Assembly: GCA_903918675.1 (NCBI GenBank)
Contig: CAIXFE010000093.1
Coordinates: 1 to 59,330, forward strand
Direction: 5' to 3'
DNA from: an uncultured bacterium
GTDB taxonomy: Bacteria > Patescibacteriota > Gracilibacteria > Absconditabacterales > Absconditicoccaceae
DNA length: 59,330 bases
Shown here: positions 1 to 59,330 of the stretch, piece by piece
How positions within the stretch are numbered: the stretch's first letter is position 1
How the letters are laid out: each line of letters begins with the position of its first letter
Program-made: the position numbers and the translations under genes
The notes under the pieces: model-generated
Databases searched by the model: none
What the model was told of the DNA's origin: nothing
Seen by the model: the letters and a program-made list of their open reading frames with translations, nothing else

Positions 1-62
1 CCATTATCGGCTTCACCCTACAACAATCTGTGGCCATCTGAGGCAATGTGCGGCCACCTGGA
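1..62. repeat. word-array element (partial at window edge)
   Basis: Degenerate words CTGTGGCCATCTGAGG / TGTGCGGCCACCTGGAG. Bases 30..44 are the exact reverse complement of 46466..46480. Confidence 0.6.
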
Positions 63-63
63 G

Positions 64-684
64 CTATTTTCTCAATTCAATATTCCATCCAATCAAATAT
101 CATTTTTCTTCTATCGGATGTAATTTTACCTCGAAGAAACAATCTTTCGCTATTTTTTCTATATCTTGGATTCTGTAATTGAAAAGCTGGATTTTAAACT
201 GGTCTTTATTTGCTTTCCGGATGAATTCACGTCTCTGCAGAAAATATCACAGGATCGCCTCTCATCACGTTTTCAAAATTCTATACATCTCAGAGAAGAA
301 ATGATGCAGATCGTTGATATGTTCCAAGACAAAAAAGCTGAACGCGAGATCAAAGGTCTCATCAGGGAAGGGGAGTGTGGACTCCAAATCACAGACAGTC
401 TTTTTTATATTTTTACCATTGGGATGTTTAGCAAGAAGTTTCTCTGCAATATCACAAGCGGTGAAACTTTTGAAGGGATATTTGTCCAATAACTTATAAA
501 TTCTCCCATCGCCTGCGCCGAGATCTATTGCGTCTAAATCTTTCGTTTCCCTAGGCAACAACCTCAAAAAAAATCATCTATCAAAATCATTGAGATGCTG
601 GTGGAAAGCGCCATATTGATCAGCTATCGTATTATAGCCTTCTTGAGGGAGTTTGATGGTAATATGTTTTGATTGATAGGTCAT
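64..684 (-). CDS. class I SAM-dependent methyltransferase
   Basis: Same-frame pieces joined with TGA=Gly. Motif I DLGAGDG. Post-I motif ILKTGGEA, where GG is two tandem TGA (262..267). ATG at 682..684, TAG at 64..66. Confidence 0.8.
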
Positions 685-705
685 TTTTGGAGGGAGAATA
701 AAAAA

Positions 706-820
706 AATCGAGTACCCTCTTTACTTAAAGAGGGGGGACCCGATAGGGTGGGAGATTTTTTTAAACAAAATCCTCCGTCTGCTTCGCATCCACCTCCTTT
801 CGGTAAAGGAGGGATTTAAT
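706..820. repeat. hairpin-pair intergenic element (copy 1)
   Basis: CCCTCTTTACTTAAAGAGGG hairpin, then ACCCGATAGGGTGGGAGATTTTTTT, ATCCACCT and a CCTCCTTTCGGTAAAGGAGG hairpin. Same layout as 5335..5470. Confidence 0.6.
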
Positions 821-830
821 GTTGCTTATT

Positions 831-1229
831 CTAAAAAAAAGTTTTCTCTTTTACTTCATCATGACTCTCTGGCTTGATATATTGTTGCATTTTCTCCTCA
901 ATATTTGGGCTGGGAGTCTGGAGAAATTTATTGAGTTCCGTGCTTTTCTCAGCGGCCTTCTTGAGGTGTACATAATACTTGCTGAGTTCGGAAACCACAT
1001 CAGACATATCATCATTTCTTTCCAAGAGTTCTGTGACCTTCTGTTTCAAGATCGCATTTTGCTGGACGTATTCATCTAGTTCATTGCTGAGATATTGGAT
1101 CTCTTTTCCCGCTTCTTTGAGATTACTTCTCAGTTCATTCACGGTATCTCTATGTTGATATCTGAAATAGAATACAAGGTATCCTATAAGTCCACCTATG
1201 ATTAAAGCCAGAAGAAGATATCAGGTCAT
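831..1229 (-). CDS. membrane-anchored coiled-coil protein (YhcB/DUF1043-like architecture)
   Basis: N-terminal TM segment MTGYLLLALIIGGLIGYLVFYF followed by a heptad-rich helix. One in-frame TGA. TAG stop. Confidence 0.5.
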
Positions 1230-1421
1230 GTTTTTGGATGGAGAATTTAAAATGAATGATGCTGTAAATTTAGTTTCGATATTGAATGCATGATACTCGT
1301 TTCCGAAAGGAAATCAAATAAAAAACGATGTGAGTATGGATAGGAAATATTTCCTGAAAAAAATCATTAAAGAAAAAACCTCTCTTGCGAAAGGTCCTTT
1401 CTATTTGGATGTGGTAAGAAA

Positions 1422-1703
1422 CTAAGATTTCTTGATAGCTCCTTTGAATTCAGATCCAGCCTTGAAAGTAACAACCTTCATTGCAGGGATGCTGATCTTC
1501 TGACTTGGGTTTTGTGGGTTAACACCAGTTCTAGCTTTTCTTTTAGAAGCTTTGAAAGTTCCGAAACCTTGAACTCTAACTTCACCAGATTTCTTTACTC
1601 CAGCAATAACTGTTTCGATGAAAGAGTTAACTAGTTCAGCAGCTAGTTTCTTAGATACGCCTAATTGTTCAGCTAGGCTAGCAATAAGAGCAGTTTTTGT
1701 CAT
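1422..1703 (-). CDS. hup: HU family DNA-binding protein
   Basis: Intact 93-aa ORF. Signature GFGTFKASKRKARTGVNPQNPSQKISIPAMKVVTFKAG. Confidence 0.9.
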   Translation of the reverse strand: MTKTALIASLAEQLGVSKKLAAELVNSFIETVIAGVKKSGEVRVQGFGTFKASKRKARTGVNPQNPSQKISIPAMKVVTFKAGSEFKGAIKKS

Positions 1704-1747
1704 TGTACAAATAATTACTAAATAAAAAGAGTACTTCGTACAGCATC

Positions 1748-1776
1748 ATATTAGGATAGAGTAGCCATATTTCAAG
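1748..1776 (-). promoter_or_regulatory. sigma70-type promoter of hup
   Basis: Minus strand reads TTGAAA-17 nt-TAATAT, about 45 nt upstream of the hup ATG. Confidence 0.45.
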
Positions 1777-1898
1777 GGTTTTTTGATGATTTTTACCTTG
1801 TTTTGGTCGAGATGGATATTGTAAGGTGAGAACTGGCATATCTGGCATCTATAGCGGTCTCCTTTGGCGAAATGGAGTTGACATCTTAGAAAATAATT

Positions 1899-2462
1899 CT
1901 AAGAATTATCGTCCAAAAGATTCTTCAAATACTTGATCGCTCTGCTTATCCTTTGCCTTATCGTATCATTTGCTATTCATGTAAGCACAGCAATCTCATC
2001 ATTTGTTTTCTCTTCGATGAACTTAAAATAAATAATATCTCTGCTGAGATCATCTAATTTTTTCATCACACCTTGGATCCTTTCAAAAGAGAAATCATTT
2101 TCCATCAATAACGATATATCAAATTCATCTACTAACGTATCACCAAAGTCTTCATCTTCTTCAGATTGCTTGAGATCGGTAAATGCCATATCCGTATTTT
2201 TCTTGAAAAAATCTTTGAGCGTATTTTTGAAGATCGTCCAAAAGTATCCTGTGAAAGAAAGCGTATCATCAAAGTGTTTGATCGCCTCTCGAAACTTTAC
2301 ATAAAAATCAGAGATCACGTCCTCAGCATCTTCTTTAGAGAGAAAATAATTAGCATTGATATAACGGAAAAACATATCCACCGTCTGGAGGTAGAACTCA
2401 TTGAAAGCATTTGGATCTTGAGCTTTCAGTTTCTTTATCTGTGAGTCTGAAAGTGCTATCAC
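1899..2462 (-). CDS. sigma-70 family (ECF-type) RNA polymerase sigma factor
   Basis: Region-2-like AEDVISDFYVKFREAI and a C-terminal region-4 HTH NDEIAVLT[TGA]IANDTIRQRISRAIKYLK. GTG start, TAG stop. Confidence 0.7.
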
Positions 2463-2508
2463 GGTTTACTGACTAATATATAAAGTATGGTTTTCATGCT
2501 AGTATGTC

Positions 2509-2593
2509 GGTATATTGGTGTATCGGGGATTGGTGTATTAGTGTATTGGAAAACGGCTGCCTGCCGAATAACCAATAACCAATTGCCAATTAC
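2509..2593. repeat. word-array palindromic element (ATTGG.. / core GGCTGCCTGCC / CCAATAA..)
   Basis: Left arm is repeated (T)ATTGGTGT words and the right arm is repeated CCAATAA/CCAATTG words (reverse-complement sense), around a GC core. Confidence 0.75.
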
Positions 2594-2622
2594 AAGGAGC
2601 TCAGTACATTTATGATCAACAA

Positions 2623-3888
2623 TTAATTCAATAAAGACTTCGCCTTCTCCAACTGATTATCAGTATTGTCTTTTGCGTATGCTCAGGTATCAAATGTCAC
2701 AACCACATCAGGAGCTATACCTACTTTATCTATAGTCTTCCCACTTGGAGCATATCGTCTGCCTATCGTATATTTCAGTGATGCCCCATCAGTAAATTCA
2801 TCTATCGTCTGGATAGATCATTTCCCAAACGTCTGCGTGCCTACGATTTTAGCTCAAGCTCATTCTTGTAAAGCTAGGGCAATAATCTCTCCTGCAGATG
2901 CAGTTCCTCCATCGACAAGAACGATGACAGGTAATCACTGGAGATCTCCGTATCCTTCAGAATAAAATTTCTCATCAGGCAATGTTCTATATCTTGTACT
3001 TACAATGAGACTTCATTTGGGTAGGAAGTGAGAGACAATTTCCGACGCGATAGAGATAAGCCCACCACCGTTTCCTCTCAGATCTAGAATAACTCACTGA
3101 ATGCTTTGTTTTTTCAGACTCAGAATATTGGTTTTCAAAAGGTTCTCTGTCTCTTCTCCTATGATAGAGATATTGATATATCAGATATTTTTACTTCCTG
3201 CTCACGTAAGCACCTCACTCGTGACTGAAGGGATACTCAATTTATCTCTGGTGACTACCTTTTGTAGAACAGTCTTACTGCCATCTTTCCCTATCCTTTC
3301 AAGAGTGATTGTGACTTGGGTCCCTTTGGGTCATCTAATCTTGGCGACAGCACCATTCACATCGAGGTCCTTTACTGATCAACTATCGATCGAAATAATC
3401 CTATCCAAGGGCATTAGTCCAGCAATGGCAGCAGGCGATCATTTCAATACTTCTTCTATCTGCACATAATAGTCTATTTTACTTACCACGGCTCATATCC
3501 CCTCGAAATCGGTCTGCCCCTTGATCTCTTCGTTGAATCAAGAATTTTCCGTGCTATCCATATATACAGTGTACGGGTCATCGATACCATCTACGAATCC
3601 TTTGACAGCATCTTCAATCATAAGCCCACTTTGGAGTTTGCTTTGATCATAATAGGCACTTTGTAAAACACTATATATTGCATCCAAGCGTTGATATGCA
3701 GTATCTCCCAATGCCGATGCTCCAGGATTGACTACTTGCCCTATCGACCTTATGAGTCCATCAATATTGATCTTCCCTTCTTGGATAAGTGGCTGATGGA
3801 GCGCAGTATATTCATATTTAATCTGTCGGACAAATCGGCCTAAAAGGATTCATAATGCAAATATGAGGAGAACTTTCAATTTTTTCAT
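2623..3888 (-). CDS. S41 family C-terminal processing peptidase
   Basis: No piece reaches 60 aa in the standard code. With TGA=Gly there is a continuous 421-aa ORF (checked triplet by triplet, no TAA/TAG). N-terminal TM segment, PDZ-like region, LDLRGNGGG, LVDGGTASAGEI. Confidence 0.8.
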
Positions 3889-3914
3889 ACCTTATATATA
3901 GGGAATATAAAAAA

Positions 3915-4259
3915 CTACGAATTCGTCACATTTTCGTATATTTCGAGAATACGATTCCCCTTCACAAATACAACATCAAGGGAAATCTCTGTCTCGGGAG
4001 GATATCTTAGAAGATAGTATTCCATCGTTTTCCTAAGTGTGGCTATTTTCTTTCTAGTTACATAGCCATCTATCTCATCAGTGTTATTGATGACTTTCAC
4101 CTCTACAAACAGCAGGGGATCTCATTTTCTGAAAATAATATCTATCTCTCCTCAGCGGATAGTATAGTTTTTTTGAAGTAAGGTATATCACAGATCTTCA
4201 TAATGTTTGGTTGCGAGTTCTTCACCGGCCTTACCTACTTCTTTCAGATAGTTATCCAT
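3915..4259 (-). CDS. YraN family (UPF0102) endonuclease-like protein
   Basis: GEELATKHYEDLGY..., RGGEIDIIF, LLFVEVK, and a C-terminal DVVFV motif. Four in-frame TGA codons read as Gly. Confidence 0.7.
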
Positions 4260-4295
4260 AGCCCATTCGTTAGCAATAAATATCATACAGATCCT

Positions 4296-4877
4296 CTAGG
4301 CTTCAAGCTCTTTCTCTACAAAGTCCCGATTCACAATATTCCACCGATTCGTCACGTATTCTACCCTACGATTCTGATACTTCAGGTAATAGGCATGCTC
4401 CCATACATCTACAGTCAATAAAGGTTTTTTATCTAGAGTAAGCGGAGATCAAGCGTTACTCGTATTGATAATCTCTAATGTCCCATCAGGGTTTTTCACT
4501 AGCCAAGTCCGCCCAGATCAGAAGTTGCCGACAGCACTAGCCGTCATTACTTCTTTAAATTTTTCAAAACTTCATCGGTTAGCATTTATCGCTTCTAACA
4601 ATGATCAGGTAGGTTGATTATTCTCTTGTGGCGATTGCAGACAATTTCGATAGAACGTGTGATTCCAAATTTGTGATGCATTATTAAAGATGGGCCCATC
4701 AGCGGTCTTGATAATTTCTTCCAATTCTCGATCCTTAAATCCGGTATCAGCGATCAGCTCATTCAGTTTATTCACATAGCCTTGATGATGTTTACTGTAA
4801 TGAAGCTCGACTGTCTGGGCGTCAATGATGGGTTCTAGCGCATTGTAATCATAGGGGAGAGAGGGGAGAGTGAACAT
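4296..4877 (-). CDS. Fe/Mn superoxide dismutase
   Basis: [29 protein letters not shown] ... [15 protein letters not shown]. Pieces joined across TGA at 4605..4607. Confidence 0.9.
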
Positions 4878-5334
4878 AATAAGGGATTAGGAATTAAAAA
4901 TTAGGCATTGTATTTTTTTAAAATCTAAGGTCCAAGTTCTAAGCGCTAAGCTCTCTGAGTATCAAGCTTCAAGTTTCCAGCCAATAGCAATTGTACCGGT
5001 CGCCGAAGATTTTTCAATAGAAAATACGCTCTTGCAAAACGACATTTTTTCATTATTTATAGAAGTATCTTTATCTATCAAGCAATTTATGCTCAGAGAA
5101 AGCTTCAACGCAACGTGTTGTACAAACGGTAGAACTACTGGAGCTTTTCTCGATCGCATAAAAAGATAGAACATACTATTTTGCAGCTGCGCCTTCTGGG
5201 AAACTCCAGAGGTTTTTTTTAATTCGACGAAAGAAAATTTATGAATCTATTGCAGAAAATATTATATCGAGATGATTCGTGTCGAAACAAAATTTCTATA
5301 CGTAAAAGAATCTCTAAATAATTCAAATTTTACT

Positions 5335-5470
5335 ATATTCTGTCTCCCTTTCATAAAGGGAGATACCCGAAGGGGAGAGGGATTTTTTCTCGAAAACACT
5401 CTATCATCTCTAGTATCTTAAATCCACCTGTCTTTCAGACTTCCCCCTTTGCAAAGGGGGACAACATGGG
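5335..5470. repeat. hairpin-pair intergenic element (copy 2)
   Basis: TCTCCCTTTCATAAAGGGAGA hairpin, then ACCCGAAGGGGAGAGGGATTTTTT, ATCCACCT and a CCCCCTTTGCAAAGGGGG hairpin. Confidence 0.6.
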
Positions 5471-5524
5471 AGGCAATGAATATTTTAGAGGCCCCTAAAC
5501 TTTTTACTTATTAATCTTTTTCTC

Positions 5525-6430
5525 ATGAAACTAAATATTGAATGACTCTTACAAACCGTACCCATGATCCCTATCAAGGGAATCAGAGACAATACCGTCC
5601 ATGCGCTGATGGAGAAATATAATATTACTGGATCCGTGAAAGTGAAACCCGTCTATCGAATCCTCAAAGATGCTCACGAAAAATGATTATTAGATTGAAA
5701 TAAAATTGCCCTAGAAGCTTCCAGTGGGAATACTGCTATCGCATTAGCCTATCTCTGAAATCTTTTTGCTCTTCAGGTCCAGATCATCCTTCCTCGCACC
5801 ACTTCGCCTTGCAAAAAAAAATTGATCCAATCCTATGGCGCTGAGATCATAGAGATCGATGGGTCTACAGATATAGGGATTAAACTGAGAGATCGCATGC
5901 ACGCAGAGAATCCAGGTAAATATTTTCTTCCCGATCAATTCAGTAACTACGCTAACTTCCGAGCGCATTACCATCTCACAGGCCCGTATATCTTACAGAA
6001 ATTAGGGAAAATAGATTTCTTCATCGCAGGATTATGAACCTCATGAACTCTGCTCGGCGCTGGGAAATATCTCAAAGAACATCTGCCAGATATCAAGATT
6101 ATTTGAATTAATCCACTGGAGAGGATCGAAGGATTGAGAAACTTCAAAGCTACAGATATTGTGATTCCATTTTTTGAAGAACATAAATGACTGATCGATG
6201 AAATCATTGATGTGACCTTCGATCCCTGTGTCATCTCTGGAGTCCAAGAGTATCTCAAAGAAGGCTATTTCGTCGGTATCTCATCCGGTGCCATCTTGAG
6301 CGGAGCCAAAAAGTATCTCCATGGCAAATCTGGACTCAAGTGAGTAATTGTGGCTCCGGATGGTGGCGATTATTATCTCGATACCTTAGTGAAATATCTA
6401 GATGCAGAAGATTTCGTGGCTTGCAAGTAG
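5525..6430 (+). CDS. cysK: cysteine synthase family PLP-dependent enzyme
   Basis: NITGSVKVKP (PLP lysine region), EASSGNTAIALA, GLGTSGTLLG with both underlying glycines of G-x-G encoded by TGA. 301 aa, TAG stop. Confidence 0.75.
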
Positions 6431-6472
6431 GGAAATATTTCCATAGAAAAGAGAAATTAATTCCGTATGATA

Positions 6473-6570
6473 GAAGGGCTTGAAAGGTTTGAAAGGTAAG
6501 AAAGCCTTGAAAGGTTTCCGAAAAAAACTCCCTTTATCCCTTTGCGCCTTTATTCCCTTTCCTTCCCCTC
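6473..6570. repeat. word-array palindromic element (GAAAGG / CCCTTT)
   Basis: Left arm CTTGAAAGGTTTGAAAGGTAAGAAAGCCTTGAAAGG, right arm CCCTTTATCCCTTTGCGCCTTTATTCCCTTTCC. Confidence 0.7.
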
Positions 6571-6577
6571 CGTCCAT

Positions 6578-8461
6578 ATGCAAGACATCATACTTCAGCT
6601 ATTCCATACGCCAACAAGCAAATTAGATCTTGATCTCCTTACTCAGCTCAAGAGAAGTTTTTCTAGAACTCATAAATTACCTGATCTTCCTTCAAACATC
6701 CAACTATTACAAGCTTACTACACCTTACTCAAAGCCAAAAAAATCAAAAAAACTCCTCAGATAGAACAGCTACTTAAGAAAAGAGCGATCAGATCTAGTT
6801 CGTGAATCGTAGCCATCCAGGTGCTTACCAAGCCCTTCCCCTGCCCAGGTCAGTGTATTTTCTGTCCCAACGATCCGACTATGCCCAAGAGTTATATCAA
6901 GTCAGAACCGGGTGCAATGAGGGCATTGCTCAATCATTTCGATCCGATCAAACAAGTATACAATAGATTGCTTTCACTGACATTGACCGGTCACGAAACC
7001 GATAAGATCGAGATGATCGTCTTGTGAGGGACATTCGACGTTTACACGAAAGCCTACAAAACGAAGTTTGTGAAAGAGTTATATGATGCCTGCAATACCT
7101 TCGATGAATATTTCGATAATATCACCGTCTCTACCACGACGAAATATTCTCACGCCATCACGGATAAGAGCAAGAAGATAAAATACTCGGCGAACATTAC
7201 TGAGGCACTCAAAAGAAATGAGAGCACAGCACATAGGATCATTTGACTCACTATCGAGACCAGACCTGAATATGTGACAGATGAGAACTGCAAATTTCGA
7301 CGTGAGTTGGGGGTAACAAGGATCGAGATGGGGTTGCAGTCTCTGGATGAAGAAGTCTTAAAGCTGAATAAGAGAGGGCATACGGTCCAGCAAGCACGCA
7401 TGGCCTGTGATAAACTCAGGAGGTATGGCTTCAAGATCTGTCTGCATATCATGCCAGGATTGTATGGCTCGAGTTATGCAAAAGATTTGAAGAGTTTCGA
7501 AGATCTTTATTCTGATCCATTTTTCAAACCCGATGAAATAAAATTTTATCCGACATCAGTCATTCCAAACACCCAACTCTGCAAACTCTACCAAGAAGGC
7601 AAGTACAAACCTCTGGAAACATCAGAGATAAAAAAACTTATTACTCAGACCTTTCTTCACGTTATCCCTCCCTACACCAGGATCAAGCGTCTCATCCGCG
7701 ATATCCCAGAAAACGAAATCGTTGCATGAAGCAAAGTAACGAATCTTTCGCAATTGATGCACGAAGAAATGCAATCAAAAATTGAAAATTGAAAATTGAA
7801 AATTGAAAATTTAACCGGAAGACTTTATGATAAATATAAACTTTTCAAAACAGTGAAAGAATTTCTAAGTGTCATTGCGAGTGAAGCAAGGCAATCCAGA
7901 AAGTGAAATAATGATGCAACATATATCATTGGTAAGAAGCCCGATCTAAAATCATTGAGAAACTTCGTATCATTAGATACAAGGAGTAGAGAAATTAGAA
8001 ATAAAATTAGAAATTGAAAATTGAAAATTGAAAATTGATCTCCGAATCTTGTGATGAGGAGATATCAGAGCAGCGCAGGGGAGGAGTACTTTATTTCATT
8101 CGAAGATGAGTTGGGATACTTGTACGGATTTGCAAGATTACTATTGCCCAAAGATGGAAAGAATCTAAGCTCTAAGTTCCAAGTGCTAAGCTCTAAAACG
8201 GCGATCATTAGAGAATTGCACGTTTATTGAAACGTTGAAACCCTCAAACAATGAAACAATGCGACACTGAAACACCGAAACAATAAGACTCAACATACTT
8301 GATTCTGAAAACAACTCATGCAGCTCGCCGAACAAATTGCAAAGGGAAACAATTACAAAAAACTTTCCGTAATCTCCGGCATTGGTGTCAGAGCATATTA
8401 CAGAAAGCTTTGATATAGACTCGAGTGAAGCTATATGGTGAAGAAAATTACTTCGTCTTAG
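6578..8461 (+). CDS. Elp3-like radical SAM / GNAT tRNA-modifying acetyltransferase
   Basis: CPGQCIFCP radical-SAM cluster motif, LTIETRPEY, MGLQSLDEEVL. C-terminal GNAT region [41 protein letters not shown]. All pieces lie in one frame with TGA=Gly. Confidence 0.8.
7778..8038. repeat. intragenic word-array element inside elp3
   Basis: (GAAAATT)4 at 7778..7812, hairpin GTCATTGCGAGTGAAGCAAGGCAATCC at 7871..7897, (GAAATTR)6 at 7990..8038. Translated in frame. Confidence 0.7.
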
Positions 8462-9116
8462 GTTCTACACATTTATCACGAGCAACTTGTAATTTCTCTT
8501 TATATATCTTCACGAAGGAGGAAAAATTTACACGATCTTTAGAAGATATCTTAATCGTTTGAGTCTTAGAATTGCTAAGCTGAAAGACCAATTTATCTTG
8601 AGTAAGAAGCTGATCACAGTAGTCTATTGCCTTTTGAATAACGCTCTTCAATGCAGTAAAACTTTTTGCCTTAGATATGCCTTCCCAAATTCCTAGAAAG
8701 TGTTCGCTTGAAGCTGAGTTTTTTTTCTCGTTATGAAATATTCTTCAGGAAGAAAAATTTGCGAAAATTATACCTACCTCTTGCTTAAAATTTCTCAAAG
8801 AAGCATCATATTGTATCTTCGCTCTAGCTAAAGCAGTATCCGGTTTGGTAGTATCAGGAGGATTCCCAGTAAGGTGAGATTGATCAGGAGAGAGGTTCTC
8901 AATAAGAGACTCTTTAGTAAACGTATTTCCAGAAAAATGGATAGGATTTCAGGCAAAACTGACAGCATTAATATCAGCGCCGCTTGATTGAGGAGCGCCT
9001 ATTTCCACTCAGTGAAGATTATTGAGTAATTCCTTATCTGTGGCCAGAGGAGATGCTACTGTAGCACCCGCAACTACTAAAGATAAACCAGCCAGTAAAG
9101 ATTGAGACTTATTCAT
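8448..9116 (-). CDS. secreted hypothetical protein
   Basis: Signal-peptide-like MNKSQSLLAGLSLVVAGATVASPLA. Continuous 222-aa ORF with TGA=Gly. Its 3' end overlaps the elp3 stop by 14 nt (convergent). Confidence 0.5.
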
Positions 9117-9251
9117 GATGATATCATAACAAGTAAAAAATCTAACTAGTATATACATATTAGCAAAAAAAAGTCAACACAAAAAAACACCCGTCTCCAG
9201 GTGCTTTATATTCTCGTTTAGTCGTTTTAACGTTTAGTCGTTTGAACGTTC

Positions 9252-11156
9252 TTAAATATCAATGTCCTTAACACTCTTCGCATGCGTCAGGATGAAATGC
9301 TTTCTAGATTGTACATCTTCTCCCATCAAAATTCTGAATAATCTATCTGCTTCTTCGGCATCTTCTACATTGATCTGTTTCAATTTTCTATGTTCTGGAT
9401 CCATGGTTGTGCTCCACAATTGCTCAGCGTTCATTTCTCCAAGACCTTTATATCTCTGGACTTCCGTCTTATCTTTATCGAATCCATACATCTCAGGAGT
9501 ATGTGTCTCATCGTAGATATATTCTTCTTTTTTGCCTTGAGAAAATTTATAGATAGGAGGACAAGCTGCATAGACATGCCCATGCTCCAGTAATGGTCTC
9601 ATAAATCTAAAGAAAAATGTCAGGAGAAGTGTCCTGATATGTGCTCCATCCACATCCGCATCGGTCATGATGATGATTTTTTCATATCTCAATAATGCAA
9701 GATCAAAATTATCTTTCACTCATGTTCATATTGCAGTAATCAATGCTTTCACTTCATTATTTGCCATGATCTTCTGGATGACGGCTTGTTCTGTATTCAA
9801 AATTTTACCTCTCAAGGGGAGGATAGCTTGGAAATTACTATTACGACCTTGCTTCGCACTACCTCACGCACTGTCTCACTCTACGATGTACATCTCTGTA
9901 CCTTCCATCTTTTTCTGCGCACAGTCCGCAAGCTTACCTGGCAAGACTCCTCCAGCCAAAATATTTTTCCTCAATACAGTCTCTTTAGCAAACTTCGCCG
10001 CCAATCTTGCTCTCGCAGCCAATTCAACTTTCTCGAAAATTCTATCAAATTCACCTTCATTCTGAGCAAAATATTCCTTCAGATAATCATAGACAATGGT
10101 CTCCACTTCGCCTCTCACATAACTATTCCCTAGTCTTCCTTTCGTCTGTCCCTCAAATTGTGGCTCAGGTATCTTTACAGTCACGATAGAGTAGAGTCCA
10201 TCAGTCACATCAGAATATTGGAATTCTCATATTTTCTTATTGATCTTATCTTTTTCTTTCGCAACTTCGTTGATAATATTCAGAAGAGCAGATCTGAATC
10301 CAAGTACGTGTGAGCCTCCATCTGTGGTAGGAATATTATTCACGAACGAAAGCATGTGATCGTTGGGAGTATTTACAAATTCGAATGCAATCTCAGCCAA
10401 ACAGTCTTTCCCTTCTTTATTGATATAATGGATAGAGGAGAGCGGTTGTTGTTCTCCGACAAGATTTTTCAACCATGTCTTGATTCCTCATTCGAAGAAA
10501 AACCTCTGTTTGTATCAAGTCTTCTTATTATGAAAATTGAACGTGACCCCAGGAGTCAGATATGCACTCTGTTTCATCCTCGCTACTTCGATAGGTTGAG
10601 AAAATTCTACGGTCTCAAACACCAAAGGATCTGGTTTAAATTTCACGCTCGTCCCCACTTTATTGCTTTCTCCGATCTCTTGGATCGATCACTGAGGGAT
10701 TCCTCTCTCAAATCTTTGAAAATATTTCTTCCCATTTTTATATACAGTGACTTCCAACCATTCGGACAAAGCATTCACGACAGAAGCTCCTACTCCATGA
10801 AGTCCTCCAGATATTTTGTAGACATCCTTATCAAATTTTCCTCCTGCATGCAAGACCGTAAAGACAGTCTCTAAAGCAGATTTCCCAGTCTTCTCATGAA
10901 GGTCTACGGGGATACCTCTTCCATTATCATGGATAGAGACAGATCCATCTTCATTAATGGTCGTAGTAATGGTTGTACAATATCCAGCTAATGCCTCATC
11001 GACAGCATTATCTACGATCTCTTGGATCAAATGGTGTAATCCTTTGGCATCAGTGGATCAGATATACATCCCAGGTCTTTGCCTTACAGGTTCCAATCAT
11101 TCCAATACCTTGATATGCGAAGCATCATACTCCTTTGCGTTTGTAACGGGGGTCAT
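9252..11156 (-). CDS. gyrB: DNA gyrase subunit B
   Basis: Four same-frame pieces. [74 protein letters not shown]. Confidence 0.95.
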
Positions 11157-11309
11157 AAATAGTGTATAATAATATAAAATTTTCAAATGATCAAATTGCA
11201 CCAAATTATTCCCAATCATTTTTTAAATTCTTAAATTCCCTTGTTCTGTAAAGAATAAATTTTTAAATTCATTCGAACATTAGGAATAATTTATAAATTT
11301 GTATATTAA

Positions 11310-12587
11310 CTAATCATTCACATCGTAATCATCATCGAACCTACTCAAATATTCTTTCTCTTCATCCTCATTATCATAATCTTCATCGCTCTTTTTCTTT
11401 TGTCCTTTCACCTTTTTCCTCTTCCCTTCGGTAGCCTCCAGTTTAGCGATATCATCCTCAATTCCAAGTATTTTTTGCAATCCCGTATGTTCTTTCAATT
11501 TCTGAATGACCTTCTGTTCGATCTGCCTCACTCTTTCTCTCGTGACATCAAATTCCTCTCCTACTTGTTCCAATGTATATTTGGGTCAATCAATTCCATA
11601 TCTCATTTTGACGATCTTCGCTTCTCTATCATCCAGCATTGCTAAGATCATATCTAGATTTTGCCTCAGGGCATTCTTCTCTGCAAACTGATCCGGCCTC
11701 AACGTATTGTTATCTTCGATCAAATCGGCTAAGGTGTCTCTTCATTCATCACCCACTTCTCTATCTAACGATACATTTCCGAAGATCACTTCTTCCAATT
11801 TCTTGATCTTCTTGATAGGAAACCCCAGTTTCTGTCAGATTTCTTTGGAGGTTGGCTCTCTTCATAATTTCTGGAACAGAATCTGATAGGTTTTATTGTA
11901 AGAATTAATTTCATCGATCAAATGGACGGGAATCCTTACGTGTTTGGTCATATCAGCTATGGCTTTGGTGATGCTTTGTTTGATCCACCAAGTCGCATAG
12001 GTAGAGAATTTAAATTCTTTATCTGGATCAAATTTTTCTATCGCTTTGATCAGCCCAATATTCCCTTCTTGGATGAGATCCGAAAAGCTCAATCTAGAGC
12101 CAAAAAACCTCTTGGCGATACTGATCACCAATCTAAGATTGGATTCTATCAATGTCCTCTTAGCTGCCTCATCTCACTTTTTGACACGTCTTGCGATATC
12201 TCTTTCATCTTCAGAATTTAGCAATGGGATCTTAGATATCTCATTGAAATAGAGCTTGATAAAGTCCTTATGCTGAGGATCGGCGCGACGAGTATCAGTT
12301 TCGTATAATTGCATTTTACCAAGTTTCGTCTCTTTCTTGGCTTCTTCAGCTTCTTTTTCTAATATTTCTTCGATAGTAATGATCTTGATCCCGAGTTTCT
12401 CAGCTAGATCATAAAATTTCTCGATAATCTTGATATTGAGATCCATATCATCGACATCAGCAATCACATCTTCTTCATTGATGATACCCGTGAGGAATCC
12501 TTGCTTCAAGAGATCCTGCAGTGGTTTACTGAGTTCAGAGATGTCATCCTGGAAACTTTCCCATAATTGTTTTTTTACTTTTAGCAT
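11310..12587 (-). CDS. rpoD: primary sigma factor RpoD
   Basis: Three same-frame pieces. [67 protein letters not shown]. Carries an extra charged C-terminal tail. Confidence 0.95.
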
Positions 12588-12643
12588 ACCAAAGAAGGGG
12601 ATTATGGAGTAAAAGTACTAAAGAACAGGCAATCTTCAAATAT

Positions 12644-12671
12644 TTGACAAATACGATAAAATATATATAAT
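12644..12671 (+). promoter_or_regulatory. near-consensus sigma70 promoter
   Basis: TTGACA-16 nt-TATAAT on the plus strand. The next recognisable plus-strand gene (ruvA) starts about 400 nt downstream. Confidence 0.5.
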
Positions 12672-12937
12672 ATATATGGTGTAGTGACCATGTGCTTAAA
12701 TAGAGAAAGGGAACATTATCTTGCAAAAGATTTTGTTCTTTTCTTTTTGCAGGAGAAGGTAGTTATTACCTATCTTCTTGTACCAGCATATGAATTTAAG
12801 AACAACAAAAAAATTTGTCACAAAAGAATTTGTACGGATTTAATCACCAATATCAACAGAAAAATTGGTCTACATATTCACGGATATTCTTGCTAAGATT
12901 GTATGGAAACAGAGTGTGGATTGATTATATTCTTAGT

Positions 12938-13049
12938 GTTAAAAGGTTAAAGAGTTGAAAGGTTAAAGGGTTATTAATGAGATAAAAACACGTTAACCCG
13001 TTAACACACTAACTCGGTAACTCGCTATAACTCGCCAACCCGTTAACCA
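12938..13049. repeat. word-array palindromic element (GGTTAAA / GTTAACC)
   Basis: Left arm GTTAAAAGGTTAAAGAGTTGAAAGGTTAAAGGGTTA, right arm CGTTAACCCGTTAACACACTAACTCGGTAACTCGC...CCCGTTAACC. Period is about 7 nt. Confidence 0.75.
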
Positions 13050-13072
13050 TTTAATTCTTAAATTCCCTTCCT

Positions 13073-13624
13073 ATGTTTCACTTATTCACTGGCAAACGCA
13101 TTTCCTACGGACCCAAGACCTACCTTCAAAACGCATACTTCGGTATCCAAGCAAACTATATGTGAATCCAGTCAGAAGGTACTTTTTTTCTCTATCCTTA
13201 TCTAGATGATAATAAGAAGACAATAATTTATTATGCCTTCGATACGGCAGATCAGCAGGCGCTTTTCGAGAGCTTACTCAAAGTCAGTGGGATCGGGCCA
13301 AAGACCGCTTTCCAGATCGTACAGTTGCCTAGAGAAAATCTCCAGACGGCACTCAAAACCGTAGACGTAAAGTTTTTCCAGTCCATCCCAGGCATCTGAC
13401 CTAAGTCTGCAAAGAAAATTTTGCTGGAACTCAAATGAACGGTCGGTGTCGAAGATTTCGAAAAGATTACCGTCGACGAAAAATTATTCAAAGACATCGT
13501 CAAATCACTCAAAAATTTCGGCTATGATACCTACAAAGTCAAAGAAGTTCTACAAAAATATGATGGCAAAATCACTAAAGAAAATATGCCAGAAGTGATC
13601 AAGTGGATTATTAAGAATATATAA
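13073..13624 (+). CDS. ruvA: Holliday junction DNA helicase subunit RuvA
   Basis: Two HhH motifs, LLKVSGIGPKTAFQIV and QSIPGI[TGA]PKSAKKILLELK. 183 aa. Confidence 0.85.
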
Positions 13625-13629
13625 GACAT

Positions 13630-14499
13630 CTAATTAAGTGTCTCATGAGAGGTATAATCGGGGCTAGAAAATTGGGTAATTGGTTCTTTTCCTATATGAC
13701 TTTGTATCATATCTAGAACCTTTTTCGTTTCTTTTCAAGGGAATAAATTTCGACTCTTTTTTGCATAGGAGGAAGCTTTAATATAATCTTTTTTTTCAGC
13801 AAAAATTTCAGCGAACAATAGATATATATCTGCATCCCTACCCAAAGTGGTAGACGATGGGGTATCAAGTTTTAAACTTTCTTGAAGATAATCTATCGCT
13901 TGATCATAAGCTCATGAGCGCCTCAAAATAAATGCTTGTATATAGAGAATACTTTTCACTTGTTGAAACGATCATTGAGGATAAACCCCATCAAATAAAG
14001 CCAAGAATTTATTAGAATATTCAGTTACCTCATGATAGTAAGAAGATACATTAGTGTCAAAAGTAATTATCGCTTTCAAAAGCCAGAGGCCCTTTTGATC
14101 TTCCACGGACAATTGAGCTATATCACTCTCTGAAAATTTATTAGAAAAATCAAGAGCTTCAGTATACTTATGTAAGCAGTAAAATGCTAAAGATCATTTG
14201 ACAACAATGCGACGTTTTTGCTCTAAATCAATGCTATTCCCAGCGAGCAAAGGCACTAAACTCTTGGCAATGAACATCGCCTTGGAATAATCTTTAGACT
14301 CATATATTTTCTCAAGATAATCTATAAGGTGGGCATCATGCCTATGCGCTTCAAGTCAAGGATTCACTTCAGAACGAAGGGTGTCAGCAAGAGTTTTTTG
14401 GACGAATAAAGATTCTTTCCCTGCAAAAAGATCCAAGCCCTCATGCCTTGTCTTTTGTACATCTGCAAAATCTGGTTTAAAGAATTTTTCTTCTTGCAT
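13630..14499 (-). CDS. hypothetical protein, TPR-like helical repeats
   Basis: Continuous 289-aa ORF with TGA=Gly, checked triplet by triplet. No recognisable catalytic motif. Confidence 0.5.
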
Positions 14500-14575
14500 A
14501 CTCGATAAGTAAATTATTTTATAAAAATTTTAATATAGGATCCCCTAGTTAAGAAGTGATATGATGGTAATATTT

Positions 14576-15361
14576 CTACACATTAAAATTCTTGATTTGA
14601 AGGAGAACAGGGAAATCTCTTCTAAAAGTCTTCAATGCTTGTAAATCCAAGGTTGCAGTGATAACACCTTCTTCGCTTCCCAATGCCGCTAATTCCTGAC
14701 CATCATAAGAAAGGATTCTGCTATCTCCACACAATCATTCTCCAGTATCTCCACATGCACAGAAATAGACCTGATTTTCTATCGCTCTTGACTTGGTCAA
14801 TACCTCTCGGGCTACAGATCACGTTTTCTTCCTGAAGTGTGCAGGTAAAAAAATGACCTCAGCTCACTTTCTCGCTAAAGCTTGGAAATATTCTGGATAT
14901 CTCAGATCATAACAGACACCTACACCGATCTTCACTCCCTCCAATTCAAACAATCACAACGAATTTCCTGGGGAAGTCGTATCTGATTCTCTTACAATGA
15001 TATCTGGTCTATTCACATAAAACATATAGATCTTATCGTACTGATAGACAATGTCTCATGTCCTATCTAAGATGAGGGCAGTATTGGTAAATTTATGAGG
15101 AGTCATAGAACGAAATTTGATACTTCATAGGACAATATTTACTTTATTCTTTTTCGCGAATTCTTTAAAAGCATGGACATAAGGAGATTCTAAGGTCTCT
15201 CAAGCATCAGCGGGCCCCCAATACAAAAAACTCTCCGAGAAACAAATGATGTCTGGCTTATCCTTGAGTGCTTGATTTGCAAACCCCATTGCCTTCTGAA
15301 AGTTAGCCTCCTTATTGTCTCATGAGATCATCTGCACGAGAGATACTTTGATAGTGTTCAT
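14576..15361 (-). CDS. carbon-nitrogen hydrolase (nitrilase superfamily)
   Basis: Candidate E-K-C triad contexts: IICFSESF, YDKIYMF, IGVGVCYDLRYPE. 261 aa, frame verified. Confidence 0.8.
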
Positions 15362-15566
15362 GGTAATCCGGGAAAGGAATAAAAGAAAATCCTGCCGTAG
15401 TCCTTTTTCCGTATTAGTGATAGAGCTGAGATCAAAAAATTATATAAAGAAATATATAAGTAATTAAATATGAAAGTCAATAGATAGTTTGGAATGAAAC
15501 TTTATGTAAGGTTTGAAAAACAATAGGGTATAAATACCTGAGAAACAGACTGCGAAATCCCTTTAT

Positions 15567-17570
15567 CTACACCTTTAAAGCATCTATCATAACGGATGTC
15601 TTTGATCAACTTAGTTTAATCTGAGTGATCACCCTACCCATAATGTCCATGATCTCACCATTATCAGGGTATCTCTCCAAGAGTTTGGACAAGAATTCCT
15701 CGGCAACTACATATCTTTTGAGATCATAAAGAATTTTTCATTTCAACAAAAGTTCGCTTTCTGAAAGAGTTGATTCCCCTCTCTGTTCAAGTAATGAAAG
15801 TATTTTAGAGAGGGTCTCAGTTGCGAGAGCGCTGTTAGATCCAGATAAGAGTTTTTCAGCCTGCACATACTCACCTTTCTTAAAGAATAGCAATCCCTTA
15901 TCCTCTAATGCATATTTCTCTCAATCTTTAAGGATCTTCGCTACCTCAGGGTGAGAAGAAAGATAATTTTCAAAATCAGAAACGATTCTTTTGTTAAGAT
16001 TAAGCGCCTCATTATATTTTTCAAGTTTGATAAGCTCATTGAATTTATCAATCTGTTTAGTAACACCTCGACTTTCAACAGAATCAGATGACTTAACTTT
16101 AGCCAATGCCTCTGGGCTTGATTCGGACTTGGCCTGTAATATAATATCTCTCAAATGTGAGAATCGTGCTACGATTTTAGGACGATCCAATATATCATCA
16201 TCAAAACGAGAAATGGTCTCCTGAATAAGAGCAAGAGCATAGTCGTATTCTCCCTGGACAAAAGCTTCATCGGCCTTATCTTTCAGATGCTGTATTTCAT
16301 TTTTAACATTTTCATCTATACGAGGGACAACTCTTTTCCCACCTCGCAATTCCTTGTCATCTAATAATTTCTTCTTTAAACTCTTAATGTTCTGCATAAC
16401 TTTAGGATGATCTAATATGTAGTCTTCCAGATTACGAGGCGTATTTTCAAGCACAAAAAGTGCCTCGTCATAACTTCCCGATTCATAAAGCTCGTCTATC
16501 TTAGCTTTCATAGAATCAAATTCCTTCTGTAGCAAGGGCTCATCCATTTTATTTTTTTTCTTCTGTAGTTCATGACTAGGTAATGATGCTTTAGCATGCA
16601 ATATTCTCTTCTTCCAATCCTTAAGGCTCTCCATAATCTGAAATTCCTTATGATCTAACATATAATCCGTTAAGTAAGCTGGGATATCTTGAAGGGCAGC
16701 AAGCACTTCATCATATCTCTTCAGCGCATAGAGCGCTTGCATCTTAAACTCAATAAAAAGAATTTGCCTCTCAATGCTAGGTGGAGTAGCTTGATTGGCA
16801 TAGATACCATTATCAATATCGGTTAGACCATCCAGTACTGTCTGGTACTGTCATTTTGCAAGATTATATTCCATCTTTATACCGACGAATCGATAAGTAA
16901 ATTCTGGATCTCAAGATATCGCATTGATATTATCGGTAACATAATGAATAGTAGATTTTAGATTGTCTAAATCGAATTTTTCCAGAAAATATTGTGCCTT
17001 CCACATCATCATATGCCAGACGGAATGAGTCCCCAGGGCCTCCACAAGATCACTCATAGTATAGTTAGAAAATAGTTCATCTATTATAGGCAGAAAATCA
17101 GGAGGCTTCTGAGCATTATCATATGTAGTAGCATTTGGATTCTCACGATCATTGCTATACTTGATAGACTTTATATCGTGATCAGAATTAGCATAGGACA
17201 GATAGTTAGTCTCAACAGAATTATATAAAAAACGAATTTTTTTTTGTTGAACAATATTTTCAGCATCCATTTCTACCTCAATGGGATCGAGAAGTTTCCC
17301 AGGATCGTTGGGTGTATTCGCATAATTTTTGTCTTGAATAGAAAACTCCTCATGTAGAATTTGATTGGCTAGCCCCTTATGTAGTCCTTCATAAAAAGGA
17401 TAAGGATTGTCTTCCGGATCATCTAGATCATAATAGACTTCCTCGTTCTCAACTCTAAAATTTTCACTTGTACAAAAATTATGTAACAACTCATCATGAG
17501 CTAAAGCACCCCTTAGCGACTTGTCTTCGGGAAGCCTAGGGGCAAGATCACCAATGTTATTCTTTATCAT
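15567..17570 (-). CDS. large hypothetical protein (N-terminal unknown domain plus 4-5 TPR-like ~65-aa repeats)
   Basis: The 219-aa and 273-aa track ORFs and their flanks are one frame joined by TGA at 16911..16913 and 15921..15923. No TAA/TAG over 2004 nt. Repeat unit is ..Y(D/N)EAL..L......DY(I/M)LDHP(K/E)V.... Confidence 0.5.
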
Positions 17571-17600
17571 GCCACATAATCAGGAAAATAAACACCCTAG

Positions 17601-17628
17601 ATTATAATGATTTACTCGGATTTGTCAA
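17601..17628 (-). promoter_or_regulatory. consensus sigma70 promoter for the 15567..17570 gene
   Basis: Minus strand reads TTGACA-16 nt-TATAAT, 31 nt upstream of the ATG at 17570. Confidence 0.6.
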
Positions 17629-17642
17629 ACCATGTGATTCAC

Positions 17643-18197
17643 CTACAAAATCCCTCTTCCCTTATACCAAACCAACAATTCTTCAAACAACTCATTCATC
17701 TCTGGAAATTCTAAATAGTACTTCTGCTTAATCTCTCTAACCAATGCTTCCGTCCATCAGGCAAAACTTTCATCCGTAGAATCCATAGCACAGATGTCAG
17801 CATCCAGTTTATCTATAGCAGTGGCAAATCTCGACTCCAATGTTTTCTTCTCTTCAAATTCTTGGAAAAGCTGAATATATTTTTCTTTTAAAATGATGGG
17901 CAAATCATCAGCTATTTTGTACATAGCGAGACGCTCTTGCTCTACCTTAGCTTTCCTGGCTTCCACATGATGTGCTGGCGTATCGCCAGTTTCTATCTCA
18001 ACGAGATCATGATACATCAGTAATTCATATACCTTCAACCTATCGATATCTAGCTTCATAATGCCGAGAAAATAATCGGCGATGATCAGCGAGCTTCGAC
18101 AATGTTCAGCGGTGCTTTCTGTCCTTCCATCTACATCTATATCTCTCAAGACATGCTTGAGTTGTGAAAGTTTATGAAGTTTCTGAACGTCGCTCAT
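17643..18197 (-). CDS. HD-domain phosphohydrolase (YfbR-like)
   Basis: TAEHCRSS..., LMYHDLVEIETGDTP, AIDKLDA. One TGA joined. TAG stop. Confidence 0.75.
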
Positions 18198-18221
18198 TGA
18201 AAGAGAGTTTATGATATAAAT

Positions 18222-18860
18222 TTATTTCTTCTTCCCAAATACTTTTTTGACTGCTAGATACACATCTTTCCGAGTTTCACAAGGCAAAATGTTCGCAGAT
18301 AATGATGAGGTATCTGAGTGCCCATACAGAAACACGGTTCATGGATATTCGATGTTTCATTTCCCTATTGTCCTTATGTTGTCATCCACGATACCCAAAA
18401 TATTGGGATAGAGTTTATTCAACAACGCCATCTTCCAGGTAGTAACGCCATCCATCTTGGAAACAGCATCTGGCTTATGGATAATTGGCACATCAGGAAA
18501 TCCAAATTTCTTCAATCGATATTTTGTTCACTGCATGACTTTACTTGGCCTCACAGTAATATATGCCGTGATAGGAATGATTTTGTTAACTTTTTTCACA
18601 TAGGTACTTGCTCATGCACACATAGAAATACTTTTCTGTCACTCATTATCATTGACCATATGCCTGGTTCGTGCCTCAGCCTCAGGCGTCTGTCGATAAG
18701 GGACATCGTAGGTATTATGATATTTTTTCAATAAGTCTTCAACCTTCAATCATTCAGGATTACCAAAAAGTTTTTGCATCTTTTTCGCCCGACAACAAAA
18801 GGTGGCTGCAAGCGTATCATCTATATCCAAGGCTAATCATGGCTTCAATTTGGGAATCAT
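18222..18860 (-). CDS. HAD-superfamily hydrolase (5'(3')-deoxyribonucleotidase-like)
   Basis: DxDxT motif LALDIDDTLA at the N-terminus, VDDN near the C-terminus. Continuous only with TGA=Gly. Confidence 0.65.
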
Positions 18861-18965
18861 TATATTTCTTTCTAAACATAAAAAAGCAGACTCCACTTCA
18901 CATTCTTGCTTGCATTTCACGCATGGATTTATATTGTATTTTGTGTTGAATTCAATGAAAAAATA

Positions 18966-19145
18966 TTAGGGAATAAAGGTGCAAAGGACAGAAAGGTGCA
19001 AAGGGAAAAATAGAAGGGGGTGCAAAGGCATAAAAGGATCAAAGGTATAAAAGGGATTTCACTTTCCTACCTTTCAAACCTTTCTTCCCTTTCAAGCCTT
19101 TCCTACCTTTCAAACCTTTCTTCCCTTTCAAGCCCTTTCTTCCCG
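18966..19145. repeat. word-array palindromic element (AAAGG.. / CCTTTC.., 9-nt period)
   Basis: Left arm AAAGGTGCAAAGGACAGAAAGGTGCAAAGGG.... Right arm is CCTTTCAAA CCTTTCTTC CCTTTCAAG CCTTTCCTA, present twice. Confidence 0.8.
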
Positions 19146-19183
19146 TTGCCCCTACTTCTTTAACCTGCTCCTTGTAACCACTT

Positions 19184-21262
19184 ATGCAAATACGTAACTT
19201 TTGTATCATCGCTCATATCGATCATGGAAAATCAACATTAGCCGATAGGATGCTTGAGATGACTTGAACCGTGAGGAAAATCGATCATAATCAGATGCTG
19301 GATCGCATGGATATCGAACAAGAAAGAGGGATCACCATTAAGTTAACTCCAGCGAGAATGCACTGGAAAGGGTATGAACTCAATCTCATCGATACTCCCG
19401 GACATGTAGATTTCCAGTATGAAGTCTCTCGTTCTCTCGCCGCTGTAGAGGGCGTCATTTTGTTGATCGACTCAAGTCAATGAATCCAAGCGCAGACACT
19501 TTCCGTATTGTATATGGCAGTAGAGCAATGATTAGAAATCATCCCCGTCTTAAATAAAATCGATCTCCCTGCCGCACATCCAGAAAGAGTGGCCAAAGAA
19601 ATCGAGCATGTGATAGGGATCCCTAAGGAAGAAATTTTATTAGTCTCATGAAAGACAGGGGAGTGAGTGGAAGAAGTATTGGATGCGATTATCGAAAGGA
19701 TCAAAGATCCTGATACCTTCAAAAAAGAAAATCCTCAGAAATATCGACCTGCTGGAAGTCATTCTGAGAGAAGCGAAGAATATAATAAGGCCAATGATAT
19801 CCTTCACAAAAGTTCAGGATGACACGATTGAATCTCCAGAGCCCTTATTTTCGATTGTGTCTATGACGCATACAAAGGCGTAGTCGCGTACGTCAAAGTC
19901 GTAGAATGATCATTCAAAGCAGGGGAGTCAATGCATCTCATCCATTCCGATACCGATATCATCGCGACTGAAGTCTGACATTTTTCTCCAGAATATACCA
20001 AAGATAAAACATTATCTCATGGGCAGATCGGCTATATTCTTACCTGATTAAAATCCGTCCGTGATGCACAAATTGGCGATACAATCATATGATGAATTGA
20101 AAATTGAAAATTAGAAATTAAAAATTTGCGTGATTTTATTGTGCCTGGTTTCAAGAGGGTCAAGCCATACGTCTATGCAGGCATGTACCCCGTCGATACG
20201 AATGATTATGAAAAACTCAAAGATAGTTTAGAAAAATTATCATTGAACGATAGTGCTGTAGAATATTCACTAGAAGACAGTAAAGCACTGGGATTTTGAT
20301 TTCGCTGTGGATTTCTGTGAATGCTGCACATGGATATCATCAAAGAAAGATTACGGAGAGAATATGGCATCGAGACTATCTTTACCATCCCTACGGTAGT
20401 CTATCTCGTGAAATCCAAAAACCTCAGCATCCCCGAGATCAAATCCGGGAACAATATCCAGACACTCCTTTCTACCTGACTCTACAAAGATGTTTTGATC
20501 TACGAAAAATATACGACAGCTATTTCCAGTGATGACTTAGATGATATTGTTACCAATAATACTATCGATCCCTCTGAGATCTCATCAGAAATCTCTTCCG
20601 CTCTCACCCCCCGGATCGTCGTAAAATCAGGTTCGGATCTGCTCGATCAAGGCATCATGGATATCATCTTGGAGCCTATCGCAGAAGTGGAGATCGTCGG
20701 ACCCAAAGAATATGCAGGCAATATCATGGCCCTCAGCAATGAATACAGAGGCAGCCTCAAGTCGATGGATTACCTCGATGAGAATAGGGTAGTGTGGAAG
20801 TACGAATTACCCTTCGGCGAGATCATCATCGATTTTTACGACAGATTGAAGTCAGCGACAAAGGGCTATGCGACGATGAATTACGAATTCAAGAGATATC
20901 AAGAGGCCGACCTCGTCAAGATGGATATTTGGATCAATAATGAGAAAGTCGAGGCCTTGAGCTGGATCGTTCACAAGGATAAAGTCTATTATCTCGGTAG
21001 AGAAGTGACAGAAAAGCTTAAAACTCTGATCCCCAAACATCTGTTTACTATTCCTGTCCAGGCGGGTGTCGGTACCAAGATTATTGCTCGCGAAACTATT
21101 CCCGCTATGCGCAAAGATGTGATCGCGAAATGTTATGGAGGTGATGTAACGAGAAAAAGAAAATTATTGGCAAAGCAGAAAGAAGGAAAGAAGAAGATGA
21201 AAGCATTGGGTAATGTTAACGTGCCTTGAGACGTCTTTATAAAAATGGTAACCAGGGATTAG
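19184..21262 (+). CDS. lepA: elongation factor 4 (LepA)
   Basis: [20 protein letters not shown][TGA][58 protein letters not shown]. 692 aa because of low-complexity insertions. Confidence 0.95.
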
Positions 21263-21355
21263 GAATCGGTGAGCAGGAAGCAGGAATCTGTCCGAGCCCG
21301 GCCCCAATAAACCTGCCTGCCGGCAGGCAGGCCAATTCCCGATAAACCAATAAAC
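21258..21355. repeat. word-array element with perfect 20-nt palindrome core
   Basis: Core CCTGCCTGCCGGCAGGCAGG at 21312..21331, flanked by ..GGAATCGGTGAGCAGGAAGCAGGAAT.. and CCAATTCCCGATAAACCAATAAAC. Confidence 0.75.
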
Positions 21356-21375
21356 TGTCGTTCAACTTCCATAAA

Positions 21376-21681
21376 ATGATTTTACTTTTTAATAATGTAC
21401 CCCCCATGTTCCGAACGATCTTCTTGCGATACTTTATCGCCATCACTGCAATCACCTTTATCGTCCGATGAGTAGATAAATATAAAGCGAAGAAACAACT
21501 CCGAAGAATCCCAGAAAAAACGCTGTTGATTCTGACCGCACTGGGAGGGCGATTGGGAGCGATTTTATGAATCTCATTCTTCAGACATAAAACGATCAAA
21601 GGAAAATTTCTGATCTGGTTTTATGGGATTGTTGCGGCGTGGATAGTACTAGTTTTCGCATTGATGTATTTTATCAAATAA
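21376..21681 (+). CDS. DUF1294-like small membrane protein
   Basis: VDKYKAKKQLRRIPEKTLLILTALGGRLGAILG..FRHKTIKGKF pattern. 101 aa. Confidence 0.55.
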
Positions 21682-21711
21682 AGGTTTCTTTATATTCTTC
21701 AATATTATTTC

Positions 21712-22059
21712 ATGGCAGAAATAGGAATAATCGAAACTCTACATGCATCACATGGAAGCCAATCTCATGAGCATGACTTTAAAATTGAGATTGTTTTAGA
21801 AGGGAAAATAGATCCACAAACTGAATTTGTCGAAGGGATAGATCACTATAAAGTCATCGCTGAGTTGAAGAGGATACTCACAAAACTCGAAAATCAAGAT
21901 TTGAAAGAGATTTTAGCTCATGAAGGATATAGTTCTTCATGTAATGAATCTCTTGCAACTTATTTCATCAGATCGTTAAGAGACCAATTCCCGATCAAAT
22001 ATGTAAAGGTTTGGGAAACGGATAATAGATATGCTATTGTTTATGCCAATGAAGTATAA
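21712..22059 (+). CDS. queD: 6-carboxytetrahydropterin / 6-pyruvoyl-tetrahydropterin synthase family protein
   Basis: Intact 115-aa ORF. HASH..SHEHDFKIEIVLEG (His-rich metal site), C-terminal VWETDNRYAIV. Confidence 0.55.
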   Translation: MAEIGIIETLHASHGSQSHEHDFKIEIVLEGKIDPQTEFVEGIDHYKVIAELKRILTKLENQDLKEILAHEGYSSSCNESLATYFIRSLRDQFPIKYVKVWETDNRYAIVYANEV

Positions 22060-22065
22060 AAAAAT

Positions 22066-22180
22066 GTAATGAGTCTTCGACGTAATATATCACTTCGTGA
22101 TGTAATTTAGTCGCAATTATGTTGTAGCCACGATAAATTACAGCGTAGCGTAATTACGATATATTACGATACATCACAAT
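22066..22180. repeat. word-array palindromic element (ACGTAAT / ATTACG)
   Basis: Left arm CGACGTAATATATCACTTCGTGATGTAATT, right arm AAATTACAGCGTAGCGTAATTACGATATATTACGATACATCAC. Confidence 0.7.
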
Positions 22181-22198
22181 TTAACATAATAAGCCTCC

Positions 22199-23008
22199 AT
22201 GATCCACATCACAAAAATCCAAAACAATATTCTCTCTCGATACAAAACCCACGGTAGAACTCTTCCGCGAAGAAAAACCAGAGATCCCTATGCGATTCAC
22301 GTCTCTGAAATCATGCTGCAACAAACTCAGGTCGAGAGAGTAATTCCCTATTTTCATCAATGGATGAAAGATTTTCCCGATTATGCATCATTAGCCAAAG
22401 CATCCAAAGTTGATTTACTTAAACATTGGTCAGGATTGGGATTTAATTCGAGAGCTCTTAGATTACAACAGTGCGCGAAGAAAATGGTTGAGGGTTGAAG
22501 CCTTCGGCTATTGAGGGTTGAGAGTTGAAAAGCAACAAGAGACGAATTGCAGAAATTGCCGGGCATCGGTCCCTACACTTCTGCTGCGATTATGGCATTT
22601 GCTCGAAATAAAGAAGTGCCGGTGATTGACACTAATATCAGAAGAGTGCTCATCTTCCTTTTTAAGCTTCCAGAAACCATTATCTCCAAAGAGCTCGAAG
22701 TCTTCGCCGAGAAAATAATTCCCAAATGAAAATCTCGCGATCGACACAATGCACTCATGGATTATGGAGCACTAGAATTGACAGCGAAAAAGACGAAAAT
22801 TAAATCACTTTCTAAACAATCAAAATTTGAATGATCGGATCGTCAGGTTCGCGGATGGGTCTTAAAAAAAATGATTAAGGATGAAGAATTAAGAATTAAG
22901 GATGTTGGAGAAGAATTTCCACATAAAAATATAAAAAATATTTTAGAGGGGATGAAAAAAGAGTGATTGATTCATATCAAGAAATGAATAATAACGATTG
23001 CAGAATAG
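22199..23008 (+). CDS. HhH-GPD base-excision DNA glycosylase (MutY/Nth-like, no Fe-S cysteines)
   Basis: DPYAIHVSEIMLQQTQVERV, LPGIGPYTSAAIMAFA, VIDTNIRRVL, NALMDYG. 269 aa with no Cys in the C-terminal half. Confidence 0.75.
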
Positions 23009-23117
23009 ATATTATGTCATTCTGATCCCGACGGGTCGGGAGAAGAATATAAAGGAGCTTATTGTACTCTTCACTTTGTTCAGAGTGACAGATCATTTAA
23101 CCTCGTATCATTCCTAG

Positions 23118-23447
23118 ATGAAAATACTCCTCTTTACCGATCCATTACCCGCACAAGTGCTTTCAGGCGAAAAGACCGTAACCTGGAGAGTAGAGGATTA
23201 CAGATGAATCGATGTAGGCGATGAATTATCTCTATGATATAATGATGGCAGAGAATTTGCTCAAGCGATTGCAATCAGGGTCAAAGAAACAACTTTCTGA
23301 CAGCTTACAGATGAAGACTTCATCGGTCATGAAAAGTTCCCAAATCCAGAAGCAATGTATCAGAATTATTCAAATTATTATCACAAGCTAATTACTCCAC
23401 AAACCAATCTAAAAATTATCGAATTCAAACTAACAAAGATTACTTAA
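23118..23447 (+). CDS. ASCH-domain-like protein
   Basis: VLSGEKTVTWRVEDYR.IDVGDEL.. and LTDEDFIGHEKF pattern. 109 aa with three TGA codons. Confidence 0.5.
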
Positions 23448-23460
23448 AAGAATAAATACA

Positions 23461-23521
23461 AAAAAATAAAAAAACCCGTTCAAGCATCACTAGAGAAATA
23501 TCCCTAGGTGTAGCTAACGGG
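23461..23521 (-). terminator. intrinsic terminator on minus strand
   Basis: Minus strand reads CCCGTTAGCTACACCTAGGG...CTAGTGATGCTTGAACGGG (imperfect hairpin of about 15 bp) followed by TTTTTTTATTTTTT. Both flanking genes are on the plus strand. Confidence 0.5.
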
Positions 23522-23756
23522 GGTCCCGCTCATATAGAGACGAGATCTAGTGGTAGTCCAATCAGCGTTAGTAGATCAACTGACAGGTATGTACATAGAA
23601 TCTAACAATAACAAGCGTATGAAGTTACCATACAAAAGTATTCATAAGTGTTAGTGTTCAGAGGGTCTATGCTACAGTGACTGTACTATGACGTAGTCTT
23701 ACTGATCCAAACCAGTCTAGAACATACAGAAAAGGCAATAAATTTCAATAGATTCT
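23466..23756 (-). ncRNA. candidate ~290-nt non-coding RNA of unknown class
   Basis: A 380-nt gap with stops in all frames. Minus-strand TTGTTA-17 nt-TATGAT (23763..23791) upstream and a minus-strand terminator downstream. Confidence 0.3.
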
Positions 23757-23827
23757 TTACTTATCATAGAAATAATCTAAGACAATAACAAACTTGTTAA
23801 CCCTTTAACTAGCTAACTCGTTAACCG

Positions 23828-24496
23828 ATGTTATATTTCATTCCAACTCCCATCTGAAACAAAGACGATATCACGCTTCGCGCGATCAAGCTCATGCAGT
23901 CGCTTGAATTTTTCATCTGCGAAGACACGAGGACAACGATGAAGCTCATGAAAATGTATGAGATCCCGTACAAAGATAAGACATTTTTTTCTCTGACGAG
24001 CTTCACTTCTGACCATCAATTGGCTCGTTATGTGGATATACTCAAGGCCAGTGATATCGGTCTCGTCTCGGAAGCAGGCACGCCCGGACTCTCTGATCCC
24101 GGCAAATCCATGATCAAACTCTGTCATCAGTATCAGATTCCGTATACGATACTTCCCGGTGCAAACGCGCTGATCCCCGCAGTCGTCGCTGCAGGATTTG
24201 ATACATCCGAATTTACCTACTTAGGATTTCTTCCGACCAAGAAGGGAAGACAGACCAAAATTCAGGAAATTTTACAGTCAGAAATACCAGTCTTCGTCTA
24301 TGAATCTGTGCATAGGATAGAAAAGCTTCTCAAAGAATTACAGCTGGCAGGGTTCGTCGGTCAGATCGCCATCGCGAGAGAAGTGAGCAAAATGTTTGAG
24401 CAGCATTTCACGTGAACCGTAGAGGAGGCGGTGGATTTAATTACATCAAAAAAACTCCCCATCAAGGGAGAATTTGTCGTGGGGATAAAAAAATAA
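23828..24496 (+). CDS. rsmI: 16S rRNA (cytidine1402-2'-O)-methyltransferase RsmI
   Basis: LYFIPTPI[TGA]NKDDITLRAIKLM, FICEDTR, SEAGTPGLSDPG, LPGANA. Confidence 0.9.
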
Positions 24497-24497
24497 T

Positions 24498-25421
24498 TTA
24501 TTTTTTCTGTATTTTTTTCGGAGTTAAGGATTTCTTTTCGAGTGGAGTCTTTGTGGAAAGAATTTTCTTAGCCGGCTTTAGTTGCTCCAATATTTCTGCA
24601 CCTGTTTTTTTCTGAGCGATACAAGCATCCAATTGAGCAGAAAAATTCTCATACACTGTTTTTCGTTTCTTGATATTGGTGAGATGAGATCAGTTGAAAT
24701 CATTATCATAATTATTTGGTCATTTATTATACCCGTTGAGAGCATATTGCCGCCTAGTATCTTCATTAGTAATATCTGTAGAGACTTTACTCTTACAGTA
24801 CAAAAGATATTCAGCAGAAAAGTGTAGACTGACTTTAGGATCAAATCTTGAGTCAATCTTAGCTAGAGTTGCAGCATCAGATTTATTTTTCTTTTTGAGG
24901 AAAAGCAATCCATCCGCCATTGCTTTATTGTTCTTATTTTTATATGAAGCATACTTTGGTTGATCGTAAAACACTTTATAATCATGATAAGCGGCATACG
25001 TTGTTTTATCTTTTTCCCAGAGTTCATTGCAAAATCGCTTAAATGTTTCGGGCATGATTTGGAGCACTCCGACTCCACCATCTGCCGTATTGATCGTAGT
25101 AGCATTTCATTCTCCTTCCGTCAGCATCAAGGCAAAGAAATAATCCAATGGGATTCACTTGTCCTTTGCGACAGAAGATACTTCATCATAATATCTAAAT
25201 CCCCTCAGAAATTTCCCCAGTCACTCCTTATCACTGAGAGGAAATTCTTTCTTATCTACGCCATGGACTTTAAGATAAGAACAAAACGCATCCCTGCTGG
25301 TGATAGGATTATTTTCTACATTTTCTTGCAATGCAGATAATGATTCTTTGTCAGCAAGAATTTCATTGGCTTGCTCGTCTGCAAGCGTGACTTCTGTATC
25401 TAAGGCAGATTCAATTCACAT
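24498..25421 (-). CDS. lytic transglycosylase (SLT domain) protein
   Basis: ALMLTEGE[TGA]NATTINTADGGVGVLQIMPETF (catalytic Glu plus the (L/M)Q-x-MP motif). 307 aa, frame verified. Confidence 0.7.
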
Positions 25422-25442
25422 GAATGCGAGATGGAATAAAGA

Positions 25443-26156
25443 CTATTTCGTTTCATCTTCAATATCATCAGGATCGGGAATCTTTGCAACTTTTTTATTC
25501 TTCATTTCATCTTCTAAGAGAAGAAGAATCATAAGATTAGCAATGATCGTCTGATGATCACCATCAAGATGTTCCAGGTGAACCTTCTTTGTGATAGGCT
25601 TCCTTGCATCAATATATGGTGTATCTATCTTTTTTTTGATATTGAATGCTTCAAAAAGCATTCTAACATATTTCTCTCTCTTTTTGAGCGGAGCCTTTAA
25701 AACTTCAACAAGAGGGCGTTTATTTGCATACATTAAAAATTGCTGATCAATAAGACGATCTATTTTTCAAGTAACATCATCTAGATTTAGTTCTTCTATT
25801 GCCAATAGTTGTCACTTATCAAGTGAAAGATGCTCCCTGATAGCAGGGACCAAAGATCTCAACGCATTCCTTTTAAGGACAAGGAGATCTTCATGTACTC
25901 ATTCCTTACTCTTAATCTGCTGTGCAGGATCCTCGATAATGGAAGTGATCTGTTCTTGCCACTTACCATCTATCTTATCCCGCACGTGATTTTCTTTATT
26001 TCCCTCAATTTCTTTGATGAATTCATATAACTTAAAATCAGCTTCGGTTTTTTCATACGTTTTTGAAAATATGGTATCTTGAAGAGTTGAATTATACTTT
26101 AATTCTTTTTTTGTGACATCCACGTTTGTGGTATCCATATTTGTTTTAGCAATCAT
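25443..26156 (-). CDS. hypothetical protein (co-oriented, immediately upstream of the SLT gene)
   Basis: Two track ORFs joined across TGA at 25899..25901. 237 aa. Confidence 0.5.
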
Positions 26157-26166
26157 AAGAGAGAGG

Positions 26167-26223
26167 TTGAAAAGGTAAAATAATTTGCTATAATTAGTAT
26201 ACTTATTTTTTTTTATTTGTCAA
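26167..26223. promoter_or_regulatory. back-to-back divergent promoters
   Basis: Plus strand has TTGAAA-16-TATAAT (26167..26194) and minus strand has TTGACA-16-TATACT (26196..26223). Each lies 40 nt from its ATG (26234 and 26156). Confidence 0.5.
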
Positions 26224-26233
26224 AAAATAGGCA

Positions 26234-27262
26234 ATGAAAAAGCGAAGGTACAGAATAATCGGGATATTGGCGATAGTACTCATTGTCCTCTGAGCCATTT
26301 CGGGGCATATTCACCTGCAATTCTGAAATGGTACTCAATCCACAACCAACTTTCAACCTTCCACTTTCAACCTTCAACAGATTCAGAATATCACTGGGAA
26401 GTTACTTATTTTCCCATGAGCATTTGACCAATTTTTCACCATGATCGGACATACCCAAACCTGACTCCAGATCCAGACCTACGAATTCACCGAGAAAAAG
26501 ATCAAAGACCTGTTCAAAAATCTTTTGGACAAGGGAGTCTCTATTCAACTTATTTTAGAAAATCACCCCTACGAAGCCTATGTCGATGAATTTACACCGA
26601 TAAAAAATGCCTTTTCTGGATATGCAAATTTCGCTATCAAGTCCGACCAGCAGATGAAGACAGAATACGTACATAGCAAGATAGATCTCATGGATCAATC
26701 GTTTCTCATCAAGACTGCCAATCTGACGCACTCATCACTGTTTAGCAATCGTGAATATATGTTTTATAGTACCGATTCATGAGTGCTGCAAAGTCTAAAA
26801 ACCATCTTCGCCAAAGACCGAGCAGGGGAGCCGATCAAACCCAGTGACATTCATCCCAATCTCGTCATCTGCAATATCAATTGTAGAACCGTCATAGAGA
26901 GCATTCTCCAGCAAGCAAAATCATCCATCATCATCCAGACGCAATACATCAACGATCCTGCGATCCTGGACATTCTCTCCAGCCAGCAGAAGAAATTGAG
27001 CGAGATGAAGCTCCTTGTGGCCGATGTCACGACTAATGATATGCTCAAAAGTTATTTACCTGCAGTGACCAAGAAATTATCTAAGCCGTATCTCCATGCC
27101 AAGATGATCCTCATCGATCATAAGATTCTCCTCTTATGAAGCATGAACCTCTCAGCGAATTCTCTAGATAAAAATAGAGAAATCTGAATTTTGCTTCTCG
27201 ATCCAACTCTCATTTCCCAGTTCAGTGCACAATTCACGAAGGATTGGGGAAGTGGGAGGTAG
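26234..27262 (+). CDS. phospholipase D / cardiolipin-synthase-like protein (two HKD motifs)
   Basis: N-terminal TM segment. HSKIDLMD..IKTANLT and HAKMILIDHKILLLGSMNLSANSLDKNREIG. Confidence 0.8.
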
Positions 27263-27330
27263 AACGATGGATGGTTTAGAACGATAGGTTGTAGAACGAT
27301 GGAGTAGTGGAGAGATTCATAGAACGATAG
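27260..27330. repeat. left word array (TAGAACGATGG x4) flanking the four-helix-bundle gene
   Basis: Copies at 27260, 27277, 27292 and 27320. Reverse complement of the array at 27789..27845. Confidence 0.8.
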
Positions 27331-27356
27331 AGATTTATTAATTTACAACTTAAACG

Positions 27357-27719
27357 ATGAATGTAAGTTATCAAAAATTAGATGTATGGCAAAGAGCAAT
27401 GAATCTTATTGATACTATATATGAGATAACCAAATCATTTCCCAAAAATGAATTTGCTCTTGTAGATCAGATGAAAAGATCAGCAGCTTCCATTGCGGCA
27501 AACATTGCAGAGTGAGATCAGAGGAATACGAACAAAGAGAATGTAAATTTTCTTTATATCGCCAAATGATCAGCCGCGGAGACACAAACACATCTGCTTA
27601 TCGCCCAAAGACAAGGGTTTGTCAAAAAAGAGAAGGCAGCTATTCTAGATCAGGATATTACTATCATTCTCAAGATGCTATCATCATTGATATGATACAA
27701 GAAACAGCATCCAAAATAG
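27357..27719 (+). CDS. four-helix-bundle protein (23S rRNA intervening-sequence protein / Avd-like family)
   Basis: YQKLDVWQRAMNLIDTIYEITKSFPKNEFALVDQMKRSAASIAANIAEG...FLYIAKGSAAETQTHLLIA. Confidence 0.8.
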
Positions 27720-27788
27720 GAGGATGGACCATTAGACTTATAGAACGATTGTTCTATCGCTCGTCCTCCACCAAGGAGGGTTCCAACT

Positions 27789-27845
27789 CCCATCGTTCCA
27801 GAATCCACAGCCCATCGTTCAATCGTTCCAACCCCTATCGTTCCA
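27789..27845. repeat. right word array (CCATCGTTCCA x4)
   Basis: CCCATCGTTCCA, CCCATCGTTCAATCGTTCCA, CCTATCGTTCCA. Preceded by hairpins ATAGAACGATTGTTCTAT (27740..27757) and CCTCCACCAAGGAGG (27765..27779). Confidence 0.8.
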
Positions 27846-27931
27846 ATCCGAAGGTTTTTTCAATTGAAAAAAATAATCACATCAGTATCAATCTTTTAAT
27901 CTGTCAGTCTTTTAATCTGAGAATCCCAATT

Positions 27932-28366
27932 ATGTCCGATCTCACAATTCCGTTCATCAAACTTTCAGAGAAAGCGAAGATCCCTTCTCAAGCCACTCCG
28001 TCTGATGCTGGATATGATCTCTTTTCTACCGAGAACTATATCCTCAAACCAGGAGAAAGAAAATTATTTCAGACAAATATTTCCACTGCGATACCTCATG
28101 GCTACTATGGAAGGATTGCACCACGTTCATGATTGGCAAATAAACAGGGAATAGATATCCTAGCAGGAGTTATAGATTCATGATATAGAGGCGATATCGG
28201 TATCGTTGTCATCAATTTCGGTCAAGAAGATTTCCAAGTAAACGAATGAGATAGGATAGCACAATTCATTATAGAGAAATGTCACGAAGTGGAATGGAAA
28301 GAAGTGACTGAATTGATGGAGAGTGAAAGAAGTGAATGAGGACGAGGAAGTACAGGATTTAAATAA
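27932..28366 (+). CDS. dut: dUTP diphosphatase
   Basis: SDAGYDL, GRIAPRSGLA, GVIDSGYRGDIGIVVINFG, DRIAQ, C-terminal GG.GSTGF. Confidence 0.9.
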
Positions 28367-28469
28367 AATTGAGAGATGGAGGATTGAGGGATTGAGAAAT
28401 GAATCCTTTTCTGCTGTTAACTGTTATCCGTTATCCCCACCCCAGATACTTTATACTTTACATTCAATC

Positions 28470-29255
28470 ATGGACGAAAACGAAATCATCATCAAAAGCA
28501 GCAAACAGATTGCGAACATCAGGAAATCCGGGAAATACCTGACCCAACTCCTGAAGGAAATCAGAGATGCAGCAAAACCTGGTATCAAGCTCATAGAGCT
28601 AGAATTCATCGCAGAAGATTTTGTCAGAAAAAATAATGTAAAAGGAGCTTTTAAATGATACAATGGGTTTCCGGCTATTTTATGCTTATCTGTCAATGAA
28701 TGCTTAGTTCATGGGATCCCAGATCAGTATACTCTCAAAGAAGGCGATGTCCTCAAAATCGATGCAGGGATAAATTATTTATGATGAATCAGTGACGCAG
28801 CCATTACCGTGATCATAGGAGGAGAAAAGGCGAATCCATTAGGATATAAATTAGCCAAAGTTACTAAAGAAGGCTTGGACGGAGCCATACAGAAAGTCTG
28901 ACCGGGGAAAAAGATGTATGACTATTCACATGAGGTCTACACGCACGTTTTGAGTCAGTGATTCACGATCATTGAAAAACTGACCGGACATGGAGTAGGC
29001 GTAAGAGTCCATGAAAGACCCTATATTCACAATCATCCTCACCATCAAGATACCAAGACGACGACATTTACACCAGGGATGATCTTGGCATTTGAGCCCA
29101 TCACAGCGATCCAATCCAAAGATTTTGAGCTGAGAAGATGAAATGATCGAAATTTATATACCAAAAAATGAGATCTCTGAGCCCACCGAGAATACACAGT
29201 ATTAATTACGGAGAATTGATATGAGATTTTAGCTGGCCTAACTGAGTTTAATTAA
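28470..29255 (+). CDS. map: type I methionine aminopeptidase
   Basis: VHGIP, DVLKIDAG, GHGVGVRVHERPYI, FEPI, EYTVLITENG. Confidence 0.95.
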
Positions 29256-29256
29256 G

Positions 29257-29730
29257 ATGATCCTTGGAATTGATCCATGAGTAAGAAAACTCGGCTACGC
29301 GCTTATCAAAGCAGATTTAACGATAGTGGAATCCGGAATTTTACTTTTAGAAAAAAAATCTCCAACGAGACAAGATCAGTTTGAAAGGATGATGGAGATA
29401 GAAAATTTCTTTATCAAACTTATTAAAAAACATAAGATACAGACGGTGTGTATGGAAGAATTGTTTTTCACGAGATTCAATCAAAATAACGCAGAGTTTG
29501 TCTACGGCATCAGAGCGATATTGATTACTTTATGCCTTAGGAATAAGGTAAAGATCAAAGAATTGACTCCGATCCAACTCAAAAAATATATCACCGGAAA
29601 CAGTAAAGCCGATAAGAAAATAGTCCAAAATTGTATCATGAAGATATTTAATTTACAAGAATGTCCCGAATATAACGATGCCGCAGATGCCTTGGCATTG
29701 GCCTATATCGCTAATAAGATGAAAGTATAA
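29257..29730 (+). CDS. ruvC: crossover junction endodeoxyribonuclease RuvC
   Basis: MILGIDP[TGA]VRKLGYA, MEELFF, KADKKIVQ, NDAADALALAY. Start is 1 nt after the map stop. Confidence 0.85.
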
Positions 29731-29905
29731 TTTCTGATTTTCAATTTTTAATTTCCTTGTCCTGTAAAGGATAAACAATTTCTAAGTTCTAATTTCTAAT
29801 TTTCAAACCTCTTATGTCTAGGTTCTTTAAGCTTTGTGCTTGGCAGGCTATAAGCTTTAAGCCACTCTCCCACTTTCCCACACTCCCACCTTCCAACTCT
29901 CTTTC

Positions 29906-30328
29906 TTATACTTTTTTTTCAATTGCTTCTATTTCTTTCTCTTCTTTCTTAAGTGATTTCTCATTTTGTAAAGCAAGTGACTCAGCCTCTTTGGCTTCCT
30001 TATGATATGCATGGATGCTATGTTTTATCAATTTCTGAAATCTGGTCTGGAAGATAAGTCAGGTCAATCCTATGAAGAGAGGAGCCCCCATAAATCCATA
30101 AATAATTGCAATGATTTTTCCTCCATGAGTGACCGGGGCCATATCTCAATATCAGATCGTAGACATCGTAACTGAAGTAAAATAGAACGAATTGAAAAGA
30201 TCCCATCCTTCTACAATATGGAATAATACTGTTCCTATAATTACAATAATAAGAATAAACACGATGAAAAATAACACGGGATATTCACCGATAAATTCAT
30301 CAAAGAATCTTTTGAGATGACGATACAT
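29906..30328 (-). CDS. two-TM potassium channel (KcsA-like pore)
   Basis: Selectivity filter TSVTMSTI[TGA]Y[TGA]D (TIGYGD) between two hydrophobic helices. 140 aa. Confidence 0.8.
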
Positions 30329-30573
30329 GATGATATATATAAATATTAAATACGACACAATTATATACAGAATTTCAGAAAAAGCAAATTTTCGATACCA
30401 TTTTTAAGTTTTATATAGGGAAATCATCTAATAAGAGTATCGATAAGCCATTTTAACCCTACTCAAAACGGAACAAACCATTTGATTTATCGAATTTTTC
30501 CTCCTTCAAAAGAAAGTACACTAAAAGTTGATTTATCAAATTTTAATGCACCCAAAAAAAAGTAACGTAAAAT

Positions 30574-30602
30574 TTGACAAATAAGAGTGATCCGGATATA
30601 AT
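30574..30602 (+). promoter_or_regulatory. consensus sigma70 promoter
   Basis: TTGACA-17 nt-TATAAT, 70 nt upstream of the ATG at 30673. Preceded by two TTGATTTATC(G/A)AATTTT direct repeats. Confidence 0.6.
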
Positions 30603-30672
30603 TATCCTATAAGCAAAAAGCCCTAGAGAAATCTAGGACAAAATGATCCACTTTATACTTTAAGCTAGAAAC

Positions 30673-30888
30673 ATGTTCGATACAAAAAAGGCTTTGCTAC
30701 AATTCACCCATTTAAGTCATACCGACAAAGTAAGCAAGATGAAAGAAGTACTCTCCATACTCAAAACTAAGTCAGAATTTTTCGCTGACATAGAGAAGCA
30801 TTTTCGCGCACATCGCGATATCTCTGATGACATGATGGACTACTTATATCATGTTGTGATGAACCTCGTAGCTCTGCAAAACAAATAA
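30673..30888 (+). CDS. small hypothetical protein (71 aa)
   Basis: Intact ORF directly downstream of a consensus promoter. No recognisable motif. Confidence 0.4.
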   Translation: MFDTKKALLQFTHLSHTDKVSKMKEVLSILKTKSEFFADIEKHFRAHRDISDDMMDYLYHVVMNLVALQNK

Positions 30889-30915
30889 ATTCTTTATTCA
30901 TTTCCCCATACAGCC

Positions 30916-33081
30916 ATGACAGGCACATTCGAAAACATCAAGATAAACGACACACTCGAAACAGCAGAAAAAACTGCGATAGAGTGATTGGAAAAACTTG
31001 ACGATGCTACATTGATCAAAGCACTTCAGGATGAAAGTATCAATGTAGTCATCTCCAAAACAGGGGATGCTGAAAAGATGAAAGATATGAAGATGGCTGA
31101 CATTATCGCTGCATTCGACACCTTCGTTACCATTGATGCCACCACTGATCCAAAGAAATTGACAATGAGCTACAAGGCAAACACCACTGCTCCCGAATGG
31201 ATTAAAAACATCGTAGATGATAAGACACCCAAGGGCAACGATCTAGCTTTTCTCATAAATGCGATATATATCAACTTAACTGAATGATCCACTACGGCTG
31301 AAGAATTATTCACTGTCGAGACCAAAACCAGATTAGCAGGTCTCAAGAAAGAGATAGAAAAATCCAGTACAGCAAGTACGGGTGAGACAACTATCCCCAC
31401 ATTAGATCTCAGTAAACTTGATGACAACAAAATTTACTTCACGGATGAAACGATAACGCCATTATTGAAATCCACTATAGAATGATATACTTGGGGAAAT
31501 CAAAACGTAGAAAAACAAGTCTTCGAATATCTCAATGCCTGAGAGATTGCCAAGCTTCAAGAATATCTTTACAAGCAGAACGTAGCAAACGGAACCACAG
31601 ACCAAATGAATTCACGAAATGGGAAAACCTGGGATGGAATACTGGGAGAATGAACCTTGGATGGGATGAAAAATGCCGCTAAGATAGAAGATGGTAAAGA
31701 ATTATCAGAGGATGAATTAAAAGAAAAAAAGAATCCTACAGCGATAATCGCCTCCGTTGTCTCTCAAGGTAAAGACACAAACGATGGAGCAAAAACTCCA
31801 GAAAAAAAGGAGACCACAGAAATCACAAAATTAACTAAAGCAGAGATAGTTGAAGATCCTGCAGCGCATCATCTCATCGGGCCAGACTTCGATGGGCACT
31901 ATTATCCCATGCCAGGATATGATTGGGTAGATCCAGCAGCTGATTCAGAGAATTTTAGCGTCATTGAGACTCCTAAAATAACTGAAACAGAAATAGCAGA
32001 AGATCCAGCAAAATATAATCTCGTACGATCAGAGAGTAAGGGAGAATATACACCAGCAGATGGCTACGCATGGAGAAACAATGATGAAGGTGATTACACA
32101 GTCATTGAAAATGAATATGAACAAAAGACAAAAAGCATCAGCGAACTCAGTAAAATAGCGGTTGGCATCAAGACACTAACCGATACAGAAAAGAAGGCAC
32201 TCAGCCGATATGATCTCATGATCATCTATAGCATGAACAAGAAATTCGATATCTGAGCGAGTAAACCAGCTAACACATTATCCGCCAAAGTAGAAACTAC
32301 TGATCCTAGACGAGAAAAGGTTTATATAGAAGAACAGTTAGCTCCATATAAGTTAAAATTAAGTGACGACCAGCTAAAAAGTGTAGCCAAATTAATAAAA
32401 CAAGCAGATTATGATTCATCATATGGAGAATCATTAGGGGTATACTTCATAATTACAGAGGGGATAATTGACATTTACTTCGATAAAGACACTTATGATG
32501 ATAAGGTGGCGGCAATCAAAGAGCAGAAGAGGTTGACTAAGATAGCTACGATAAAAAGCAAATTACCTACAGCGAAAGATCTAATGGAAGACATGGGCGA
32601 GGCATTCGAATCAAAATTACTTCCGAAAGTAGTCTTTGACGATGCCAAACAATTTGAATCATTTATTATTGGGGTAGGGAAGCTCATAGATACCTTTGCC
32701 TACAGATTTGATACAGATACCCCATTCTATACTTCAGAGAAGTGAAATATCTATATGTCTGGCGGATATAGTTACCCAGATGTTTGATTTTCTTCAACTG
32801 TACAAAACCAAATAAATGCAGTCAAGACTAAATACCCAGATGCAACCATACCAACGATGAAAGAGATCAAAGCAAACATCAAAGCAGATAACCCCAATGC
32901 AAAGTTCTGAATAAATAAATGAGCAAAAGTTACGATTGAAAAAGACTTTCTGGAAGATTCTTCAATCCCCGAACTAAAGAATATAGAAGACTTCAGATGA
33001 AGCTCAGAAAGCAACAAAGAAGCAACGATACAGATCACGAAATACCTCAACAGCCTTGCTTGTTGGAAGGTAGCTGAATAA
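30916..33081 (+). CDS. large hypothetical protein (721 aa) with two tandem ~45-aa repeats
   Basis: Four same-frame pieces joined with TGA=Gly, all junction lines checked. Repeats are EIVEDPAAHHLIGPDFDGHYYPMPGYDWVD...FSVIE and EIAEDPAKYNLVRSESKGEYTPADGYAWRN...YTVIE. Confidence 0.55.
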
Positions 33082-33178
33082 ATAAAATATCTATAATTTC
33101 TCCTCTCTAGATTTTTCTTGTAATCATCTAACAATTGACTATAAGTTGTCAGTGACATTTTATCATGTCATTGTCTGG

Positions 33179-33712
33179 ATGAATTTAGAAAAACTTTTCT
33201 GAAGCAAAACCAAGGTAGATATCCTCAAATACCTCCTGTTTAGGAGGCAGGGCATCTCTATGAGAGCACTAGAAAGTGAGTTATCACGGACTTTCCCTGC
33301 GATCAAAAAACAAGTCGATTCTCTCCTAGAAGCCCAGGTCATCGATGTAAATAAAGAAGGACAGGGGCGATCTATCACTATCAAAACTGAATTTCACGAC
33401 AACATCAAAAATATTTTCTTCTATGGCCTCAGAAGTGAACTAATATCACTCTTTGATACCTATGAGGTGATGATAGATAAGTATTTTTTCGGCAAAAGAT
33501 TTGGTACCGATATTGAATCAGATCTTGTGATTATTTATAAGAACTGCGAGAAACCCCAGATAGATAGCATCAAAGAGAATATTAACAATATTTTCAGAGG
33601 CTATTTTATCGAGACGGTCTCCGTCGTTTTCATGTCATTAGAGGAGCGGCAAAAACGTTACAGACTGGCAGATAGATTTGTCTTGCAGATCATGAGACAC
33701 ATTAAGGAATAA
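33179..33712 (+). CDS. winged-helix (ArsR/MarR-like) domain protein with C-terminal unknown domain
   Basis: LFGSKTKVDILKYLLFRRQGISMRALESELSRTFPAIKKQVDSLLEAQVI. Confidence 0.45.
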
Positions 33713-33873
33713 TTTACGAATGCTCGAATATCCAAATTACCGAAACAATTTTAAAATTCTAAAATTTAAAAAATCTAAAATTGTTTTATAAATTTGGAAA
33801 GTATTCAAAAAATATTTGTACATTCGATGACTTGATGGACTTTACGGACTTTACGACTTGATAGACTAATTCT

Positions 33874-34584
33874 ATGAATCCAGAAATACTTCTAGAACAG
33901 ATCATCGGCTATTGCATCGGTGCAAACGAGATTGTCCCAGATATCCATAAAAAGATAGATCAGGACTATCATTTTGCAGTATTGCCCTATGGGCCACATT
34001 TTTATACTGGGATCTTGCAATCGTCAGGATATCTCTTATTGCCGGAGAAAAAGAATGTGCTTTTTGTCATCTCGCAAGACCAGCAAGAAGATGAAATTTT
34101 CCAGATCACGGGGACCTTTGGTCCTGTATTAGGAAAAGTGTGGACACTTTCTACAGACAAACAACGAGACACAAACTACCAACCCCAGATACATGATCTA
34201 GAAGCTATCGTCCAGCACCTTGCTTTCCTAGATGTAATTACTCAAGCTACATGCGTTAGCTGCATCGCAGTAGGGGAGAAGCTTTCTGTAGTAAATAAAA
34301 AAAAGCTGAATACTTATCTCAAGGCACAGCAGAAATCTACGAATATCGTGTTTTTGACGAATCTCTCCATCCATCACGGGAACAAGAAAGGAAGAAAAAA
34401 CGATGAGGCCCTGCTCCAAGACATCCTCCTAGGAGCAGACAAACAAAGCCCCAGCCTGCTTAAACTTTTTCAGTCCATAAGCACCCAAAGTAAGAGAGAG
34501 GCAGAGGTCATTGCCTATGCTAATTCTTGAGACTTCTGAGGAGATAAGCAGAAGAGCACAGGGTATGCCTGCATTCTAGCATAA
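33874..34584 (+). CDS. MEMO1 / AmmeMemoRadiSam-B-like protein (tentative)
   Basis: AVLPYGPHFYTG and a C-terminal NS[TGA]DF..STGYACILA pattern. Weak by-eye match. Confidence 0.35.
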
Positions 34585-34716
34585 TTTCAACACGGGCCCA
34601 ATGTCCCACAAAAGATCGTAAATCATAGTGAATTATATGCAGATTCTCTTGAAAACACGCTTGTTTTTAGTACAAGTACCTTGCCTAAATTTTTTTATTA
34701 TTGGAAAAATGAAAAA

Positions 34717-34899
34717 ATGATGAAATTTATCTATGACAGTTTAGAGACTGTCAAAAAATTGAAACATCCTACCAAGAAGGATTTTATCAATCTCACACTA
34801 GCTATATTCGCACTTGTGATCGTCGCTGGATTATATTTTATCGCAGCAGATACCGTATTTTCATGATTATACAAATGGTTTTTTAGTGTGATGAAATAG
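34717..34899 (+). CDS. secE: preprotein translocase subunit SecE
   Basis: ETVKKLKHPTKKDFINLTLAIFALVIVAGLYFIAAD. Lies immediately upstream of nusG. Confidence 0.75.
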
Positions 34900-35001
34900 A
34901 GGAAATGGTAATCGGTAATCGGGAATTCTACTTCCGAATAACCAATAACGAATAAACATATTTTACAATCTTCCAAATCTTTTAATATTTTAATCCACTC
35001 C

Positions 35002-35586
35002 ATGCAAACAAAAGATGCCAATACTTGAGAGATCAAAAGGCAGATAGAAGATAACAATTATAAATGGTATGTACTCAGTGTCGTTTCCTGACAAGAGGAA
35101 TTGGTAATAGAGAATCTGAGAGAGAGGATGAAAAAACAAAACTTGGAGGATGCTGTACAAGATTATATGTCTCCCATGGTCAATGAATCATCATTGAAGA
35201 AAGGAGAAAAGGTCATCAAACAAAGAAAACTATATCCATGATATGTATTTATCTGCTCCAAGATGAACGACAAAATCCGATATGTAGTCAGAAACACCCC
35301 AGGAGTCAGACTTATTGTAGGTGCAGAGACCCGTCCTATTCCACTGACGGATGACGAATATACCAAGATCATCGAACAGATAAAAAAGTCACAAGAGAGA
35401 TCTGAGCTAAAGATCCCATTTAAAGAAGGCGATCTTGTCCTCCTCAAGACAGGTGACTTTAAGGGAATGAAATGAGCAGTAAGAGCGATAGACTCAGATA
35501 AAAGTACCGTCATCGTAAATATAGAAATGCTAGGAAGATTGACTCCTGTAGTGATCGACCTAGACAAAATCGAGCTAATGAGCTAA
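35002..35586 (+). CDS. nusG: transcription termination/antitermination factor NusG
   Basis: KWYVLSVVSGQE, YPGYVF, YVVRNTPGV, KOW motif FKEGDLVLLKTGDFKGMKG. Confidence 0.9.
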
Positions 35587-35768
35587 TTCTCATATAGGTA
35601 ATAGGCAAATGTAGGAGATCGAATTAATGTATAATTGATAATTAATAATTGATAATGATGGTGTCTTTTAATATCAAAAAAAACTCCGACATTATACATT
35701 CTACATTATAAATTATTCATTCCATTCATCTCGCTTCTCTACACTTTTTAGCCGCTTAATAATGGTAT

Positions 35769-36491
35769 ATGTATACCGCCAAAGAAAAAAAAATAATAAA
35801 ATTATGTATGATCGTATTAGCACTTTCTATAGTGATGGTGTATATTCTGCTCTTCCAAGTAAAGGGAAAGACCTTACAAAGAAGTCAGACAGACACCAAT
35901 TCATGAGCAGATATTGCTATCAGTATCCAAAGCGGAGACCAAGAGCAAACCCTAACCCCAATCTATCAAGGGGTACAAGGGACTATCGAGTCAGACACAG
36001 GACTGACAACTGATAATACTCAGATCACGACGGGACTCACAGTTCTGCCTACGTCCACAGGACTATCAACATCATCGACACCAGCTACTACAATATCAAC
36101 TGCCATACCACAGACAGGAAGTATCCAAATACTCTCTGGGACAAATGTATTTTATGGGACGATAGATATCATAGAGAAATTGGGCATCAAATATCAATAT
36201 GCACTTATCGATACTTGAAATACCTACTTCATCTATTTAGGAAATCCCAGTTACGATTTTGCTACTATTGCGAGACAGCTCAAAGGCAATCTCTATGAGC
36301 TCAAGACCGAGCAAGAGATAGCGCAAAATAAACTCTTTGGAGACAAGATCGTATTTATCAATCTCCCCGAATACAAAGACAAGGAAGTGATTATGCTGAT
36401 CTACCTCAAGGATAAGGTTCGATTGGTACAGATGGAGTACAAAGCATATCATAAATCCAAAGCATATCTTAAATCTTTATTTATTCAATAA
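35769..36491 (+). CDS. membrane-anchored hypothetical protein
   Basis: N-terminal TM segment IIKLCMIVLALSIVMVYILLF and a Thr/Ser-rich linker. 240 aa, frame verified. Inserted between nusG and rplK. Confidence 0.5.
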
Positions 36492-36497
36492 ACGACA

Positions 36498-36941
36498 ATG
36501 GCAGGAAAAATTACTAACATTCTTAATCTAGAAATACCCGCTGGGAAAGCTCAGCCATCTCCACCGCTAGGACCTATGCTAGGAGCCAATGGAGTCAACA
36601 TCTGACAATTCATCAAAGAATTCAATGAGAAGACCATGGACCATATGAAACAATTTGCTGGTGTAGATGTGAAAGTAAAAGCGACATTGACCATCTACGC
36701 AGATAGATCTTTTGACCTCAAGATCGGAAGCCCCGTAACATCAAATCTGATTCTATGGAAACTCAAATTACCTAAATGATCTGGAGAACCCAACAAAACC
36801 AAGATAGGGAAACTCACCAGAAAAGATCTAGAAGAAATTGCTGAACTCAAAAAAGGAGATATGAATACTGACGACCTCGAAGCGATGATCAAAGCGATTG
36901 CAGGTACTGCAAAAAATATGGGAGTAGATATCGAAAAGTAA
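36498..36941 (+). CDS. rplK: 50S ribosomal protein L11
   Basis: [23 protein letters not shown][TGA]QF. Confidence 0.95.
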
Positions 36942-36942
36942 T

Positions 36943-37010
36943 TGAAACGTTGAGATATTGAGACATTGAGAGATTACAATTCTCAATCCTCAATCTCTCA
37001 ATCCTCAATA
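36943..37010. repeat. word-array palindromic element (TTGAGA / TCTCAA) between rplK and rplA
   Basis: TTGAAACGTTGAGATATTGAGACATTGAGAGA - TTACAA - TTCTCAATCCTCAATCTCTCAATCCTCAATA. Confidence 0.8.
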
Positions 37011-37070
37011 TTCCATTATGTGGGAGCTCAAAAGCGCTATTACCACTTTTATTTATTTATCACACTCGGA

Positions 37071-37751
37071 ATGCCAAATCACGGAAAAAAGTATGATGAA
37101 GCCAAAAAGCTCATCGACGCCAACAAAGCCTACACTATTGCAGAAGCTGTAGAGCTCATCAAGAAAGTAAATTACGCTAAGTTTGATGGGACAGTAGAGA
37201 TCGCCATCAAGACTAATGCTGATCCCAAGTACAATGATCAGATGATCAGAGCAACTACCATCTTACCCCATGGGACAGGAAAGAGTCCTAGAATCGCAGT
37301 CTACATATCTGAGGATAAGGCTGCTGAGACCAAAGCAGCAGGAGCAGATATTGTCGGGACTGAAATATTGCTCAATGATATCAAGGCAGGAAAATTTAAT
37401 TTTGATGTTTTGATTACTACGCCAGACCACATCAGAGATCTCGCTTCTGTAGCCAAACAACTCGGACCTAAGGGACTGATGCCATCACCAAAATCAGGGA
37501 CTGTCACTGCCAACGTGATACAGACCGTTGAAGAATTTAAAAAAGGAAAGATGGAATTTAAATTGGATAAGACAGGGAACGTTCATGGCATCATAGGTAA
37601 AGTATCTTTTGATGCGAAAGCATTGGAAGAAAATATCGCAGCTTTCCTCAAGGCATTGGAAGATAATAAACCAGCTTGAGTCAAAGCTAAACTTGTAAGG
37701 AAAGTTGTTGTTGCTCCTACGATGTGACCTGGAATACAGATAGCATATTAG
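37071..37751 (+). CDS. rplA: 50S ribosomal protein L1
   Basis: FDGTVEIAIKTN, LPHGTGKSPRIAV, GPKGLMPSPKSGTVT. Confidence 0.95.
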
Positions 37752-37903
37752 CCTCTAGTTTCTAGTTGCTAGATCTTAGAATCTAGAACCTAGTATCTAG
37801 ACTCCAGAATCTAGTTAAATAGAAAAAGCAGACTTTCCATCACGGATTGCCTGTTTTTTTTATATTCTGACTTTTGATTTTTAAAGTTTGCAACCCTTTC
37901 ACC

Positions 37904-38851
37904 TTATTCGATTGGCATCTTTTTATGTAGTGCATGAGTAAACGAATAAGCAATCCAAAGACTCAATCCCCCTACCACGACGATCTGACCGATGAAGGCG
38001 ATCAAGAGGACTCCGACATTAGTAAAGAGATCCAATATCGTGATAGAGAAAAGTGCATTCAGATAAATATCTAAAGTAATCCCACCCAATACCAGTAAGC
38101 AGAAACAGATAACAAAGGCCAAGATAATGATATCTAAGGTCACAAGCATAAAAGACTTCGTGACATCAGCATGATTTGCTCATAACAATTTCTTTACTTC
38201 GAATTCTTTATGCAAAGCAGCAAAGATCCCTTTGAGTAAGAATCCAATAAATGCGAGTACAACAATCAAAATCAAAGCGATAATACAATAGGAAACTCAG
38301 ACAATAAAATTACTCAGATTGATGATCGTGAGTGTCCTATTTTCTTGTTGTTTGATCGTCGTTCCACTATCTACATCTTGGGTATTGAGGATAATATCTT
38401 TGTGTTGAAGGATCACAGATTTGAGTGCAGCATATTGAGCATCATTACCAAACATGACATATAAGGTTGCAGGTAGGGGATTGTCGATGCCAAACTTTTG
38501 AAAGTTATTCACCACATCAGGTACTTTGCTTTGCAAAAATGCTAATGCATCATCTTTGGATGAATACATAACCTTGAGTCCCTGCGTAGTTAATTCATCC
38601 TTCATCAGGATAACATCTTTATAGGTCTGATCTTCCTGTCCTGGAGTATCTTTGATATAGAAATAGATACCCAATTTATCTTTGAGCTGAGTAGAAAAAT
38701 GATTCGCATATAGAGACGCACCCAAAAAGATATTTAACAAAAACAGCAAAAATCAGATCAAAACACTGATCCCTATGAGCTTCCCTCGGAAGTGTTTGAG
38801 TATCGACTGAAGATCTTCTTTCACGAATTTAGAGGTATGAAATCCCAACAT
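37904..38851 (-). CDS. ftsX: cell division permease FtsX-like
   Basis: N-terminal TM segment, an extracytoplasmic domain (YSSKDDALAFLQ...NPLPATLYV) and three C-terminal TM segments. Three same-frame pieces. Confidence 0.75.
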
Positions 38852-38872
38852 AGTACTGATAAAGAGATAAAA

Positions 38873-39505
38873 TTATTCTTCTTTTACTTTTTTAAAGACA
38901 TTTTGGATAGTAATAAACTTCTCAAATAATCCTATTTTGTGATCATAGAAATCGATCTGCTTATCTATGGTCTGCAATTTATCATGATGCTTGTAAAAAT
39001 ATTTGATCATGTCTTTCGCTTTCCTATAATTATGTTCTAGGATATAAATCTCAATCAAATTATAGATGATCTCAGCCTCCTTATTATTCATAGCAAAAGC
39101 ATCTCTGATCAATCCTAGTCATTTTTCTCTATTCCCATATCGATATTCACACAGCCCATAACATCTCAAGATCTCATGATTCTCTGCTTTGGTCAATTCC
39201 AAAGCTTTCTGCAAATATTTCTTAGCTTCCAATCGATGATTCTTTTCCATCTCAAGAACTCCTTTGATATACAGTCCGAGAGGATCATTATTATTCTTCT
39301 TATTATTGAGAAAATCAATGGCTTTCGCGGCTTTACCTATCTCTCATTTTCTGTACTGGATATCAGTAATTTGCAAAAGAGCATCTTCATTACTTGGATC
39401 TCTGAAAAGAATAGAGTTGACCTTCTTGATCGCTTCATCAAATTTACCAAGTTCCTTGAGTTGCTCTATTTCATCTATTAACGATTCGGGGATATACGCC
39501 TGCAT
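38873..39505 (-). CDS. TPR repeat protein
   Basis: Two same-frame pieces. LGKFDEAIKKVNSIL, HRLEAKKYLQKALEL. An alternative TTG start at 39589 would add a hydrophobic N-terminus. Confidence 0.5.
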
Positions 39506-39663
39506 AAGGAGGAATAAGAGAATAAAATATCGATGAAAGAATAGCTGTATTGATATCTCAATTATACTCAAAAAAAGTATAAAACCCAAATTTCTCAGCG
39601 ATTTAGGCTCATTTAAGGGTTTACATTTACATGAATCGATATATAAACCTAGGAAAGTGGCGA

Positions 39664-39775
39664 ATTGTTATTGGTAATTGGTAATTAGTAATTGGTTATT
39701 GGGCCGGAAGCCTTCTCCCAATACACCAGCCCCCAATATACCTGCCTACCGGCAGGCAGGCCAATACACAAATAT
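39664..39775. repeat. word-array palindromic element (GTAATTG / CCAATAC) with CCTGCC..GGCAGG core
   Basis: ATTGTTATTGGTAATTGGTAATTAGTAATTGGTTATTGG - GCCGGAAGCC - ..CCAATACACC..CCAATATA - CCTGCCTACCGGCAGGCAGG (39741..39760) - CCAATACAC. Confidence 0.8.
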
Positions 39776-39783
39776 ACTAATCC

Positions 39784-40920
39784 CTAATTTCCATTCTCTC
39801 CCAAGACTACAGGAACTTTTTGCATAGATCCATTTCTCAATACCGTGAATGCAACCGTGCTCCCTGGTAAATAAGTATAGATATGATAAAGAAAAGGTAA
39901 TTGCGCAGTAATGGGTTTATCATTGATAGCTAAGATAATATCTCCTGGTTGTAAGCCTGCTTCCGCTGCAGGAAGTCCGGACAAGACATCAGCGATCACC
40001 ACGCCATTTAGATCAGGTAAATTTCTTTCTTTCTGTACAGCCGGGGTAACATCTGTATATTGAAGCCCCAAAAGCGGTCTGACAATTTTCCCATATTTCG
40101 CGAGAGAAGCTAGAGTAGTAGCGACAAATTCCTGGCTTACAGGAAGAGCAAATCCCACGCCCTGACCACTCACGATAGCAGTATTGACGCCCAACACCTG
40201 TCCTTGGAGATTGAGCAGAGGTCATCCACTATATCCAGGAGTAAGTAATGCATCAGTTTGATACAATCAGATATAGGTGTTTGTCTGATTGATCGTAAGT
40301 TTTTTACTTTGAGAAGAAAGGATCCCGAAGCTTACACTATTTGGATATTGATTGTATGAATTGCCTATCGCGAGGACAAATTGCCCTATCACAGCAGATT
40401 GATCGAAGGGAAGAAATTGAGCCACAGGTAAATTATCCACAGGAGCTCATTCGGCGCCAACGATCTTCAGCACTGCTAAATCTAGGGCATCATCAAATCG
40501 GATATTCGCTACATTATAAATAGTCCCATCATATAAAGTCACAGAATATTTAGCTCAAGTATCTTGGATCACATGTTTATTGGTGAGGACATAGCCATCT
40601 TTACTGATCAAGATCCCACTAGCTCCACCCAACTGTGCCGTCTGTACCGCACCAGGACTGGTAACTTGAGAGGGGTCTTGGACATATGTTTTGAGATCTT
40701 TCGTGATAGAGATACTGACTACAGATGTTGAGGCTCCAGAAAGAGCAGACCAAATCTGGCTTTGAAGATCGGAGATCGAAGTCGTAATCACGGGTTGTTG
40801 TTTGACGACGCTTGGCTGTGTCCTTCTCGTAAAGAAAATTACACTCACGATCAGGCATCCGAAGAAGGTAATGATGACACTGATCAAAATACTGGTACCA
40901 ATAAGTTTTTTGTTTTCCAT
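39784..40920 (-). CDS. htrA: HtrA/DegP family serine protease with PDZ domain
   Basis: N-terminal TM segment, TNKHVI (His), DLAVLKI (Asp), TPGYSG[TGA]PL (Ser). PDZ motif LQPGDIILAIND. Confidence 0.9.
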
Positions 40921-41109
40921 AAGAAAAATTGGATGAAAAAGTTAAAGATGATGGATATATAGTCAAAGTGGGAAGTAATTCAATTAGAAAAAATGCCGAA
41001 TTCCGGGATTGAATACTTGCCTTCAATGATGATGAGATAATCGATTTTTTTCCTTATTAGCAATGAAACCCCTATGATACGTAGGGGTTCCAATAGCATT
41101 CAAATGACT

Positions 41110-41634
41110 TTACCTGGCAGTCAAAATAATCTGCTCAAGTTTTTTCGTCGTTGGATTAAAATTCATCCACACGGTTGTCAAATTTGTAGTGTCTCCATAA
41201 ATGTTAGTATAAAAACCAATGAGAGACATGTGAGGATACGCAGTCTGAACCTTAGGAAGAGAGTCTCCCATAACAATCCCTTTCTCAGTGGAACCAGTCC
41301 AACCCAGATCAATTTCAAATTGGTACAATTGGTTATTCTCCCATCTGAGAAGAATAGATTCATTCGAATTCTTCACTGCATAGGTATTACCAACACCTCC
41401 ATTTTCCGTCCCATTGATTGTCCATTGGCAGGATGAAATTAGAGATACTCCATCTACACTTAATCCGTCGTTACCCTCGTGCTTAAGGCGCCATTCCCCT
41501 AGGATAGCGGCAGGTATAGACAGATTGCTGCTTACTTCAGGACAAGCTTTTAGTACTGGCCCATCCTTTTTTTCTTTTTTGCACGCCATGAGAAGCATGA
41601 CTAAAAGAATTGCGAAAATAAAATTTTTTTTCAT
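41110..41634 (-). CDS. lipoprotein, function unknown
   Basis: Signal peptide with lipobox MKKNFIFAILLVMLLMAC. Intact ORF with TAA stop. Confidence 0.6.
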   Translation of the reverse strand: MKKNFIFAILLVMLLMACKKEKKDGPVLKACPEVSSNLSIPAAILGEWRLKHEGNDGLSVDGVSLISSCQWTINGTENGGVGNTYAVKNSNESILLRWENNQLYQFEIDLGWTGSTEKGIVMGDSLPKVQTAYPHMSLIGFYTNIYGDTTNLTTVWMNFNPTTKKLEQIILTAR

Positions 41635-41855
41635 CGGAATGATTTTTTGGTTTATGTCTTTATATATTCTTTTAAGGTAGAAATTCAAGTAATAGTAGTT
41701 TTCATAAAGAATCTAGAGAATAATAGTATCCAAGTATTCGAGAATTACTTTCTTCAAGCATCAAAAAAAATGGAAGAAATATCAATTTCCCTCCATTCTC
41801 TCGATATTTTGAATACTTAAGCCCAGTCAATCGACTAAAGACCAAAGACTAAGAA

Positions 41856-43259
<1,404 letters not shown>

Positions 43260-43330
43260 TACTATATATTACAAAGTAAATGTACTTTTCCTAATCTAAG
43301 GTCTAAGCCCCAAGCTCTAAGTTCTAAATG

Positions 43331-44230
43331 CTAATTCTGCTCGATAGCGATTTTCGCACTCACAATCTCAGATATCTCATTGGTAATCTTAGACTGACGC
43401 GTTTTGTTATACAAAAGTTGCAAGGAGCCGATAATGTCTCCACAATTATCTTTGGCATTTTTCATCGCAAGCATACGCGCAGCATGTTCTCCTGTCTTAT
43501 TATGTAATGCAGCATGGTACACAATCATCTCCAACAATTCCTGGATAAGATTTTTTTTGAAGCGCTCAAGATCCGGCTCTATGACTAGATCAGCGCCTTG
43601 TTTGAATGAAAGGGTAGTCCCTTCTGGGATATCCAAATCTTTCAAGAATGCTTGGAAACTGTTTTGATCCAAAGGATATAATTTAAATCTCAAAGGGATC
43701 TGCACAACAGTATTCTTGAAAAAGTTGAAATAAATTTTGATCTTAGCATACATCTTTTTCTCGATAGCTTGTCTGATATATGCATCTATCATGAGCAGAT
43801 CACTTTCATCAAATTCATCCTTAAGCGGAAGCGAAGCTACTACATTTCGATGGTCTCTGACGAAGAATTCCAATCATTTTTTACCGATAGCGATGATATC
43901 CACATTATCTTTAGCGTCTTGATATTTTTGACTGATATGCTTAAGTAATTTGGTATTGATACCGCCACACAATCATTTATCTGAAGTTACTACGATGATC
44001 AAGTTTTTCCCTTCTGCATTCCATGATTGCTTATCAAAGTCAAAAATATTGATATGATCTTTCAAAGATTCCAATACGCGCAAAAATTCTAGCATAAAAG
44101 CCTTGAAACTTATCGTCTTGGCCTTCAGCTTCTGAAGCTTTATTGTAGAAACGATCTCCAATGCTTTGATGATCTTCTGGAGATTGCCTACGGATTTAAT
44201 TTTGGATCTGATGAGCTTGGTGTTTGCCAT
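43331..44230 (-). CDS. atpG: F1 ATP synthase subunit gamma
   Basis: IRSKIKSVGNLQKIIKALEIVS, VVTSDK[TGA]LCGG, C-terminal ITNEISEIVSAKIAIE. Confidence 0.9.
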
Positions 44231-44303
44231 ATATTGAACTTGAGTTAAAAGGTTTAGAAAGTTCCAGGTTTGGAAGGTCGGTTTAAGGTTACAAGGTTGA
44301 TGG

Positions 44304-44786
44304 TTAGTCTGCACTTGGTACTCAACCTTGTCTCCTATGTTTGATTTTTTGTAACTTGATATCTGCCGTAATTTTCTGCAATGAGAAATACGCTTTCTCT
44401 ATCTCATTTACATCTCATTTCAGTTTGATCTGTTCGATCTCTTTTTCCTGATCCTGTTTCATCTTATCCAGCAATACAGTATCTGTGCTTACATCAGTAG
44501 TCCCTACGTTGACGAGAAGCTCTACACTGTCTCCATCCAGATAGATCAATCCTTTCCCTACAGACAAAGTAATCATATCATCTTCAAACAAAAAGTTTGT
44601 TCAATCTAGAAACGATGCTGCAGGTTTCTCTTTGGGCAAAAATCTTACAAGCCCAGGGACAACGATGCTCGTCAATGGAATATGATGAGGCAAGATGCCG
44701 ATCTCTCAAGCAGCAGTAGGCACCTGTACTTTGAGTACTTCGCCCTGGTAGATGACTGAGCTGGGAGAAATGATTTTCAATAGCAT
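44304..44786 (-). CDS. atpC: F1 ATP synthase subunit epsilon
   Basis: MLLKIISPSSVIYQGEVLKVQVPTAA[TGA]EIGILPHHIPLTS. Frame verified. Located between atpA and atpG. Confidence 0.75.
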
Positions 44787-44815
44787 CAACTAAAAGATGA
44801 AAGATTAAAGAATAT

Positions 44816-44920
44816 AGATTCTTAATTTTTAATTTTTAATTTTCAATTTTTAATTTTTAATTTTCAAAGAATTTCTAAGGCCTAAGCTCTAAGGTCTAAG
44901 TCCTAACTCTAAATTCTAAA
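44816..44920. repeat. word arrays (TTTTAAT/TTTTCAA then CTAAGNT) between atpA and atpC
   Basis: TTAATTTTTAATTTTTAATTTTCAATTTTTAATTTTTAATTTTCAAAG followed by CTAAGGCCTAAGCTCTAAGGTCTAAGTCCTAACTCTAAATTCTAAAGG. Confidence 0.75.
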
Positions 44921-46421
44921 GGCTAATTTCCTCATATGCTTCCTGGATAAGTGTCTTCATTTTGGTCTCTATATCTTCAGTAAGTGCTTGTTCCTTCAGG
45001 ATAAGATCTGATAATGCTTTGTGGGTCGTATCCATTTTCTGGTACAATAATTTCTCGAATGGCAAAACTTTGTCGATAGCCAATTCATCGATATATCAGT
45101 TGATACCAGCGTAAATCAATACTGCTTGTTTGTAGAAGGGGATAGGATCATTGTTTGCTTGTTTCAACATCTCCACCAATCTCTTTCCTTTTTCTATCTT
45201 CCTTTGTGTAGAAACATCTAATTCTGATGCGAACTGAGCGAAACTTGCTAACTCCCTGAAGGATGCCAATTCAAGTCTCAGCTTTCCAGAGACCTTCTTC
45301 ATGATCTTAGTCTGAGCATTTCCTCATACACGAGAGACAGAAAGTCCTACATCGATAGCAGGCCTATTTCCAGAATTGAAAAGTTCAGTCTCAAGAAATA
45401 TTTGTCCATCCGTGATAGAGATCACATTCGTAGGGATGTATGCTGATACGTCCGAATCAAGAGTCTCGATCAAAGGTAATGCAGTCAGACTTCCTCCTCC
45501 ATAATCTTTATTTAACCTCGCAGCTCTTTCCAATAATTTGGAATGCAGATAGAAGACATCACCAGGATAAGCTTCCCTGCCTGGAGGTCTCCTCAGCAAC
45601 AATGATACTTCTCTATATGCGACTGCATGTTTACTCAGATCATCATAAATGATCAAAGCATCTTTTCCTTGATCCATAAAATATTCTCCCAATGCACATC
45701 CCACATATGGAGAGATGTATTGCAACACTGAAGGAGCATTTGCAGGAGCGGTAATCACGATCGTATATTCTAGCGCACCTTTTTCTCTCAAAAGCTCAAC
45801 TATTCTTCTGACCTTAGATTCTTTCTGACCGATAGCCACATAGATACAATAGACACCTTTTCCTTTCTGGTGCAATATCGTATCGATAGCGATCGTCGTC
45901 TTTCCTGTCTGCCTATTTCCGATAATCAATTCTCTCTGTCATCTGCCGATAGGCACCATACTATCGATAGCCTTGATACCAGTTTCCAAAGGCGTATCTA
46001 CCATATGTCTCGTAATGACTCCAGGAGCGATCTTCTCCACGGGAGCTAATTTCGTAGGTTTAATCTCTCACAATCCATCGATAGGTTCACCGATACCATT
46101 GAGGACTCTGCCTAAATAATTATCGCCAACTCCGACACTGAGGACTCTCCCCATAGCGGTGACTGTATCTCATTGACTGAGGCCACTATAATCTCCCAAG
46201 ATCAAGACACCAACAGTGTCACTGGAGAGATCGAGCACCAATCATTTCGTGCCATTTTCAAATTCGACAATCTCGGAAAACATCGCATCATCCAATCCTA
46301 CGACGATAGCGACTCCATCTTTCAATTCCAAGATTTCTCATTTTTTGGAGAACGAATCATTGAGATCGGACGCTTGAATGTCCTTCTCGATCTTCTCCAA
46401 AATTTCTTTCACGACTTGCAT
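44916..46421 (-). CDS. atpA: F1 ATP synthase subunit alpha
   Basis: [67 protein letters not shown]. Confidence 0.97.
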
Positions 46422-46447
46422 TGGTTGATAGTATAATAGAATAAAAG

Positions 46448-46588
46448 TTGCTTATTGAGGTGACGGCCTCAGATGGCCACAAATAGCCTCAGATGGCTGC
46501 AGGTCGTTAATTTATCTTTTCTTAAAGAAAAATTAAATAAACAATCTGTGGCAACCTGTGACAATATGAAGCAACCTGTGGCAATACC
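46448..46588. repeat. word-array element (CCTCAGATGGCCAC / CTGTGGCAACC)
   Basis: GGCCTCAGATGGCCAC and AGCCTCAGATGGCTGC on the left, CAATCTGTGGCAACCTGTGACAAT..GCAACCTGTGGCAATACC on the right. Shares words with 1..62. Confidence 0.75.
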
Positions 46589-47050
46589 TTAACTTCAAAG
46601 AATTGTATCAAGATCCCTCTCTAAATTCCTATGATAACGATATCCCTCACCTTTGAGATCGACACCGAGAGCGGGCGCATCGACGAAGGTCACATCAGCA
46701 TCTTTGAAGGTTTGATGGATAAAGGTATCCAAAGTCTTCTGCTGAGATACTCCAGCATTGATCGTAAATTCTTTCCTATATTGTGCATATACCTTTTTAC
46801 AAATCTTGACGATATCACTGAGATCTCTTGTATTTGCTTTGCCTAAGGTATGGAGGAATCCATAGAGCTTAGCAATTTCTGGATTTTGTTTGCTGATAAT
46901 TTGTAGATATCCATCTCAAATATCCAACTTATGACCATAAGATTTGACCAATGAGGAAATCACCAAAAGATAGCGAAGGACTTCCTTCTCTTCCAGCGCC
47001 TGCACAAAAAATTTGCGCACTAAATCTTCATTGGAAATAAATCTTTTCAT
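46589..47050 (-). CDS. atpH: F1 ATP synthase subunit delta (OSCP)
   Basis: Position between atpF and atpA. C-terminal VDAPALGVDLKGEGYRYHRNLERDLDTIL resembles the OSCP tail. Start is uncertain (a GTG at 47107 would add a hydrophobic segment). Confidence 0.6.
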
Positions 47051-47111
47051 AATCGAAACAAAAATAAACAAAGAGATGATGGTAACGAATAGTAATTTCG
47101 CCTTCACAGGC

Positions 47112-47190
47112 TGTAATTAATCGTAATTACTAATTACGTGACCCCGACGGGTCGGGGGAACAAATTACCAATTACGTCCGGCTTGCCGGG
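47112..47190. repeat. word-array element (TAATTAC / AATTACC) with CCCGACGGGTCGGG core
   Basis: Core at 47143..47156 plus a second hairpin CCGGCTTGCCGG. The same core occurs at 23027..23040. Confidence 0.75.
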
Positions 47191-47206
47191 ACAAATTACA
47201 TTTTTT

Positions 47207-47701
47207 TTACTTATCTTCTAGATCATCGATCAAGGTCTTGAGATAATCATCTTGCAAATCTTTCTTCTCGTTCAGAAGTTTTTTTACTACTGATTTGGTC
47301 GTAGATTTGACTGCTGATTCCCAGTTGTTTGCAAGTTCTTCTTGGACTCTCTTGGTCTCAGTAGTTGCATGCTGGATAATATCCTCAGCTTTTCTTTTGG
47401 CATCATCCAAAACATCCTGAGACAATTTCTTGTTCAGCAGTTCTCATTCTTTGAGAATAGATTTTTGCTTTTCCAGTGCATCGGCCAAGATGCCATTTTT
47501 TTGAGCTTCGGCATCCTGAATGATGGTATTGTATTCGCCTTCAGCATTCTTGATCCTATCGAGCAGATGCTCTCTCTCTTCCAATCCCTTAGCAACCGTG
47601 TCGCCGAGGAGAAATTTGAAGAGGAGGAAAAAGATAACCAAATTGAGAATCTGGATACCGACATTGAGAAGGACGGTCGAAGCAGAGAGTGATTGTTCCA
47701 T
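47207..47701 (-). CDS. atpF: Fo ATP synthase subunit b
   Basis: One N-terminal TM segment (ILNLVIFFLLFKFLL) and a long charged helix. Two same-frame pieces. Confidence 0.85.
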
Positions 47702-47713
47702 GTGTGAGGAGAA

Positions 47714-47935
47714 TTATTTACTTAAAGATAAGAAGGCAACAACGAATCCATAGATAGCTACTGCTTCAGTCAAAGCAAGTGCCAAGATCGCAGGGACAAA
47801 GTAAGCTTTAGCTCCTTCAGGATTTCTACCCAAAGATTCCAACCATGCTTTACCGATAAGTCCAAGTCCTAATGCTGCACCAAGTCCAGCCAATCCAAGA
47901 GCAATTCCAGCTCAGATAGTTCATAAATTAGTCAT
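47714..47935 (-). CDS. atpE: Fo ATP synthase subunit c
   Basis: 73-aa hairpin protein. GLAGLGAALGLGLIG...RNPE...LALTEAVAIYGFVVAF. Confidence 0.9.
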
Positions 47936-47970
47936 AATGTATAAGATAATAAAGAATAAAAAAATAATCA

Positions 47971-48762
47971 CTAATGATGACTCTCACCAGCCATTTTGAA
48001 ATACACTAAGACGAGCATACTAAATACAAATGCCTGCAAGAAGCCCACAAATAATTCAAAGAAGACGACAAGCAAAGGCAGAAGCGCAGGCACTTTGATA
48101 AAGTGCGTCGTTGCAGCGACGATCAATCACAGCAAGACCATACCAGCTAAAATATTTCAGAATAACCTGAGTGACAATGAAAGCATCCTCGCTAATTCTC
48201 CGACAAATTCGATGATCCCGATAAACAATCCGATAATGACATCAAAGATTTTCCCAATGAATGAACCGACACTATCTACTTTGGGGACGATACCGATACC
48301 TTTGTATCCTACGTATTTCTCTATATAATGAAAACCATTTTTATTGAATCCATACGCGATGGAACCGACCACACATACGATAGCCAAAGTCAGATTGAAA
48401 AACAGATCTGTAGACACAGGTCTAAATCGCCCTTCTAAAGCTGGAGTGACCAACACAAACAAATCGCCCATCAATCCCCAGAGATTACACCAGAGGATAT
48501 AGATGAAGATAAAGACAACGATCTTGATCAGTTTGAAAGGGATATCTTTCCCTCCTATATCTTGGAAAAATTGCATGATTCATTCGACTCCCATATCGAT
48601 CAGATTGACAAATCCATTGTGAGGATTCCTTTTCTTGAGAAGCGCATAGATCAGGATAAATATCAAGAAAATTACAGTCCCTATCATGGATGCTATCAAT
48701 GTCTGCGATATCTGTAATCAGAGAATATCGACGTAATGGGGTAAGAACGTTACCGCTTCCAT
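47971..48762 (-). CDS. atpB: Fo ATP synthase subunit a
   Basis: Polytopic membrane protein. LSLSLRLF[TGA]NILAGMV (essential Arg region), ELFVGFLQAFVFSMLVLVY. Confidence 0.85.
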
Positions 48763-49125
48763 ACATAGTAAACATCAATTAAAACCCGGCATAAAATCTC
48801 AACAAAGAATCCAATCTTATCTAAGAAATCAATATGCTCGTACTAAGCGATTGAGGAATTGAAATTTCACTTAAGCTTTTAGAAATTTCATTTTCCGAAA
48901 TACGCTTAGTATAAAGTATTTCCAGTCAAATTAAAAAAGCTAACCATGGCGGTCATCATATATTGATTGACTTACATATATAAATTTGCCGATGGTTTTC
49001 AAGAGATGATTGCAGAAAAATGCAACCGATATCAAATATTTCTGATATAATTCAAAAATCATTTGCAATCGGCAGGGGATTTGGTATAAGAGGCAACGTT
49101 TTAAAAACTGAAATGAAGGAAAACT

Positions 49126-50985
49126 ATGAATGCAAGCAACAAGATTAGTGAAGCGAAGAAGAAAAGGGAAGCCCGCAACCCGATCAACAATTCACCCATA
49201 AATAATAAAGCTCAAGCTCCAGGAACCATTATGGTTCTTATGAGTATTTTAACAAATAATGATAAAGGACACATGTTTGCAGAGAAACTTAATAAGGGAG
49301 AGACGCTTTCTATGGAAGAATTTAACGAAGTCTTGAAACATGGTGCAGAGTGAACAAGGATCCAAGCATTGGATATCGTAGATGAGGAGACATTAAAACC
49401 TGAAGATAATTTCTTCTTCGGGATATCAAATCAGATGTACACAAAACATAAAGATCGCTTTAAGATAGGCCGTCACTCCTATGTGGCTCCGCTGAGTCTC
49501 TATAGATCTTTCTACAACAGAAAGATGGGGATTCCCAAAGAGCCTTATTATTATCCCAATGTCGAAGTCTCCATCGGAGATGGTTCTAATGTACAAGAGC
49601 TGAGGGCATTCCAATGTTTCAACGATCAGAAAAAAGTGAAGATCACAATAGGAAACGATAGCTCCTGTGCTCATAATGTGTGATTTGTATGCGATAATAC
49701 CAATGATGAGAAGGTCGCCACCTTCACTATCGGATCCAATGTATTTGTATGAATCAATTCTACACTCAAAGAAAATTCTATCATAGAATCTGGCAAAAAC
49801 GGGAATTATACGGTAATAGGATTTGGCTGCCAACTCAATGCACGATGTAAAATCTGAAGTGGCTGTATCATCTGAGATGGAGCAATAATAGATGAAGGGA
49901 TAGAGATACCCGAAAACATGGTAATACTCCCTGGGACTCACGTTACTCCCACTACACTCAAAGAGAGAATAAAGATGGAAGAAGTTGGATCGACACAAGA
50001 AGAAGACCAAGAAATCTTTAATGGACTTATTGATTTAGGGACAGGAGAAACCGAAATAGAAAACAGAAAAAAGCTGAAAGAGCTTGGGCCTTCTCTCGCA
50101 TTCTTGCATAGGTTCAATGATCATGTATTGGAAGACAATCAAGCATTTCCTAGTATGTATCGTTTGATTAAAAGATATCACACAGATCATCATTATATTA
50201 TGGAAAAACGTGAAGAAAAATTTGTAAAGATAGATTCTGCACAATTAGATAAAAGAATGCCCGAAAAAGATAGCTCAAATACGAAAGAATCGTATGCCGA
50301 AAAACTAGAGAAAGGCAAAGCAGAATGACAGTTTGTAAATGTAGATTTACCGCAGAAGAAAGATGAATTTCTACATCACTATTATCTAGAATCACTTAAG
50401 AAGAAAAATGATCCCGCGTATGAGATCATCCCTTATCCATGAGAGTTTACCAATGTAGAAATTGATGACACGGTAGAATTGGATAAAGGGACAATAATGT
50501 ACAATATCGGAGAGACTAAGATAAAATGAAATAGTAAAATCAGTGGACTCGTAGTCAATAGAAGTGGAGATGAATGAGGTAGCCTAGAAATATGGGACTC
50601 AGAGATAAGACACGGAGCCGTATTCCACGCAGCTGGAAATAAGAAAATAACTAATAGTGTAGTAGATAGATGGTCTATCGTCCACGGAGCAACGACTCTC
50701 GATCACATGAACCTCCAAGAAAATATCGTCTTAAATAATGTCACTGCCGAAAATTGAACCATTGGCTCACGATCTACACTTGTCTGAGTAGATATGGTAG
50801 ACACAAACATAGCAAAATCATGTCGTATGTTATGACATAAAAAAGGAATCAAAATCGCATGAAGCTGCATATCAGAATGGTGCGTACTTAGAGATGGAAC
50901 GACAGTCACAAACACAACAAGTATCCCCACCAATTATAGAGGCAAACTAGATGAAGTATGGGACGAGAATAAAAAAGCAAACTAA
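49126..50985 (+). CDS. hypothetical protein with two beta-helix (hexapeptide-repeat-like) regions
   Basis: Three same-frame track ORFs plus a tail joined with TGA=Gly, all lines checked. IGSGCIIGDGAIIDEGIEIPENMVILPG resembles LbH transferases. 619 aa. Confidence 0.5.
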
Positions 50986-51013
50986 AATATCTTTCTCCCA
51001 AAATAAAAAAAAT

Positions 51014-51038
51014 CGGCCCTTAAAAAAGGGCCTTTTTT
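51014..51038 (+). terminator. rho-independent terminator
   Basis: GGCCCTT-AAAA-AAGGGCC followed by TTTTTTT, 29 nt after the TAA at 50983..50985. Confidence 0.8.
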
Positions 51039-51083
51039 TAGGGATTGACTTTCTTGGGTATTTGGGTATAAGAAATAAAAAAA

Positions 51084-51242
51084 ATGGCAAAGATGAGAAA
51101 GAAAAGATCTGGATATGATGTGTTCATATTCTGGATCAAGAGAGAATCAAGAGGCATGAGCCAAGCAGTTAAGTTGGCGAGCATGGGAATGTGTATCCCA
51201 CTTTTATGGGGGGTTTATGTTCTTATAACAATGCTACTATAG
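51084..51242 (+). CDS. possible small membrane protein (52 aa)
   Basis: MAKMRKKRSGYDVFIFWIKRESRGMSQAVKLASMGMCIPLLWGVYVLITMLL. Flanked by terminator-like hairpins. Speculative. Confidence 0.2.
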   Translation: MAKMRKKRSGYDVFIFWIKRESRGMSQAVKLASMGMCIPLLWGVYVLITMLL

Positions 51243-51329
51243 TCTCTATTTCTAGAGCGAATAAAAAGGGGTCTGCATTTCTGCCGACGCTTTTTTTATT
51301 TGAGAAAAGATTATAAGACATCCAGATAC

Positions 51330-51807
51330 TTACTTTCAAATGAGCCTCTGTATTTCGGCTTGATATGCTTTCAAACGAGTCGCTTCGACATTGGAGCAAA
51401 GATTTTCTTTTACACTTTGTCTAAGATCATCATTCACGAGACGAGGATCGATATTGTTTGCAGCGACATCCTTATCTATCATATCTTTATCGGTGACACA
51501 ATTATCATTATAAGGAGGGAATCTAGGGCCCACCAGTGGAATATATCAACTCTCATTAGGGATAATTCTTGTGATCGAGTATATCCTTATGCCCCCAGCT
51601 TCTGCGATTGTTCACTCATAACAGATTCCTTTCGCTCCGGAGTAAAATACACTACGCTGCAATATCTTTGCTCATGATGCAACTACTCATCGTTGTCCCA
51701 TGGTTTTGAAACCGTCGCATTGTTGCTGAGAAACAAATGGCCCTGCACAACCTGCAATAACCAGTAAAGCAAACATTCAAAGAAATAAGGTGAGAATCTT
51801 TTTCATA
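51330..51807 (-). pseudogene. lipoprotein gene with apparent +1 frameshift
   Basis: The lipobox signal peptide MKKILTLFLGMFALLVIAGC (frame of 51807) runs into a TAG after 51 codons. The 130-aa remainder continues in the adjacent frame. The shift maps to the A/T run at about 51718..51722. Confidence 0.4.
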
Positions 51808-51932
51808 ACAATGAAAATGATAATATAAATGTGGAATTATTTAAAAATATTTTGATATACATCACTCAATCTCTCAACCTTCCCACTTTCTTTATCCTGT
51901 AAGGACAACCTTCCCACTTTCCAACCTTCCAA

Positions 51933-53282
51933 CTATTCTTCTATTCTCCTGCATTCTAGATAAAATCTCTTCTCTGCGGCTTCGCCCATAGAAAAGGTTT
52001 TCCTAGGTAAAGCACCGTCGATGACGACGGTCTTGAAGAAGTCGCCTTTATCCATGATCGGTAATAAGAATCCCATATTGTGATCTCTACTTCCCAGAGT
52101 TTCCGTTGTTTCTTCCCCATGCACATAATCTATCTTCACTTCAGGATGAGCTTTCAAGTACTGATCTAGAAATGCCTGCAGGTTGCCGACTTCGAGATTG
52201 AGCTTGGGATGGACGATGTCTAGCAGACCAAACGTAGACGAAGCGACAAAACGGATATAGTGATGCTCCGCACTCGAAGGTTTCAGACTTTTTTTCAATT
52301 CTTCAGAAGAAGGATACGTAGTGACGACAAGATCAGATCCCTGCGCCTGGAAATAGCTCTTCATCTCTGCCAAAAGGCCTGCCTGGTCCGCAGCGAAAAG
52401 TACTCTATGGATCGGCTCGAAAGTCAGCCCCGTATCATGGACATTGACCAGCTCTACCAGCGCAAATCTGGCTGGAAAGTTTTTTTTCTGATCCTCAGTC
52501 AAAGTTTTTTTCTTCTCTTCTCGGATGGCCTTGGCAGTCGCGAGCGAGTGATTCCCATCTCCCATAGCGAAGAGCAAGACGCCCTTCTGATCGTCTACAG
52601 CATATTTCTCCTGAAACACTTTCTTCTCAGCTAATTTCTCTAAGGCCTTGATGACTTGATTTATTTTTTGCTCATCATCGATCTGATAGCCGGTAGCATG
52701 GCCACCTTCCATCATGAGATCGAAGTCATATAATTTCTGGCATTGCGCGCGATCAGCGAAAAGCGGCTCGATGACTGTTCTTTCAGGATCATCGATCAGT
52801 ACCATAATATGGGGCGTCTCTATCGGCGCTCCATTTCTGATCTGGATCCTCGGAGGCAATCTATCTACGATAGTTCATTCCGTGGCTCTGATCAATGTTT
52901 GCGATCCGACACTATAATCATATTTTTCTAAGTCCAGCGCCACGACCAATCATTTTCTAGAGTCCGTATGCGCGGTCTTTCTATCAAGCAAGACGAAGCA
53001 AGATCATTTATTTTCTAAGATACCATCTAGGTAATCACGCATATAGGTATGGATACGTTTGATCCTGTGGGCTTTATCAGCCTCTTCGAGATACACTTCG
53101 GGATAGATGATATTCACAGTCGAAGGATCATCTGCCACGATATCAGCCACTTCTTCCCGATATTCAGGCTCAGAGGTATATTGATCACAAGCGACGACAG
53201 CTCGTTTCTCAAGATCGACGGAGTCATTAGGAAGAAGAATTTCAGGTACCGCAATTCAGAGATGGGGGAAAATAGTTTGCAT
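51933..53282 (-). CDS. DUF1015 family protein
   Basis: VVACDQYTSEPEY, AMGDGNHSLATAKA, EPIHRV, RFYLECR. 449 aa, upper part verified. Confidence 0.8.
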
Positions 53283-53353
53283 GGGAGTATGATTAGGGAC
53301 TAAAAGTTCTTTGCACTTATAGAGATGTAAGTGATTTTTGCAATTGAAAAAAG

Positions 53354-54058
53354 ATGTTGGGATTGAAAAGGTGGAGAAAAATATTTATAATTGGGGGTAG
53401 AAGATCTTTTTTACTTGGTAATCGTGAAAATATGGATTTTGACGTAGAGAAAGAGACGAAAGAGACGGAGCTTATTCAGACTGATTTAAGTGTAACCGTT
53501 GTTCATGAAGATGAAAATGCTGATGTATTCAGTGAAGATTGGGAAATTTCTATGCACCCAAATTTTCTTAATCTAAAAGACTCCAAAAGACATAACATTA
53601 CTAGTCATTCGAGATGGTTTAAAAATAAGATTAAGCTTAATCACTTAAAGGAGGGGATAGAGGCCATAAACAAACGAAAGATCTGTATTGTAGATTTCGG
53701 AATGAATATCGGGACAGAGATAAATGGCATCAGACCAGTAATTGTCTACAAAGCTTCGACATATAAATATTGAGAAGACATGATAGTAATCCCTATTACA
53801 TCTTTTGAAGATGAGACAGGAGAGGAAAAATCTAAAGACGCCTTAGATGTAGTGTTGGAGGCGGACATAGAGAATGGAATAGATCACAAGTCATTGGTCA
53901 AAATAAGACAAATGAGGTGTGTTTCCAAAAAAAGATTAAGGAGAGATAAAGATTCAGGAATAATCAAAATCCTTGGAAATATTGTGAACGAAGATATCAA
54001 GAGAGAAATAAATGGAAGTATTAAGAAAATATTTGGATTAGATGGGAACGACAATTAA
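53354..54058 (+). CDS. MazF/PemK-fold toxin domain protein with ~100-aa N-terminal extension
   Basis: C-terminal half reads ICIVDFGMNIGTEINGIRPVIVYK..., IVIPITS, SLVKIRQMRCVSKKRL (PemK pattern). The N-terminal part is acidic and unmatched. An alternative start exists at 53432. Confidence 0.65.
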
Positions 54059-54125
54059 AAAAAAGCTCTTCAATCCTTGCGGATAAGAGCCAGCTACCCC
54101 GAAGGGCTACATCTAAGTGAATTAA

Positions 54126-54409
54126 GTATACTCAAAATCATACAAAAAAGCAAGAGAAAATGATTTAAAAGAAAAACCCTGTATGCTATTTACGAGGAAC
54201 CTACGGAGCCCCACATACAAGGATTTACTTTCTTGATGATGAGTATACTCAAAAAATCTAAAAAATCAAGCAAAAGTCCAGCCAAATTTCTAGAATTTTA
54301 AAAAAAGGCCGCACCAGCCAAGCATTGCTACTTGACCCATACAGACCCATCGTGATAACATAATCATGTTACTCAAAATCATACAAAAAAGCAAGATGAA
54401 ATGATTTTT
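54126..54409 (+). repeat. three dispersed ~40-nt direct repeats (117- and 124-nt spacing)
   Basis: GTATACTCAAAATCATACAAAAAAGCAAGAGAAAATGATTT (54126), a degenerate copy at 54243, and TGTTACTCAAAATCATACAAAAAAGCAAGATGAAATGATTT (54367). Copies 1 and 3 fold as AAATCAT/ATGATTT hairpins. Confidence 0.7.
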
Positions 54410-54595
54410 TTAGATTTAAAAATTTGAAAATTAATTCGGAATAATTGGGGGTAATTCGAACATTTGTAAATTTGAAGTCCCTCAATCTCTCAACTTCTCA
54501 ATCCCTCAACTTCTCAACAGCCGAAGGCTCCTACTTCCGATTGAAAAAGCCCCAAAGAAGGGTATAGAGAGAGGGATTTATTTTTCTAGTTATCC

Positions 54596-56917
54596 ATGTC
54601 CCATTCAGAATCAGATACCAGGGCGAAGTTCATTGACCCGCAACTCAAAGAAAACTGACGAACTGAAGATTATATCATCAGAGAGTATTATTTTACTGAC
54701 GGAAAAAAACTTGTTTGAGGGAAAAGATGACCAAAATGTTTCGCAGACTATTTATTAAAATATAATGGAGTAAAATTAGCTATAATTGAAGCAAAAAGTG
54801 ATGATAAACAACCAACAGAATGATTGGAGCAAGTAAAAGATTATGGAAATAAATTACAAATAAGATTTGTGTATACAACGAATGGTCAAAAGATTTATGA
54901 ATTTGATCTTCATGCAGGTAAGGGTGATTTCATAGATAAATATCCAAGTCCAGAAGAGCTCTATCATCGTATGATTGGACCAGAAGAGACAATGAAACAA
55001 GAAATTCTTAGTCAACAATATTATCTTTCTGGTGGTATGAAGCCAAGATATTATCAAGAGATTGCTATCCAAAAAGCATTGGAAGCTATCGCAGAAGGGA
55101 AAGATAGAATCTTACTCACCCTGGCGACAGGTACTGGAAAGACCTTTATAGCGTTCCAGATCGTATATAAATTATTTATGGCTAGACGAAGTAAAGATTG
55201 ATCTCAGAGAAGACCAAGAATACTTTTTCTCGCTGATAGAAATATCCTTATTGATCAAGCAATTAATACCTTCAATCCACTAGAAAAAGATCTGGTAAAA
55301 GTAACGGGTGTAGAAGTTAAAAAGAGAAACTGAAAAGTGCCAACTAATGCAAATGTGTTCTTTGCTATCTATCAAGCGATCGTTGGTGATAAGCCGGAAG
55401 GTGAAGAAGATTATCAAGACGAAGATTTGAGAAATTATTACAAACAATATCCATCAGATTTTTTTGATTTAGTTATCATAGATGAATGTCATAGATGATG
55501 AACAAACGAAGCTGGTTCACGACACGATATTCTAAAACATTTTTCTCCTGCAGTACATCTGGGAATGACTGCTACACCAAAGAGAGAAGATAATATTGAT
55601 ACTTACAAATATTTTGGTAATCCCGTCTATCAATATTCACTCAAAGAGGGGATTAATGATGGATTTTTGTCTCCCTACAAGGTCAAAAGAATCTGGACAA
55701 GTATAGATGAATTGGTGCTTACCAATGATGATGTTATTATCAAAGGAGAAGCAGAAAAGACAGTATATGAATTGCCTGACTTTGATAAAAATATCGTTAT
55801 CCAAGAGAGAAATGATCTCATAGCACAAAGCATCTTATCTACCATGAGCCCTTTGGAAAAAACGATTGTCTTCTGTGTAGATCAAGATCATGCGCTGAGA
55901 ATGAGAGATAGCATCAATAAATATAAAACGATCAAAGACGCCGATTATTGCGTCAGAGTGACGAGTAATGAAGGCGAGATAGGAAGGACCTATCTAGAAA
56001 GATTTCAAGATAACGATAAGACGATTCCCACTATCCTCACATCATCACAAATGCTGACGACAGGAGTCGATGCAAAGAATGTAAGAAACATCGTTCTGCT
56101 AAGAGCGATAGGCTCAATGGTAGAATTTAAACAAATCATCGGAAGATGAACAAGACTTTTTGAAGGGAAAGATTTTTTTACCATTATAGATTTTACTGGT
56201 GCAACAAATAAATTTTATGATGAAGATCGAGATGGTGAGCCAGAAGGTATGATTGATGAACCAGAAACGCCACCTACAAAAAGCAAAAAAAAGTGAGATA
56301 AGCCAATAATTGATACTCCACCAAGAAAAGAAAGATTAGAGGTAAAGTTAGCTGACGATAGAGTACTTAGAATTATAAATATAGAAACGAGATATATCGA
56401 CGATCACGGTAAACCTGTATCAGCGACTGAATTTTTGCAAAAGCTTATTGGCCAACTGCCAGAACTCTACAAAGACGAAGAGCAACTTAGACAATTACGA
56501 GCCAATCCAGAGACAAGAGAAAAATTACTTGAGAAGCTTGTAAGTATGGGTATAGATGCAGAACAACTTGATTCACTCAAAAAAATGTTTGAAGCTGATG
56601 ATAGCGATATCTATGATATTTTAGCACATATATCATTTAATGCCGAGATCAAAAAAAGAGTAGAAAGAGTAGCATATGTCAAAGGAACAAGAGTAGTCTT
56701 TGATCATTACGAAAATATCAAAGCACAAGAATTTCTTGATTTTATACTAGATCAATATGCAGAGCACGGCATCTTTGAACTTCAAGGGAATAATCTTGGT
56801 AATCTCATTAGCTTATATAAGAAGGAAACTGTGCCGGAGATGGCCTTAGCTTTCGGTGGAGAAGAATTATTAAAGAAAGCGTATTACGAGTTACAGGAGG
56901 GATTGTTTAGAATATAA
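54596..56917 (+). CDS. hsdR: type I restriction endonuclease subunit R
   Basis: Four same-frame pieces. SF2 motifs TLATGTGKTF, IIDECHRG, LGMTATPK, LTTGVD, QIIGRGTRL. EcoEI-R-C-like tail. Confidence 0.9.
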
Positions 56918-56925
56918 AAAATAGT

Positions 56926-57576
56926 ATGCAAATAACAGATCTACAGCTAAAAGAACAATTTGATATACAAATGGAACTTATTAAATCTGCGATGGAATGA
57001 TTTGATAAATGAAATTTTCTAGAAGCAATAAATTTAGCAGTTAGACTAAGAGTTTTATTACACGATACAGACAACTCTACATCGTTATTACAACAAATAT
57101 GAGTAAAAGATAAATTATGATACTATGATAGTTGTTTACATCGCATCAAAAATGAAGGATCTAATTGAGTATATATATGATTGATGCAATTCGTTGTATG
57201 AAATGATAAGGTTTTTGCACTTCTAGATGATAGCCCAGATGTTCAAATCGTGAACTTTAATCAACGACGAAATAGGGATATATTTATAGATATAGATGGA
57301 ACATCACTATCTCGTAAAGATGTTGTACTAAATATAGCTAATAAAATATGAGCTCATGTGGATTTAGATTTTGATGCATCATATCAAAAAATAATAAAAG
57401 ATAATTCTTTGGGAATTATGCTGTCAAATGATGAAATCTCACATAGTCCAATAAAAAAATTAGAATATGTAGCAATCAGACAAATTACTCACGAGTTACT
57501 AAGAACTCTATTTGAGAAGTATAGATTTAGCTATATGTTTGAATGAAGTGGATTTTTTATGACTATAAATTTTTAA
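56926..57576 (+). CDS. hypothetical protein embedded in the type I R-M locus
   Basis: 216-aa ORF, frame checked line by line. Motif NIANKI[TGA]AHVD. Starts 9 nt after the hsdR stop. Confidence 0.55.
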
Positions 57577-57579
57577 AAC

Positions 57580-58134
57580 ATGTCTCGATTTACATCTCTC
57601 TCAGAAACATTACAATGAGTAATTATATGATGAGGAATATCCCTTCTAACTGCAATTCTTACAGCCTTAGTTTCTTATTATTTTAATTCTAGGCAACAGA
57701 AAAAGGAAAGAAAATATCTGGTAGAAAAAGAAAACTTTTTTAAGCTTCAAGAAAAAGTAGAAACAATATTTAAATGATTAGATGCTTATAGACTGCAGAT
57801 TGTTATATTATATAGAAATATGAAAGATAATGTTCACTTTGAAGAAGATTTTATGGAACATAAAATTAAAGAAAGATTTTGAAATACAAGAGAAGCGATG
57901 TCACAATATACATATATATACTTTAAAGAGCTTTATGACGATATTAGAAAGTTAATAGAGATACATGATGAGATTTTAACAAAATATTTTGATCGATTGA
58001 AAGAACAAAGAACAAGAACAGATGAAGAAAGTGAGTTTTTTGCTACAAAGATACAATTATTTCTAGACGAATATGGAGCTCTTTTAGATAGATTTTTAGA
58101 AAAACTTGAAGAAAAAAGAAATATTTTAAAATAG
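57580..58134 (+). CDS. hypothetical single-pass membrane / coiled-coil protein embedded in the type I R-M locus
   Basis: TM segment VIIGGGISLLTAILTALVSYYF, then a charged helical region. Starts 4 nt after the previous stop. Confidence 0.5.
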
Positions 58135-58146
58135 TAATAGAAAGAA

Positions 58147-59330
58147 ATGACTAACCGACCCACAAAAACTCTTTGAGAGATTATCCTGGTTATTAGAAAT
58201 TGAAAAAGTTGCAAACAAACCAAAGATAATATCTGAGATAAAATCACAAGGATAGAAACTATCTCAAATTGAACGATAAACGAAAAAAAAGTTTGATTTT
58301 TCGAATTATCAGAAGATGAAAAAGAAAAATTCTCTATAAAGAAATGAGATATCCTCTTTAGTCATATTAACAGCGTTGAACATATTGGCAAGGTTGCATT
58401 GGCAGAGAAAGATTATTCTGATCTATTCCATTGAATGAATCTACTCTTAATAAGAGCAGACAAAAAAATAATAGATCCGGAATTTCTATGTGTAGTTCTA
58501 AATAAATTTTTTGAATTCTGATACTGGAGAAACATATGCAAGAAAGCTATAAATCAAGCAAGCTTAAATCAACCAAATATTACAGAAATTCAGATCCCTC
58601 TCCCACCTCTCGCCACCCAAAAAGCCATCGTCGCCAAGCTAGACGAGACCTTCGCTCAGATAGATGAAGCGATAGCTACTACGCAAGCTAATATCGAGAG
58701 AACAAATGAACTGACGAAGTCGGTACTAGATAAGGTGTTTGAAGAAGGGGAGTGGGAGAGAGTGAAATTCTGAGAGATATGTAATTTTGTTAGATGACCA
58801 TTTGGCTGAAGTCTCAAAAAGGAAATATTTAAATCGTCTGGATATGCTGTTTATGAGCAGCAGCATGCTATATGAGATCAATTTAATGAAATTAGATATT
58901 TTATTGATGAAGAAAAGTTTAATGAGATGAAAAGATTTGAACTTAAAGAGTGAGACTTGATTATGAGTTGTTCGTGAACAATGTGAAAAATAGCAATCGT
59001 GCCAAACGGCATTAAAAAATGAATTATTAATCAGGCACTGTTAAAACTTACGCCATCTGCAAATATATATAACTACTTTCTGAAATTATGGATGCAAAGT
59101 AGTGATTTTCAAAAGAATTTACAGGAATATTCTCAAGGTGCCGCGATACAAAATGTAGCATCTGTATCCATTCTAAAAAATATCAAAGCCCCAGTTCCAT
59201 CACTGCTCGAACAAAAAGAAGTTTCTACTTATCTCGACCAAGTCTTCGCTCAATCTTCCCAGCTTAAGTCTCAGTATCAAGCTAAACTGGTTGAGCTTAA
59301 AGAACTGAAGGCGAGCGTTTTGCAAGGGGC
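58147..59330 (+). CDS. hsdS: type I restriction-modification specificity subunit S (3' end beyond window)
   Basis: Two target-recognition halves separated by the conserved IPLPPLATQKAIVAKLDETFAQIDEAI helix. Second conserved helix begins LLEQKEVSTYLDQVFAQ. Confidence 0.85.

Follow-up and report, generated by a model that had tools for sequence, protein, structure and literature searches.

What are the short repeated sequences that occupy the boundaries between genes in this DNA, and how could they have arisen? The window, i.e., the whole stretch of 59,330 nucleotides analyzed here, had been said in a preliminary description to carry, at nearly every gene boundary, a GC-rich hairpin core flanked by arrays of degenerate 7–9-nt words, the right array being usually the reverse complement of the left. 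The window is read with a TGA-sense code (ORFs total 103 kb under this code vs 38 kb under table 11) and the nearest homologues of its LepA are named Absconditabacterales/SR1. The reading that we favor, with a probability of about one half, is colonization by non-autonomous mini-palindromes and by slippage-prone or copyable word arrays, with selection acting as a filter.

Word arrays between and within genes

TRF yielded 106 rows in the window, the dominant periods being 7 (26 rows), 8 (25) and 9 nt (14). Arrays of period 7–9 cover 1268 of the 7423 nt of intergenic DNA (17%) vs 57 ± 41 nt (~0.8%) in 30 dinucleotide shuffles; the arrays claimed at the gaps are thus real (22-fold enrichment) and their word periodicity stands far above that of shuffled sequence. 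A TRF array is present in 23 of the 40 gaps of ≥60 nt, four further array-bearing gaps (1–63, 44231, 46422 and 47051) being recognized by eye, and in coding DNA arrays cover 892 nt vs 242 ± 64 nt in dinucleotide shuffles. The elements do occur, as had been stated, within ORFs as well as in gaps of all three types (convergent, divergent and co-directional), and the content described for eight example sites was found at all eight.

Several arrays adjoin stop codons. An AAACGAC-type array (9214–9250, minus strand) lies immediately past the gyrB stop and is followed by a separate terminator hairpin, as a CTAGA-word array past the rplA stop (37754–37815) is by a separate terminator; an AACGATRG array (27263–27332, plus strand) begins immediately past a stop codon, a CTTAGA array (43295–43327, minus) immediately past that of atpG, and a CTTAGR array past that of atpA, together with GAAAATT/TTAATTT and AAAGATK arrays (44793–44919, minus). 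An AACCTT-word array (44251–44299, minus) occupies the whole atpC–atpG gap. A TTAACNNN array (23791–23825, plus) touches the start codon at 23828, and a CTCAAYYT array (54481–54518, plus) lies on the upstream side of a type I restriction gene. Elsewhere, a TCTAAGN array is found at 4915–4954, an ATTGAGRG array followed by an unrelated, non-complementary CTGTTAWC array at 28368–28436 (plus), and an AATTYTAA with a GACTTKAYR array at 33747–33867 (plus), contigs of other assemblies terminating inside both of these.

In-frame arrays are present within the ELP3-like, LepA and HhH-GPD genes. The ELP3-like gene (7765–8284, plus) contains GAAAATT (7765–7811 and 7990–8038), TCTAAGC (8164–8196) and TGAAACAA (8228–8284) arrays, as well as half a B motif (see below) at 7871–7897; in the relatives L165 and L166 the same loops hold other words. 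The GAAAATT array of LepA (20095–20126, plus; family D1) encodes IENGKLEIKNL in a variable loop. Also in-ORF on the plus strand are an ATTAAGA array (22874–22900), to which one strain contig (L001) adds an extra 7-nt word and in whose loop L165 has CCAATAA words instead, a CAACCTT array in a PLD-like gene (26339–26378), and direct GGTTGAG words (22478–22520) flanking a GCCTTCGGC mini-hairpin (22500–22508).

The recurrent vocabulary reported earlier holds up: words recur at unlinked loci (families D1, D3–D7 and D9), the TCTAAGN array at 4915, for instance, sharing its vocabulary with 8155, 43286 and 44865 (D3), and 108 of 1224 unlinked array pairs have ≥6 nt in common vs 71 ± 8 with letter-shuffled words. 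This reuse above chance of a limited vocabulary, and a 5–6-nt word core at fixed spacing, would be accounted for if the arrays were clusters of sites bound by proteins that recognize DNA or RNA, each regulator or nucleoid protein having its own word type. However, the genome is very small and its 59 kb analyzed here already contain at least 15 different words, mismatches show no clustering at given positions within the words (Fisher p = 0.40), a spread that fits the expectation for unconstrained decay, successive sites 7–9 nt apart would face different sides of the helix, and orthologous sites, as well as strains, differ in their words through turnover; binding sites therefore appear highly improbable.

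Mirrored arrays and hairpin cores

The palindromic architecture was confirmed in part. Mirrored array pairs exist at about ten sites (2509, 6473, 12938, 18966, 22066, 35631, 36941, 39663, 46448 and 47085), which does not amount to "usually", and the complementarity of their arms is restricted to the 5–6-nt word core; an ungapped inverted-repeat search did not recover them. An inverted core of ≥5 nt is found in 5 of 20 TRF-adjacent pairs vs 9% of unlinked pairs (p = 0.03).

When folded, the mirrored elements form a single long hairpin reaching from stop to start, with z-scores between −5.3 and −1.0, below −3 for five of the ten pairs. The cleanest palindrome is TTGAGA/TCTCAA (36941–37009; z −5.25). 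The AAAGG/CCTTTC arrays of a divergent gap (18966–19145, D2; z −3.74) have a 36-nt higher-order unit duplicated in the right arm with 97% identity; in the atpH–atpA gap, GCCTCAGATGGCCAC-type/CTGTGGCAAC-type arrays flank an AT-rich hairpin (46466–46585; z −3.38) and, in the atpF–atpH gap, GTAATTA/AATTAC words flank core C (47143–47156) in an element (47113–47192; z −3.29) that includes a second GC hairpin at 47176–47192. The weakly mirrored ATAATTG/ACATTAT arrays (35631–35721) give z −1.96. Half of the pairs, with z −1.0 to −1.6, fold no better than composition-matched shuffles, among them the interrupted hairpin at 2510–2593 (ATTGGTGT words at 2510–2549, a degenerate core A at 2554–2566 and CCAATAA words at 2572–2593; z −1.26), the GAAAGG/CCCTTT arrays of four to five copies each, set between a stop codon and the following start (6473–6570; z −1.14), and the GGTTAAAG/GTTAACCC arrays on the upstream side of ruvA (12938–13049; z −1.05). 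Mirrored ACGTAAT/ATTACG arrays lie in the leader of the HhH-GPD gene (22079–22177). The right half of a GCCACAGRT-type mirrored element, the rest of which is cut by the window edge, occupies 1–63 and is 71% identical over 59 nt to 46540–46598 (D8); its positions 30–44 are indeed the exact reverse complement of 46466–46480.

A GC hairpin core, regarded earlier as a general feature, is present at only ~8 sites. Core A, the 20-mer CCTGCCTGCCGGCAGGCAGG, has the pattern (CCTG)2.5/(CAGG)2.5; it recurs without mismatch in 35 stretches of viral contigs as well as in distant CPR genomes, and one of its copies makes up a tRNA-Met variable arm. At 21262–21355 it follows AGCAGGA-type words and is embedded (21312–21331) in direct CCAATAA words; core and CCAATA flanks are duplicated with 90% identity at 39726–39765 (D5), within an element (39663–39775) composed of five ATTGGTA copies, a small hairpin (39702–39712) and CCAATA words with core A (39741–39760). 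Core D is flanked by direct TTAAATTC words at 11220–11275 (core 11241–11258, GUAA loop; D9) and by direct TAATTTY words at 29728–29901 (core 29757–29774; D4, D6, D7), the latter element ending in a CCCACYYT array (29862–29901), and a core D variant (51891–51908) that follows CTCAAYC words (51866–51933, D6) lies between exact 14-nt direct copies of ACCTTCCCACTTTC (51877–51890 and 51908–51921). Flanking words are direct, not inverted, at the cores 11241, 21312, 29757, 39741, 51891 and 22500.

A palindromic B element (GTCATTCTGAG...GTTCAGGATGAC) sits in frame in the LepA domain I/II linker (19758–19823, plus); P0001, which is the nearest of the LepA proteins that span this region (87% identical, alignment A1), lacks it. 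An intergenic B element (23016–23089) has core C (23027–23040) nested within it. The two-hairpin composite E element (CCCTYTTT-loop-AAAGRGGG ... GGGAKATTT ... CCTCCTTT-loop-AAAGGAGG) is found at 715–812, with a second copy at 5344–5460, a partial one near 54569 and kin in relatives (L087:11507–11720, L087:13536–13669 and L165:17811–17970). The elements have no Rfam match at E ≤ 0.1.

Since arrays occur with no nearby hairpin (43295, 44251, 27263, 37754) and hairpins with no arrays (715–812, 5344–5460, 23016), the two are separable and occur independently. A single composite element with "locus-specific arms" is accordingly not supported: the cores are dispersed separately, the words come from a reused vocabulary and the arrays are swappable.

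T runs after a few hairpins (9184–9207 and 5193–5212) would suit ordinary intrinsic terminators, and the frequent ending of other assemblies' contigs within arrays would suit assembly artefacts. Both candidates were rejected, the first because terminator-like sites remain at shuffle level (11 vs 12.0, 15 vs 11.9 and 13 vs 11.6) and true terminators adjoin the arrays instead of lying within them, the second because the elements are base-for-base identical in independent ENA, JGI and Logan assemblies. There is likewise no T tract 3′ of core A; the exclusion of simple terminators was correct, and a terminator or artefact reading is largely refuted.

Turnover between strains and relatives

The strain contigs compared have flanking genes 98–100% identical to those of the window. 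Past rplA, L205 has a GACTTGATA/GACTTTACA array, another vocabulary of the same genome, in place of the CTAGA words: a 70-nt array is exchanged for an unrelated 85-nt array exactly between the stop codon and the identical adjoining terminator, with a flank divergence of 1–2%. Past gyrB, the array is identical in L206 and different in L207; the TCTAAGN array at 4915 is kept in L208, and at a gap that measures 9 nt in the window, a strain carries an element made of "CTTAG words + core A".

The five ATP-operon gaps of the window measure 156, 167, 129, 73 and 71 nt, vs 34–48 nt in L085 (88% AtpA identity) and 26–30 nt in the three gaps covered in L086 (86%), all element-free, and 77–214 nt in L087 (81%), with other words and other GC hairpins. 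The suspected REP/RPE-type selfish behavior is thus borne out by presence/absence and replacement among strains, in-frame protein insertions and absence from the ATP operon of the 86–88% relatives.

Could the elements nevertheless serve gene expression as functional modules, at the RNA or the DNA level, either as intercistronic hairpins stabilizing the upstream mRNA or coupling translation of neighbors without Shine-Dalgarno sites, or as G-poor unstructured leader arrays recruiting ribosomes as S1-type enhancers? Arrays 0–30 nt past stops are G-rich (28–34% G, 8% C) and those ≤45 nt from starts G-poor (7–16% G, 22–27% C), mirrored elements fold from stop to start, and a role as translational signals has been proposed for the TAACTGA heptamer repeats located shortly 5′ of starts in Beggiatoaceae (PMC4679880). 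Furthermore, the TTGAGA/TCTCAA palindrome is 100% identical in L204 and L205 (0 differences over ~70 nt) while its flanks differ by 1.2–2.3%, and the HhH-GPD leader element has an ortholog in an 88% relative (L165:12564–12700) that retains position, length and word core, so that some elements may be under constraint. On the other hand, the ATP operon of the 86–88% relatives works element-free, orthologous gaps of relatives have different words, strains differ by swapped arrays, folding is at shuffle level for half of the mirrored pairs and the same arrays lie within ORFs. The G content of leaders is 10.8% (window) and 8.8% (L085–L087) vs 19–21% for coding DNA, i.e., low with or without arrays, and no G/C orientation bias was found in pooled CPR arrays. 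We regard expression modules as quite unlikely; the elements behave as fast-turnover selfish or mutational DNA, unlike ordinary gene-control signals.

Origin of the elements

In the colonization that we favor, two non-autonomous repeat kinds would occupy the non-coding DNA and permissive protein loops of this SR1 lineage. The first would be small palindromic hairpins of 17–75 nt (A, CCTGCCTGCCGGCAGGCAGG; B, GTCATTCTGAG...GTTCAGRRTGAC; C; D; E), dispersed in copies able to nest in one another and persisting wherever tolerated, i.e., in gene gaps, in frame in protein linkers and in tRNA arms. The second would be the degenerate word arrays, changing size by slipped-strand mispairing or unequal exchange and being copied or exchanged between loci, whence the reused vocabulary. 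The 70-to-85-nt swap goes beyond simple in-situ slippage and needs some copying or insertion step. The same word core placed on both strands, each side expanding independently, would yield mirrored "word palindromes".

Such turnover would be largely neutral, subject to filters. Because this lineage's G-depleted leaders show no Shine-Dalgarno enrichment, only G-poor arrays would survive beside start codons, so that the G-rich arm would have to lie next to the stop codon; to this putative filter we attribute the uniform arm order, G-containing 5′ and C-containing 3′, of all mirrored pairs seen in the window, L026, L074 and L087. Inside ORFs only stop-free, frame-preserving arrays would survive.

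A less favored possibility, which we consider unlikely, is that one undescribed active DNA transaction produces both arrays and hairpins, through either mini-palindrome insertion/excision cycles whose footprints would be target duplications of 7–14 nt or a templated (snap-back or slip-back) mode of repairing breaks made at hairpins; either would copy short templates, local or ectopic, in both direct and inverted orientation. The 14-nt repeats around the core at 51891, the repetitive composition of core A itself and the whole-array swaps bounded exactly by stop codon and terminator all agree with it. In unrelated contigs, direct repeats of 7–14 nt (score ≥6) flank 9% of core A copies vs 1.1% of control positions, but ~90% of copies are without flanking duplication, and insertion into a pre-existing array explains direct flanks equally well. 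Many arrays without hairpins and hairpins without arrays also argue against a common origin. No transposase, RAYT-like gene or other enzyme candidate was found among the ten unannotated window proteins scanned, which counts against the colonization reading as well. Nonetheless, core A is 6-fold enriched beside word arrays, even in viral contigs of 60–68% GC, an enrichment that suggests a mechanistic hairpin–array link not captured by "independent processes": 12 of 47 viral copies have a period 6–10 array within 80 nt, and array coverage near viral core A is 4.9% vs a background of 0.76%. Array and GC-hairpin densities are also correlated (Spearman 0.34, p = 9e-4; 92 AT-rich loci, no phylogenetic correction).

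A literature search found no description of such elements in CPR bacteria, SR1 included, in agreement with the earlier impression of novelty. Array density is patchy: 22.7 nt/kb in the window, 21.6 in L166, 14.1 in L087, 13.9 in L165, 6.2 in L085 and 0 in L086; most code-25 relatives have almost no arrays (0–4.7 nt/kb in 18 others). The arrays are not SR1/Gracilibacteria-specific, many standard-code CPR loci being equally or more densely populated (20–43 nt/kb), and similar word arrays and mini-palindromes recur in other ultra-small bacteria and in virus-like contigs.

Tandem words between and within the genes

The window is a compact genome segment of 38% GC in which TGA is read as sense: open reading frames of at least 100 aa amount to 103 kb in total if TGA is not a stop, as opposed to 38 kb under table 11, and on the basis of these totals the table-11 gene calls were dropped in favor of code-25 calls, which number 63. 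Database look-ups were made with TGA-free genes or table-11 fragments, four of them without a hit. The genes include gyrB, rpoD, lepA, an ELP3-like radical-SAM protein, the ribosomal proteins L11 and L1, the ATP synthase operon and a type I restriction system; a tRNA search of the window returned none. The nearest LepA homologues carry the names Absconditabacterales, Absconditicoccaceae or candidate division SR1.

The tandem words that the preliminary description placed at nearly every gene boundary are real: when the gaps of 50 nt or more were all read through, most of them showed arrays, and TRF returned 106 rows for the window, with periods 7, 8 and 9 dominant and 2.4–9 copies. With array coverage taken as period 6–10 plus multiples and thirty dinucleotide-preserving shuffles as the null, arrays lie on 1268 of the 7423 intergenic nt, as opposed to 57 ± 41 in the shuffles, the corresponding values for coding DNA being 892 and 242 ± 64 nt. 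A TRF array is present in 23 of the 40 gaps of at least 60 nt, and four further gaps carry arrays that TRF missed. The example coordinates of that description all hold up, its recurring words are genuine (families D1, D3–D7 and D9 of the words and elements recurring in the window), and the 15-mer at 30..44 is indeed the exact reverse complement of 46466..46480. Unlinked array pairs that share words number 108, compared with 71 ± 8 in a composition-matched null, and at least 15 unrelated words occur in these 59 kb. CRISPR-like constant repeats of 23–50 nt with unique spacers of similar length were not found in the arrays, whose period is 7–9 nt and which have no spacers.

Mismatches are evenly distributed across word positions, and there is a recent higher-order duplication of 36 nt; judging from the sequence, both features support what would be an unconstrained decay. 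The possibility of a conserved core plus a variable spacer inside the words was without statistical support. CPR/Patescibacteria are regarded as streamlined; here roughly a sixth of the intergenic DNA, by a conservative TRF count, is fast-evolving repeat.

Two long stretches, 27263–27940 and 23448–23790, lack convincing protein coding and are possible candidates for unannotated RNAs, with no match in Rfam. In the ORF at 27386–28366 the 5′ 185 codons are non-protein-like in appearance, the dUTPase part beginning near 27940; the other stretch, a gap of 380 nt, ends like a terminator on the reverse strand. The 3′ end of the window (53354–54058 and 54596–59328), where the GC content is lower (31–35%), holds a protein with a MazF/PemK-like toxin domain and the type I restriction-modification system (HsdR, two unknown ORFs and an HsdS-like protein). 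A 38-nt direct repeat that is not a word array (54129–54166 and 54370–54407, 95% identity), with an inverted partner at 54234–54252, lies in the gap of 537 nt that precedes the type I restriction gene.

Mirrored pairs, dispersed hairpins and leaders

The elements had also been held to be, for the most part, long imperfect palindromes built around a short GC-rich hairpin. The palindrome exists at about ten sites, about a third of the total, where a left and a right array share an inverted word core (mirrored pairs), but does not stand as a general architecture. The minimum-energy fold of the mirrored pairs is one long interrupted hairpin in which left words pair with right words. Their arms have only a 5–6-nt core in common, exact 5-mer sharing being near zero, and the word palindromes were not detected by an ungapped inverted-repeat search, so that complementarity holds at the level of the core only. 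In half of the mirrored pairs the fold does not surpass that of composition-matched shuffles (z −1.0 to −1.6), the remaining ones giving z values of −3.3 to −5.3; an inverted core is found in 5 of 20 neighboring TRF-defined array pairs, as opposed to 9% of unlinked pairs (p = 0.03).

As to the GC hairpin core, it is present at about eight sites and is not general, many arrays being without hairpin and hairpins without arrays being also numerous. At six of these approximately eight sites the flanking words are same-strand direct repeats, which places the hairpin inside an array and not between mirrored arms. The hairpins are separate dispersed elements, distinct from the arrays.

One of them, core A (CCTGCCTGCCGGCAGGCAGG, 20 nt), is an imperfect extragenic palindrome dispersed over two to three sites of the window and over related and unrelated loci. 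Its good copies, at 21312 and, with one mismatch, at 39741, have CCAATA flanks that are 90% identical over 40 nt, and a degenerate copy is at 2554. The exact 20-mer occurs in distant standard-code CPR loci (L035, L044 and L124) and a near-exact one in L038, L055, L069 and L074, in the last of which it lies between mirrored GAATTTK and CAAAATT arrays, just upstream of atpA. In IMG/VR, core A was located in 35 stretches, with 42 exact copies, many of the contigs having 60–68% GC. With one mismatch allowed, an array of period 6–10 lies no more than 80 nt away from 12 of the 47 distinct viral copies, and array coverage near viral core A is 4.9%, compared with a background of 0.76%. In the viral contig L191 (2239–2330) core A forms the long variable arm of an ARAGORN-called tRNA-Met. 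It is single in the window, tandem or paired copies, as in REPIN doublets, being present in some viral contigs only. Target-site duplication was ruled out as a general property of core A, being seen at only about 9% of the copies. Elsewhere, core A lies within a tRNA gene of a viral contig (L168:8580–8660) and interrupts a D-loop-like sequence at L198:495–560, for which there is no ARAGORN call.

The occurrence of core A, beside arrays, in distant CPR and in viral contigs points to an uncharacterised mobile or repair process, which could be studied in the few cultivated CPR–host systems. Its repeated association with arrays in unrelated genomes would be accounted for if one undescribed DNA transaction yielded both the word arrays and the mini-palindromes in many CPR and in phage-like elements of unrelated hosts, a proposal that we regard as conceivable, albeit unlikely. 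The candidates would be a system of insertion and excision directed at hairpins, or one of break repair, with short templated words, direct or inverted, being written beside the portable 20-nt palindrome; intergenic DNA, protein loops and tRNA arms would then be hypervariable cassettes.

Other palindromes recur as well. The longer B element (GTCATTCTGAG...GTTCAGRRTGAC) is found in the gap at 23016–23089 (74 nt), where core C is nested inside it, and at 19758–19823 (66 nt), in frame in LepA. Core C is also at 47143, and core D at 11241, 29757 and 51891, the last copy being flanked by two exact 14-nt direct repeats. A two-hairpin composite, the E element, is multi-copy and kept across three SR1 relatives (window 715–812, 5344–5460 and 54520–54595; L087:11507–11720 and 13536–13669; L165:17811–17970). 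About 100–130 nt long, it contains two CCCTTT-loop-AAAGGG hairpins together with a GGGATTT...AAATCC pairing; it has no Rfam match and may represent a MITE or a structured RNA that has escaped recognition. L165 possesses a palindromic element of its own (~150 nt, GTCATCCCGGTGTTAT...CCGGGATGAC), in four copies within 21 kb (1357–1501, 8080–8230, 13583–13782 and 19710–19944), that is not in the window.

The view, already put forward in the preliminary description, that simple terminators do not explain the elements is borne out: terminator-like sites are no commoner than in shuffles, recognisable terminators adjoin the arrays, none being within them, and no T tract follows cores A, C and D. Rfam 15 covariance models gave no match on the window at gathering score or at E ≤ 0.1, and Pfam detected neither a transposase nor a RAYT in ten unannotated window proteins. 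Stop-codon-rich words acting as fail-safe terminators in a two-stop code were considered and discarded, many after-stop words (GAAAGG, TTGAGA, ATTGG) being stop-free.

Immediately after stops the arrays are rich in G and poor in C, immediately before starts the opposite holds, and the G-containing arm is 5′ in every mirrored pair. The value of this orientation (G-rich arm after stops, C-rich before starts) as evidence of function is weakened, since a palindrome is the same on both strands and the leaders of array-free relatives are G-poor. Indeed, the 30 nt upstream of starts contain 10.8% G in the window and 8.8% in the relatives L085–L087, as opposed to 19–21% in coding DNA, so leaders are G-depleted irrespective of arrays; they display no Shine–Dalgarno enrichment, also in close relatives. 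In the simplest view, the arrays next to starts are filtered by a constraint to which Shine–Dalgarno-free leaders were already subject, in a lineage that appears, from its leader sequences, to initiate translation without SD pairing.

Turnover in relatives, strains and protein loops

Relatives were found by AtpA scans. In L085 and L086 (AtpA 88% and 86%) the ATP-operon gaps are 26–48 nt long and contain no such elements; those of the window measure 71–167 nt and are filled with arrays and hairpins, and those of L087 (AtpA 81%) measure 77–214 nt and carry different words, among them a mirrored AACGG/CCGTT pair, and GC hairpins that also differ. Repeats in this amount are enough to make operon spacers three or four times as long as those of sister lineages. 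A role in regulation or structure, which may hold for a few conserved elements, is hard to square with the same operon being element-free in sister lineages, and as an overall explanation we consider it improbable. The SR1 MAG L165 (LepA 88%) is syntenic with positions 2.6–27 kb of the window and has the HhH-GPD leader element in place (GTAAT/ATTAC core, 137 vs. 139 nt); the words of its other gaps differ from those of the window. Over 92 AT-rich loci array density is bimodal: many loci of Moranbacteria/Parcubacteria type have a high value and most code-25 relatives one close to zero, so that the trait is lineage-specific and recurrent in CPR and no hallmark of SR1.

Strains were compared through short contigs of other metagenomes whose flanking genes are 98–100% identical. 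The array at 22874–22900 has one extra 7-nt word in a contig from a scaffolded assembly; because this word would shift the frame of a conserved C-terminus, it is a frameshift variant if real and otherwise an error of assembly. The other variants are array replacements, not copy-number changes. The CTAGA array after rplA is wholly replaced in a strain by an 85-nt array of GACTTGATA/GACTTTACA words, the vocabulary of window 33829–33867, the terminator immediately 3′ of the swapped array being unchanged; the array after gyrB is swapped in one of two contigs of the same project; and in the gap that separates sodA from the gene that follows, 9 nt long in the window, a strain carries GCTTAG words, a core A variant and TTAGA words. 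The TTGAGA/TCTCAA palindrome shows no difference in two strains.

The reading that we favor, at a probability of about one half, is that non-autonomous mini-palindromes coexist with word arrays that would be slippage-prone and copyable, selection acting as a filter only. Its weak point is the wholesale replacement of arrays between strains, which would need a step of ectopic copying or insertion.

Contigs of several assemblies end inside arrays, which suggests that arrays are multi-copy or heterogeneous in populations, and it is because of such repeats that assemblies fragment at gene boundaries; being hypervariable, the arrays are usable as strain-tracking markers. Independent metagenome assemblies (L202, L203, L210, L211 and L212) break just before or within arrays, atpA contigs stopping about 90 nt short of the array gap and three contigs beginning inside 33747–33867. 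A recombination mosaic boundary is seen in L208 (1026–1660, compared with window 3881–4305), a strain contig that is 98.7% identical through sodA, the next gene (UPF0102) being strongly diverged in the alignment; the boundary falls exactly at the gap with the extra element of words and core A.

The repeats also insert extra peptides into essential proteins (LepA, ELP3). When compared with solved EF4 structures, the insertion in the window LepA is located at the domain I/II linker and its GAAAATT array falls in a variable loop. The B element, an in-frame palindrome, adds 24 aa to LepA and is missing from P0001 (87% identical), which is the closest of the LepA proteins that extend over the region; P0072 (88%) and P0083 (86%) begin just downstream and are unscorable for it. 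P0047, from another lineage, has an independent B-like insertion at the linker. The window, L165 and L166 all have arrays or hairpins in the same loops of ELP3 and of the HhH-GPD protein, with words that differ (e.g., GAAAATT vs. GAAAATG; ATTAAGA vs. CCAATAA; half a B element vs. a whole B element vs. CCAAT words). In the SR1 MAG GCA_026397395.1 (L165:8802–10000, the relative of window 19184–19830) lepA is split exactly at the B-element linker: the N-terminal part starts at about L165:8888 and ends in a stop, and is followed by ~570 nt with a 124-aa reverse-strand ORF and by the C-terminal part as a separate call. The linker appears to be a hot spot for insertions.

Likeness to known repeats

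The cyanobacterial STRR sequences of Calothrix and Nostoc are heptamer-unit tandem repeats. Intergenic long SSRs of heptamers are known from Xanthomonas (GGGAATC) and Nostoc (GGGGAYT) (PMC4692102), and TAACTGA heptamer repeats from Beggiatoaceae (PMC4679880). Like all these, the arrays of the window are tandem words of 7 nt (here 7–9 nt), mostly intergenic and often near starts, that differ in length and sequence among close relatives and include some inverted pairs, slippage having been proposed as their origin; the units (7 nt, 5–11 allowed) are head to tail in at least about three copies and over-represented in intergenic DNA. Unlike genomes with heptamer SSRs, in which one or few words are used genome-wide, the window has at least 15, and its arrays consist of degenerate copies, form mirrored pairs, are interleaved with dispersed hairpins, also stand in frame within ORFs and are swapped as a whole from strain to strain. 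These differences apart, the heptamer-type long SSRs are the general class into which the arrays fall.

The hairpins, by analogy, resemble REPs, Rickettsia palindromic elements (RPEs) and, most closely, the small dispersed repeats (SDR) of Nostoc. RPEs, as Ogata and co-workers are said to have reported in 2000, are 100–150 nt long and inserted in frame at permissive surface sites of conserved proteins, and reportedly also occur in intergenic DNA and RNA genes. The LepA B element and the array or hairpin fillers of the ELP3 and HhH-GPD loops are reminiscent of them; they differ in taxon and in the length of the element and are probably unrelated in sequence, RPEs being, to our knowledge, limited to Rickettsia and without flanking word arrays. 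The SDR of Nostoc punctiforme, reportedly characterized by Elhai and co-workers in 2008, are said to be mobile-looking hairpins of 21–27 nt without coding capacity, mutually nested and occurring within heptamer tandem repeats. They are the closest match to a mini-palindrome inside a word array, the differences lying in sequences and phylum; we know of no report of cross-phylum identity of a core for them.

The REP/BIME/REPIN sequences of proteobacteria are short GC-rich extragenic palindromes, dispersed, often within operons and non-autonomous (PMC3116915, which also cites the small dispersed repeats of Nostoc). Core A (20 nt) is likewise short, GC-rich, palindromic, dispersed, extragenic and non-autonomous, but it has no GTAG head and forms no REPIN doublets, the ten unannotated window proteins scanned include no RAYT and, unlike the species-specific REPs, it is identical across distant phyla, GC contents and viral contigs.

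A literature search found no published description of pervasive intergenic word arrays in CPR or of the core A palindrome, in keeping with the preliminary description, whose author was aware of none for the architecture. A related case is a hypervariable Gracilibacterium gene in which variants of a 9-nt word stand in tandem, heterogeneous within the population, alongside long stem-loops, and which causes assembly breaks (Sieber et al. 2019; PMC6851277). It shares with the window a code-25 CPR setting and 9-nt words, but is a single coding locus under amino-acid constraint (a PTD tripeptide repeat), and its description mentions no pervasive arrays in intergenic DNA. In inverted-repeat density Gracilibacteria come second among phyla (10.1101/2024.09.29.615628), and it is to repeats such as those of the window that the extreme density of Gracilibacteria-type genomes is due.

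Follow-up and report, generated by a model that had tools for sequence, protein, structure and literature searches.

CGA and CGG codons occupy tryptophan positions in an Absconditabacterales genome fragment that reads TGA as glycine

The window, the whole 59,330-nt stretch of DNA analysed here (GC 0.377), contains 63 called ORFs, among them those for an Fe/Mn superoxide dismutase (SOD), LepA, a MutY-like glycosylase, methionine aminopeptidase (MetAP), NusG, AtpD, AtpG, AtpB, HsdR and HsdS (Table 1). The LepA loci closest to that of the window are from SR1/Absconditabacterales, with 80-86% identity. TGA is a sense codon, as stop-to-stop ORFs of at least 100 aa total 103 kb when TGA is read as sense versus 37.8 kb when it is read as stop. 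TGA aligns to Gly in 71 of 112 E. coli columns and to Trp in none of the 112, comparable to GGA (Gly in 119 of 176). The source of the window is an Absconditabacterales (candidate division SR1) bacterium that reads TGA as glycine. Its ORFs hold 73 CGA and 14 CGG codons in frame, 87 altogether, and 76 TGG codons. Individual CGA/CGG sites are given in Table 1; the other 46 of the 87, spread over 1..59330, yielded no informative homologue column.

Table 1. CGA and CGG sites of the window with the residues or codons aligned to them; ORF coordinates stand at the first entry of each protein
Codon	Position	Strand	Protein (ORF)	Residue	Earlier note	Aligned residue or codon
CGG	217..219	-	methyltransferase (64-684)	156		TGG in sole aligned SR1 relative
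CGA	2755..2757	-	Ctp/Prc-type protease (2623-3888)	378		F in E. coli Prc; TGG in SR1 relative
CGG	4326..4328	-	Fe/Mn SOD (4296-4877)	184		W in Fe-SODs, LVNWEFV; TGG in SR1 relative
CGG	4344..4346	-	Fe/Mn SOD	178		F in Fe-SODs
CGG	4509..4511	-	Fe/Mn SOD	123	cited	W in five Fe-SODs incl. that of E. coli, GSGWTWLV; TGG in SR1 relative
CGA	4575..4577	-	Fe/Mn SOD	101		F in Fe-SODs
CGA	4647..4649	-	Fe/Mn SOD	77		W in 5 solved Fe-SODs incl. E. coli SodB, NHTFYWNCL
CGA	4728..4730	-	Fe/Mn SOD	50		variable column, K in Fe-SODs; TGG in SR1 relative
CGA	5657..5659	+	cysteine synthase-like (5525-6430)	45		S in E. coli CysM, uninformative
CGA	5960..5962	+	cysteine synthase-like	146		Y in E. coli CysM
CGA	7298..7300	+	Elp3 (6578-8461)	241		SR1 relatives TGG 1, CGA 2
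CGG	18270..18272	-	NT5C-like, HAD-type (18222-18860)	197		W in 54/58 homologues
CGA	18516..18518	-	NT5C-like	115	cited	W in 53/58 homologues, R in 4
CGA	18669..18671	-	NT5C-like	64		W in 41/58 homologues
CGA	18693..18695	-	NT5C-like	56		W in 53/58 homologues
CGG	18789..18791	-	NT5C-like	24		W in 39/58 homologues
CGG	20354..20356	+	LepA (19184-21262)	391		variable column, E in E. coli and outgroups; TTY, TCT, TGG in SR1 relatives
CGG	20612..20614	+	LepA	477		SR1 relatives TGG 35, CGA 28, CGG 2; Y in 3 outgroups
CGA	21466..21468	+	DUF1294 protein (21376-21681)	31		SR1 relatives TGG 1, CGA 2
CGA	21502..21504	+	DUF1294 protein	43		SR1 relatives TGG 1, CGA 2
CGA	22238..22240	+	MutY/HhH-GPD glycosylase (22199-23008)	14		W in E. 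coli MutY
CGA	22268..22270	+	MutY-like	24	cited	W in E. coli MutY, GRTLPWQ
CGG	22505..22507	+	MutY-like	103		sole exception: CGC and AAG in two aligned SR1 relatives; segment unaligned to E. coli MutY
CGA	22604..22606	+	MutY-like	136		L in E. coli MutY; TGG in 3 SR1 relatives
CGA	22742..22744	+	MutY-like	182		F in E. coli MutY; SR1 relatives TGG 2, CGA 1
CGA	26819..26821	+	PLD-like (26234-27262)	196		SR1 relatives TGG 9, CGA 5
CGA	28343..28345	+	dUTPase (27386-28366)	320		F in E. coli Dut motif GGFG; SR1 relatives TTT 8, TGG 1, CGA 1
CGA	29148..29150	+	MetAP (28470-29255)	227	cited	W in E. coli Map, DGWTVKTKD; SR1 relatives TGG 11, CGA 6
CGA	29187..29189	+	MetAP	240	cited	Y in E. coli Map, SAQYEHT; SR1 relatives TGG 12, CGA 4, CGG 1
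CGA	33368..33370	+	unknown protein (33179-33712)	64		TGG in sole aligned SR1 relative
CGA	35278..35280	+	NusG (35002-35586)	93	cited	W in E. coli NusG, SWHLVR
CGA	40498..40500	-	HtrA-type protease (39784-40920)	141		G in E. coli DegP (27% identity), uninformative
CGA	42924..42926	-	AtpD (41856-43259)	112		W in E. coli AtpD, EERWAIHR
CGA	43847..43849	-	AtpG (43331-44230)	128		G in E. coli AtpG, uninformative
CGA	48427..48429	-	AtpB (47971-48792)	122		L in E. coli AtpB, uninformative
CGA	54659..54661	+	HsdR (54596-56917)	22	cited	W in EcoKI HsdR and V. vulnificus HsdR 3h1t; TGG in L243
CGA	55187..55189	+	HsdR	198		W in V. vulnificus HsdR; TGG in L243, L244
CGA	55520..55522	+	HsdR	309		W in V. 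vulnificus HsdR, Q in EcoKI
CGA	56228..56230	+	HsdR	545		F in V. vulnificus HsdR; W in 4/5 aligned homologues
CGA	56498..56500	+	HsdR	635	cited	W in 3/3 distant homologues
CGA	58156..58158	+	HsdS (58147-59328, continues past window end)	4	cited	own second repeat WERVKFGEI (TGG)

Window codons were tallied against E. coli, solved structures, 58 homologues of one protein and the codons of 67 SR1 loci. For 32 of the 87 CGA/CGG sites a standard-code homologue is aligned; 17 of these show W, 8 show F or Y, 7 another residue and none R, and 7 of the 32 sites are uninformative. In E. coli columns, CGA/CGG aligns to W in 9 of 24 cases and never to R, whereas the other four Arg codons (AGA/AGG/CGT/CGC) align to R in 119 of 209 and never to W (Fisher tests, p = 9e-9 for R and p = 3e-10 for W). 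The profile of CGA/CGG matches that of the window's own TGG codons, which likewise meet W in 9 of 24 columns, and the aligned residue is aromatic in 16 of 24 columns for both. Across all aligned columns, the share of W among the E. coli residues is 0.69%, against the 9 of 24 at CGA/CGG. The placement of CGA/CGG at Trp positions is real and well past chance level.

The earlier note had picked out nine such codons by eye, and all nine are CGA or CGG, lie in frame and stand at the positions and on the strands it gave. The E. coli homologue carries W at those in NusG (residue 93), MetAP (227), SOD (123), the MutY-like protein (24) and HsdR (22), and MetAP residue 240, proposed as an aromatic position, is Y in E. 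coli Map. HsdR residue 635 is a Trp position in the distant homologues, and the "R" of closer homologues corresponds to a CGA codon in both recoded contigs whose DNA was read. For the protein described as HAD-like, the Trp position at residue 115 holds and the label is corrected: it has no Pfam match itself, its homologues contain the NT5C 5'(3')-deoxyribonucleotidase domain (PF06941 or PF24694), and we call it NT5C-like. Two of the four homologues with R at this residue are its closest, SR1-type relatives (P0001 and P0002). The weakest of the nine is HsdS residue 4, where no homologue alignment, that of the solved HsdS included, reaches the codon and W is suggested by the protein's internal repeat. 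The note's remark that conserved Arg residues in its checked stretches of atp genes, gyrB and rpoD avoid CGA/CGG is likewise borne out: gyrB and rpoD contain neither codon, and the sole CGA of atpD encodes the W position of EERWAIHR.

Codon exchange between the window and TGA-recoded SR1 loci separates the same two groups. In 139 cells aligned to window CGA, the SR1 loci carry TGG 44 times, CGA/CGG 46 times and other Arg codons never; in 143 cells aligned to window CGG, the counts are 46, 39 and 1. Thus, CGA/CGG swaps with AGA/AGG/CGT/CGC in 1 of 282 cells, whereas swaps with TGG are unrestricted. In the opposite direction, window TGG is matched by CGA/CGG in 103 of 450 cells and by other Arg codons in none, and the 3169 cells of window AGA/AGG/CGT/CGC include one CGA/CGG and two TGG. 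Counted per site, TGG occurs in some relative at 17 of 41 CGA/CGG sites and another Arg codon at 1 of 41, versus TGG at 1 of 223 sites of the other Arg codons.

These data bear on several other readings of the two codons. A reading in which both codons keep their usual Arg meaning and the Trp matches were hand-picked was a fair concern while nine eye-chosen sites were all there was; counting all alignable sites without selection gives R at 0 of 32, and this count and the Fisher tests refute the reading, leaving it virtually no probability. Reassignment of CGG alone would leave CGA as Arg, the situation in Anaerococcus and Onthovivens and perhaps in one Gracilibacteria clade. It would be the commoner form among bacteria (PMC8629427; PMC13092985) and would suit the anticodon CCG of the sole candidate tRNA recovered from SR1 cells. 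However, the 20 CGA sites with E. coli columns show W at 7, F at 4, Y at 2 and R at none, further CGA sites in HsdR and the NT5C-like protein are W, and CGA trades places with TGG and never with Arg codons. The CGA columns thereby refute the CGG-only change, which we regard as very improbable.

In plant mitochondria, C-to-U editing for a time misled the interpretation of CGG, and plain table 25 combined with such editing of the mRNA would turn CGG into UGG and yield Trp. The same edit would turn CGA into UGA, which is Gly here, whereas the CGA columns hold W or aromatic residues, and CGA exchanges with TGG rather than with GGN or TGA; mRNA editing of this type is not known to occur in bacteria, and we consider this route extremely improbable. 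Ambiguous decoding, in which competing or mischarged tRNAs would insert partly Trp and partly Arg and the reassignment would be incomplete, is unlikely, though less so than the others. Sequence comparison reports the meaning of a codon at the level of selection, not the residue put in by the ribosome, so low-level Arg at CGA/CGG stays compatible with it. In addition, the CGG of MutY-like residue 103 pairs with CGC and AAG in relatives, and for several SR1 assemblies, UBA5124 among them, Codetta gave CGG as Arg or "?". Against this, the separation at the level of selection is full, apart from the single CGG cell and the single reverse cell counted above, and CGA/CGG stands at invariant Trp positions in SOD, AtpD, NusG, MetAP, MutY and HsdR, at which an Arg would do harm.

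The code of the window's source bacterium is thus very probably one in which UGA is Gly, CGA and CGG are Trp beside UGG, and Arg is encoded by AGA/AGG/CGU/CGC only, with dedicated Trp-type tRNAs as the presumed readers of CGA and CGG. The systematic tallies support the earlier proposal of Trp at CGA/CGG on top of UGA = Gly with UGG retained. TGG by itself accounts for 0.44% of window codons and TGG, CGA and CGG together for 0.94%, and CGA plus CGG would supply about half of the Trp codons (87 versus 76 TGG, or 53% over all called ORFs).

No tRNA genes were found in the 59,330-nt window. In relatives, a tRNA(CCG) with A1:U72, G73 and U20 occurs on about 85 TGA-recoded low-GC contigs; U20 and G73 were demanded by the search pattern and thereby selected for, so that the independent observations are A1:U72 and the Trp-like body. 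One contig bearing this tRNA, L151, shares synteny with seven window genes, and others encode proteins 92-93% identical to those of SR1 loci. The L151-type tRNA(CCG) shares 71-73% identity with tRNA-Trp of SR1 and E. coli, versus 53-61% with SR1 tRNA-Arg, and on contig L222 the tRNA(CCG) lies 62 nt from tRNA-Trp(CCA). Genuine SR1 tRNA-Arg(GCG) and tRNA-Arg(CCU) retain A20 and A73. A cellular SR1 tRNA(UCG), needed for the main codon CGA, was not recovered, the sole one found in recoded DNA being phage-borne; Trp-type tRNA(UCG) and tRNA(CCG) are predicted for Absconditabacteria, which have neither tRNA(ACG) nor TadA (PMC8629427).

Judging from these relatives rather than from this genome, we propose that the CCG- and UCG-anticodon tRNAs would have the identity set of Trp (G73, A1:U72, no A20) and not that of Arg, and would for this reason be charged by TrpRS in place of ArgRS. 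The tRNA(CCG), at least, looks like a copy of tRNA-Trp(CCA) with an A36G change. As the lineage lacks an inosine-type tRNA-Arg(ACG), CGU and CGC would be read by tRNA-Arg(GCG), which would leave CGA and CGG free to change meaning jointly. Low GC may have made CGA/CGG rare first, and by codon capture they could later have risen again as Trp codons.

The Codetta screen (Shulgina and Eddy 2021, eLife) predicted CGA/CGG as Trp for the entire Absconditabacteria clade (PMC8629427), not for one Absconditabacterales clade as the earlier note had it; the note's other remark, that no experimental confirmation is known, still held in 2026 (bioRxiv 10.64898/2026.05.24.727570). Since the window belongs to this clade, it represents a further instance of the predicted code and not a new one; its genome, absent from the listed assemblies, is another with the computer-predicted reassignment, which the alignments confirm. 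The window and the published code agree in clade, both codons, Trp meaning, UGA = Gly background, low GC, AGA as main Arg codon and a Trp-type tRNA(CCG), with no essential difference. The window's 53% CGA/CGG share, a figure from the full set of called ORFs, lies close to the upper end of the published range, which covers Pfam-aligned columns only; in such columns GCA_002791215.1 has CGA/CGG at 30 + 24 versus UGG at 35 per 10,000 (PMC8629427).

Among other variants, the CGG-to-Trp change of Anaerococcus and Onthovivens (Bacillota) likewise turns an Arg codon of the CGN box into Trp in low-GC genomes, by way of a tRNA(CCG) that has G73 and lacks A20. Unlike in the window, where CGA is also reassigned and is commoner than CGG, CGA stays Arg there because tRNA-Arg(ICG) reads it. 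Enterosoma (AGG to Met) and Peptacetobacter (CGG to Gln) are also bacterial sense-to-sense reassignments of rare Arg codons, but with other codons and other new amino acids. NCBI translation table 25 (SR1 and Gracilibacteria code) shares UGA = Gly with the window, yet reads CGA/CGG as Arg and would put R at about half of the window's Trp positions. Database proteins of the window's relatives show this very error, with R at the Trp positions encoded by CGA/CGG.

The earlier note had proposed that CGA and CGG are read as tryptophan on top of table 25, in which UGA is glycine, with UGG still used for Trp. Each of the nine codons it named (NusG 93, MetAP 227 and 240, SOD 123, MutY-like 24, HsdR 22 and 635, HsdS 4 and residue 115 of an NT5C-like protein first described as HAD-like) is indeed CGA or CGG, lies in frame and has the coordinates and strand claimed. 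The window has a GC content of 0.377, and its ORFs of at least 100 aa sum to 37.8 kb if TGA is a stop versus 103 kb if TGA is sense. Genes were called as a greedy longest-ORF set with only TAA and TAG as stops, which gave 63 ORFs that take up 87.6% of the window's length and contain 17,320 codons (CGA 73, CGG 14, CGT 53, CGC 34, AGA 357, AGG 126, TGG 76, TGA 301); these totals are approximate because the set is greedy and includes some doubtful ORFs, namely 12690-12896, 25420-26178, 34731-35003 and the N-terminal half of 27386-28366. The meaning tallies below were restricted to homology-supported columns. Arg usage in these ORFs is dominated by AGA, and the GC content of the window is low. TGG by itself makes up 0.44% of codons, a low figure for tryptophan, while TGG, CGA and CGG together reach 0.94%, so that CGA/CGG would account for 53% of the Trp codons in all called ORFs. 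The long N-terminal part of the dUTPase ORF is probably untranslated, since homology starts only well inside it. No hsdM was found in the window, which carries a type I restriction-modification locus.

Coordinates of features in the window and in related or viral contigs (L-numbers are DNA loci or contigs returned by scans)
Feature	Sequence	Position	Strand	Remark
Elp3 homologue	window	6578-8461	+	radical SAM and GNAT domains
CGG codon, MutY-like residue 103	window	22505-22507	+	poorly conserved stretch
ORF	window	25420-26178	+	Ser/Phe-rich, appears spurious
dUTPase ORF	window	27386-28366	+	homology begins at about residue 176
PemK/MazF-like toxin ORF	window	53354-54058		just upstream of type I locus
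Type I restriction-modification locus	window	54596-59328	+	hsdR, two small ORFs, then hsdS running off window end
Two small ORFs between hsdR and hsdS	window	56926-57576, 57580-58134	+	no Pfam match
tRNA(UCG) AGGAACGTGGTGTAATGGTAGCACAGCACCCTTCGAAGGAGTTGGTCTGAGTTCAAATCTTAGCGTTCCTG	L092	5871-5941
tRNA(UCG) AGGAACGTGGTGTAATGGTAGCACAGCACCCTTCGAAGGAGTTGGTCTGAGTTCAAATCTTAGCGTTCCTG	L104	267-337	minus
tRNA(UCG) AGGAACGTGGTGTAATGGTAGCACAGCACCCTTCGAAGGAGTTGGTCTGAGTTCAAATCTTAGCGTTCCTG	L106	574-644	minus
tRNA(UCG) AGGAACGTGGTGTAATGGTAGCACAGCACCCTTCGAAGGAGTTGGTCTGAGTTCAAATCTTAGCGTTCCTG	L162	3145-3215
tRNA(UCG)	L094	10613-10685		A1:U72, G73
tRNA(CCG) and tRNA-Trp(CCA)	L222	964-1172		62 nt apart
tRNA(CCG) and tRNA-Trp(CCA)	L208	6964-7509		about 400 nt apart
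tRNA(CCG)	L176	496-567		Trp-type, A1:U72, G73

The window's LepA was used as query in a scan with one genome per species, which returned 80 loci, 13 of them standard-code outgroups without TGA inside LepA. The best loci carry the name candidate division SR1 or Absconditabacterales (86%, 81% and 80% identity for L014, L001 and L021, respectively), and identity to the complete genome RAAC1_SR1_1 is 67%. Since the nearest loci bear these names, we assign the window, on this one marker and the record names, to an SR1/Absconditabacterales genome.

To keep the alignments unbiased, every CGA/CGG was set to X before all window proteins were aligned to 14 regions of E. coli K-12, the standard-code reference. 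The 24 aligned CGA/CGG sites face W at 9, F at 5, Y and L at 2 each, G at 2 and K, Q, S and E at 1 each, and never R, and the 24 aligned TGG sites face W at 9, F at 5, L at 3, Y at 2 and others at the rest; W (9/24) and aromatic residues (16/24) are thus equally frequent at the two kinds of site. The four codons AGA, AGG, CGT and CGC face R at 119 of 209 columns and W at none (Fisher tests of CGA/CGG against these four: p = 9e-9 for the R counts, p = 3e-10 for the W counts).

Individual protein families extend the tally. In solved Fe-SODs, SOD 77, 123 and 184 are W, residues 101 and 178 are F, and residue 50 is K. In V. vulnificus HsdR (3h1t), HsdR 22, 198 and 309 are W and 545 is F. At HsdR 635 the three distant homologues have W, and closer homologues have an "R" that, in the two recoded contigs read at the DNA level, is encoded by CGA. 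The NT5C-like protein yielded no match in the PDB search; among its 58 homologues, some of which carry an NT5C domain, W occurs at the five CGA/CGG sites in 39, 53, 41, 53 and 54 sequences, with R at AGG-104 in 58/58 and W at TGG-142 in 57/58. The few R residues at its CGA/CGG columns include those of the two closest, SR1-type sequences. For the rarer CGG (14 codons), W is found at SOD 123 and 184 and at NT5C-like 24 and 197, and LepA 477 is TGG in 35 relatives. The claimed HsdS residue 4 lies outside the coverage of the solved HsdS structures in the PDB search, and the one aligned CGA column of a phage DnaB-like ORF, Q in Bacillus DnaB, is uninformative. Overall, 32 of the 87 CGA/CGG sites are testable, of which 17 are W, 8 are F or Y, 7 are other residues and none is R.

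A codon-exchange test, in which window codons were aligned to those of TGA-recoded SR1 loci, is independent of any translation table. Counted as single codon-to-codon pairings with one relative, window CGA (139 pairings) meets TGG in 44 cases, CGA/CGG in 46, a Phe or Tyr codon in 17 and AGA/AGG/CGT/CGC in none, and window CGG (143 pairings) meets TGG 46 times, CGA/CGG 39 times and another Arg codon once. Conversely, window TGG (450 pairings) meets CGA/CGG 103 times and other Arg codons never, and window AGA/AGG/CGT/CGC (3169 pairings) meets CGA/CGG once and TGG twice. Because pairings are not mutually independent, sites were also counted: of 41 sites with CGA/CGG, 17 show TGG in at least one relative and 1 shows another Arg codon, and of 223 sites with other Arg codons, 1 has TGG and 1 has CGA/CGG. 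The sole CGA/CGG site with an Arg or Lys codon in SR1 relatives (CGC and AAG in two) is MutY-like residue 103, in a stretch that cannot be aligned to E. coli MutY; either noise in the alignment or a genuine Arg-like position could account for it. In the SR1 clade, selection handles CGA and CGG as codons synonymous with TGG and unrelated to those for Arg.

Several other codes were weighed against the same columns. Table 4, in which UGA is Trp, is ruled out: of 112 E. coli columns aligned to TGA, 71 have G and none has W, comparable to GGA (G at 119 of 176), and TGA exchanges with GGN in relatives. Since TGA faces Gly and never Trp, the base code is table 25. Plain table 25, which would keep CGA and CGG as Arg, is rejected by the absence of R from all 32 testable columns. 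A reassignment of CGG only, as in Anaerococcus, would leave CGA as Arg, yet CGA alone faces W at 7, F at 4, Y at 2 and R at none of 20 sites in E. coli, and this code is rejected as well. C-to-U editing would turn CGA into UGA, which is Gly here, yet CGA behaves as Trp; editing is rejected too. Chance was also rejected as the cause of the Trp matches, and W makes up 0.69% of all E. coli residues in the aligned columns. The reading of CGA/CGG as Trp is supported by W at 17 and R at 0 of 32 columns and by free exchange with TGG.

As a computational prediction this code change is not new, and the window adds independent positional and codon-exchange support for it from another genome. Shulgina and Eddy (2021, PMC8629427) based their prediction that CGA and CGG mean Trp on Pfam-column tallies, on BUSCO alignments and on identity elements of the tRNAs; the earlier note gave this prediction for one Absconditabacterales clade, whereas it covers the entire Absconditabacteria clade. 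Later papers take it as the clade's code (PMC13092985; bioRxiv 10.64898/2026.05.03.722492), and a 2026 preprint (bioRxiv 10.64898/2026.05.24.727570) states that these arginine reassignments are without experimental verification. The window shows every defining feature of the Absconditabacteria code that can be tested on it, and its 53% share of CGA/CGG among Trp codons is close to the highest published values, although the published figures come from Pfam-aligned columns only and are not strictly comparable.

No tRNA gene was detected in the window by ARAGORN or Rfam, with no Rfam match at all, and among the 80 LepA loci neither a tRNA(UCG) nor a tRNA(CCG) was found in SR1 DNA; six SR1 loci carry tRNA-Arg(GCG) with A20, the tRNA that would read CGU and CGC. 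A metagenome scan for tRNA-like DNA, demanding a YCG anticodon, U20 and G73, returned at least 120 loci, and among the matches listed about 85 low-GC, TGA-recoded contigs carry tRNA(CCG) of one family. A1:U72, not demanded by the pattern, is present throughout, whereas U20 and G73 were pre-selected by it; genuine SR1 tRNA-Arg(GCG) and tRNA-Arg(CCU) keep A20 and A73. Several of these contigs clearly belong to SR1: L140, L116 and L151 encode proteins 92-93% identical to SR1 loci, and L151 has homologues of seven window genes (52-68% identity), with its tRNA(CCG) just upstream of the DUF1294 homologue. The L151-type tRNA(CCG) is 71% identical to an SR1 tRNA-Trp(CCA) and 73% to E. coli tRNA-Trp, versus 53-61% to SR1 tRNA-Arg. 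On four TGA-recoded, low-GC contigs (L222, L208, L142 and L165), the Trp-type tRNA(CCG) adjoins or sits near tRNA-Trp(CCA) and resembles it, which suggests that it arose by tandem duplication and an A36G change; as such a tRNA-Trp duplicate, it would presumably be charged by TrpRS. A Trp-type tRNA(CCG) was also seen on L176 (contig Ga0194038_1000001), a genome-sized single contig of 1.12 Mb, where the 3-kb stretch examined is without sign of TGA recoding; this may point to another lineage with a change of CGG, or so short a stretch may simply not reveal the recoding.

Reading of CGA, the commoner of the two codons, would require a cellular tRNA(UCG). For the clade, Shulgina and Eddy (PMC8629427) report a Trp-type tRNA(UCG) and the absence of both tRNA-Arg(ACG) and TadA; this absence would account for the joint change of CGA and CGG. 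No cellular tRNA(UCG) was among the matches listed in the metagenome scan (U20, YCG and G73 pattern), and a second scan of viral DNA for UCG with U72-G73 returned only ordinary phage tRNA-Arg. Because it missed a pattern that catches about 85 CCG genes among the matches listed, the cellular form of tRNA(UCG) may be built differently from the tRNA(CCG) family. Among the matches listed, Trp-type tRNA(UCG) was found only on four TGA-recoded phage contigs (three of them "viral" contigs of IMG/VR, the fourth from a metagenome), as an identical 71-nt gene with A1:U72, G73 and U20. These contigs have a GC content of 0.31-0.35 and strong TGA recoding (TGA at about 4-5% of codons, Gly-like), CGA is about as frequent as TGG, and their ORFs have no protein similarity to the window or SR1 loci. 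They look like a phage of an SR1-type host that would bring its own tRNA-Trp(UCG). A further tRNA(UCG), with a body close to bacterial tRNA-Trp (GTAGTTCAATTGGCAGAGC...GGTCTTCGAAACC...TGTTGGG), was observed on L094, a 79-kb phage contig (GC 0.36) with 18 tRNAs in the stretch examined and no obvious TGA recoding.

The window also encodes a homologue of Elp3, as do several SR1 relatives; the window's protein scores 468 bits with NCBIfam TIGR01211, for which the cut-off is 350. Elp3 is the enzyme that initiates xm5U34 wobble modification. One may speculate that it restricts tRNA(UCG) and tRNA-Gly(UCA) to A/G-ending codons, without misreading of their neighbours. It is conceivable, if on balance improbable, that the reassignment is at a late stage, with CGA equal to UGG as a Trp codon, and involves decoding features so far undescribed, namely an unusual cellular tRNA(UCG), Elp3-type U34 modification and a phage-borne tRNA-Trp(UCG).

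CGA/CGG to Trp is one of very few sense-to-sense codon reassignments in bacteria. Pipelines using table 25 (or 11 or 4) place Arg at about every second Trp position of these proteins, often at invariant catalytic or core ones. SR1-type public protein records (P0001, P0002 and P0059-P0063; also the loci L243 and L244) have R at conserved Trp columns where the DNA has CGA/CGG; databases therefore mistranslate the reassigned codons, which harms homology searches, structure prediction and metaproteomic matching across the whole SR1 clade. In practice, the window is of use for translating SR1 proteins correctly and as a source of clear peptides for an experimental test. An exact-protein look-up matched only short contigs of the same species, from samples JGI 3300009175, ENA ERZ27245846 and ENA ERZ18626558; with such known sample sources and well-defined tryptic peptides in the window's SOD, AtpD, MetAP and NusG, a direct test is possible.

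What the first reader, a model, noticed from the sequence alone, without database searches (positions are those of the whole stretch)
7778..8290. Word-array elements inserted in frame inside the Elp3 homologue
Between the radical-SAM and GNAT domains of the Elp3-like gene lies a 261-nt block (7778..8038). It has the same build as the intergenic elements: (GAAAATT)4, then the hairpin GTCATTGCGAGTGAAGCAAGGCAATCC (7871..7897), then (GAAATTR)6. It is translated in frame (..IENGKLKIENL..SVIASEARQSRK..IRNKIRNGKLKIENG..), with TGA codons inside the words read as Gly, and it adds roughly 75 residues relative to the canonical Elp3 linker as I remember it. Two further word stretches form surface-loop codons of the GNAT domain: CTAAGCTCTAAGTTCCAAGTGCTAAGCTCTAAA at 8164..8198 and (TGAAACA)-type words at 8228..8285. 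This parallels the Rickettsia palindromic elements (RPE) that invade ORFs in frame.
Basis: partly seen in the sequence, partly recalled or inferred. Interest (0 to 1): 0.7.

Follow-up and report, generated by a model that had tools for sequence, protein, structure and literature searches.

The report
Repeat DNA translated inside Elp3 loops
In an uncultured SR1 (Absconditabacteria) bacterium that reads TGA as glycine, the short 7-8-base tandem repeats and small palindromes that fill its intergenic DNA also sit, in frame and translated, in a few tolerant loops of the essential tRNA-modifying enzyme Elp3; they turn over quickly between relatives, but they are not one inserted element.

Summary
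Window 6578-8461 encodes an intact 627-aa Elp3 under genetic code 25. It holds four period-7/8 tandem arrays (7778-7811, 8003-8038, 8162-8197, 8228-8290), against 0-1 in simulations, plus the motif GTCATTGCGAG...GCAATCC at 7871-7897.

The reading as one inserted word-hairpin-word element is wrong. The codons between the arrays are conserved across Absconditabacteria, with eight invariant residues among 79 sequences. The roughly 60-aa linker extension is old: recoded outgroups have it, code-11 Elp3 does not.

What varies is five separate soft spots. In 22 related genomes, arrays with different words recur at the same Elp3 sites, at 1.09 per kb against 0.18 in other genes, and with the intergenic period spectrum (7 and 8, never 6 or 9).

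The "hairpin" is the decayed left arm of a dispersed 80-95-nt palindrome. That palindrome is intergenic elsewhere and in frame at this same site in several lineages. Two oral SR1 Elp3 proteins 95.7% identical differ by it.

The RPE analogy therefore holds for the middle patch. The arrays look more like slippage-driven repeats filtered by selection. LepA in this window shows both features too.

Verdict: a new variant of a known kind, moderately interesting.

The parts
6578..8461 (+). Elp3 gene (radical-SAM + GNAT tRNA U34 modification enzyme), 627 codons under genetic code 25, intact
   Evidence: Translation. Pfam Radical_SAM, Radical_SAM_C and a GNAT hit below Pfam's cut-off (20.0 vs 23.6 bits). 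PDB Elp3 E = 6e-88. 120 Absconditabacteria orthologues at 55-74% identity. AF2 model of orthologue P0001 matches Elp3 structures with TM 0.82-0.89.
7778..7811 (+). Soft spot 1 (residues 401-412, KIENGKLKIENL): perfect (AAAATTG)x4.9 array. Same segment length as in array-free orthologues.
   Evidence: TRF 100% matches. Orthologues carry other words here (ATGAAGA, CAGAATT, TTGAAAG, AAAGTTG) or the non-repeat TQMEKELKNGKIETLKKFYG, always 18-20 aa. 19 arrays map to residues 398-412 across the loci. Confidently helical in the P0001 model.
7812..7867 (+). Conserved core A of the clade-wide linker extension (..GRLYDKYKLFKTVKEFL)
   Evidence: R415 is invariant; L416 and Y417 are at least 90% conserved. 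pLDDT about 91 in the model. Absent from code-11 Elp3, present in recoded outgroups L129 and L133.
7868..7915 (+). Soft spot 2 (residues 431-446, SVIASEARQSRKGNND): decayed left arm (7871-7897) and vestigial right end of a dispersed palindromic element
   Evidence: Full 80-95-nt copies GTCATTGCGAGCG..GCAATCC-loop-GGATTGC..CTCGCAATGAC are intergenic in L015, L039 and L079 and in a doubtful ORF in L044 (-32 to -46 kcal/mol). Copies are in frame at this Elp3 site in L003, L011, L023, L026/29/32, L041, L071, L078 and L082. L026 vs L033 shows presence/absence. pLDDT 35-47.
7916..8002 (+). Conserved core B (ATYIIGKKPDLKSLRNFVSLDTRSREIRN). SLDTRSREI is the canonical Elp3 CxCIRCREI motif with all three Cys replaced. 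The REIRN codons form a native 7-nt seed.
   Evidence: Invariant R461, D467, T468, R469, R471, E472, R474. Aligns to C.CIRCREI of outgroups and CLCTRCREI of L129/L133. AGAGAAATTAGA is also in array-free L005.
8003..8038 (+). Soft spot 3 (residues 476-487, KIRNGKLKIENG): (AAAATTG)x5.1 array, about 5-6 aa longer than array-free orthologues
   Evidence: TRF. Array-free forms are 9-10 aa (HQDVKSKETA, NKKEKTEVL). Array forms are 14-22 aa with words AAAGCTN, GTTGAAA, CAGGTTC, ATGAAAA, GTACCGA. L001 shares Q's word. 21 arrays map to residues 476-489. pLDDT below 50.
8162..8197 (+). Soft spot 4 (GNAT loop A, residues 529-540): TCTAAGC-type array replacing the conserved ..IPGLGKS loop
   Evidence: TRF. 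Orthologues have xxDTIQIPGLGKS. Nearest relative L081 lacks 42 nt (6 words) here. CTAAG arrays of 30/38 identity lie at 43292-43329 and 4921-4958. The T-to-C variant word CCAAG removes an in-frame TAA (read directly from the sequence).
8228..8290 (+). Soft spot 5 (GNAT loop B, residues 551-571): degenerate 8-nt array TGAAACAA x7, about 7 aa longer than in canonical Elp3
   Evidence: TRF. The conserved NVETLK codons AACGTTGAAACATTGAAA act as a seed, with arrays of other 8-mers in L014, L081, L034 and L037. 17 arrays map to residues 550-570. Aligns to DmcElp3 loop 390-407, which was replaced by GSGSG in PDB 5L7L. pLDDT 42-46.
6480..6560 (.). Intergenic paired arrays (TTGAAAGGT)x4 and (TCCCTTTA)x4 directly upstream of Elp3. 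An example of the genome-wide intergenic form, and the site of a one-word copy-number difference.
   Evidence: TRF. L081 is 100% identical over 4391-6990 except for one missing 9-nt word here.
19758..19835 (+). Second case in the window: decayed palindrome of a related family (GTCATTCTGAGAGAAGCGAAGAAT...TTCAGGATGAC) in frame in LepA/EF4, about 34 extra residues
   Evidence: Sequence. Fold -18.2 kcal/mol. Gap against EF4 5imq: query 33-72 vs chain 189-194. Related intergenic copy at 23014-23102, -28.3 kcal/mol.
20095..20126 (+). Second case in the window: (GAAAATT)-type array in frame in LepA (IENGKLEIKN), +8 residues
   Evidence: TRF. Alignment gap against EF4.

Best explanation
This is a working Elp3 gene of an Absconditabacteria (SR1) bacterium that uses genetic code 25. 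Its linker between the radical-SAM and GNAT domains carries an ancient, conserved extension of about 60 aa.

Within that extension and in two GNAT loops there are five short soft spots where almost any hydrophilic, unstructured peptide is tolerated. Two DNA-level processes mainly shape the intergenic DNA of this clade, and both also act at these spots.

(1) Strand slippage creates, expands, contracts and re-homogenises tandem arrays of 7-8-nt words. These often start from native quasi-repeats such as the REIRN or NVETLK codons.

(2) A short REP/RPE-like palindromic element inserts and then decays.

Selection then acts only as a filter. Versions that keep the frame, contain no TAA or TAG, and put the A-rich (Lys/Asn/Glu/Gly-coding) strand in the sense direction survive. 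Reading TGA as Gly makes words like GAAAATT translatable in all three phases. Recombination among co-occurring strains shuffles the patches into mosaic alleles.

The repeats are most likely near-neutral passengers, not functional modules.

Shown: the anatomy, the conservation of the core, recurrence at fixed sites, the non-codon periods, presence/absence between close relatives, and a one-word indel. Inferred: slippage as the generator, neutrality, and recombination.
For: - Genetic code 25 and an intact enzyme.
- Core residues invariant in 79 sequences. The extension is present in recoded outgroups but absent in code-11 Elp3.
- Arrays in orthologues fall at residues 177-186, 398-412, 476-489 and 550-570, with different words.
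- In Q's clade, Elp3 has 1.09 arrays per kb. Other CDS have 0.18 per kb and intergenic DNA has 2.43 per kb. Elp3 periods are 7 (25 arrays) and 8 (20), like intergenic DNA (68 and 26). Half of the other-CDS arrays have periods 6, 9 or 12.
- Arrays in Elp3 are common only in the clade whose intergenic DNA is array-rich.
- Slippage: the only difference across 2.6 kb of otherwise 100% identity with L081 is one 9-nt word.
- Concerted change: (AAAATTG)5 in Q against (AAAGTTG)4 in L081.
- Native seeds for the arrays.
- Palindrome family: full copies are intergenic, decayed copies are in frame. L026 and L033 are 95.7% identical yet differ by the element.
- Soft spots 2, 3 and 5 coincide with pLDDT below 50 in the model. 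Loop B is equivalent to the loop replaced in PDB 5L7L.
- LepA in the same window shows both features.
- Mosaic identity profile along the gene.
Against: - Slippage alone does not explain why wholly unrelated words (CAGGTTC, GTACCGA, AAAGCTN) appear at the same site in different lineages.
- It also does not explain why intergenic arrays come as inverted pairs.
- Elp3 is about 6 times richer in arrays than neighbouring genes, which hints at something beyond passive tolerance.
- Patch 1 is confidently helical in the model, not a disordered loop.
- Q's loop-A array overwrites a motif (GLG) that at least 90% of orthologues keep.
- The same words recur in intergenic arrays of this window, which could mean templated copying, although the cross-locus test was inconclusive.
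- L081 could be a chimeric metagenome contig.
- No expression or proteomic data were available.
Confidence: 0.6

Rival explanations
1. One reading: the 261-nt block is a single composite mobile element, (GAAAATT)n - hairpin - (GAAATTR)n, of the same family as the intergenic word-hairpin-word elements, inserted in frame as one unit.
For: The same word flanks both sides in direct orientation. An intergenic element at 29728-29802 has AATTTTC/AATTTCT words (the reverse complement) around a 17-nt hairpin CCTTGTCCTGTAAAGGA.
Against: - The interior encodes residues invariant or at least 90% conserved across the clade, and outgroups that retain the Cys motif share the extension.
- Patch 1 adds no length.
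- The three parts have different nearest relatives (L006, L082 and L001) and all differ in L081.
- The central motif belongs to a different, palindromic family, not to the intergenic word elements.
- The block has no unusual fold.
Confidence: 0.03
2. Protein-level adaptation: the Lys/Asn/Glu-rich repeat peptides are selected. They might tune tRNA binding by the linker and the acetyl-CoA/tRNA-proximal GNAT loop in an organism whose tRNA-Gly(UCA) must read UGA. Alternatively the loops are under diversifying selection.
For: - Arrays recur at the same four or five sites in many genomes, and Elp3 is 6-fold enriched over neighbouring CDS.
- Nearly all words are A-rich on the sense strand and encode basic or polar peptides.
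- Loop B corresponds to a loop that was replaced in a crystallisation construct.
- Patch 1 is structured in the model.
Against: - Periods are 7 and 8 nt, never 6 or 9, which is the signature of a DNA-level process and not of codon-level repeat selection.
- The peptides are unrelated between lineages (KLKIENG, SQVPSPK, LKAESSK, QVPGSRF).
- Many orthologues, including all oral SR1, do without arrays.
- Patches 2, 3 and loop B are low-confidence in the model.
Confidence: 0.15
3. Contingency locus: the perfect 7-nt arrays are slippage switches that reversibly frameshift Elp3 on and off, changing wobble-uridine modification and hence translation.
For: The array at 7778-7811 is 100% perfect with about 5 copies, the most perfect in the window. 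Whole-word indels do occur in this population. A unit of 7 nt shifts the frame.
Against: - Of the 80 genome loci, 77 yielded an Elp3 ORF carrying the conserved motif, and at least 3 of those are cut off by a contig end. None was recognised as frameshifted at an array, but the 3 loci that failed the motif search were not examined.
- Arrays are short (3-7 copies).
- The gene is universally retained.
- No population read data were available.
Confidence: 0.07
4. Cis-acting nucleic-acid sites: the words are binding sites for a DNA- or RNA-binding factor, as proposed for TAACTGA heptamer repeats. The copies inside Elp3 act on the mRNA or DNA (pausing, stability, recombination) and are merely tolerated by the protein.
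For: - Arrays cover 11.8% of intergenic bases. 11 of 28 end within 60 nt upstream of a start codon and 9 of 28 begin within 8 nt of a stop codon.
- A limited vocabulary recurs: AAAATTG-type words are at five further places (20095, 29728, 29777, 44818, plus the second Elp3 array) and CTAAG-type arrays at four places in all (4921, 8161, 43292, 44874).
- Published analogue: PMC4679880.
Against: - The words are very diverse, with more than 25 different words in 59 kb.
- There is no Rfam match.
- Within-locus word sharing is only weakly above between-locus sharing (4/283 vs 21/4847).
- The words at a given Elp3 site differ between relatives.
Confidence: 0.1

Closest known systems
Rickettsia palindromic elements (RPE), in-frame MITE-like insertions (reviewed in PMC10969869)
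   Same: A short palindromic repeat family with copies both between genes and inside unrelated housekeeping ORFs. It is inserted in frame, encodes a recognisable peptide (here VIASE[MT]KQS...IASPSARND), sits in non-core parts of the protein, and decays in place.
   Different: A different phylum and an unrelated sequence. Shorter (80-95 nt against about 100-150). The copy in this window is only a relic of one arm. The element explains only the middle patch, not the word arrays.
REP / BIME / REPIN elements
   Same: Two inverted imperfect-palindrome arms of about 27 nt separated by a 20-40-nt spacer, folding into one long hairpin. Dispersed and mostly extragenic.
   Different: No RAYT-type transposase was looked for. 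The copy number per genome is unknown (about 10 non-Elp3 copies in about 1.2 Mb of sampled loci). REPs are rarely translated.
Intergenic heptamer direct repeats (TAACTGA repeats of Beggiatoaceae, Cyanobacteria, Bacteroidetes; PMC4679880)
   Same: Tandem 7-nt words, 2-7 copies, abundant in intergenic DNA and often close to start codons. Occasionally found inside ORFs, where only the stop-free orientation survives.
   Different: There it is one specific heptamer, found at the periphery of ORFs. Here there are dozens of different 7-9-nt words, frequently as inverted array pairs, and they lie inside internal loops of a conserved enzyme at recurrent positions.
Simple-sequence contingency loci, and low-complexity inserts in housekeeping proteins of AT-rich genomes (e.g. 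Plasmodium) - from general knowledge
   Same: Slippage-prone tandem repeats inside genes. Non-globular, hydrophilic, fast-evolving inserts at fixed permissive positions of conserved enzymes.
   Different: No on/off frameshift variants were seen. The repeat unit is 7-8 nt, not 1-6 nt or codon multiples. The same repeat type dominates the intergenic DNA.

Membership tests
Elp3 (radical-SAM/GNAT tRNA U34 cm5 enzyme) | Radical-SAM domain with a Cys triad for the 4Fe-4S cluster, plus Radical_SAM_C | tested here: met
   C89, C93 and C96 (CPGQCIFC) are invariant in 79 sequences. Pfam PF04055 and PF16199 are above cut-off.
Elp3 (radical-SAM/GNAT tRNA U34 cm5 enzyme) | C-terminal GNAT/KAT domain with the QHxGxG acetyl-CoA motif, and the overall Elp3 fold | tested here: met
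   QHTGFG is present with Q572 and H573 invariant. PDB Elp3 E = 6e-88. The orthologue model has TM 0.82-0.89 to 8ptx, 6ia8 and 5l7j.
Elp3 (radical-SAM/GNAT tRNA U34 cm5 enzyme) | CxCxxC motif (C.CIRCRE) in the linker before the GNAT domain | tested here: not met
   Q and its clade have SLDTRSREI. Code-11 outgroups have C.CIRCREI and recoded L129/L133 have CLCTRCREI. The motif's position and the Arg/Glu residues are kept, but the three Cys are lost.
Rickettsia palindromic elements (RPE) | Palindromic repeat family with many dispersed copies in the genome | tested here: inconclusive
   29 arm matches in 1.47 Mb of Elp3-centred loci, including intergenic full copies. Only one copy of this variant lies in the 59-kb window, plus related-family copies at 19758 and 23014. 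No whole genome was examined.
Rickettsia palindromic elements (RPE) | Inserted in frame in housekeeping ORFs, encoding a conserved peptide, compatible with the fold | tested here: met
   In frame in Elp3 of at least 4 lineages and in LepA. Peptide VIASE.KQS..SPSARND. pLDDT 35-47 at the site with the rest of the fold intact. Presence/absence between proteins 95.7% identical.
Rickettsia palindromic elements (RPE) | Sequence homology to RPE-1..10 and occurrence in Rickettsia | not tested
   No RPE sequences were at hand. The host is Absconditabacteria, so this is an analogue, not a member.
REP/REPIN | Inverted doublet of short imperfect palindromes forming a long hairpin | tested here: met
   L015, L039, L044 and L079 copies fold at -32 to -46 kcal/mol with arms GTCATTGCGAGCG..GCAATCC / GGATTGC..CTCGCAATGAC. 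The Q copy is a relic (-7.4).
REP/REPIN | Cognate RAYT (IS200/IS605-like) transposase in the genome | not tested
   The window's proteins were not scanned for Y1 transposases, and no whole genome was available.
Simple-sequence contingency locus | Repeat-number variation that switches the reading frame on and off within populations | tested here: not met
   77 of 80 genome loci gave an Elp3 ORF carrying the conserved motif, some cut off by a contig end. No frameshift at an array was recognised, but the 3 loci that failed the motif search were not inspected. The only word indel seen is intergenic. Read-level data were not available.
TAACTGA-type intergenic heptamer direct repeats | One specific heptamer in direct tandem sets, mostly just upstream of start codons | tested here: not met
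   More than 25 different words with periods 7-9. Only 11 of 28 intergenic arrays end within 60 nt of a start codon. TAACTGA itself is not among the array words listed.
Genetic code 25 (SR1/Gracilibacteria, UGA = Gly) | In-frame TGA at conserved Gly positions; ORF content collapses if TGA is a stop | tested here: met
   179 vs 86 ORFs of at least 100 aa. 7 of 14 Elp3 TGA codons align with Gly of MinElp3. Relatives are Absconditabacteria/SR1. No tRNA gene lies in the window to confirm tRNA-Gly(UCA).

The most novel reading that the evidence does not exclude
Absconditabacteria have a clade-specific, active DNA-level generator that writes 7-8-nt word arrays and small palindromes into the genome. 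It would be more than passive slippage, for example template-switching or a dedicated nuclease/transposase. The loss of TGA as a stop codon lets these products be translated. A few housekeeping genes are then preferred, recurrent targets, above all Elp3, whose product modifies the wobble uridine of tRNAs, possibly including the UGA-reading tRNA-Gly. Their hypervariable, recombining loops would have functional consequences for decoding in a recoded organism.
Probability: 0.1. Interest if true: 0.8.

Novelty: new variant of a known kind. Interest (0 to 1): 0.5.

Why it matters
If confirmed genome-wide, this would be an RPE-like phenomenon in a second, unrelated and very different lineage: episymbiotic CPR bacteria with a reassigned stop codon. 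It adds a twist. Not only palindromes but also tandem arrays with non-codon periods (7 and 8 nt) are tolerated in frame at fixed positions of essential enzymes.

It gives a concrete, testable example of how mutational or selfish DNA dynamics, a reduced stop-codon set and protein soft spots combine to create fast-evolving peptide segments in otherwise slowly evolving proteins.

Practically, it warns annotators and phylogeneticists that these patches (and the mosaic 3' half of the gene) should be masked. It also marks loop positions in Elp3 and LepA that accept arbitrary insertions.

Tried and rejected
I modelled the orthologue P0001 instead. Its sequence has W at TGA positions, so details at those residues are unreliable.
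- An RNA fold of the whole block showed nothing unusual (z = 0.12). Rfam gave no hit and ARAGORN found no tRNA in the window.
- Searching the window for further copies of the 27-mer or 11-mer motif found none beyond chance. The family became visible only in orthologous loci.
- My first strict array detector found only 5 arrays because intergenic arrays are degenerate. I replaced it with TRF.
- I tested whether Elp3 array words match other arrays of the same genome more than those of other genomes. The result was a 3-fold excess on 4 events, which is inconclusive.
- I tested for a consistent position or strand composition of intergenic arrays relative to start codons and found no clean pattern.
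- Literature searches for the motif and for repeats in Absconditabacteria or Gracilibacteria found no description of this.
- Pseudogene, assembly artefact, CRISPR-like array and diversity-generating retroelement were considered and dropped. The ORF is intact and conserved, and the same sites carry arrays in many independent assemblies.
- I recall GTCATTGCGAG-type palindromes and 'VIASEAKQS' / 'ARND' peptides from hypothetical proteins of other phyla. I could not test that here, so it is not used as evidence.
Full report
**1. What the window is**

The window is coding-dense only if TGA is read as sense: 179 ORFs of at least 100 aa against 86. The finding lies in one 627-codon ORF, 6578-8461 on the + strand. 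It carries 14 TGA codons. Seven of them align with Gly in archaeal Elp3, including GGTF, HV[YF]G and QHxGxG. The genetic code is therefore code 25.

The protein is Elp3. It has Radical_SAM and Radical_SAM_C above Pfam's cut-off and a GNAT hit just below it, and matches solved Elp3 structures at E = 6e-88. Its 120 best database relatives (55-74% identity, 600-650 aa) and 80 genome loci are all Absconditabacteria/SR1. No tRNA gene and no Rfam family lies in the window.

**2. Check of the observation**

- (AAAATTG)x4.9, 100% perfect, at 7778-7811.
- GTCATTGCGAGTGAAGCAAGGCAATCC at 7871-7897.
- (AAAATTG)x5.1 at 8003-8038, reaching back to 7990.
- TCTAAGC x4.7 at 8164-8196.
- TGAAACAA x7.1 at 8228-8284.

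These are far beyond chance. The 14-mer GAAAATTGAAAATT gives 10 matches against 0.3 expected. The gene has 4 arrays against 0-1 in 30 simulations, and the window has 39 against 0-5.

The hairpin is weak by itself (z = -2.0), and the 261-nt block as a whole has no special fold (z = 0.12).

The extra length relative to canonical Elp3 is about 60 aa, not about 75. The linker is 88 residues against 28 in MinElp3. Against code-11 bacterial Elp3 there is a gap of about 59 aa plus about 6 aa.

**3. The block is not one insert**

I aligned the protein with 78 orthologues (linker shown). The linker consists of two conserved cores interrupted by three hypervariable patches.

- Core A is ..FYGRLYGKYxL.. 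and core B is ..IQTxIIGxxPDxxSFRNFVSLDTRSREIRN.
- R415, R461, D467, T468, R469, R471, E472 and R474 are invariant. Y413, L416, Y417, T448, P455, D456, V464, L466, S470 and I473 are at least 90% conserved.
- Code-11 Elp3 from other bacteria (L150-L157) runs straight from ..MKKE to C.CIRCREI.
- More distant TGA-recoded homologues (L129, L133) already have the extension and still have CLCTRCREI.

The extension is therefore older than the clade. Q's SLDTRSREI is the canonical Cys motif with all three Cys lost.

**4. Five soft spots**

I extracted the DNA of 77 orthologues and ran TRF on each. Arrays inside Elp3 fall almost only at these positions (Q residue numbering):
- 177-186: 6 arrays.
- 398-412: 19 arrays.
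- 476-489: 21 arrays.
- 550-570: 17 arrays.
- Q's array at 529-540 is nearly unique.

The words differ between genomes.
- Patch 1: AAAATTG, ATGAAGA, CAGAATT, TTGAAAG, AAAGTTG.
- Patch 3: AAAATTG, AAAGCTN, GTTGAAA, CAGGTTC, ATGAAAA, GTACCGA.
- Loop B: various 8-mers.

Length behaviour differs by site.
- Patch 1 has a constant length (18-20 aa) whether or not it is a perfect array. Even the 'non-array' versions are cryptically 8-periodic. This is in-place homogenisation.
- Patch 3 is 9-10 aa without an array and 14-22 aa with one.
- Loop B appears to grow from the conserved NVETLK codons AACGTTGAAACATTGAAA, which contain two copies of an 8-mer.

In Q's own clade (23 loci), densities and periods are as follows:

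| Region | Arrays per kb | Periods |
|---|---|---|
| Elp3 | 1.09 | 7 (25 arrays), 8 (20); also one each of 11 and 12; none of 6 or 9 |
| Other CDS | 0.18 | half are 6, 9 or 12 |
| Intergenic | 2.43 | 7 (68), 8 (26), 9 (8) |

The Elp3 arrays thus carry the intergenic, non-codon signature, so the generator acts on DNA and not on protein. Arrays in Elp3 are frequent only in the clade whose intergenic DNA is array-rich. Oral and other distant SR1 mostly lack them.

**5. The nearest relative**

A metagenome contig, L081, is 100% identical to window 4391-6990 apart from one missing 9-nt word in the intergenic array at 6480. This is a direct example of whole-word gain or loss.

Identity then drops through the 3' half of Elp3 (97% down to 57%) and recovers to 95% at the end of the gene. 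Synteny ends on both sides.

In L081 all five soft spots differ from Q:
- Patch 1 is (AAAGTTG)4 instead of (AAAATTG)5, a change present in every word.
- Patch 2 is an (AATTACC) word stretch.
- Patch 3 holds other 8-mers.
- Loop A lacks 42 nt (6 words).
- Loop B is (GCGTTGAA)4.

Q's patch 2 and core B are instead 84-91% identical to L082, and its patch-3 region is closest to L001/L083. The allele is a mosaic. The cause is either recombination among co-occurring strains or, for L081, possibly a chimeric assembly.

**6. The 'hairpin' is a relic of a palindromic element**

The motif TCATTGCGA-N14-25-GCAATC occurs 29 times in 1.47 Mb of loci.

- Full copies in L015, L039, L044 and L079 (three intergenic, one inside a doubtful ORF) are 80-95 nt long. 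Their arms are GTCATTGCGAGCG..GCAATCC and GGATTGC..CTCGCAATGAC, and they fold at -32 to -46 kcal/mol.
- The same element lies in frame in Elp3 patch 2 in several lineages:
  - Q's group, with peptides such as VIASEMKQS...IASPSARND in P0001, P0006, P0011 and P0012;
  - oral SR1 (L026, L029, L032);
  - L071 and L078;
  - L041, in reverse orientation.
- L026 and L033 are 95.7% identical proteins that differ by this element, seen as a 60-nt gap. Gain or loss is therefore recent.
- Q, L011 and L082 keep only the left arm plus a vestige (..NND), with folds of -4.5 to -7.4 kcal/mol.

Other patch-2 occupants in relatives are word-hairpin-word pieces, such as AATTACC..CCCC..GGGG..AATTACC in L002 and L017. 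They resemble the window's intergenic element at 47051-47206.

The RPE analogy is therefore justified for this patch (definition in PMC10969869).

**7. Structure**

The window's own translation could not be submitted. An AF2 model of orthologue P0001 has pLDDT 81.7 and pTM 0.85. It superposes on human, yeast, archaeal and bacterial Elp3 with TM 0.79-0.89 normalised to the target.

- Its segments with pLDDT below 50 are exactly patch 2 (444-460), patch 3 (497-509) and loop B (573-590).
- The 181-200 hot spot is also weak, at pLDDT 64-66.
- Patch 1 is confidently helical, and the two cores score 82-92.
- Loop B aligns with DmcElp3 residues about 390-407, which were replaced by GSGSG in PDB 5L7L.

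Nothing suggests a pseudogene. The radical-SAM cysteines and QHxGxG are intact and invariant.

**8. Generality within the window**

Arrays cover 11.8% of intergenic bases (28 arrays in 8.2 kb) and 0.7% of coding bases.

LepA (19184-21262) carries two in-frame features:
- a decayed palindrome of a related family at 19758-19835, about 34 extra residues against EF4;
- a (GAAAATT) array at 20095-20126, +8 residues.

The words used in Elp3 recur elsewhere. AAAATTG-type words are at 20095, 29728/29777 and 44818. CTAAG-type arrays are at 4921, 43292 and 44874, two of them 30/38 identical to loop A. Across loci, the excess of same-genome word sharing is small and inconclusive.

**9. Mechanism and rivals**

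The best-supported account has three parts. Slippage-type array dynamics and a small palindromic element act genome-wide. A few soft spots in Elp3 tolerate almost any hydrophilic peptide. Selection filters only for frame, absence of TAA or TAG, and sense-strand composition. As an example of the filter, the CCAAG word in loop A removes what would be an in-frame TAA. Reading TGA as Gly widens the set of translatable words, and 5 of the gene's 14 TGA codons lie in the patches.

I rate this account at about 0.6. Points it does not explain:
- why unrelated words arise at the same site;
- why Elp3 is 6-fold richer in arrays than its neighbours;
- why intergenic arrays are usually inverted pairs.

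Rivals and my ratings:
- single composite mobile element: refuted, 0.03;
- adaptive Lys-rich peptides: 0.15;
- phase-variation switch: 0.07;
- cis-acting binding sites, as proposed for TAACTGA repeats in PMC4679880: 0.10.

**10. Comparison with known systems, and novelty**

The middle patch behaves like RPE or REPIN-type elements. The arrays resemble intergenic heptamer repeats and low-complexity inserts. Membership in any named family is not established:
- there is no sequence link to RPEs;
- no RAYT transposase was examined;
- it is not a single heptamer;
- no on/off variants were seen.

Searches of the held literature found no description of this in Absconditabacteria or Gracilibacteria.

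I class it as a new variant of a known kind, of moderate interest (0.5).

Noticed in passing
window 6480-6517 vs L081: The only difference between the window and metagenome contig L081 across 2.6 kb (4391-6990) is one 9-nt word (TTGAAAGGT) in an intergenic array. This is a whole-word copy-number polymorphism.
   Followed up: yes
window 19758-19835 and 20095-20126 (LepA/EF4 gene 19184-21262): LepA carries two in-frame features: a decayed palindrome (GTCATTCTGAGAGAAGCGAAGAAT...TTCAGGATGAC, about 34 extra aa) and a GAAAATT-type array (IENGKLEIKN, +8 aa). This is a second housekeeping gene with both features.
   Followed up: partly
window 7976-7999 (residues 467-474, within SLDTRSREI at 7970-7996): The canonical Elp3 linker motif C.CIRCREI has lost all three cysteines in this clade (S, D, S). 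Recoded outgroups L129 and L133 keep CLCTRCREI, and some SR1 keep the first Cys. The implication for the metal site was not explored.
   Followed up: partly
window-wide, e.g. 2500-2590, 12938-13048, 19024-19144, 36941-37009, 39663-39760, 46440-46588, 47100-47206: Intergenic spacers are largely built from paired arrays of 7-9-nt words. The second array is usually the reverse complement of the first, often around a GC-rich hairpin, so long imperfect hairpins can form. 28 arrays make up 11.8% of intergenic bases, and 9 of the 28 start within 8 nt of a stop codon. Their function is unknown.
   Followed up: partly
window 21312-21331 and 39741-39760; 23027-23040 and 47143-47156; 717-732, 794-811, 5346-5360, 5444-5459: Recurrent small perfect palindromes (CCTGCCTGCCGGCAGGCAGG; CCCGACGGGTCGGG; CYCYTT-N-AARGRG hairpins) are embedded in the word elements. 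The same hairpin types occur in frame in Elp3 patch 2 or loop B of relatives (L002, L017, L037, L045, L011).
   Followed up: partly
window 11239-11255 and 29755-29771 (similar at about 51870): A shared 17-nt core CCTTGTYCTGTAAAGRA sits between direct word arrays in at least two intergenic elements. It may be a distinct small element or a regulatory site.
   Followed up: no
window 6990-8460 vs L081, L082, L001/L083: The 3' half of Elp3 is a mosaic. The nearest relative switches from L081 (100-90%) to L082 (84-91% at 7826-8014) to L001/L083 (80% at 8015-8125). Synteny with L081 ends at both gene-cluster borders (about 4290 and 8460). The cause is recombination or a chimeric contig.
   Followed up: partly
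window 7100-7190 (Elp3 residues 175-203): There is a further insertion of about 27 aa relative to MinElp3 in the radical-SAM domain. It holds a 12-nt duplication (7100-7122) in Q and 7-nt arrays in L003, L012, L013, L020 and L046. L098 carries the palindrome arm near this site.
   Followed up: partly
window 4921-4958, 43292-43329, 44874-44912: CTAAG-word arrays lie in the same orientation as the Elp3 loop-A array. Those at 4921 and 43292 are 30/38 identical to it and also contain a CCAAG variant word. This could be a common origin or convergence.
   Followed up: partly
window 34731-35003 (-): The 90-aa minus-strand ORF called here overlaps three word arrays (34907-34994). It is probably not a gene but an intergenic word element.
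   Followed up: no

Follow-up and report, generated by a model that had tools for sequence, protein, structure and literature searches.

A 20-nucleotide GC-rich hairpin dispersed through an Absconditabacteria genome and recurring letter for letter in distant phyla

Results

Gene and hairpin content of the window

The window analysed here is the whole of contig C93 (59,330 nt), part of the draft genome (G000; 1.39 Mb, 123 contigs, 38% GC) of an uncultured bacterium. Public sequencing runs that contain its sequence are lake and freshwater metagenomes. The long ORFs run uninterrupted only if TGA counts as a sense codon, which fits the SR1/Absconditabacteria assignment; the gene context given below is that of our ORF and codon-usage calls and is approximate. 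lepA ends at 21262, and 49 nt further on lies a perfect 20-nt palindrome, followed by a co-directional DUF1294-like gene. A second copy of this unit lies 23 nt past the stop codon of a minus-strand gene (39784-40920), and further GC-rich hairpin cores are spread over the window (Table 1). Because the whole window gave no match at Rfam gathering thresholds, no core belongs to a curated RNA family; in E-value mode, the repeat loci returned tRNAs and one SAM riboswitch and nothing else.

Table 1. Positions of the hairpin cores and of the repeat elements that carry them.
Feature	Position	Strand	Context
Composite multi-hairpin element, family of the 14-mer AAAGAGGGGGGACC	706..820	+	two CCCTYTTT..AAAGRGGG-type hairpins
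F1 half-site remnant GCTGCCTGCCG (CTGCCTGCCG)	2556..2566	.	centre of GGTGTATTGG/CCAATAACC word-array palindrome
Probable diverged copy of the 706-type design	5335..5470	+	two CCCTYTTT..AAAGRGGG-type hairpins; without the 14-mer AAAGAGGGGGGACC
TCCT-GTAA-AGGA-type mini-hairpin (variant TTCT..AGAA)	11239..11254	+	between TTTAAATTC words
F1 micro-element, perfect palindrome CCTGCCTGCCGGCAGGCAGG (A8 to G variant)	21312..21331	.	in palindromic heptamer word array
AGCC-TTCG-GGCT tetraloop core AGCCTTCGGCT	22499..22509	+	GTTGAGRG words both sides; inside weakly scoring ORF 22199-23008
TGTC-tagged REP-like composite (TGTCATTCTGA ... TCAGAGTGACA)	23015..23090	+	CCCGACGGGTCGGG core 23027-23040 tips first hairpin
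TGTCCTGTAAAGGA core, 12 copies genome-wide	29755..29770	+	between TTCTAAT-type words, convergent spacer
F1 micro-element, canonical CCTGCCTACCGGCAGGCAGG	39741..39760	+	right arm of TTGGTAA/CCAATAN word-array palindrome
GTAATTA word-array element with CCCCGACGGGTCGGGG (47142-47157) and second core CCGGCTTGCCGGG	47108..47206	+	
GTCCTTACAGGA core, 11 copies genome-wide	51894..51904	-	between GGTGGGAAGG words
AGCC-TTCG-GGCT core, second copy AGCCGAAGGCT	54519..54529	-	opposite orientation

We refer to the main core as F1. Its consensus, CCTGCCTACCGGCAGGCAGG, is 20 nt long and forms a hairpin with a stem of 6-7 bp and an A-C mismatch; as RNA, the hairpin is predicted at -15 to -17 kcal/mol, the copy at 21312 at about -15 kcal/mol. 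The first-pass annotation had described the palindrome at 21312..21331 with near copies at 39741..39760 and at 2556..2566. The palindrome and the 39741 copy lie exactly where they had been placed and differ at one base. They are also the only two matches to the palindrome in the window at up to three mismatches, and 100 shuffles gave none. The element at 2556 did not hold up as a near copy: it comprises one arm and half the loop of F1 and is thus a half-site remnant. An independent metagenome contig bridges the 39741 copy with zero differences. The perfect-palindrome form is in the minority throughout (10 against 63 exact asymmetric copies in five genomes) and is a one-step intermediate between the two orientations of asymmetric F1.

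The remaining cores form families of their own, like F1 in kind and each differing in range. The core CCCGACGGGTCGGG, reported at 23027..23040 and 47143..47156, was found at both positions and in 13 exact copies genome-wide. The REP-like composite that carries it at 23015-23090 has a Y-shaped predicted fold (-28.3 kcal/mol, z = -2.1) and a layout found in nine genomic copies; its homologue in the related genome G022 lacks CCCGACGGGTCGGG and has F1 elsewhere in the element. Four paralogous GTAATTA-word elements carry F1, inverted F1 or another GC core (CCGGCTTGCCGGG; GCAGAGC) at one position, and at the second-core position of the window element (47108-47206) F1 stands, in opposite orientations, in two of the three paralogues elsewhere in G000. 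A third family had been listed with three members in the window. Two of them, at 11239 and 29755, are indeed CCTTGTYCTGTAAAGR on the plus strand; the one at 51894..51904 is GTCCTTACAGGA on the minus strand, the reverse-complement sister, in reverse orientation, of the TGTCCTGTAAAGGA family; its loop is shorter by 1 nt. In the whole genome we counted 12 copies of TGTYCTGTAAAGRA and 11 of GTCCTTACAGGA. The two hairpins annotated as UUCG/GAA-loop hairpins are both present, the one at 22499 exactly as given and the other starting at 54519, 1 nt off the annotated 54520. This core, AGCCTTCGGCT, has five genome copies, with GTTGAGRG-type words on both sides in four and on one side at 54519. The CCCTTT-type hairpins assigned to 706..820 and 5335..5470 likewise exist, two in each stretch. 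The composite family of 706-820 measures roughly 115-135 nt and numbers 16 copies by its 14-mer AAAGAGGGGGGACC; in other 706-type copies and in G039, one internal hairpin is replaced by F1 or carries it. Further core families are TGTCCTCCACCAAGGAGG (F2; 12 copies in G000) and GACGCATTGCATGCGTC (13 copies), and CCCGAC..GTCGGG recurs in REP-like composites, word arrays, pseudo-tRNAs and the tip of a riboswitch helix.

Copy number and range of F1

The first-pass annotation had suggested counting each core genome-wide, and all core groups came out far above chance (base composition predicts at most 0.25 copies for every core). At up to three mismatches, G000 holds 27 copies of F1, 16 of them exact and 3 perfect palindromes. 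Four of the 27 lie within called ORFs and F1 is otherwise mostly non-coding. At least 13 of the 27 sit in period-7 word arrays (judged by eye, without formal scoring), among them CCAATAN, GTAATTA and CTAAGNT arrays, and there are non-array contexts too; the earlier observation that identical cores are embedded in different AT-rich word arrays thus holds for F1. A reversed-pattern control gave no match in any of 41 genomes.

The nearest relatives, G022, G023 and G012 (lepA identity 80-86%), gave 54, 30 and 16 F1 match rows, respectively, at up to one mismatch, counted so that palindromic copies appear on both strands; this amounts to some 16-50 copies per genome. Among same-genus genomes, 19 of 24 have 0-1 rows and two have 2. 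F1 is plentiful in G000 and its three nearest relatives and rare or unseen in the remaining 21 genomes sampled from the genus; G039, from another family, has 16 rows. When one genome per prokaryotic species was scanned, at least 120 genome contigs proved to contain the exact 20-mer, and they represent more than ten phyla. Among the matches listed, these include Nitrospirota, Chloroflexota, Bacteroidota (isolates included), Ignavibacteria, Planctomycetota, Omnitrophota, Acidobacteriota, many CPR groups and others; a uniform composition predicts about 1 occurrence in the 596 Gb. The 20-mer is also present on 12 viral contigs, and the perfect palindrome on at least 120 metagenome contigs. Cultivated strains bearing F1 include Olivibacter oleidegradans CCM 7765. 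F2 (TGTCCTCCACCAAGGAGG) has no copy in 40 relatives and none in viral contigs; its limitation to one species among 41 genomes, against the cross-phylum occurrence of F1, means that the families differ widely in range. We found the F1 sequence in no paper of the searchable literature.

An adapter or linker artefact was considered and rejected, because F1 is present in the genomes of isolates and in data from many unrelated studies, has lineage-specific variants and is embedded in host-specific repeats. To our knowledge, the 20-mer matches no adapter.

F1 behaves as a discrete 20-nt unit

Several loci display F1 as a clean presence or absence of 20 nt. On contig C59, a partial tRNA-Leu(TAA) copy reads GGTAGA-F1-CACAAGG, and the intact tRNA 330 nt downstream reads GGTAGACACAAGG. 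Contig C111 has two tandem 79-nt units, each the 3' end of a tRNA-Met with F1 in the T-loop, adjoining an intact tRNA-Met without F1, and a tRNA-Val of G022 has the same arrangement of F1 in a fragment. Overall, the hosts of F1 are mostly repetitive or prone to form hairpins in their own right: heptamer word arrays, loops and arms of CGTC/TGTC-type REP-like elements, a terminator loop and, in partial tRNA gene copies that are non-functional, the D- and T-loops; one copy lies in an ORF. In the relatives, it lies within the TGTC composite, CGTC REPs and the 706-type composite. In foreign hosts, it is flanked by host-specific word arrays, CGTC/TGTC REPs, CCCTCTCC..GGAGAGGG hairpins, a terminator loop and partial tRNA copies. 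Across phyla, 3% of flanks pass an autocorrelation threshold of 0.6 for periodicity against 0.6% of controls, so word arrays are a frequent host of F1 in G000 and a minority host elsewhere. Cores other than F1 stand, in several pseudo-tRNAs, in place of an entire arm and not as an addition to it.

Flanking target-site duplications and an orientation bias relative to genes had been proposed as tests of mobility, and we found neither. No target duplication of 2 nt or more was present over 163 non-redundant F1 instances. A pyrimidine (C or T) occupies the +1 position in 94% of these instances, the -1 base tends to C or A in flank logos, and there is no conserved target motif beyond these two positions. 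The two flanks of F1 are complementary over at least 6 bp in 18 of the 163 instances against 2.6 expected, a preference that covers only about 11% of instances and was measured against shuffled flank partners, not against random intergenic sites. With respect to the nearest upstream gene, nine copies have the same orientation and eight the opposite one.

F1 was shared in place at none of four orthologous spacers (lepA, htrA, C119 and C41). Downstream of lepA, G012, G022 and G023 have unrelated hairpins or a GIY-YIG insertion and no F1. Downstream of gene 39784-40920, G023 has a similar word-array palindrome without F1, and G012 and G022 have neither. At the C41 spacer F1 is present in G000 alone; at the C119 spacer, G023 carries a 19-nt F1 variant in the other orientation and with different flanks. 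These comparisons show that F1 turns over fast between sister species. Over positions 20500-40400, we recovered no filled and empty F1 alleles from four lake and freshwater DNA runs; the metagenome contigs were short, branched or ended at cores, and only the 39741 copy was bridged.

Small GIY-YIG genes lie beside core-plugged tRNA copies

Of the five GIY-YIG matches in G000, one (C10) reads as a UvrC N-terminus and the other four are small genes that stand alone. Three of the four small genes lie between a core-plugged partial tRNA copy and an intact tRNA, the cores being F1, TCCCGC..GCGGGA or TCCGCC..GGCGGA. We built an HMM from the four proteins and ran it on 212 loci (1.33 Mb) chosen only for the presence of the F1 core. 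It detected 14 ORFs, 12 of them within 300 nt of that core, at ten loci from several phyla. Nine of the ten loci have the layout of a partial tRNA with the core in the D-arm, the GIY-YIG gene and an intact tRNA, and at the tenth the core is in the T-loop of a 3' fragment; ARAGORN confirmed the intact tRNA at eight of the ten. In an unbiased set of 20 small GIY-YIG loci of the relatives, seven have a tRNA within about 500 nt, and five of these seven have partial tRNA copies plugged with other cores, including TCCCGAC..GTCGGGA.

The association between GIY-YIG genes and F1 is real; it may be indirect. That F1 and its sister cores would be non-autonomous partners of tRNA-associated GIY-YIG cassettes, as REPs are to RAYTs, is a tentative idea that we regard as possible, if rather unlikely. 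Under such a partnership, the nuclease would recognise or cut hairpin loops (the D-, T- and anticodon loops of tRNA-like structures, or REP loops), and the 20-nt hairpin would then be copied into the break, with the gene or alone. Against it, about 95% of F1 copies lie at a great distance from genes of this type, F1-poor genomes have their rare copies without one, and across 41 genomes the GIY-YIG gene counts do not track F1 counts. Because most copies are so distant and those of F1-poor genomes stand alone, the link may be indirect; it could arise from a preference of F1 for tRNA-like loops, with the cassettes supplying tRNA copies that can be spared. If the partnership were true, it would constitute a nuclease-plus-hairpin class of mobile DNA across more than ten phyla, counted among the matches listed.

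Discussion

What is F1? We think it probable, though by no means assured, that F1 is a gene-less, dispersed 20-nt GC-rich hairpin micro-element that is mobile or templated. This inference rests on comparative patterns only, and no enzyme or template has been tied to F1. The first-pass annotation had argued that the cores share a common origin, mobile or templated. For the main core this is well supported by identical copies in unrelated flanks, by the clean 20-nt difference from paralogous tRNAs, by its absence from the relatives' orthologous spacers, by bursts of copies in a sub-clade and by the same 20-mer in many phyla. The same 20 letters unchanged in more than ten phyla, among the matches listed, point to a mobile or templated unit and not to a home-grown terminator. 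The annotation had further allowed that cores confined to the window, or found only downstream of convergent genes with U-tracts, would be plain terminators; F1 occurs genome-wide, across phyla and in divergent spacers, and that outcome did not materialise. A common binding factor for the cores, its other suggestion, is not excluded. We infer that F1 copies may be made by an activity acting in trans on single-stranded or extruded hairpins. The lead candidate for the enzyme would be the small GIY-YIG nuclease whose gene adjoins F1 in tRNA cassettes; the RAYT-like gene is unsupported. Any service of F1 as an RNA 3' hairpin would be secondary.

Could the cores instead be classical REPs mobilised by a RAYT (REP-associated Y1 transposase)? 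A TnpA-REP-like partner had been proposed in the first-pass annotation, and G000 does have a single Y1_Tnp gene (C4:16991-17254) whose best match is the NCBIfam model 'REP-associated tyrosine transposase' (60 bits, under the 80-bit cut-off). Y1_Tnp matches number 1-9 each in G000 and four F1-rich relatives, and an imperfect hairpin is typical of HUH substrates (PMC3733652). However, the RAYT-like gene of G000 is flanked not by F1 but by its own hairpin, CCTGGTCATTTATGGCCAGG (three copies, all at the locus), and additionally by a 20-nt tandem repeat. Y1 genes in G022 and G015 have CGTC-type hairpins, not F1, as flanks, none of the Y1 matches listed for G039 lies within 6 kb of F1, and Y1_Tnp is found in half of the F1-poor genomes as well. 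Across 41 genomes, none of the counts of Y1_Tnp, 23S_rRNA_IVP or GIY-YIG separates F1-rich from F1-poor genomes. REPs are defined as 20-40 bp palindromic units, multi-copy and mostly extragenic, with a terminal GTAG or CGTC, and GTAG REPs flank a RAYT (PMC3733652). F1 meets the criterion of size and copy number (20 nt, 27 copies, four in called ORFs) and fails the others: it starts with CCTG and finishes with CAGG, has GTAG on the reverse strand only inside the loop, bears neither GTAG nor CGTC as a terminal tag and adjoins no conserved 4-5-nt target, and the sole Y1_Tnp gene has another hairpin beside it. Mobilisation by a RAYT is thus highly improbable in our judgement. That F1 owes most of its spread to homologous recombination or gene conversion among similar word arrays and repeat scaffolds, and not to a dedicated insertion reaction, seems to us unlikely. 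A sub-family (C10, C49, C118 and both window copies; 80-94% identity) has about 50 nt in common, including CCAATA words, so recombination from array to array could account for part of the spread of F1; short homologies abound in word arrays and composite elements, and one scaffold position carries different cores. Yet recombination does not account for clean 20-nt insertions without a common flank in tRNA fragments, REP loops and a terminator loop, nor for 163 instances with flanks unrelated save for the +1 and -1 bases, and cross-phylum identity would still require a vehicle. A MITE was also considered and rejected, as F1 lacks both a target duplication (2 nt or longer) and a parent IS whose ends are F1 halves. 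Within G000, the 3' half of F1 (GGCAGGCAGG) was found in F1-type units only, so this genome has no longer element with F1 ends.

Two further readings invoke selection in place of copying. If the cores were transcription terminators or stabilisers of RNA 3' ends, their identity would simply reflect a favoured hairpin. Perfect GC-rich hairpins are indeed some 6-10 times denser in spacers than in coding DNA (0.8-1.7 against 0.16 per kb), and denser in convergent than in divergent spacers (1.69 against 0.81 per kb). Most F1 copies lie 15-130 nt past a stop codon, the F1 hairpin is stable, and the lepA spacer has a GC hairpin in G000, G012 and G022, with unrelated sequences. But F1 is followed by a U-tract in neither orientation and, with no T-run and an even split of orientations, fails the criteria of an intrinsic terminator. 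Terminator-like sites over 20001-40000 are not in excess (15 against 11.9 in shuffles, sd 2.7), GC hairpins occur in 19 of 110 divergent against 20 of 98 convergent spacers, and in tandem spacers they show no clear bias towards the upstream stop (46 against 37). At the C119 spacer, a canonical hairpin-plus-T-tract terminator is kept in three species, with F1 beyond it; F1 is also found in tRNA fragments, REP loops and an ORF, and selection for a hairpin cannot account for 20 identical letters in more than ten phyla among the matches listed. The density in convergent spacers and the differing hairpins at one spacer make a secondary 3'-end role, or tolerance, plausible; this does not explain the shared F1 sequence, and we consider the terminator reading improbable. 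Could F1 then be a site that some conserved protein binds or recognises (a factor of the nucleoid, of segregation, of restriction-modification or of DNA uptake), kept or amplified for its function? The copies are extremely uniform, the A-C mismatch form outnumbers the perfect palindrome, the centre of F1 fits RCCGGY, and an absence of orientation bias is expected of a dimer site. Such a function is nevertheless quite unlikely. Most same-genus genomes hold 0-2 copies, so no conserved cellular function in the lineage can depend on F1; positions are not kept between sister species, and copies arise as whole 20-nt insertions, not by point mutation. A DNA uptake sequence is a lineage-specific short word spread in coding and non-coding DNA by mutation and uptake bias, and F1, a cross-phylum and mostly non-coding word inserted as a whole unit, fails these criteria.

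We therefore return to F1 as a putatively mobile or templated micro-element. An identical 20-mer in SR1 bacteria, Bacteroidota isolates, Nitrospirota, Planctomycetota and viral contigs would point to shared copying machinery or to very efficient horizontal movement, and its presence in cultivated strains makes the mechanism accessible to bench work. No mobile DNA is less well understood than very small mobile repeats. In practice, the cores break assemblies, create spurious ORFs, can pass for terminators or attenuators and occur inside functional RNAs and genes.

Among known systems, F1 matches in behaviour the small dispersed repeats of Nostoc and Anabaena, SDR1-8, which Elhai et al. are said to have described in 2008 in Genome Res 18:1484; no sequence comparison with SDR1-8 was made. 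SDRs are reportedly gene-less hairpins of 21-27 nt, often found in heptamer arrays or small transposons, nestable, and judged mobile from sister genomes. We know of SDRs only from heterocystous cyanobacteria, and of no described link between them and tRNA-fragment and GIY-YIG cassettes. Like SDRs, F1 is a gene-less hairpin of about 20-27 nt with precise insertion (C59, C111, G022), is embedded in heptamer arrays and nested in other small repeats (TGTC/CGTC REPs, composites), and differs in position between close genomes, as the four orthologous spacers attest. Unlike SDRs, it is 20 nt long, resides in SR1 bacteria and is letter-perfect in more than ten phyla, among the matches listed, and in viral contigs. 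SDR elements of Nostoc and Anabaena are cited in PMC3116915 and PMC4390886, and SDR5 lies, precisely inserted, between fixed bases of HIP1 (PMC4390886).

With GTAG/CGTC REPs and the REPIN/RAYT system (PMC3733652, PMC3116915), F1 shares the form of a short GC-rich extragenic palindrome with an imperfect stem, in tens of copies. It also resembles REPs in strain-to-strain variation and occasional intragenic copies, and differs in being untagged, shorter than most REPs, not species-specific and not located at the RAYT-like gene. True CGTC/TGTC-tagged REP-like elements coexist with F1 in G000 (for example 23015-23090) and host cores. Rho-independent terminators are likewise stable GC-rich stem-loops, usually downstream of genes; F1 differs from them in lacking a U-tract, in lying in divergent spacers and inside other elements, in being identical at unrelated loci and in unrelated phyla, and in occurring next to canonical terminators that are distinct from it. 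Yeast mitochondrial GC clusters and the PstI palindromes of Neurospora mitochondria are GC-rich palindromic cores in AT-rich spacers, thought to be mobile, of 18-50 bp; some have short target duplications and some lie in frame in genes. The cores of G000 are a comparably small palindromic set in AT-rich spacers, and differ from these clusters and palindromes, which are organellar and lineage-specific. We know of no enzyme for SDRs, CGTC REPs or mitochondrial GC clusters. Free-standing GIY-YIG homing endonucleases occur in tRNA gene clusters, as does SegB of T-even phages (PMC2988022, PMC13096335). The cassettes of G000 are similar in having a small GIY-YIG gene adjoining tRNA genes in a tandemly amplified unit; they differ from SegB in that the protein is a catalytic domain alone (85 aa; no cleavage data), in that it lies between a hairpin-plugged partial and an intact tRNA, and in that the genomes are cellular. 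Thus, the general kind of element to which F1 belongs is already known, and its letter-perfect range is unusually wide.

Hairpin Cores in RNA Elements and tRNA Fragments

The GC-rich hairpin core at window 23027 and 47143 was also found in a SAM-I riboswitch of the same draft genome, where it makes up the tip of the P3 helix (CCCCGAC-CC-GTCGGGG; coordinates of all features are in the table). Cores also occur in partial tRNA copies. At three loci, a small GIY-YIG gene (~80–90 aa, the catalytic domain without further domains) separates a partial from an intact tRNA, and the partial copy carries a GC hairpin core in, or instead of, its D- or anticodon arm. This arrangement of partial tRNA, GIY-YIG gene and intact tRNA recurs at loci of several phyla.

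F1, the 20-nt hairpin element, is carried by tRNA fragments in tandem: each 79-nt unit on contig C111 combines a CCGCAATATTGCGG hairpin with the final 23 nt of tRNA-Met, whose T-loop contains F1, and the tandem pair of units directly adjoins the intact tRNA-Met. A comparable 104-nt array adjoins tRNA-Val at two contig ends of the near relative G022.

Repeats around Protein-Coding Genes

Downstream of lepA, two relatives carry different insertions. In G022, the final ~28 nt of lepA are present on both sides of a 37-nt insert with a TCCCGCAAGGCGTGA hairpin, and an additional membrane-protein-like gene lies between this duplication and the DUF1294 gene. In G023, the insertion is a GIY-YIG gene immediately behind lepA; copies of a CGTC-tagged REP (GTCATTGCGAGGAACGAAGCAATCCAG) flank this gene as 27-nt direct repeats. 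The contig terminates at this point.

The RAYT-like Y1 gene of G000 is preceded by four tandem copies of a 20-nt repeat, ATATCAATGGCCCCGATGTC, and bracketed by three copies of a hairpin, CCTGGTCATTTATGGCCAGG, with no other copy in G000. A further family, with core GTAGAGACGCATTGCATGCGTCT, was found at 13 G000 loci (e.g., C54:22175, C4:15891 and C33:25618); this core is contained in a longer structured unit with outer stem CCACACC ... GGTGTGG and frequently adjoins the GTCCTTACAGGA core and GTTGAGG words. In the window, a copy of the species-specific core CCTCCACCAAGGAGG closely follows the 3' end of a gene at 27372–27683, which belongs to the four-helix-bundle 23S_rRNA_IVP family; this family has 14 matches in G000.

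On contig C10, the frame of an ORF with a UvrC-like start stays open to the contig end, crossing both a word array and a variant of F1 (C10:6303–6322). Similar in-frame repeat insertions were observed in Elp3 of G000.

Because canonical hairpin-plus-T-tract terminators were also found, the organism appears to use ordinary intrinsic terminators besides the U-less cores.

Locations of the features discussed
Feature	Location	Locus	Remark
SAM-I riboswitch	G000:C35:7208-7313	L343:409-514	52 bits, above gathering
Small GIY-YIG gene	G000:C59:2860-3290	L025	between partial and intact tRNA
Small GIY-YIG gene	G000:C30:34900-35320	L028	between partial and intact tRNA
Small GIY-YIG gene	G000:C81:5950-6330	L026	between partial and intact tRNA
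Two tandem 79-nt units	G000:C111:8047-8280	L064	adjoining intact tRNA-Met
Duplicated lepA end around insert	G022:C3	L015	just downstream of lepA
Inserted GIY-YIG gene	G023:C29	L013	just downstream of lepA
RAYT-like Y1 gene region	G000:C4:16660-17500	L001:1170-2010	
Species-specific core CCTCCACCAAGGAGG	window 27765-27779		just 3' of 23S_rRNA_IVP gene
ORF with UvrC-like start	G000:C10:5674-6507		GIY-YIG N-terminus
Canonical terminator	window 50990-51040		hairpin plus T-tract
Canonical terminator	window 51265-51300		hairpin plus T-tract
Canonical terminator	G000:C119:16150-16185		hairpin plus T-tract

What the first reader, a model, noticed from the sequence alone, without database searches (positions are those of the whole stretch)
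27260..27845. Four-helix-bundle (23S-IVS / Avd-like) gene enclosed by a 4+4 inverted word array, an IVS-like stem-loop cassette outside any rRNA
The 120-aa four-helix-bundle gene (27357..27719) is bracketed by four copies of TAGAACGATGG (27260..27330) and four copies of the complementary CCATCGTTCCA (27789..27845). There are also inner hairpins ATAGAACGATTGTTCTAT and CCTCCACCAAGGAGG. If transcribed together, the arrays can pair into a long imperfect stem with the ORF in the loop. That is the geometry of 23S rRNA intervening sequences, where this protein family was first found. Here it sits between a PLD gene and dut, and the first word overlaps the PLD stop codon. The family also includes DGR Avd proteins, but no reverse transcriptase or TR/VR pair is present in the window. 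This suggests the word elements and the four-helix-bundle gene may be parts of one mobile or RNase III-processed cassette.
Basis: partly seen in the sequence, partly recalled or inferred. Interest (0 to 1): 0.7.

Follow-up and report, generated by a model that had tools for sequence, protein, structure and literature searches.

The report
Four-helix-bundle gene inside repeat-array hairpin
[quoted passage not shown] The same gene-in-a-hairpin layout, with different words, surrounds about half or more of the relatives sampled across bacteria, which suggests a widespread cassette type that I could not find described.

Summary
GAACGAT occurs 16 times in the 59-kb window, and 9 of those lie in 27262-27843: five on +, four on -. 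They bracket a 120-aa PF05635/TIGR02436 gene (27357-27719, code 25, three TGA=Gly codons). The flanks are predicted to form about 50 long-range base pairs. No rRNA, reverse transcriptase or TR/VR is present.

Comparative evidence supports one cassette. Absconditabacteria homologues (55-78% identity) at two other genomic sites carry the same words. More distant ones (L090, L102) carry different but still complementary words. The window shows an empty site (3889-3914) where L090 holds a cassette.

The layout is family-wide. In 76 unrelated PF05635 loci, 54% share at least 6 inverted 7-mers between flanks, versus 5.6% of 394 neighbouring ORFs. The arrays are mostly heptamer-based, G-rich upstream and C-rich downstream. 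They usually begin at the upstream gene's TAG stop.

The best model is an IVS-type, promoterless cassette that is co-transcribed and probably cut by RNase III, as shown for the Coxiella IVS. That step is inferred. Arm mismatches show no sense-strand G·U bias, so a purely DNA-level role remains possible. I found no published description of this architecture outside rRNA.

The parts
26167..26194 (+). Promoter-like site (TTGAAA-16-TATAAT with TG) upstream of PLD. It is the likely source of transcription through the cassette.
   Evidence: 11 of 12 consensus matches. No promoter-like site lies in the upstream array, and no terminator-like site was found in 26100-28500.
26234..27262 (+). PLD-family gene (342 aa, code 25). 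Its last 7 codons (27241-27262) form the outer 5' part of the stem, and its TAG stop is the first 3 nt of word 1.
   Evidence: (PF13091, E 2.9e-32). Orthologues are conserved up to FTKDW and then have different tails.
27260..27330 (+). Upstream (5') word array: TAGAACGATGG / TAGAACGATAG x4, with start-to-start spacing of 17, 15 and 28 nt.
27357..27719 (+). Four-helix-bundle / 23S rRNA IVS-protein gene: 120 aa, pI 9.5, with three in-frame TGA=Gly codons, two of them at family-conserved Gly positions.
   Evidence: PF05635, E 1.5e-36; TIGR02436, E 3.7e-35; Avd model 21.8 bits against a cut-off of 80; PDB 2GSC, E 9e-18; 2RLD.
27740..27757 (+). Inner hairpin ATAGAACGATTGTTCTAT: a fifth forward word plus a partial inverted copy, just after the stop codon.
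27765..27779 (+). Small local hairpin CCTCCACCAAGGAGG.
27790..27849 (-). Downstream (3') word array: CCATCGTTCCA, CCATCGTTCAA, CAATCGTTCCA and CTATCGTTCCA, plus CCAATCC, which pairs with GGATTGG in the PLD 3' end.
27855..27860 (+). T6 run 5 nt after the 3' arm. This is an individual feature of this locus, not a family trait.
   Evidence: T-runs follow the 3' arm in 8.8% of loci, against 6.8% at random positions.
27932..28366 (+). dut (dUTPase), the downstream host gene.
   Evidence: PF00692, E 5e-40.
3889..3914 (-). Empty site: a 26-nt spacer between UPF0102 (3915-4286) and the S41 peptidase gene (2623-3888). The relative L090 carries a cassette of arrays plus 4HB gene, about 550 bp, at this junction.

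Best explanation
This is an IVS-type cassette: a promoterless PF05635 gene carried in the loop of a long imperfect hairpin whose arms are arrays of a short word and its complement.

Shown: the arrays and the ORF travel and disappear together as one unit. The unit sits directly behind a co-oriented host gene, and the array starts at that gene's stop codon. The arms are complementary. The same architecture surrounds about half or more of family members across bacteria, with locus-specific units, mostly heptamers.

Inferred: the cassette is transcribed by read-through from the PLD promoter. In the RNA, 27241-27328 pairs with 27792-27849 to form an imperfect stem of about 50 paired bases. That stem is cut by RNase III, as shown experimentally for the rRNA-borne homologous element in Coxiella (PMC4990558, which cites the same for Leptospira). 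Cutting would separate the 4HB mRNA from the PLD and dut messages, so the insertion would be tolerated inside an operon just as an IVS is tolerated inside 23S rRNA.

Also inferred: the arms are kept complementary by DNA-level concerted evolution (slippage plus copying between arms) rather than by slow compensatory substitution. Over evolutionary time the cassette is gained and lost at different operon junctions. What the protein itself does is unknown.
For: Protein identity.

Stem prediction. The closing stem is also in the MFE and centroid of homologue L091.

Unit character. The same TAGAACGATRG / CTATCGTTC words flank homologues of 55-78% identity at glmS|tRNA-Ser (L001-L005) and at another site (L091). 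L090 is occupied where the window site 3889-3914 is empty and array-free. The clade uses at least 6 insertion sites. PLD orthologues lack a 4HB gene downstream.

Family-wide pattern. At least 6 shared inverted 7-mers occur in 54% of 76 loci, versus 5.6% of 394 other ORFs (Mann-Whitney p 7e-18). Mismatched up/down pairs share a mean of 1.15, versus 8.64 observed. The median duplex z is -2.4, and 39% of loci fall below -3. Arrays with a period that is a multiple of 7 occur in 57% of flanks, versus 6% of control segments. The layout was replicated in 4 of 6 plasmids from cultured organisms and about 5 of 13 viral contigs.

Read-through. The upstream neighbour is co-oriented in 54 of 65 loci, while the downstream neighbour is random (32/62). 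The median gap is 55 nt. The only promoter-like site lies upstream of PLD, and there is no terminator.

Array starts at the host stop codon in 36 of 57 loci, and 29 of those 36 stops are TAG.

Precedent. The Coxiella IVS has a 28-bp terminal stem containing strain-variable tandem heptamers, and RNase III cuts at the first repeat (PMC4990558).

Slippage. L095 and L096 encode identical proteins but differ by one TAATGAC unit.
Against: There are no RNA data for this organism.

There is no sense-strand signature. Sense and antisense duplex energies do not differ (37 versus 47 loci, p 0.42). Transition mismatches between arms are 60 G·U-compatible in sense versus 76 in antisense (p 0.20). In the window itself each word gives an A·C mismatch in the sense RNA, and the antisense arms pair better (-68.9 versus -57.6 kcal/mol).

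The stem also folds as ssDNA (z -2.8), so pairing could matter at the DNA level.

Word identity (an 11-mer) is retained between cassettes whose proteins are only 55-58% identical. That is more than a pure pairing constraint predicts.

Exceptions exist. L107 has only an upstream array. L108 has arrays in direct orientation. About 30-45% of family members show no clear arrays.

In Coxiella the IVS ORF is probably not translated (PMC4990558).
Confidence: 0.55

Rival explanations
1. The arms act only at the DNA level. They would be terminal inverted repeats, or ssDNA hairpin arms, of a non-autonomous mobile or recombining element, and RNA pairing would be incidental. The multi-word ends would serve as recombination or transposition ends, or as hairpin substrates during replication.
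For: The arm mismatch spectrum and duplex energies are strand-symmetric. The region folds as ssDNA with z -2.8. Presence/absence and multiple insertion sites are seen. Some assemblies break at or next to the cassette (L001, L002, L097). The outermost pairing GGATTGG/CCAATCC is flanked by a 3-nt GAA on both sides, which is weak evidence.
Against: There is no transposase or recombinase in or beside the cassette. No second GAACGAT-word copy occurs in the 59-kb window. The words differ from cassette to cassette, so no single trans-acting enzyme could recognise them all. Orientation relative to the upstream gene is strongly biased (54/65), which is what dependence on transcription predicts. A 3-nt 'duplication' is expected by chance about 1 time in 64, and it lies inside conserved PLD codons.
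Confidence: 0.2
2. The words are sequence-specific binding sites. They would be bound by the basic, pentameric 4HB protein itself or by a host factor, on DNA or RNA, for autoregulation or packaging. Complementarity would then be a by-product of symmetric site arrangement.
For: The exact 11-mer TAGAACGATAG is retained in several copies between cassettes whose proteins are 55-78% identical, at unrelated sites, while number and spacing vary. There are 4-5 words per arm, and the solved homologues were deposited with five chains (2GSC, 2RLD); PMC4990558 describes a homopentamer for XCC0516. The protein's pI is 9.5. Contigs with these genes are array-rich elsewhere too.
Against: Words do not track protein phylogeny. 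The L091 protein is closest to L090 (62%) yet shares words with the window clade, while L090 and L102 use TTAGAT-type words. Within this window the ORF-less arrays use many different units. No nucleic-acid-binding data for non-DGR family members turned up in the literature searches.
Confidence: 0.12
3. There is no functional link. The genome generates short-unit array hairpins in most intergenic spacers by slippage, and the 4HB gene merely happens to lie in one.
For: The window has many ORF-less array hairpins, for example 36941-37009 between rplK and rplA, 19010-19145 and 12938-13048. L099 has an ORF-less heptamer array at the PLD stop.
Against: Other ORFs in the same contigs lack inverted flanks (5.6% versus 54%). 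The same words accompany the gene to three different sites. The empty site lacks both the arrays and the gene. The pattern replicates in cyanobacterial and Bacteroidota plasmids.
Confidence: 0.08
4. It is a degenerate remnant of a diversity-generating retroelement, with the 4HB gene being an orphan avd.
For: There are weak matches to bAvd (PF22296, 23.7 bits) and to the NCBIfam Avd model (21.8 bits).
Against: Both scores are far below their cut-offs (40 and 80). No ORF has RT motifs and there is no TR/VR-type repeat in 59 kb. Homologues sit in housekeeping operons without an RT.
Confidence: 0.02

Closest known systems
23S rRNA intervening sequences carrying an S23p/IVP ORF (Coxiella burnetii helix 45; Leptospira, Brucella and Xanthomonas as cited in PMC4990558)
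   Same: Same protein family (PF05635). Same geometry, with the ORF in the loop of a stem made from terminal complementary sequences. In Coxiella the 5' arm contains strain-variable tandem heptamers (GACAGAT x2-3), and RNase III cuts at the first repeat. Both are regarded as selfish or neutral inserts into a transcribed region.
   Different: This element is not in rRNA: it lies between the protein genes PLD and dut, and there is no Rfam hit in the window. Its arms are dispersed 11-nt words rather than a clean 28-bp stem. It starts at a host stop codon. RNase III processing is untested here.
DGR accessory variability determinant (Avd)
   Same: A homologous four-helix-bundle fold. The solved homologues of this protein (2GSC, 2RLD) were deposited with five chains, and the protein is basic.
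   Different: No reverse transcriptase and no TR/VR pair. The Avd models score below their cut-offs. Flanking arrays are not a described DGR feature.
REPtrons (RAYT transposase gene flanked by inverted REP sequences) and BIME/REP elements
   Same: A gene bracketed by inverted copies of a short repeat, in genomes that also carry many ORF-less copies of similar repeat hairpins in intergenic spacers.
   Different: The protein is not a Y1 transposase. The repeat units differ between hairpins within one genome, whereas REPs are one sequence family per RAYT.
Bacterial heptameric tandem arrays (cyanobacterial STRR; Beggiatoaceae/cyanobacterial TAACTGA repeats, PMC4679880; Xanthomonas/Nostoc G-rich heptamers, PMC4692102)
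   Same: Intergenic 7-nt tandem units, often directly upstream of start codons and overlapping upstream stop codons. Units carry stop codons, copy number varies, and the taxa overlap (cyanobacteria, Bacteroidota, Xanthomonas).
   Different: Those papers describe single arrays and do not mention paired complementary arrays around a PF05635 gene.
MITEs / non-autonomous TIR elements
   Same: Inverted ends, no transposase, and presence/absence polymorphism.
   Different: This element carries a conserved protein gene. There is no multi-copy identical family, the ends are arrays of locus-specific words, and there is no convincing target-site duplication.

Membership tests
PF05635 / TIGR02436 four-helix-bundle (23S rRNA IVS protein) family | Profile match above the curated cut-off over the full length | tested here: met
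   PF05635 125.3 bits (cut-off 33.8), residues 6-109. TIGR02436 120.4 bits (cut-off 24). PDB 2GSC E 9e-18.
23S rRNA intervening sequence (IVS) | Inserted in a 23S rRNA helix (25 or 45) | tested here: not met
   No Rfam family reaches its gathering score anywhere in the window. The flanking genes are PLD and dUTPase.
23S rRNA intervening sequence (IVS) | Terminal complementary sequences that form a stem enclosing the insert | tested here: met
   50 predicted long-range pairs join 27241-27328 to 27792-27849. The fold has z -3.5 and the arm duplex z -4.9. This is a prediction only.
23S rRNA intervening sequence (IVS) | Excision from the precursor RNA by RNase III | not testable with these tools
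   This needs RNA-end mapping or an in vitro cleavage assay. The precedent is PMC4990558.
Diversity-generating retroelement | Reverse transcriptase gene nearby | tested here: not met
   No ORF of at least 150 aa in the six-frame code-25 translation has both YxDD and [ILV]GxxxSQ motifs. The neighbours are housekeeping genes.
Diversity-generating retroelement | Template/variable repeat pair (about 100 bp, near-identical) | tested here: not met
   The direct repeats of at least 30 nt in the window are mostly short-unit arrays, and the rest are weak (60-95% identity) 30-59-nt matches. None has TR/VR character.
Diversity-generating retroelement | Avd equivalog model (NF033474) | tested here: not met
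   21.8 bits against a cut-off of 80.
MITE / TIR transposable element | Several near-identical copies in one genome | tested here: inconclusive
   GAACGAT words occur as a cluster only at this locus in the 59 kb available. The rest of the genome was not available.
MITE / TIR transposable element | Target-site duplication at defined ends | tested here: inconclusive
   There is only a 3-nt GAA on both sides of GGATTGG...CCAATCC. The occupied/empty pair (L090 versus the window) is too diverged to define the ends.
REPtron (RAYT + REP) | The encoded protein is a Y1 (IS200/IS605-like) transposase | tested here: not met
   The only Pfam and NCBIfam matches are to four-helix-bundle families.
Intrinsic terminator | G+C-rich hairpin with a short loop followed by a T-run | tested here: not met
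   No terminator-like site in 26100-28500. T-runs after the 3' arm are not enriched across the family (8.8% versus 6.8%), although this locus has a T6 at 27855-27860.

The most novel reading that the evidence does not exclude
PF05635 'IVS protein' genes (at least 20,000 clusters at 50% identity) may define a single, ancient, widespread class of cassette: an ORF in the loop of a hairpin built from complementary heptamer arrays. The cassette would insert at the stop codons of transcribed genes, and rRNA IVSs would be only its best-known landing sites. The protein would be functionally tied to short-unit arrays, by binding, generating or maintaining them. That would make these cassettes the ORF-bearing counterparts of the unexplained ORF-less heptamer arrays and hairpins (STRR-like repeats) that fill intergenic spacers in cyanobacteria, Bacteroidota, Xanthomonas and, as seen here, Absconditabacteria.
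Probability: 0.2. Interest if true: 0.85.

Novelty: new variant of a known kind. Interest (0 to 1): 0.7.

Why it matters
The IVS-protein family is large. A single-sequence search found at least 20,202 clusters at 50% identity. It is homologous to DGR Avd, it has solved structures, and it still has no known function. Bacterial heptamer arrays were described as unexplained in the 2015 papers I read (PMC4679880, PMC4692102).

The family's genes turn out to be systematically bracketed by complementary short-unit arrays that abut an upstream stop codon, at many non-rRNA sites and across phyla. That turns two loose ends into one testable object. It predicts RNase III-type processing sites inside operons. 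It gives concrete oligonucleotides for binding assays with the protein. It also recasts rRNA IVSs as one special case of a general cassette.

There is a practical side too. These arrays can be mistaken for CRISPR-like repeats, and some contigs in this sample end at or next to them.

Tried and rejected
(1) Genome-collection scan with the single protein. It returned only 4 distant relatives, so it did not help with synteny.

(2) 'First shared 7-mer' as a marker of array start. It was too noisy and was replaced by TRF coordinates.

(3) Hypothesis that the loop after NIAEG (DQRN versus SERG) predicts the word type. Rejected: L102 has NQRN but TTAGATC words.

(4) Hypothesis that words follow protein phylogeny. 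Not supported.

(5) Giant-terminator idea. T-runs are not enriched after the 3' arm.

(6) G·U wobble tests for a sense-RNA signature. Both were negative or neutral.

(7) DNA-pattern scan of viral contigs for paired TAGAACGATRG words. The single hit, L130, is a giant-virus contig with an unrelated 25-nt tandem repeat beside a Rab-like GTPase gene: a chance match.

(8) The L099 ORF-less array as a clear remnant hairpin. Its fold is not better than shuffles (z -0.8), so I keep it only as a note.

(9) Clean PLD|dut empty site. Not obtainable, because PLD orthologues at 61-71% identity are followed by other genes, not dut.

(10) All-vs-all DNA comparison to spot rRNA-embedded loci in the sample. 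It found none, only shared protein-coding hosts.

P0009 was used instead.

(12) Literature searches. I found no description of the non-rRNA architecture. The library lacks many subscription papers, for example Ralph & McClelland 1993.
Full report
OBSERVATION

Reading 26900-28300 and searching the word confirms the finding, with small corrections. Upstream of the gene are TAGAACGATGG (27260, 27292) and TAGAACGATAG (27277, 27320). A fifth forward copy (27741) sits in the inner hairpin ATAGAACGATTGTTCTAT (27740-27757). Downstream, on the other strand, are four copies at 27790, 27812, 27820 and 27835. The exact core GAACGAT occurs 16 times in 59,330 bases, and 9 of those lie in this 600-bp stretch. 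The second hairpin CCTCCACCAAGGAGG is at 27765-27779.

The window reads TGA as a sense codon. The gene 27357-27719 is open only under code 25, and two of its three TGA codons fall on family-conserved glycines (NIAE-G, AK-G). This fits Absconditabacteria/SR1, the source of the closest database relatives. The PLD gene ends with TAG at 27260-27262, which is the first three bases of word 1.

IDENTITY OF THE PARTS

The 120-aa product matches PF05635 (125 bits, cut-off 33.8) and TIGR02436. It reaches only 21.8 bits on the Avd equivalog (cut-off 80). Its nearest solved structures are XCC0516 (2GSC) and 2RLD, each deposited with five chains.

The neighbours are a PLD-family protein, dUTPase, methionine aminopeptidase and RuvC, all on the same strand. 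The only good promoter-like site lies upstream of PLD (26167-26194), and no terminator-like site lies between PLD and dut. Rfam finds nothing in the window, so no rRNA is present. No ORF has reverse-transcriptase motifs and no TR/VR-like repeat exists. A DGR is therefore excluded here.

PAIRING

Folded as RNA, 27240-27860 gives -165.7 kcal/mol (z -3.5), with the long-range stem in both MFE and centroid. The stem has 50 pairs (24 GC, 21 AU, 5 GU) between 27241-27328 and 27792-27849, with mean pair probability 0.57. It reaches into the last seven PLD codons. The arm-arm duplex has z -4.9. The same stem forms with DNA parameters (z -2.8), and the antisense strand folds equally well.

IS IT ONE CASSETTE?

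The closest homologues (72-78% identity; L001-L005) are not between PLD and dut. They lie between glmS and tRNA-Ser, yet they carry GGAACGAT copies upstream and CTATCGTTCTA copies downstream, and the glmS TAG stop is the start of the first word. A 55-58% identical homologue at a third site (L091) has TAGAACGATAG twice upstream and CTATCGTTC twice downstream, again with the host stop as the first TAG. Its closing stem appears in MFE and centroid.

More distant clade members use other words but keep the arms complementary. L090 and L102 use TTAGAT(G/C)-type units, and L095 uses TCWTTAG.

L090's cassette sits between UPF0102 and an S41 peptidase, within the string SOD-UPF0102-[cassette]-S41-sigma-HU. 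The window contains the same string at about 64-4877 on the minus strand. There, only 26 array-free bases (3889-3914) separate UPF0102 from S41. That is an empty site lacking both the gene and the arrays.

PLD orthologues of 61-71% identity have no 4HB gene downstream. They are not followed by dut either, so this is not a clean empty site. L097 is the same strain as the window.

Together, the same words travelling with the gene to different sites, and the arrays being absent where the gene is absent, show that arrays and ORF form one unit that is gained or lost as a whole.

A FAMILY-WIDE ARCHITECTURE

The metagenome scan returned 80 standard-code family members from diverse bacteria. Unexpectedly, their flanks show the same design with locus-specific units. 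Examples are (GGCAGTA)5 / (TACTGCC)3, (AGGGTGT)4 / (ACACCCT), (CGGGTCT)3 / (AGACCCG)4, and 4+4 GAGCCAA.

Quantitatively:
- The 130-nt flanks share a mean of 8.6 (median 6) inverted 7-mers. Mismatched up/down pairs share 1.15, and 366 other ORFs in the same contigs share 1.9.
- At least 6 shared 7-mers occur in 54% of 76 loci versus 5.6% of 394 control ORFs, and at least 10 in 30% versus 1.8% (Mann-Whitney p 7e-18).
- Duplex energies beat shuffles (median z -2.4; 39% below -3).
- The upstream flank is G-rich in 86% of loci, and the downstream flank is C-rich in 73%.
- Arrays with a period that is a multiple of 7 occur in 57% of 179 flanks versus 6% of 1,798 control segments.
- The upstream neighbour is co-oriented in 54 of 65 loci, with a median 55-nt gap. 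The downstream neighbour's orientation is random.
- The upstream ORF's stop lies in the array, or at most 3 nt before it, in 36 of 57 loci. In 29 of those 36 the stop is TAG. TAG is the most enriched trinucleotide upstream (1.38x), and CTA is among the most enriched downstream (1.31x, after TGG, ACT and GGC).

Hosts recur: sdhA in four loci and gmd in three. There the words differ while each locus keeps its own complementarity, and the 4HB proteins are not each other's nearest relatives.

Independent samples replicate the design. It appears in 4 of 6 plasmids of cultured Nostoc, Calothrix, Leptolyngbya and Riemerella and in about 5 of 13 viral contigs. There are exceptions: L107 has an upstream array only, and L108 has arrays in direct orientation, between cas6 and cas4.

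Arrays change by slippage. L095 and L096 encode identical proteins but differ by one TAATGAC unit. The family is large, with at least 20,202 clusters at 50% identity.

CONTEXT IN THIS GENOME

The window's spacers are full of ORF-less short-unit arrays. Several are a G-rich array followed at once by its complement. Examples are rplK|rplA 36941-37009 (z -3.5), 19010-19145 (z -3.5), 12938-13048 and 39665-39746. TCTAAGC-type arrays, the downstream word type of L090 and L102, occur at four places. Contigs bearing 4HB genes are array-rich away from the gene as well (6.0% of control segments versus 0.8% of shuffles). The cassette is therefore an array hairpin with an ORF in its loop, in a genome that also has many ORF-less ones. 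This parallels rRNA IVSs with and without ORFs.

MECHANISM

The only experimentally studied relatives I could read about are rRNA IVSs. In Coxiella, a 28-bp terminal stem containing strain-variable tandem heptamers (GACAGAT) is cut by RNase III at the first repeat. The same paper cites RNase III excision in Leptospira and others, and the old idea that the IVS is a mobile element (PMC4990558).

By homology of both protein and geometry, I think the most likely model is as follows. The cassette is read through from the PLD promoter. The arms pair in the RNA. RNase III cuts the stem, separating the 4HB message from PLD and dut.

This step is inferred. Two tests designed to detect selection on the sense RNA were neutral. 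Sense and antisense duplex energies do not differ (37 versus 47 loci, p 0.42). Transition mismatches between arms are G·U-compatible in sense 60 times versus 76 in antisense (p 0.20). In this window the sense stem carries A·C mismatches. Complementarity thus seems to be maintained by a strand-symmetric DNA process (slippage plus copying between arms), and a purely DNA-level role cannot be excluded.

The retention of an identical 11-mer between cassettes whose proteins are only 55-58% identical hints at a sequence-specific constraint, possibly a binding site. However, words do not follow protein phylogeny. A terminator role is not supported.

COMPARISON WITH THE KNOWN, AND NOVELTY

The element works like an ORF-bearing rRNA IVS but fails that family's defining feature, location in 23S rRNA. 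It is not a DGR, a REPtron or a typical MITE.

Full-text searches and reading of the heptamer-repeat papers, the CPR rRNA-insertion paper and the FLSHclust paper found no description of PF05635 genes outside rRNA being bracketed by complementary arrays. The library does not hold many older subscription papers, so prior notice cannot be fully excluded.

I rate it a new variant of a known kind. The window's cassette itself is one ordinary member of what seems to be a large, undescribed class.

VERDICT

The main added value is the family-wide architecture and the occupied/empty site evidence. The main open point is whether the arms act in RNA (RNase III), in DNA, or as binding sites. Interest 0.7.

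Noticed in passing
window 36941-37009; 19010-19145; 12938-13048; 6473-6560; 35625-35725; 39665-39746: ORF-less 'array hairpins' in intergenic spacers: a G-rich 7-9-nt unit array followed immediately by its C-rich complement. One example is ATTGAGAN x4 / TCTCAATCC x4 between rplK and rplA. Fold z-scores range from -1.8 to -3.5. They look like the 4HB cassette without the ORF.
   Followed up: partly
window 4915-4954, 8155-8194, 43286-43325, 44865-44904: Four dispersed TCTAAG(C/G)-unit heptamer arrays. This is the same unit type as the downstream arms of the 4HB cassettes in relatives L090 and L102. AAAATTG arrays lie at 7778-7811, 8003-8038 and 20095-20126, with the complement at 44818-44864.
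   Followed up: no
window, whole (e.g. 27513-27515, 27567-27569, 27693-27695): TGA is a sense codon (Gly; genetic code 25). Under table 11 most genes, including PLD, dut and the 4HB gene, appear fragmented. The closest relatives are SR1/Absconditabacteria MAGs.
   Followed up: yes
window 3889-3914 (- strand): A 26-nt array-free spacer between UPF0102 and the S41 peptidase gene. The relative L090 has a 4HB cassette of about 550 bp at the same junction (occupied/empty pair).
   Followed up: yes
L003 4984-5021 and 6039-6126: A 38-nt exact duplicate of the 5' half of tRNA-Ser(GGA), ending in the anticodon loop, lies right after the 4HB cassette. The complete tRNA lies 1.06 kb further on, with a 253-aa membrane-protein gene (- strand) in between. 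This looks like an insertion into the tRNA gene.
   Followed up: partly
L099 4027-4100: Directly at the PLD stop codon of a 65%-identical orthologue there is an ORF-less heptamer array (TAG AATTGA AAATTGA GGATTGA TAATTGA GAATTGA), followed by partial complements. The hairpin is not better than shuffles (z -0.8). It may be a remnant at the same junction that holds the cassette in the window.
   Followed up: partly
L108 (Pseudanabaena galeata plasmid pPg_01, record 46268-46627): A 4HB gene lies between cas6 and cas4, flanked by long arrays in direct, not inverted, orientation: (AAAAGCT)n upstream and (AAAAGCC)n downstream. This may explain why '23S rRNA IVP' appears among CRISPR-adaptation-associated domains in the FLSHclust survey (PMC10910872).
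   Followed up: no
L090 4364-4510: The downstream arm of this cassette is a 49-nt unit repeated three times, each containing CTAATCCTCTAAGCATCTAATC. Arms can therefore also grow by duplication of larger blocks.
   Followed up: no
L095 vs L096, downstream flank: The 4HB proteins are identical, but the downstream array differs by one TAATGAC unit and one substitution. This is copy-number slippage between near-identical strains, as reported for the Coxiella IVS heptamers.
   Followed up: partly
window 21297-21336 and 39726-39765: Two 90%-identical copies of a 40-nt GC-rich element containing the palindrome CCTGCCTRCCGGCAGGCAGG, in an otherwise 38% GC sequence. One copy sits beside the 39665-39746 array hairpin.
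   Followed up: no
window 22-80, 46540-46598 (direct) and 46454-46508 (inverted): A repeat of about 55-59 nt built from GTGGC-type units (AACAATCTGTGGCCATCTGAGGCAATGTG...). It is present at both ends of a 46-kb stretch, with an inverted copy next to the second.
   Followed up: no
L020, L037, L050, L059; L012, L086, L089: 4HB cassettes recur directly after the same conserved host genes in different organisms: sdhA/frdA in four loci and GDP-mannose dehydratase in three. The words differ, and the 4HB proteins are not each other's nearest relatives. This suggests either preferred landing sites or very old insertions.
   Followed up: partly
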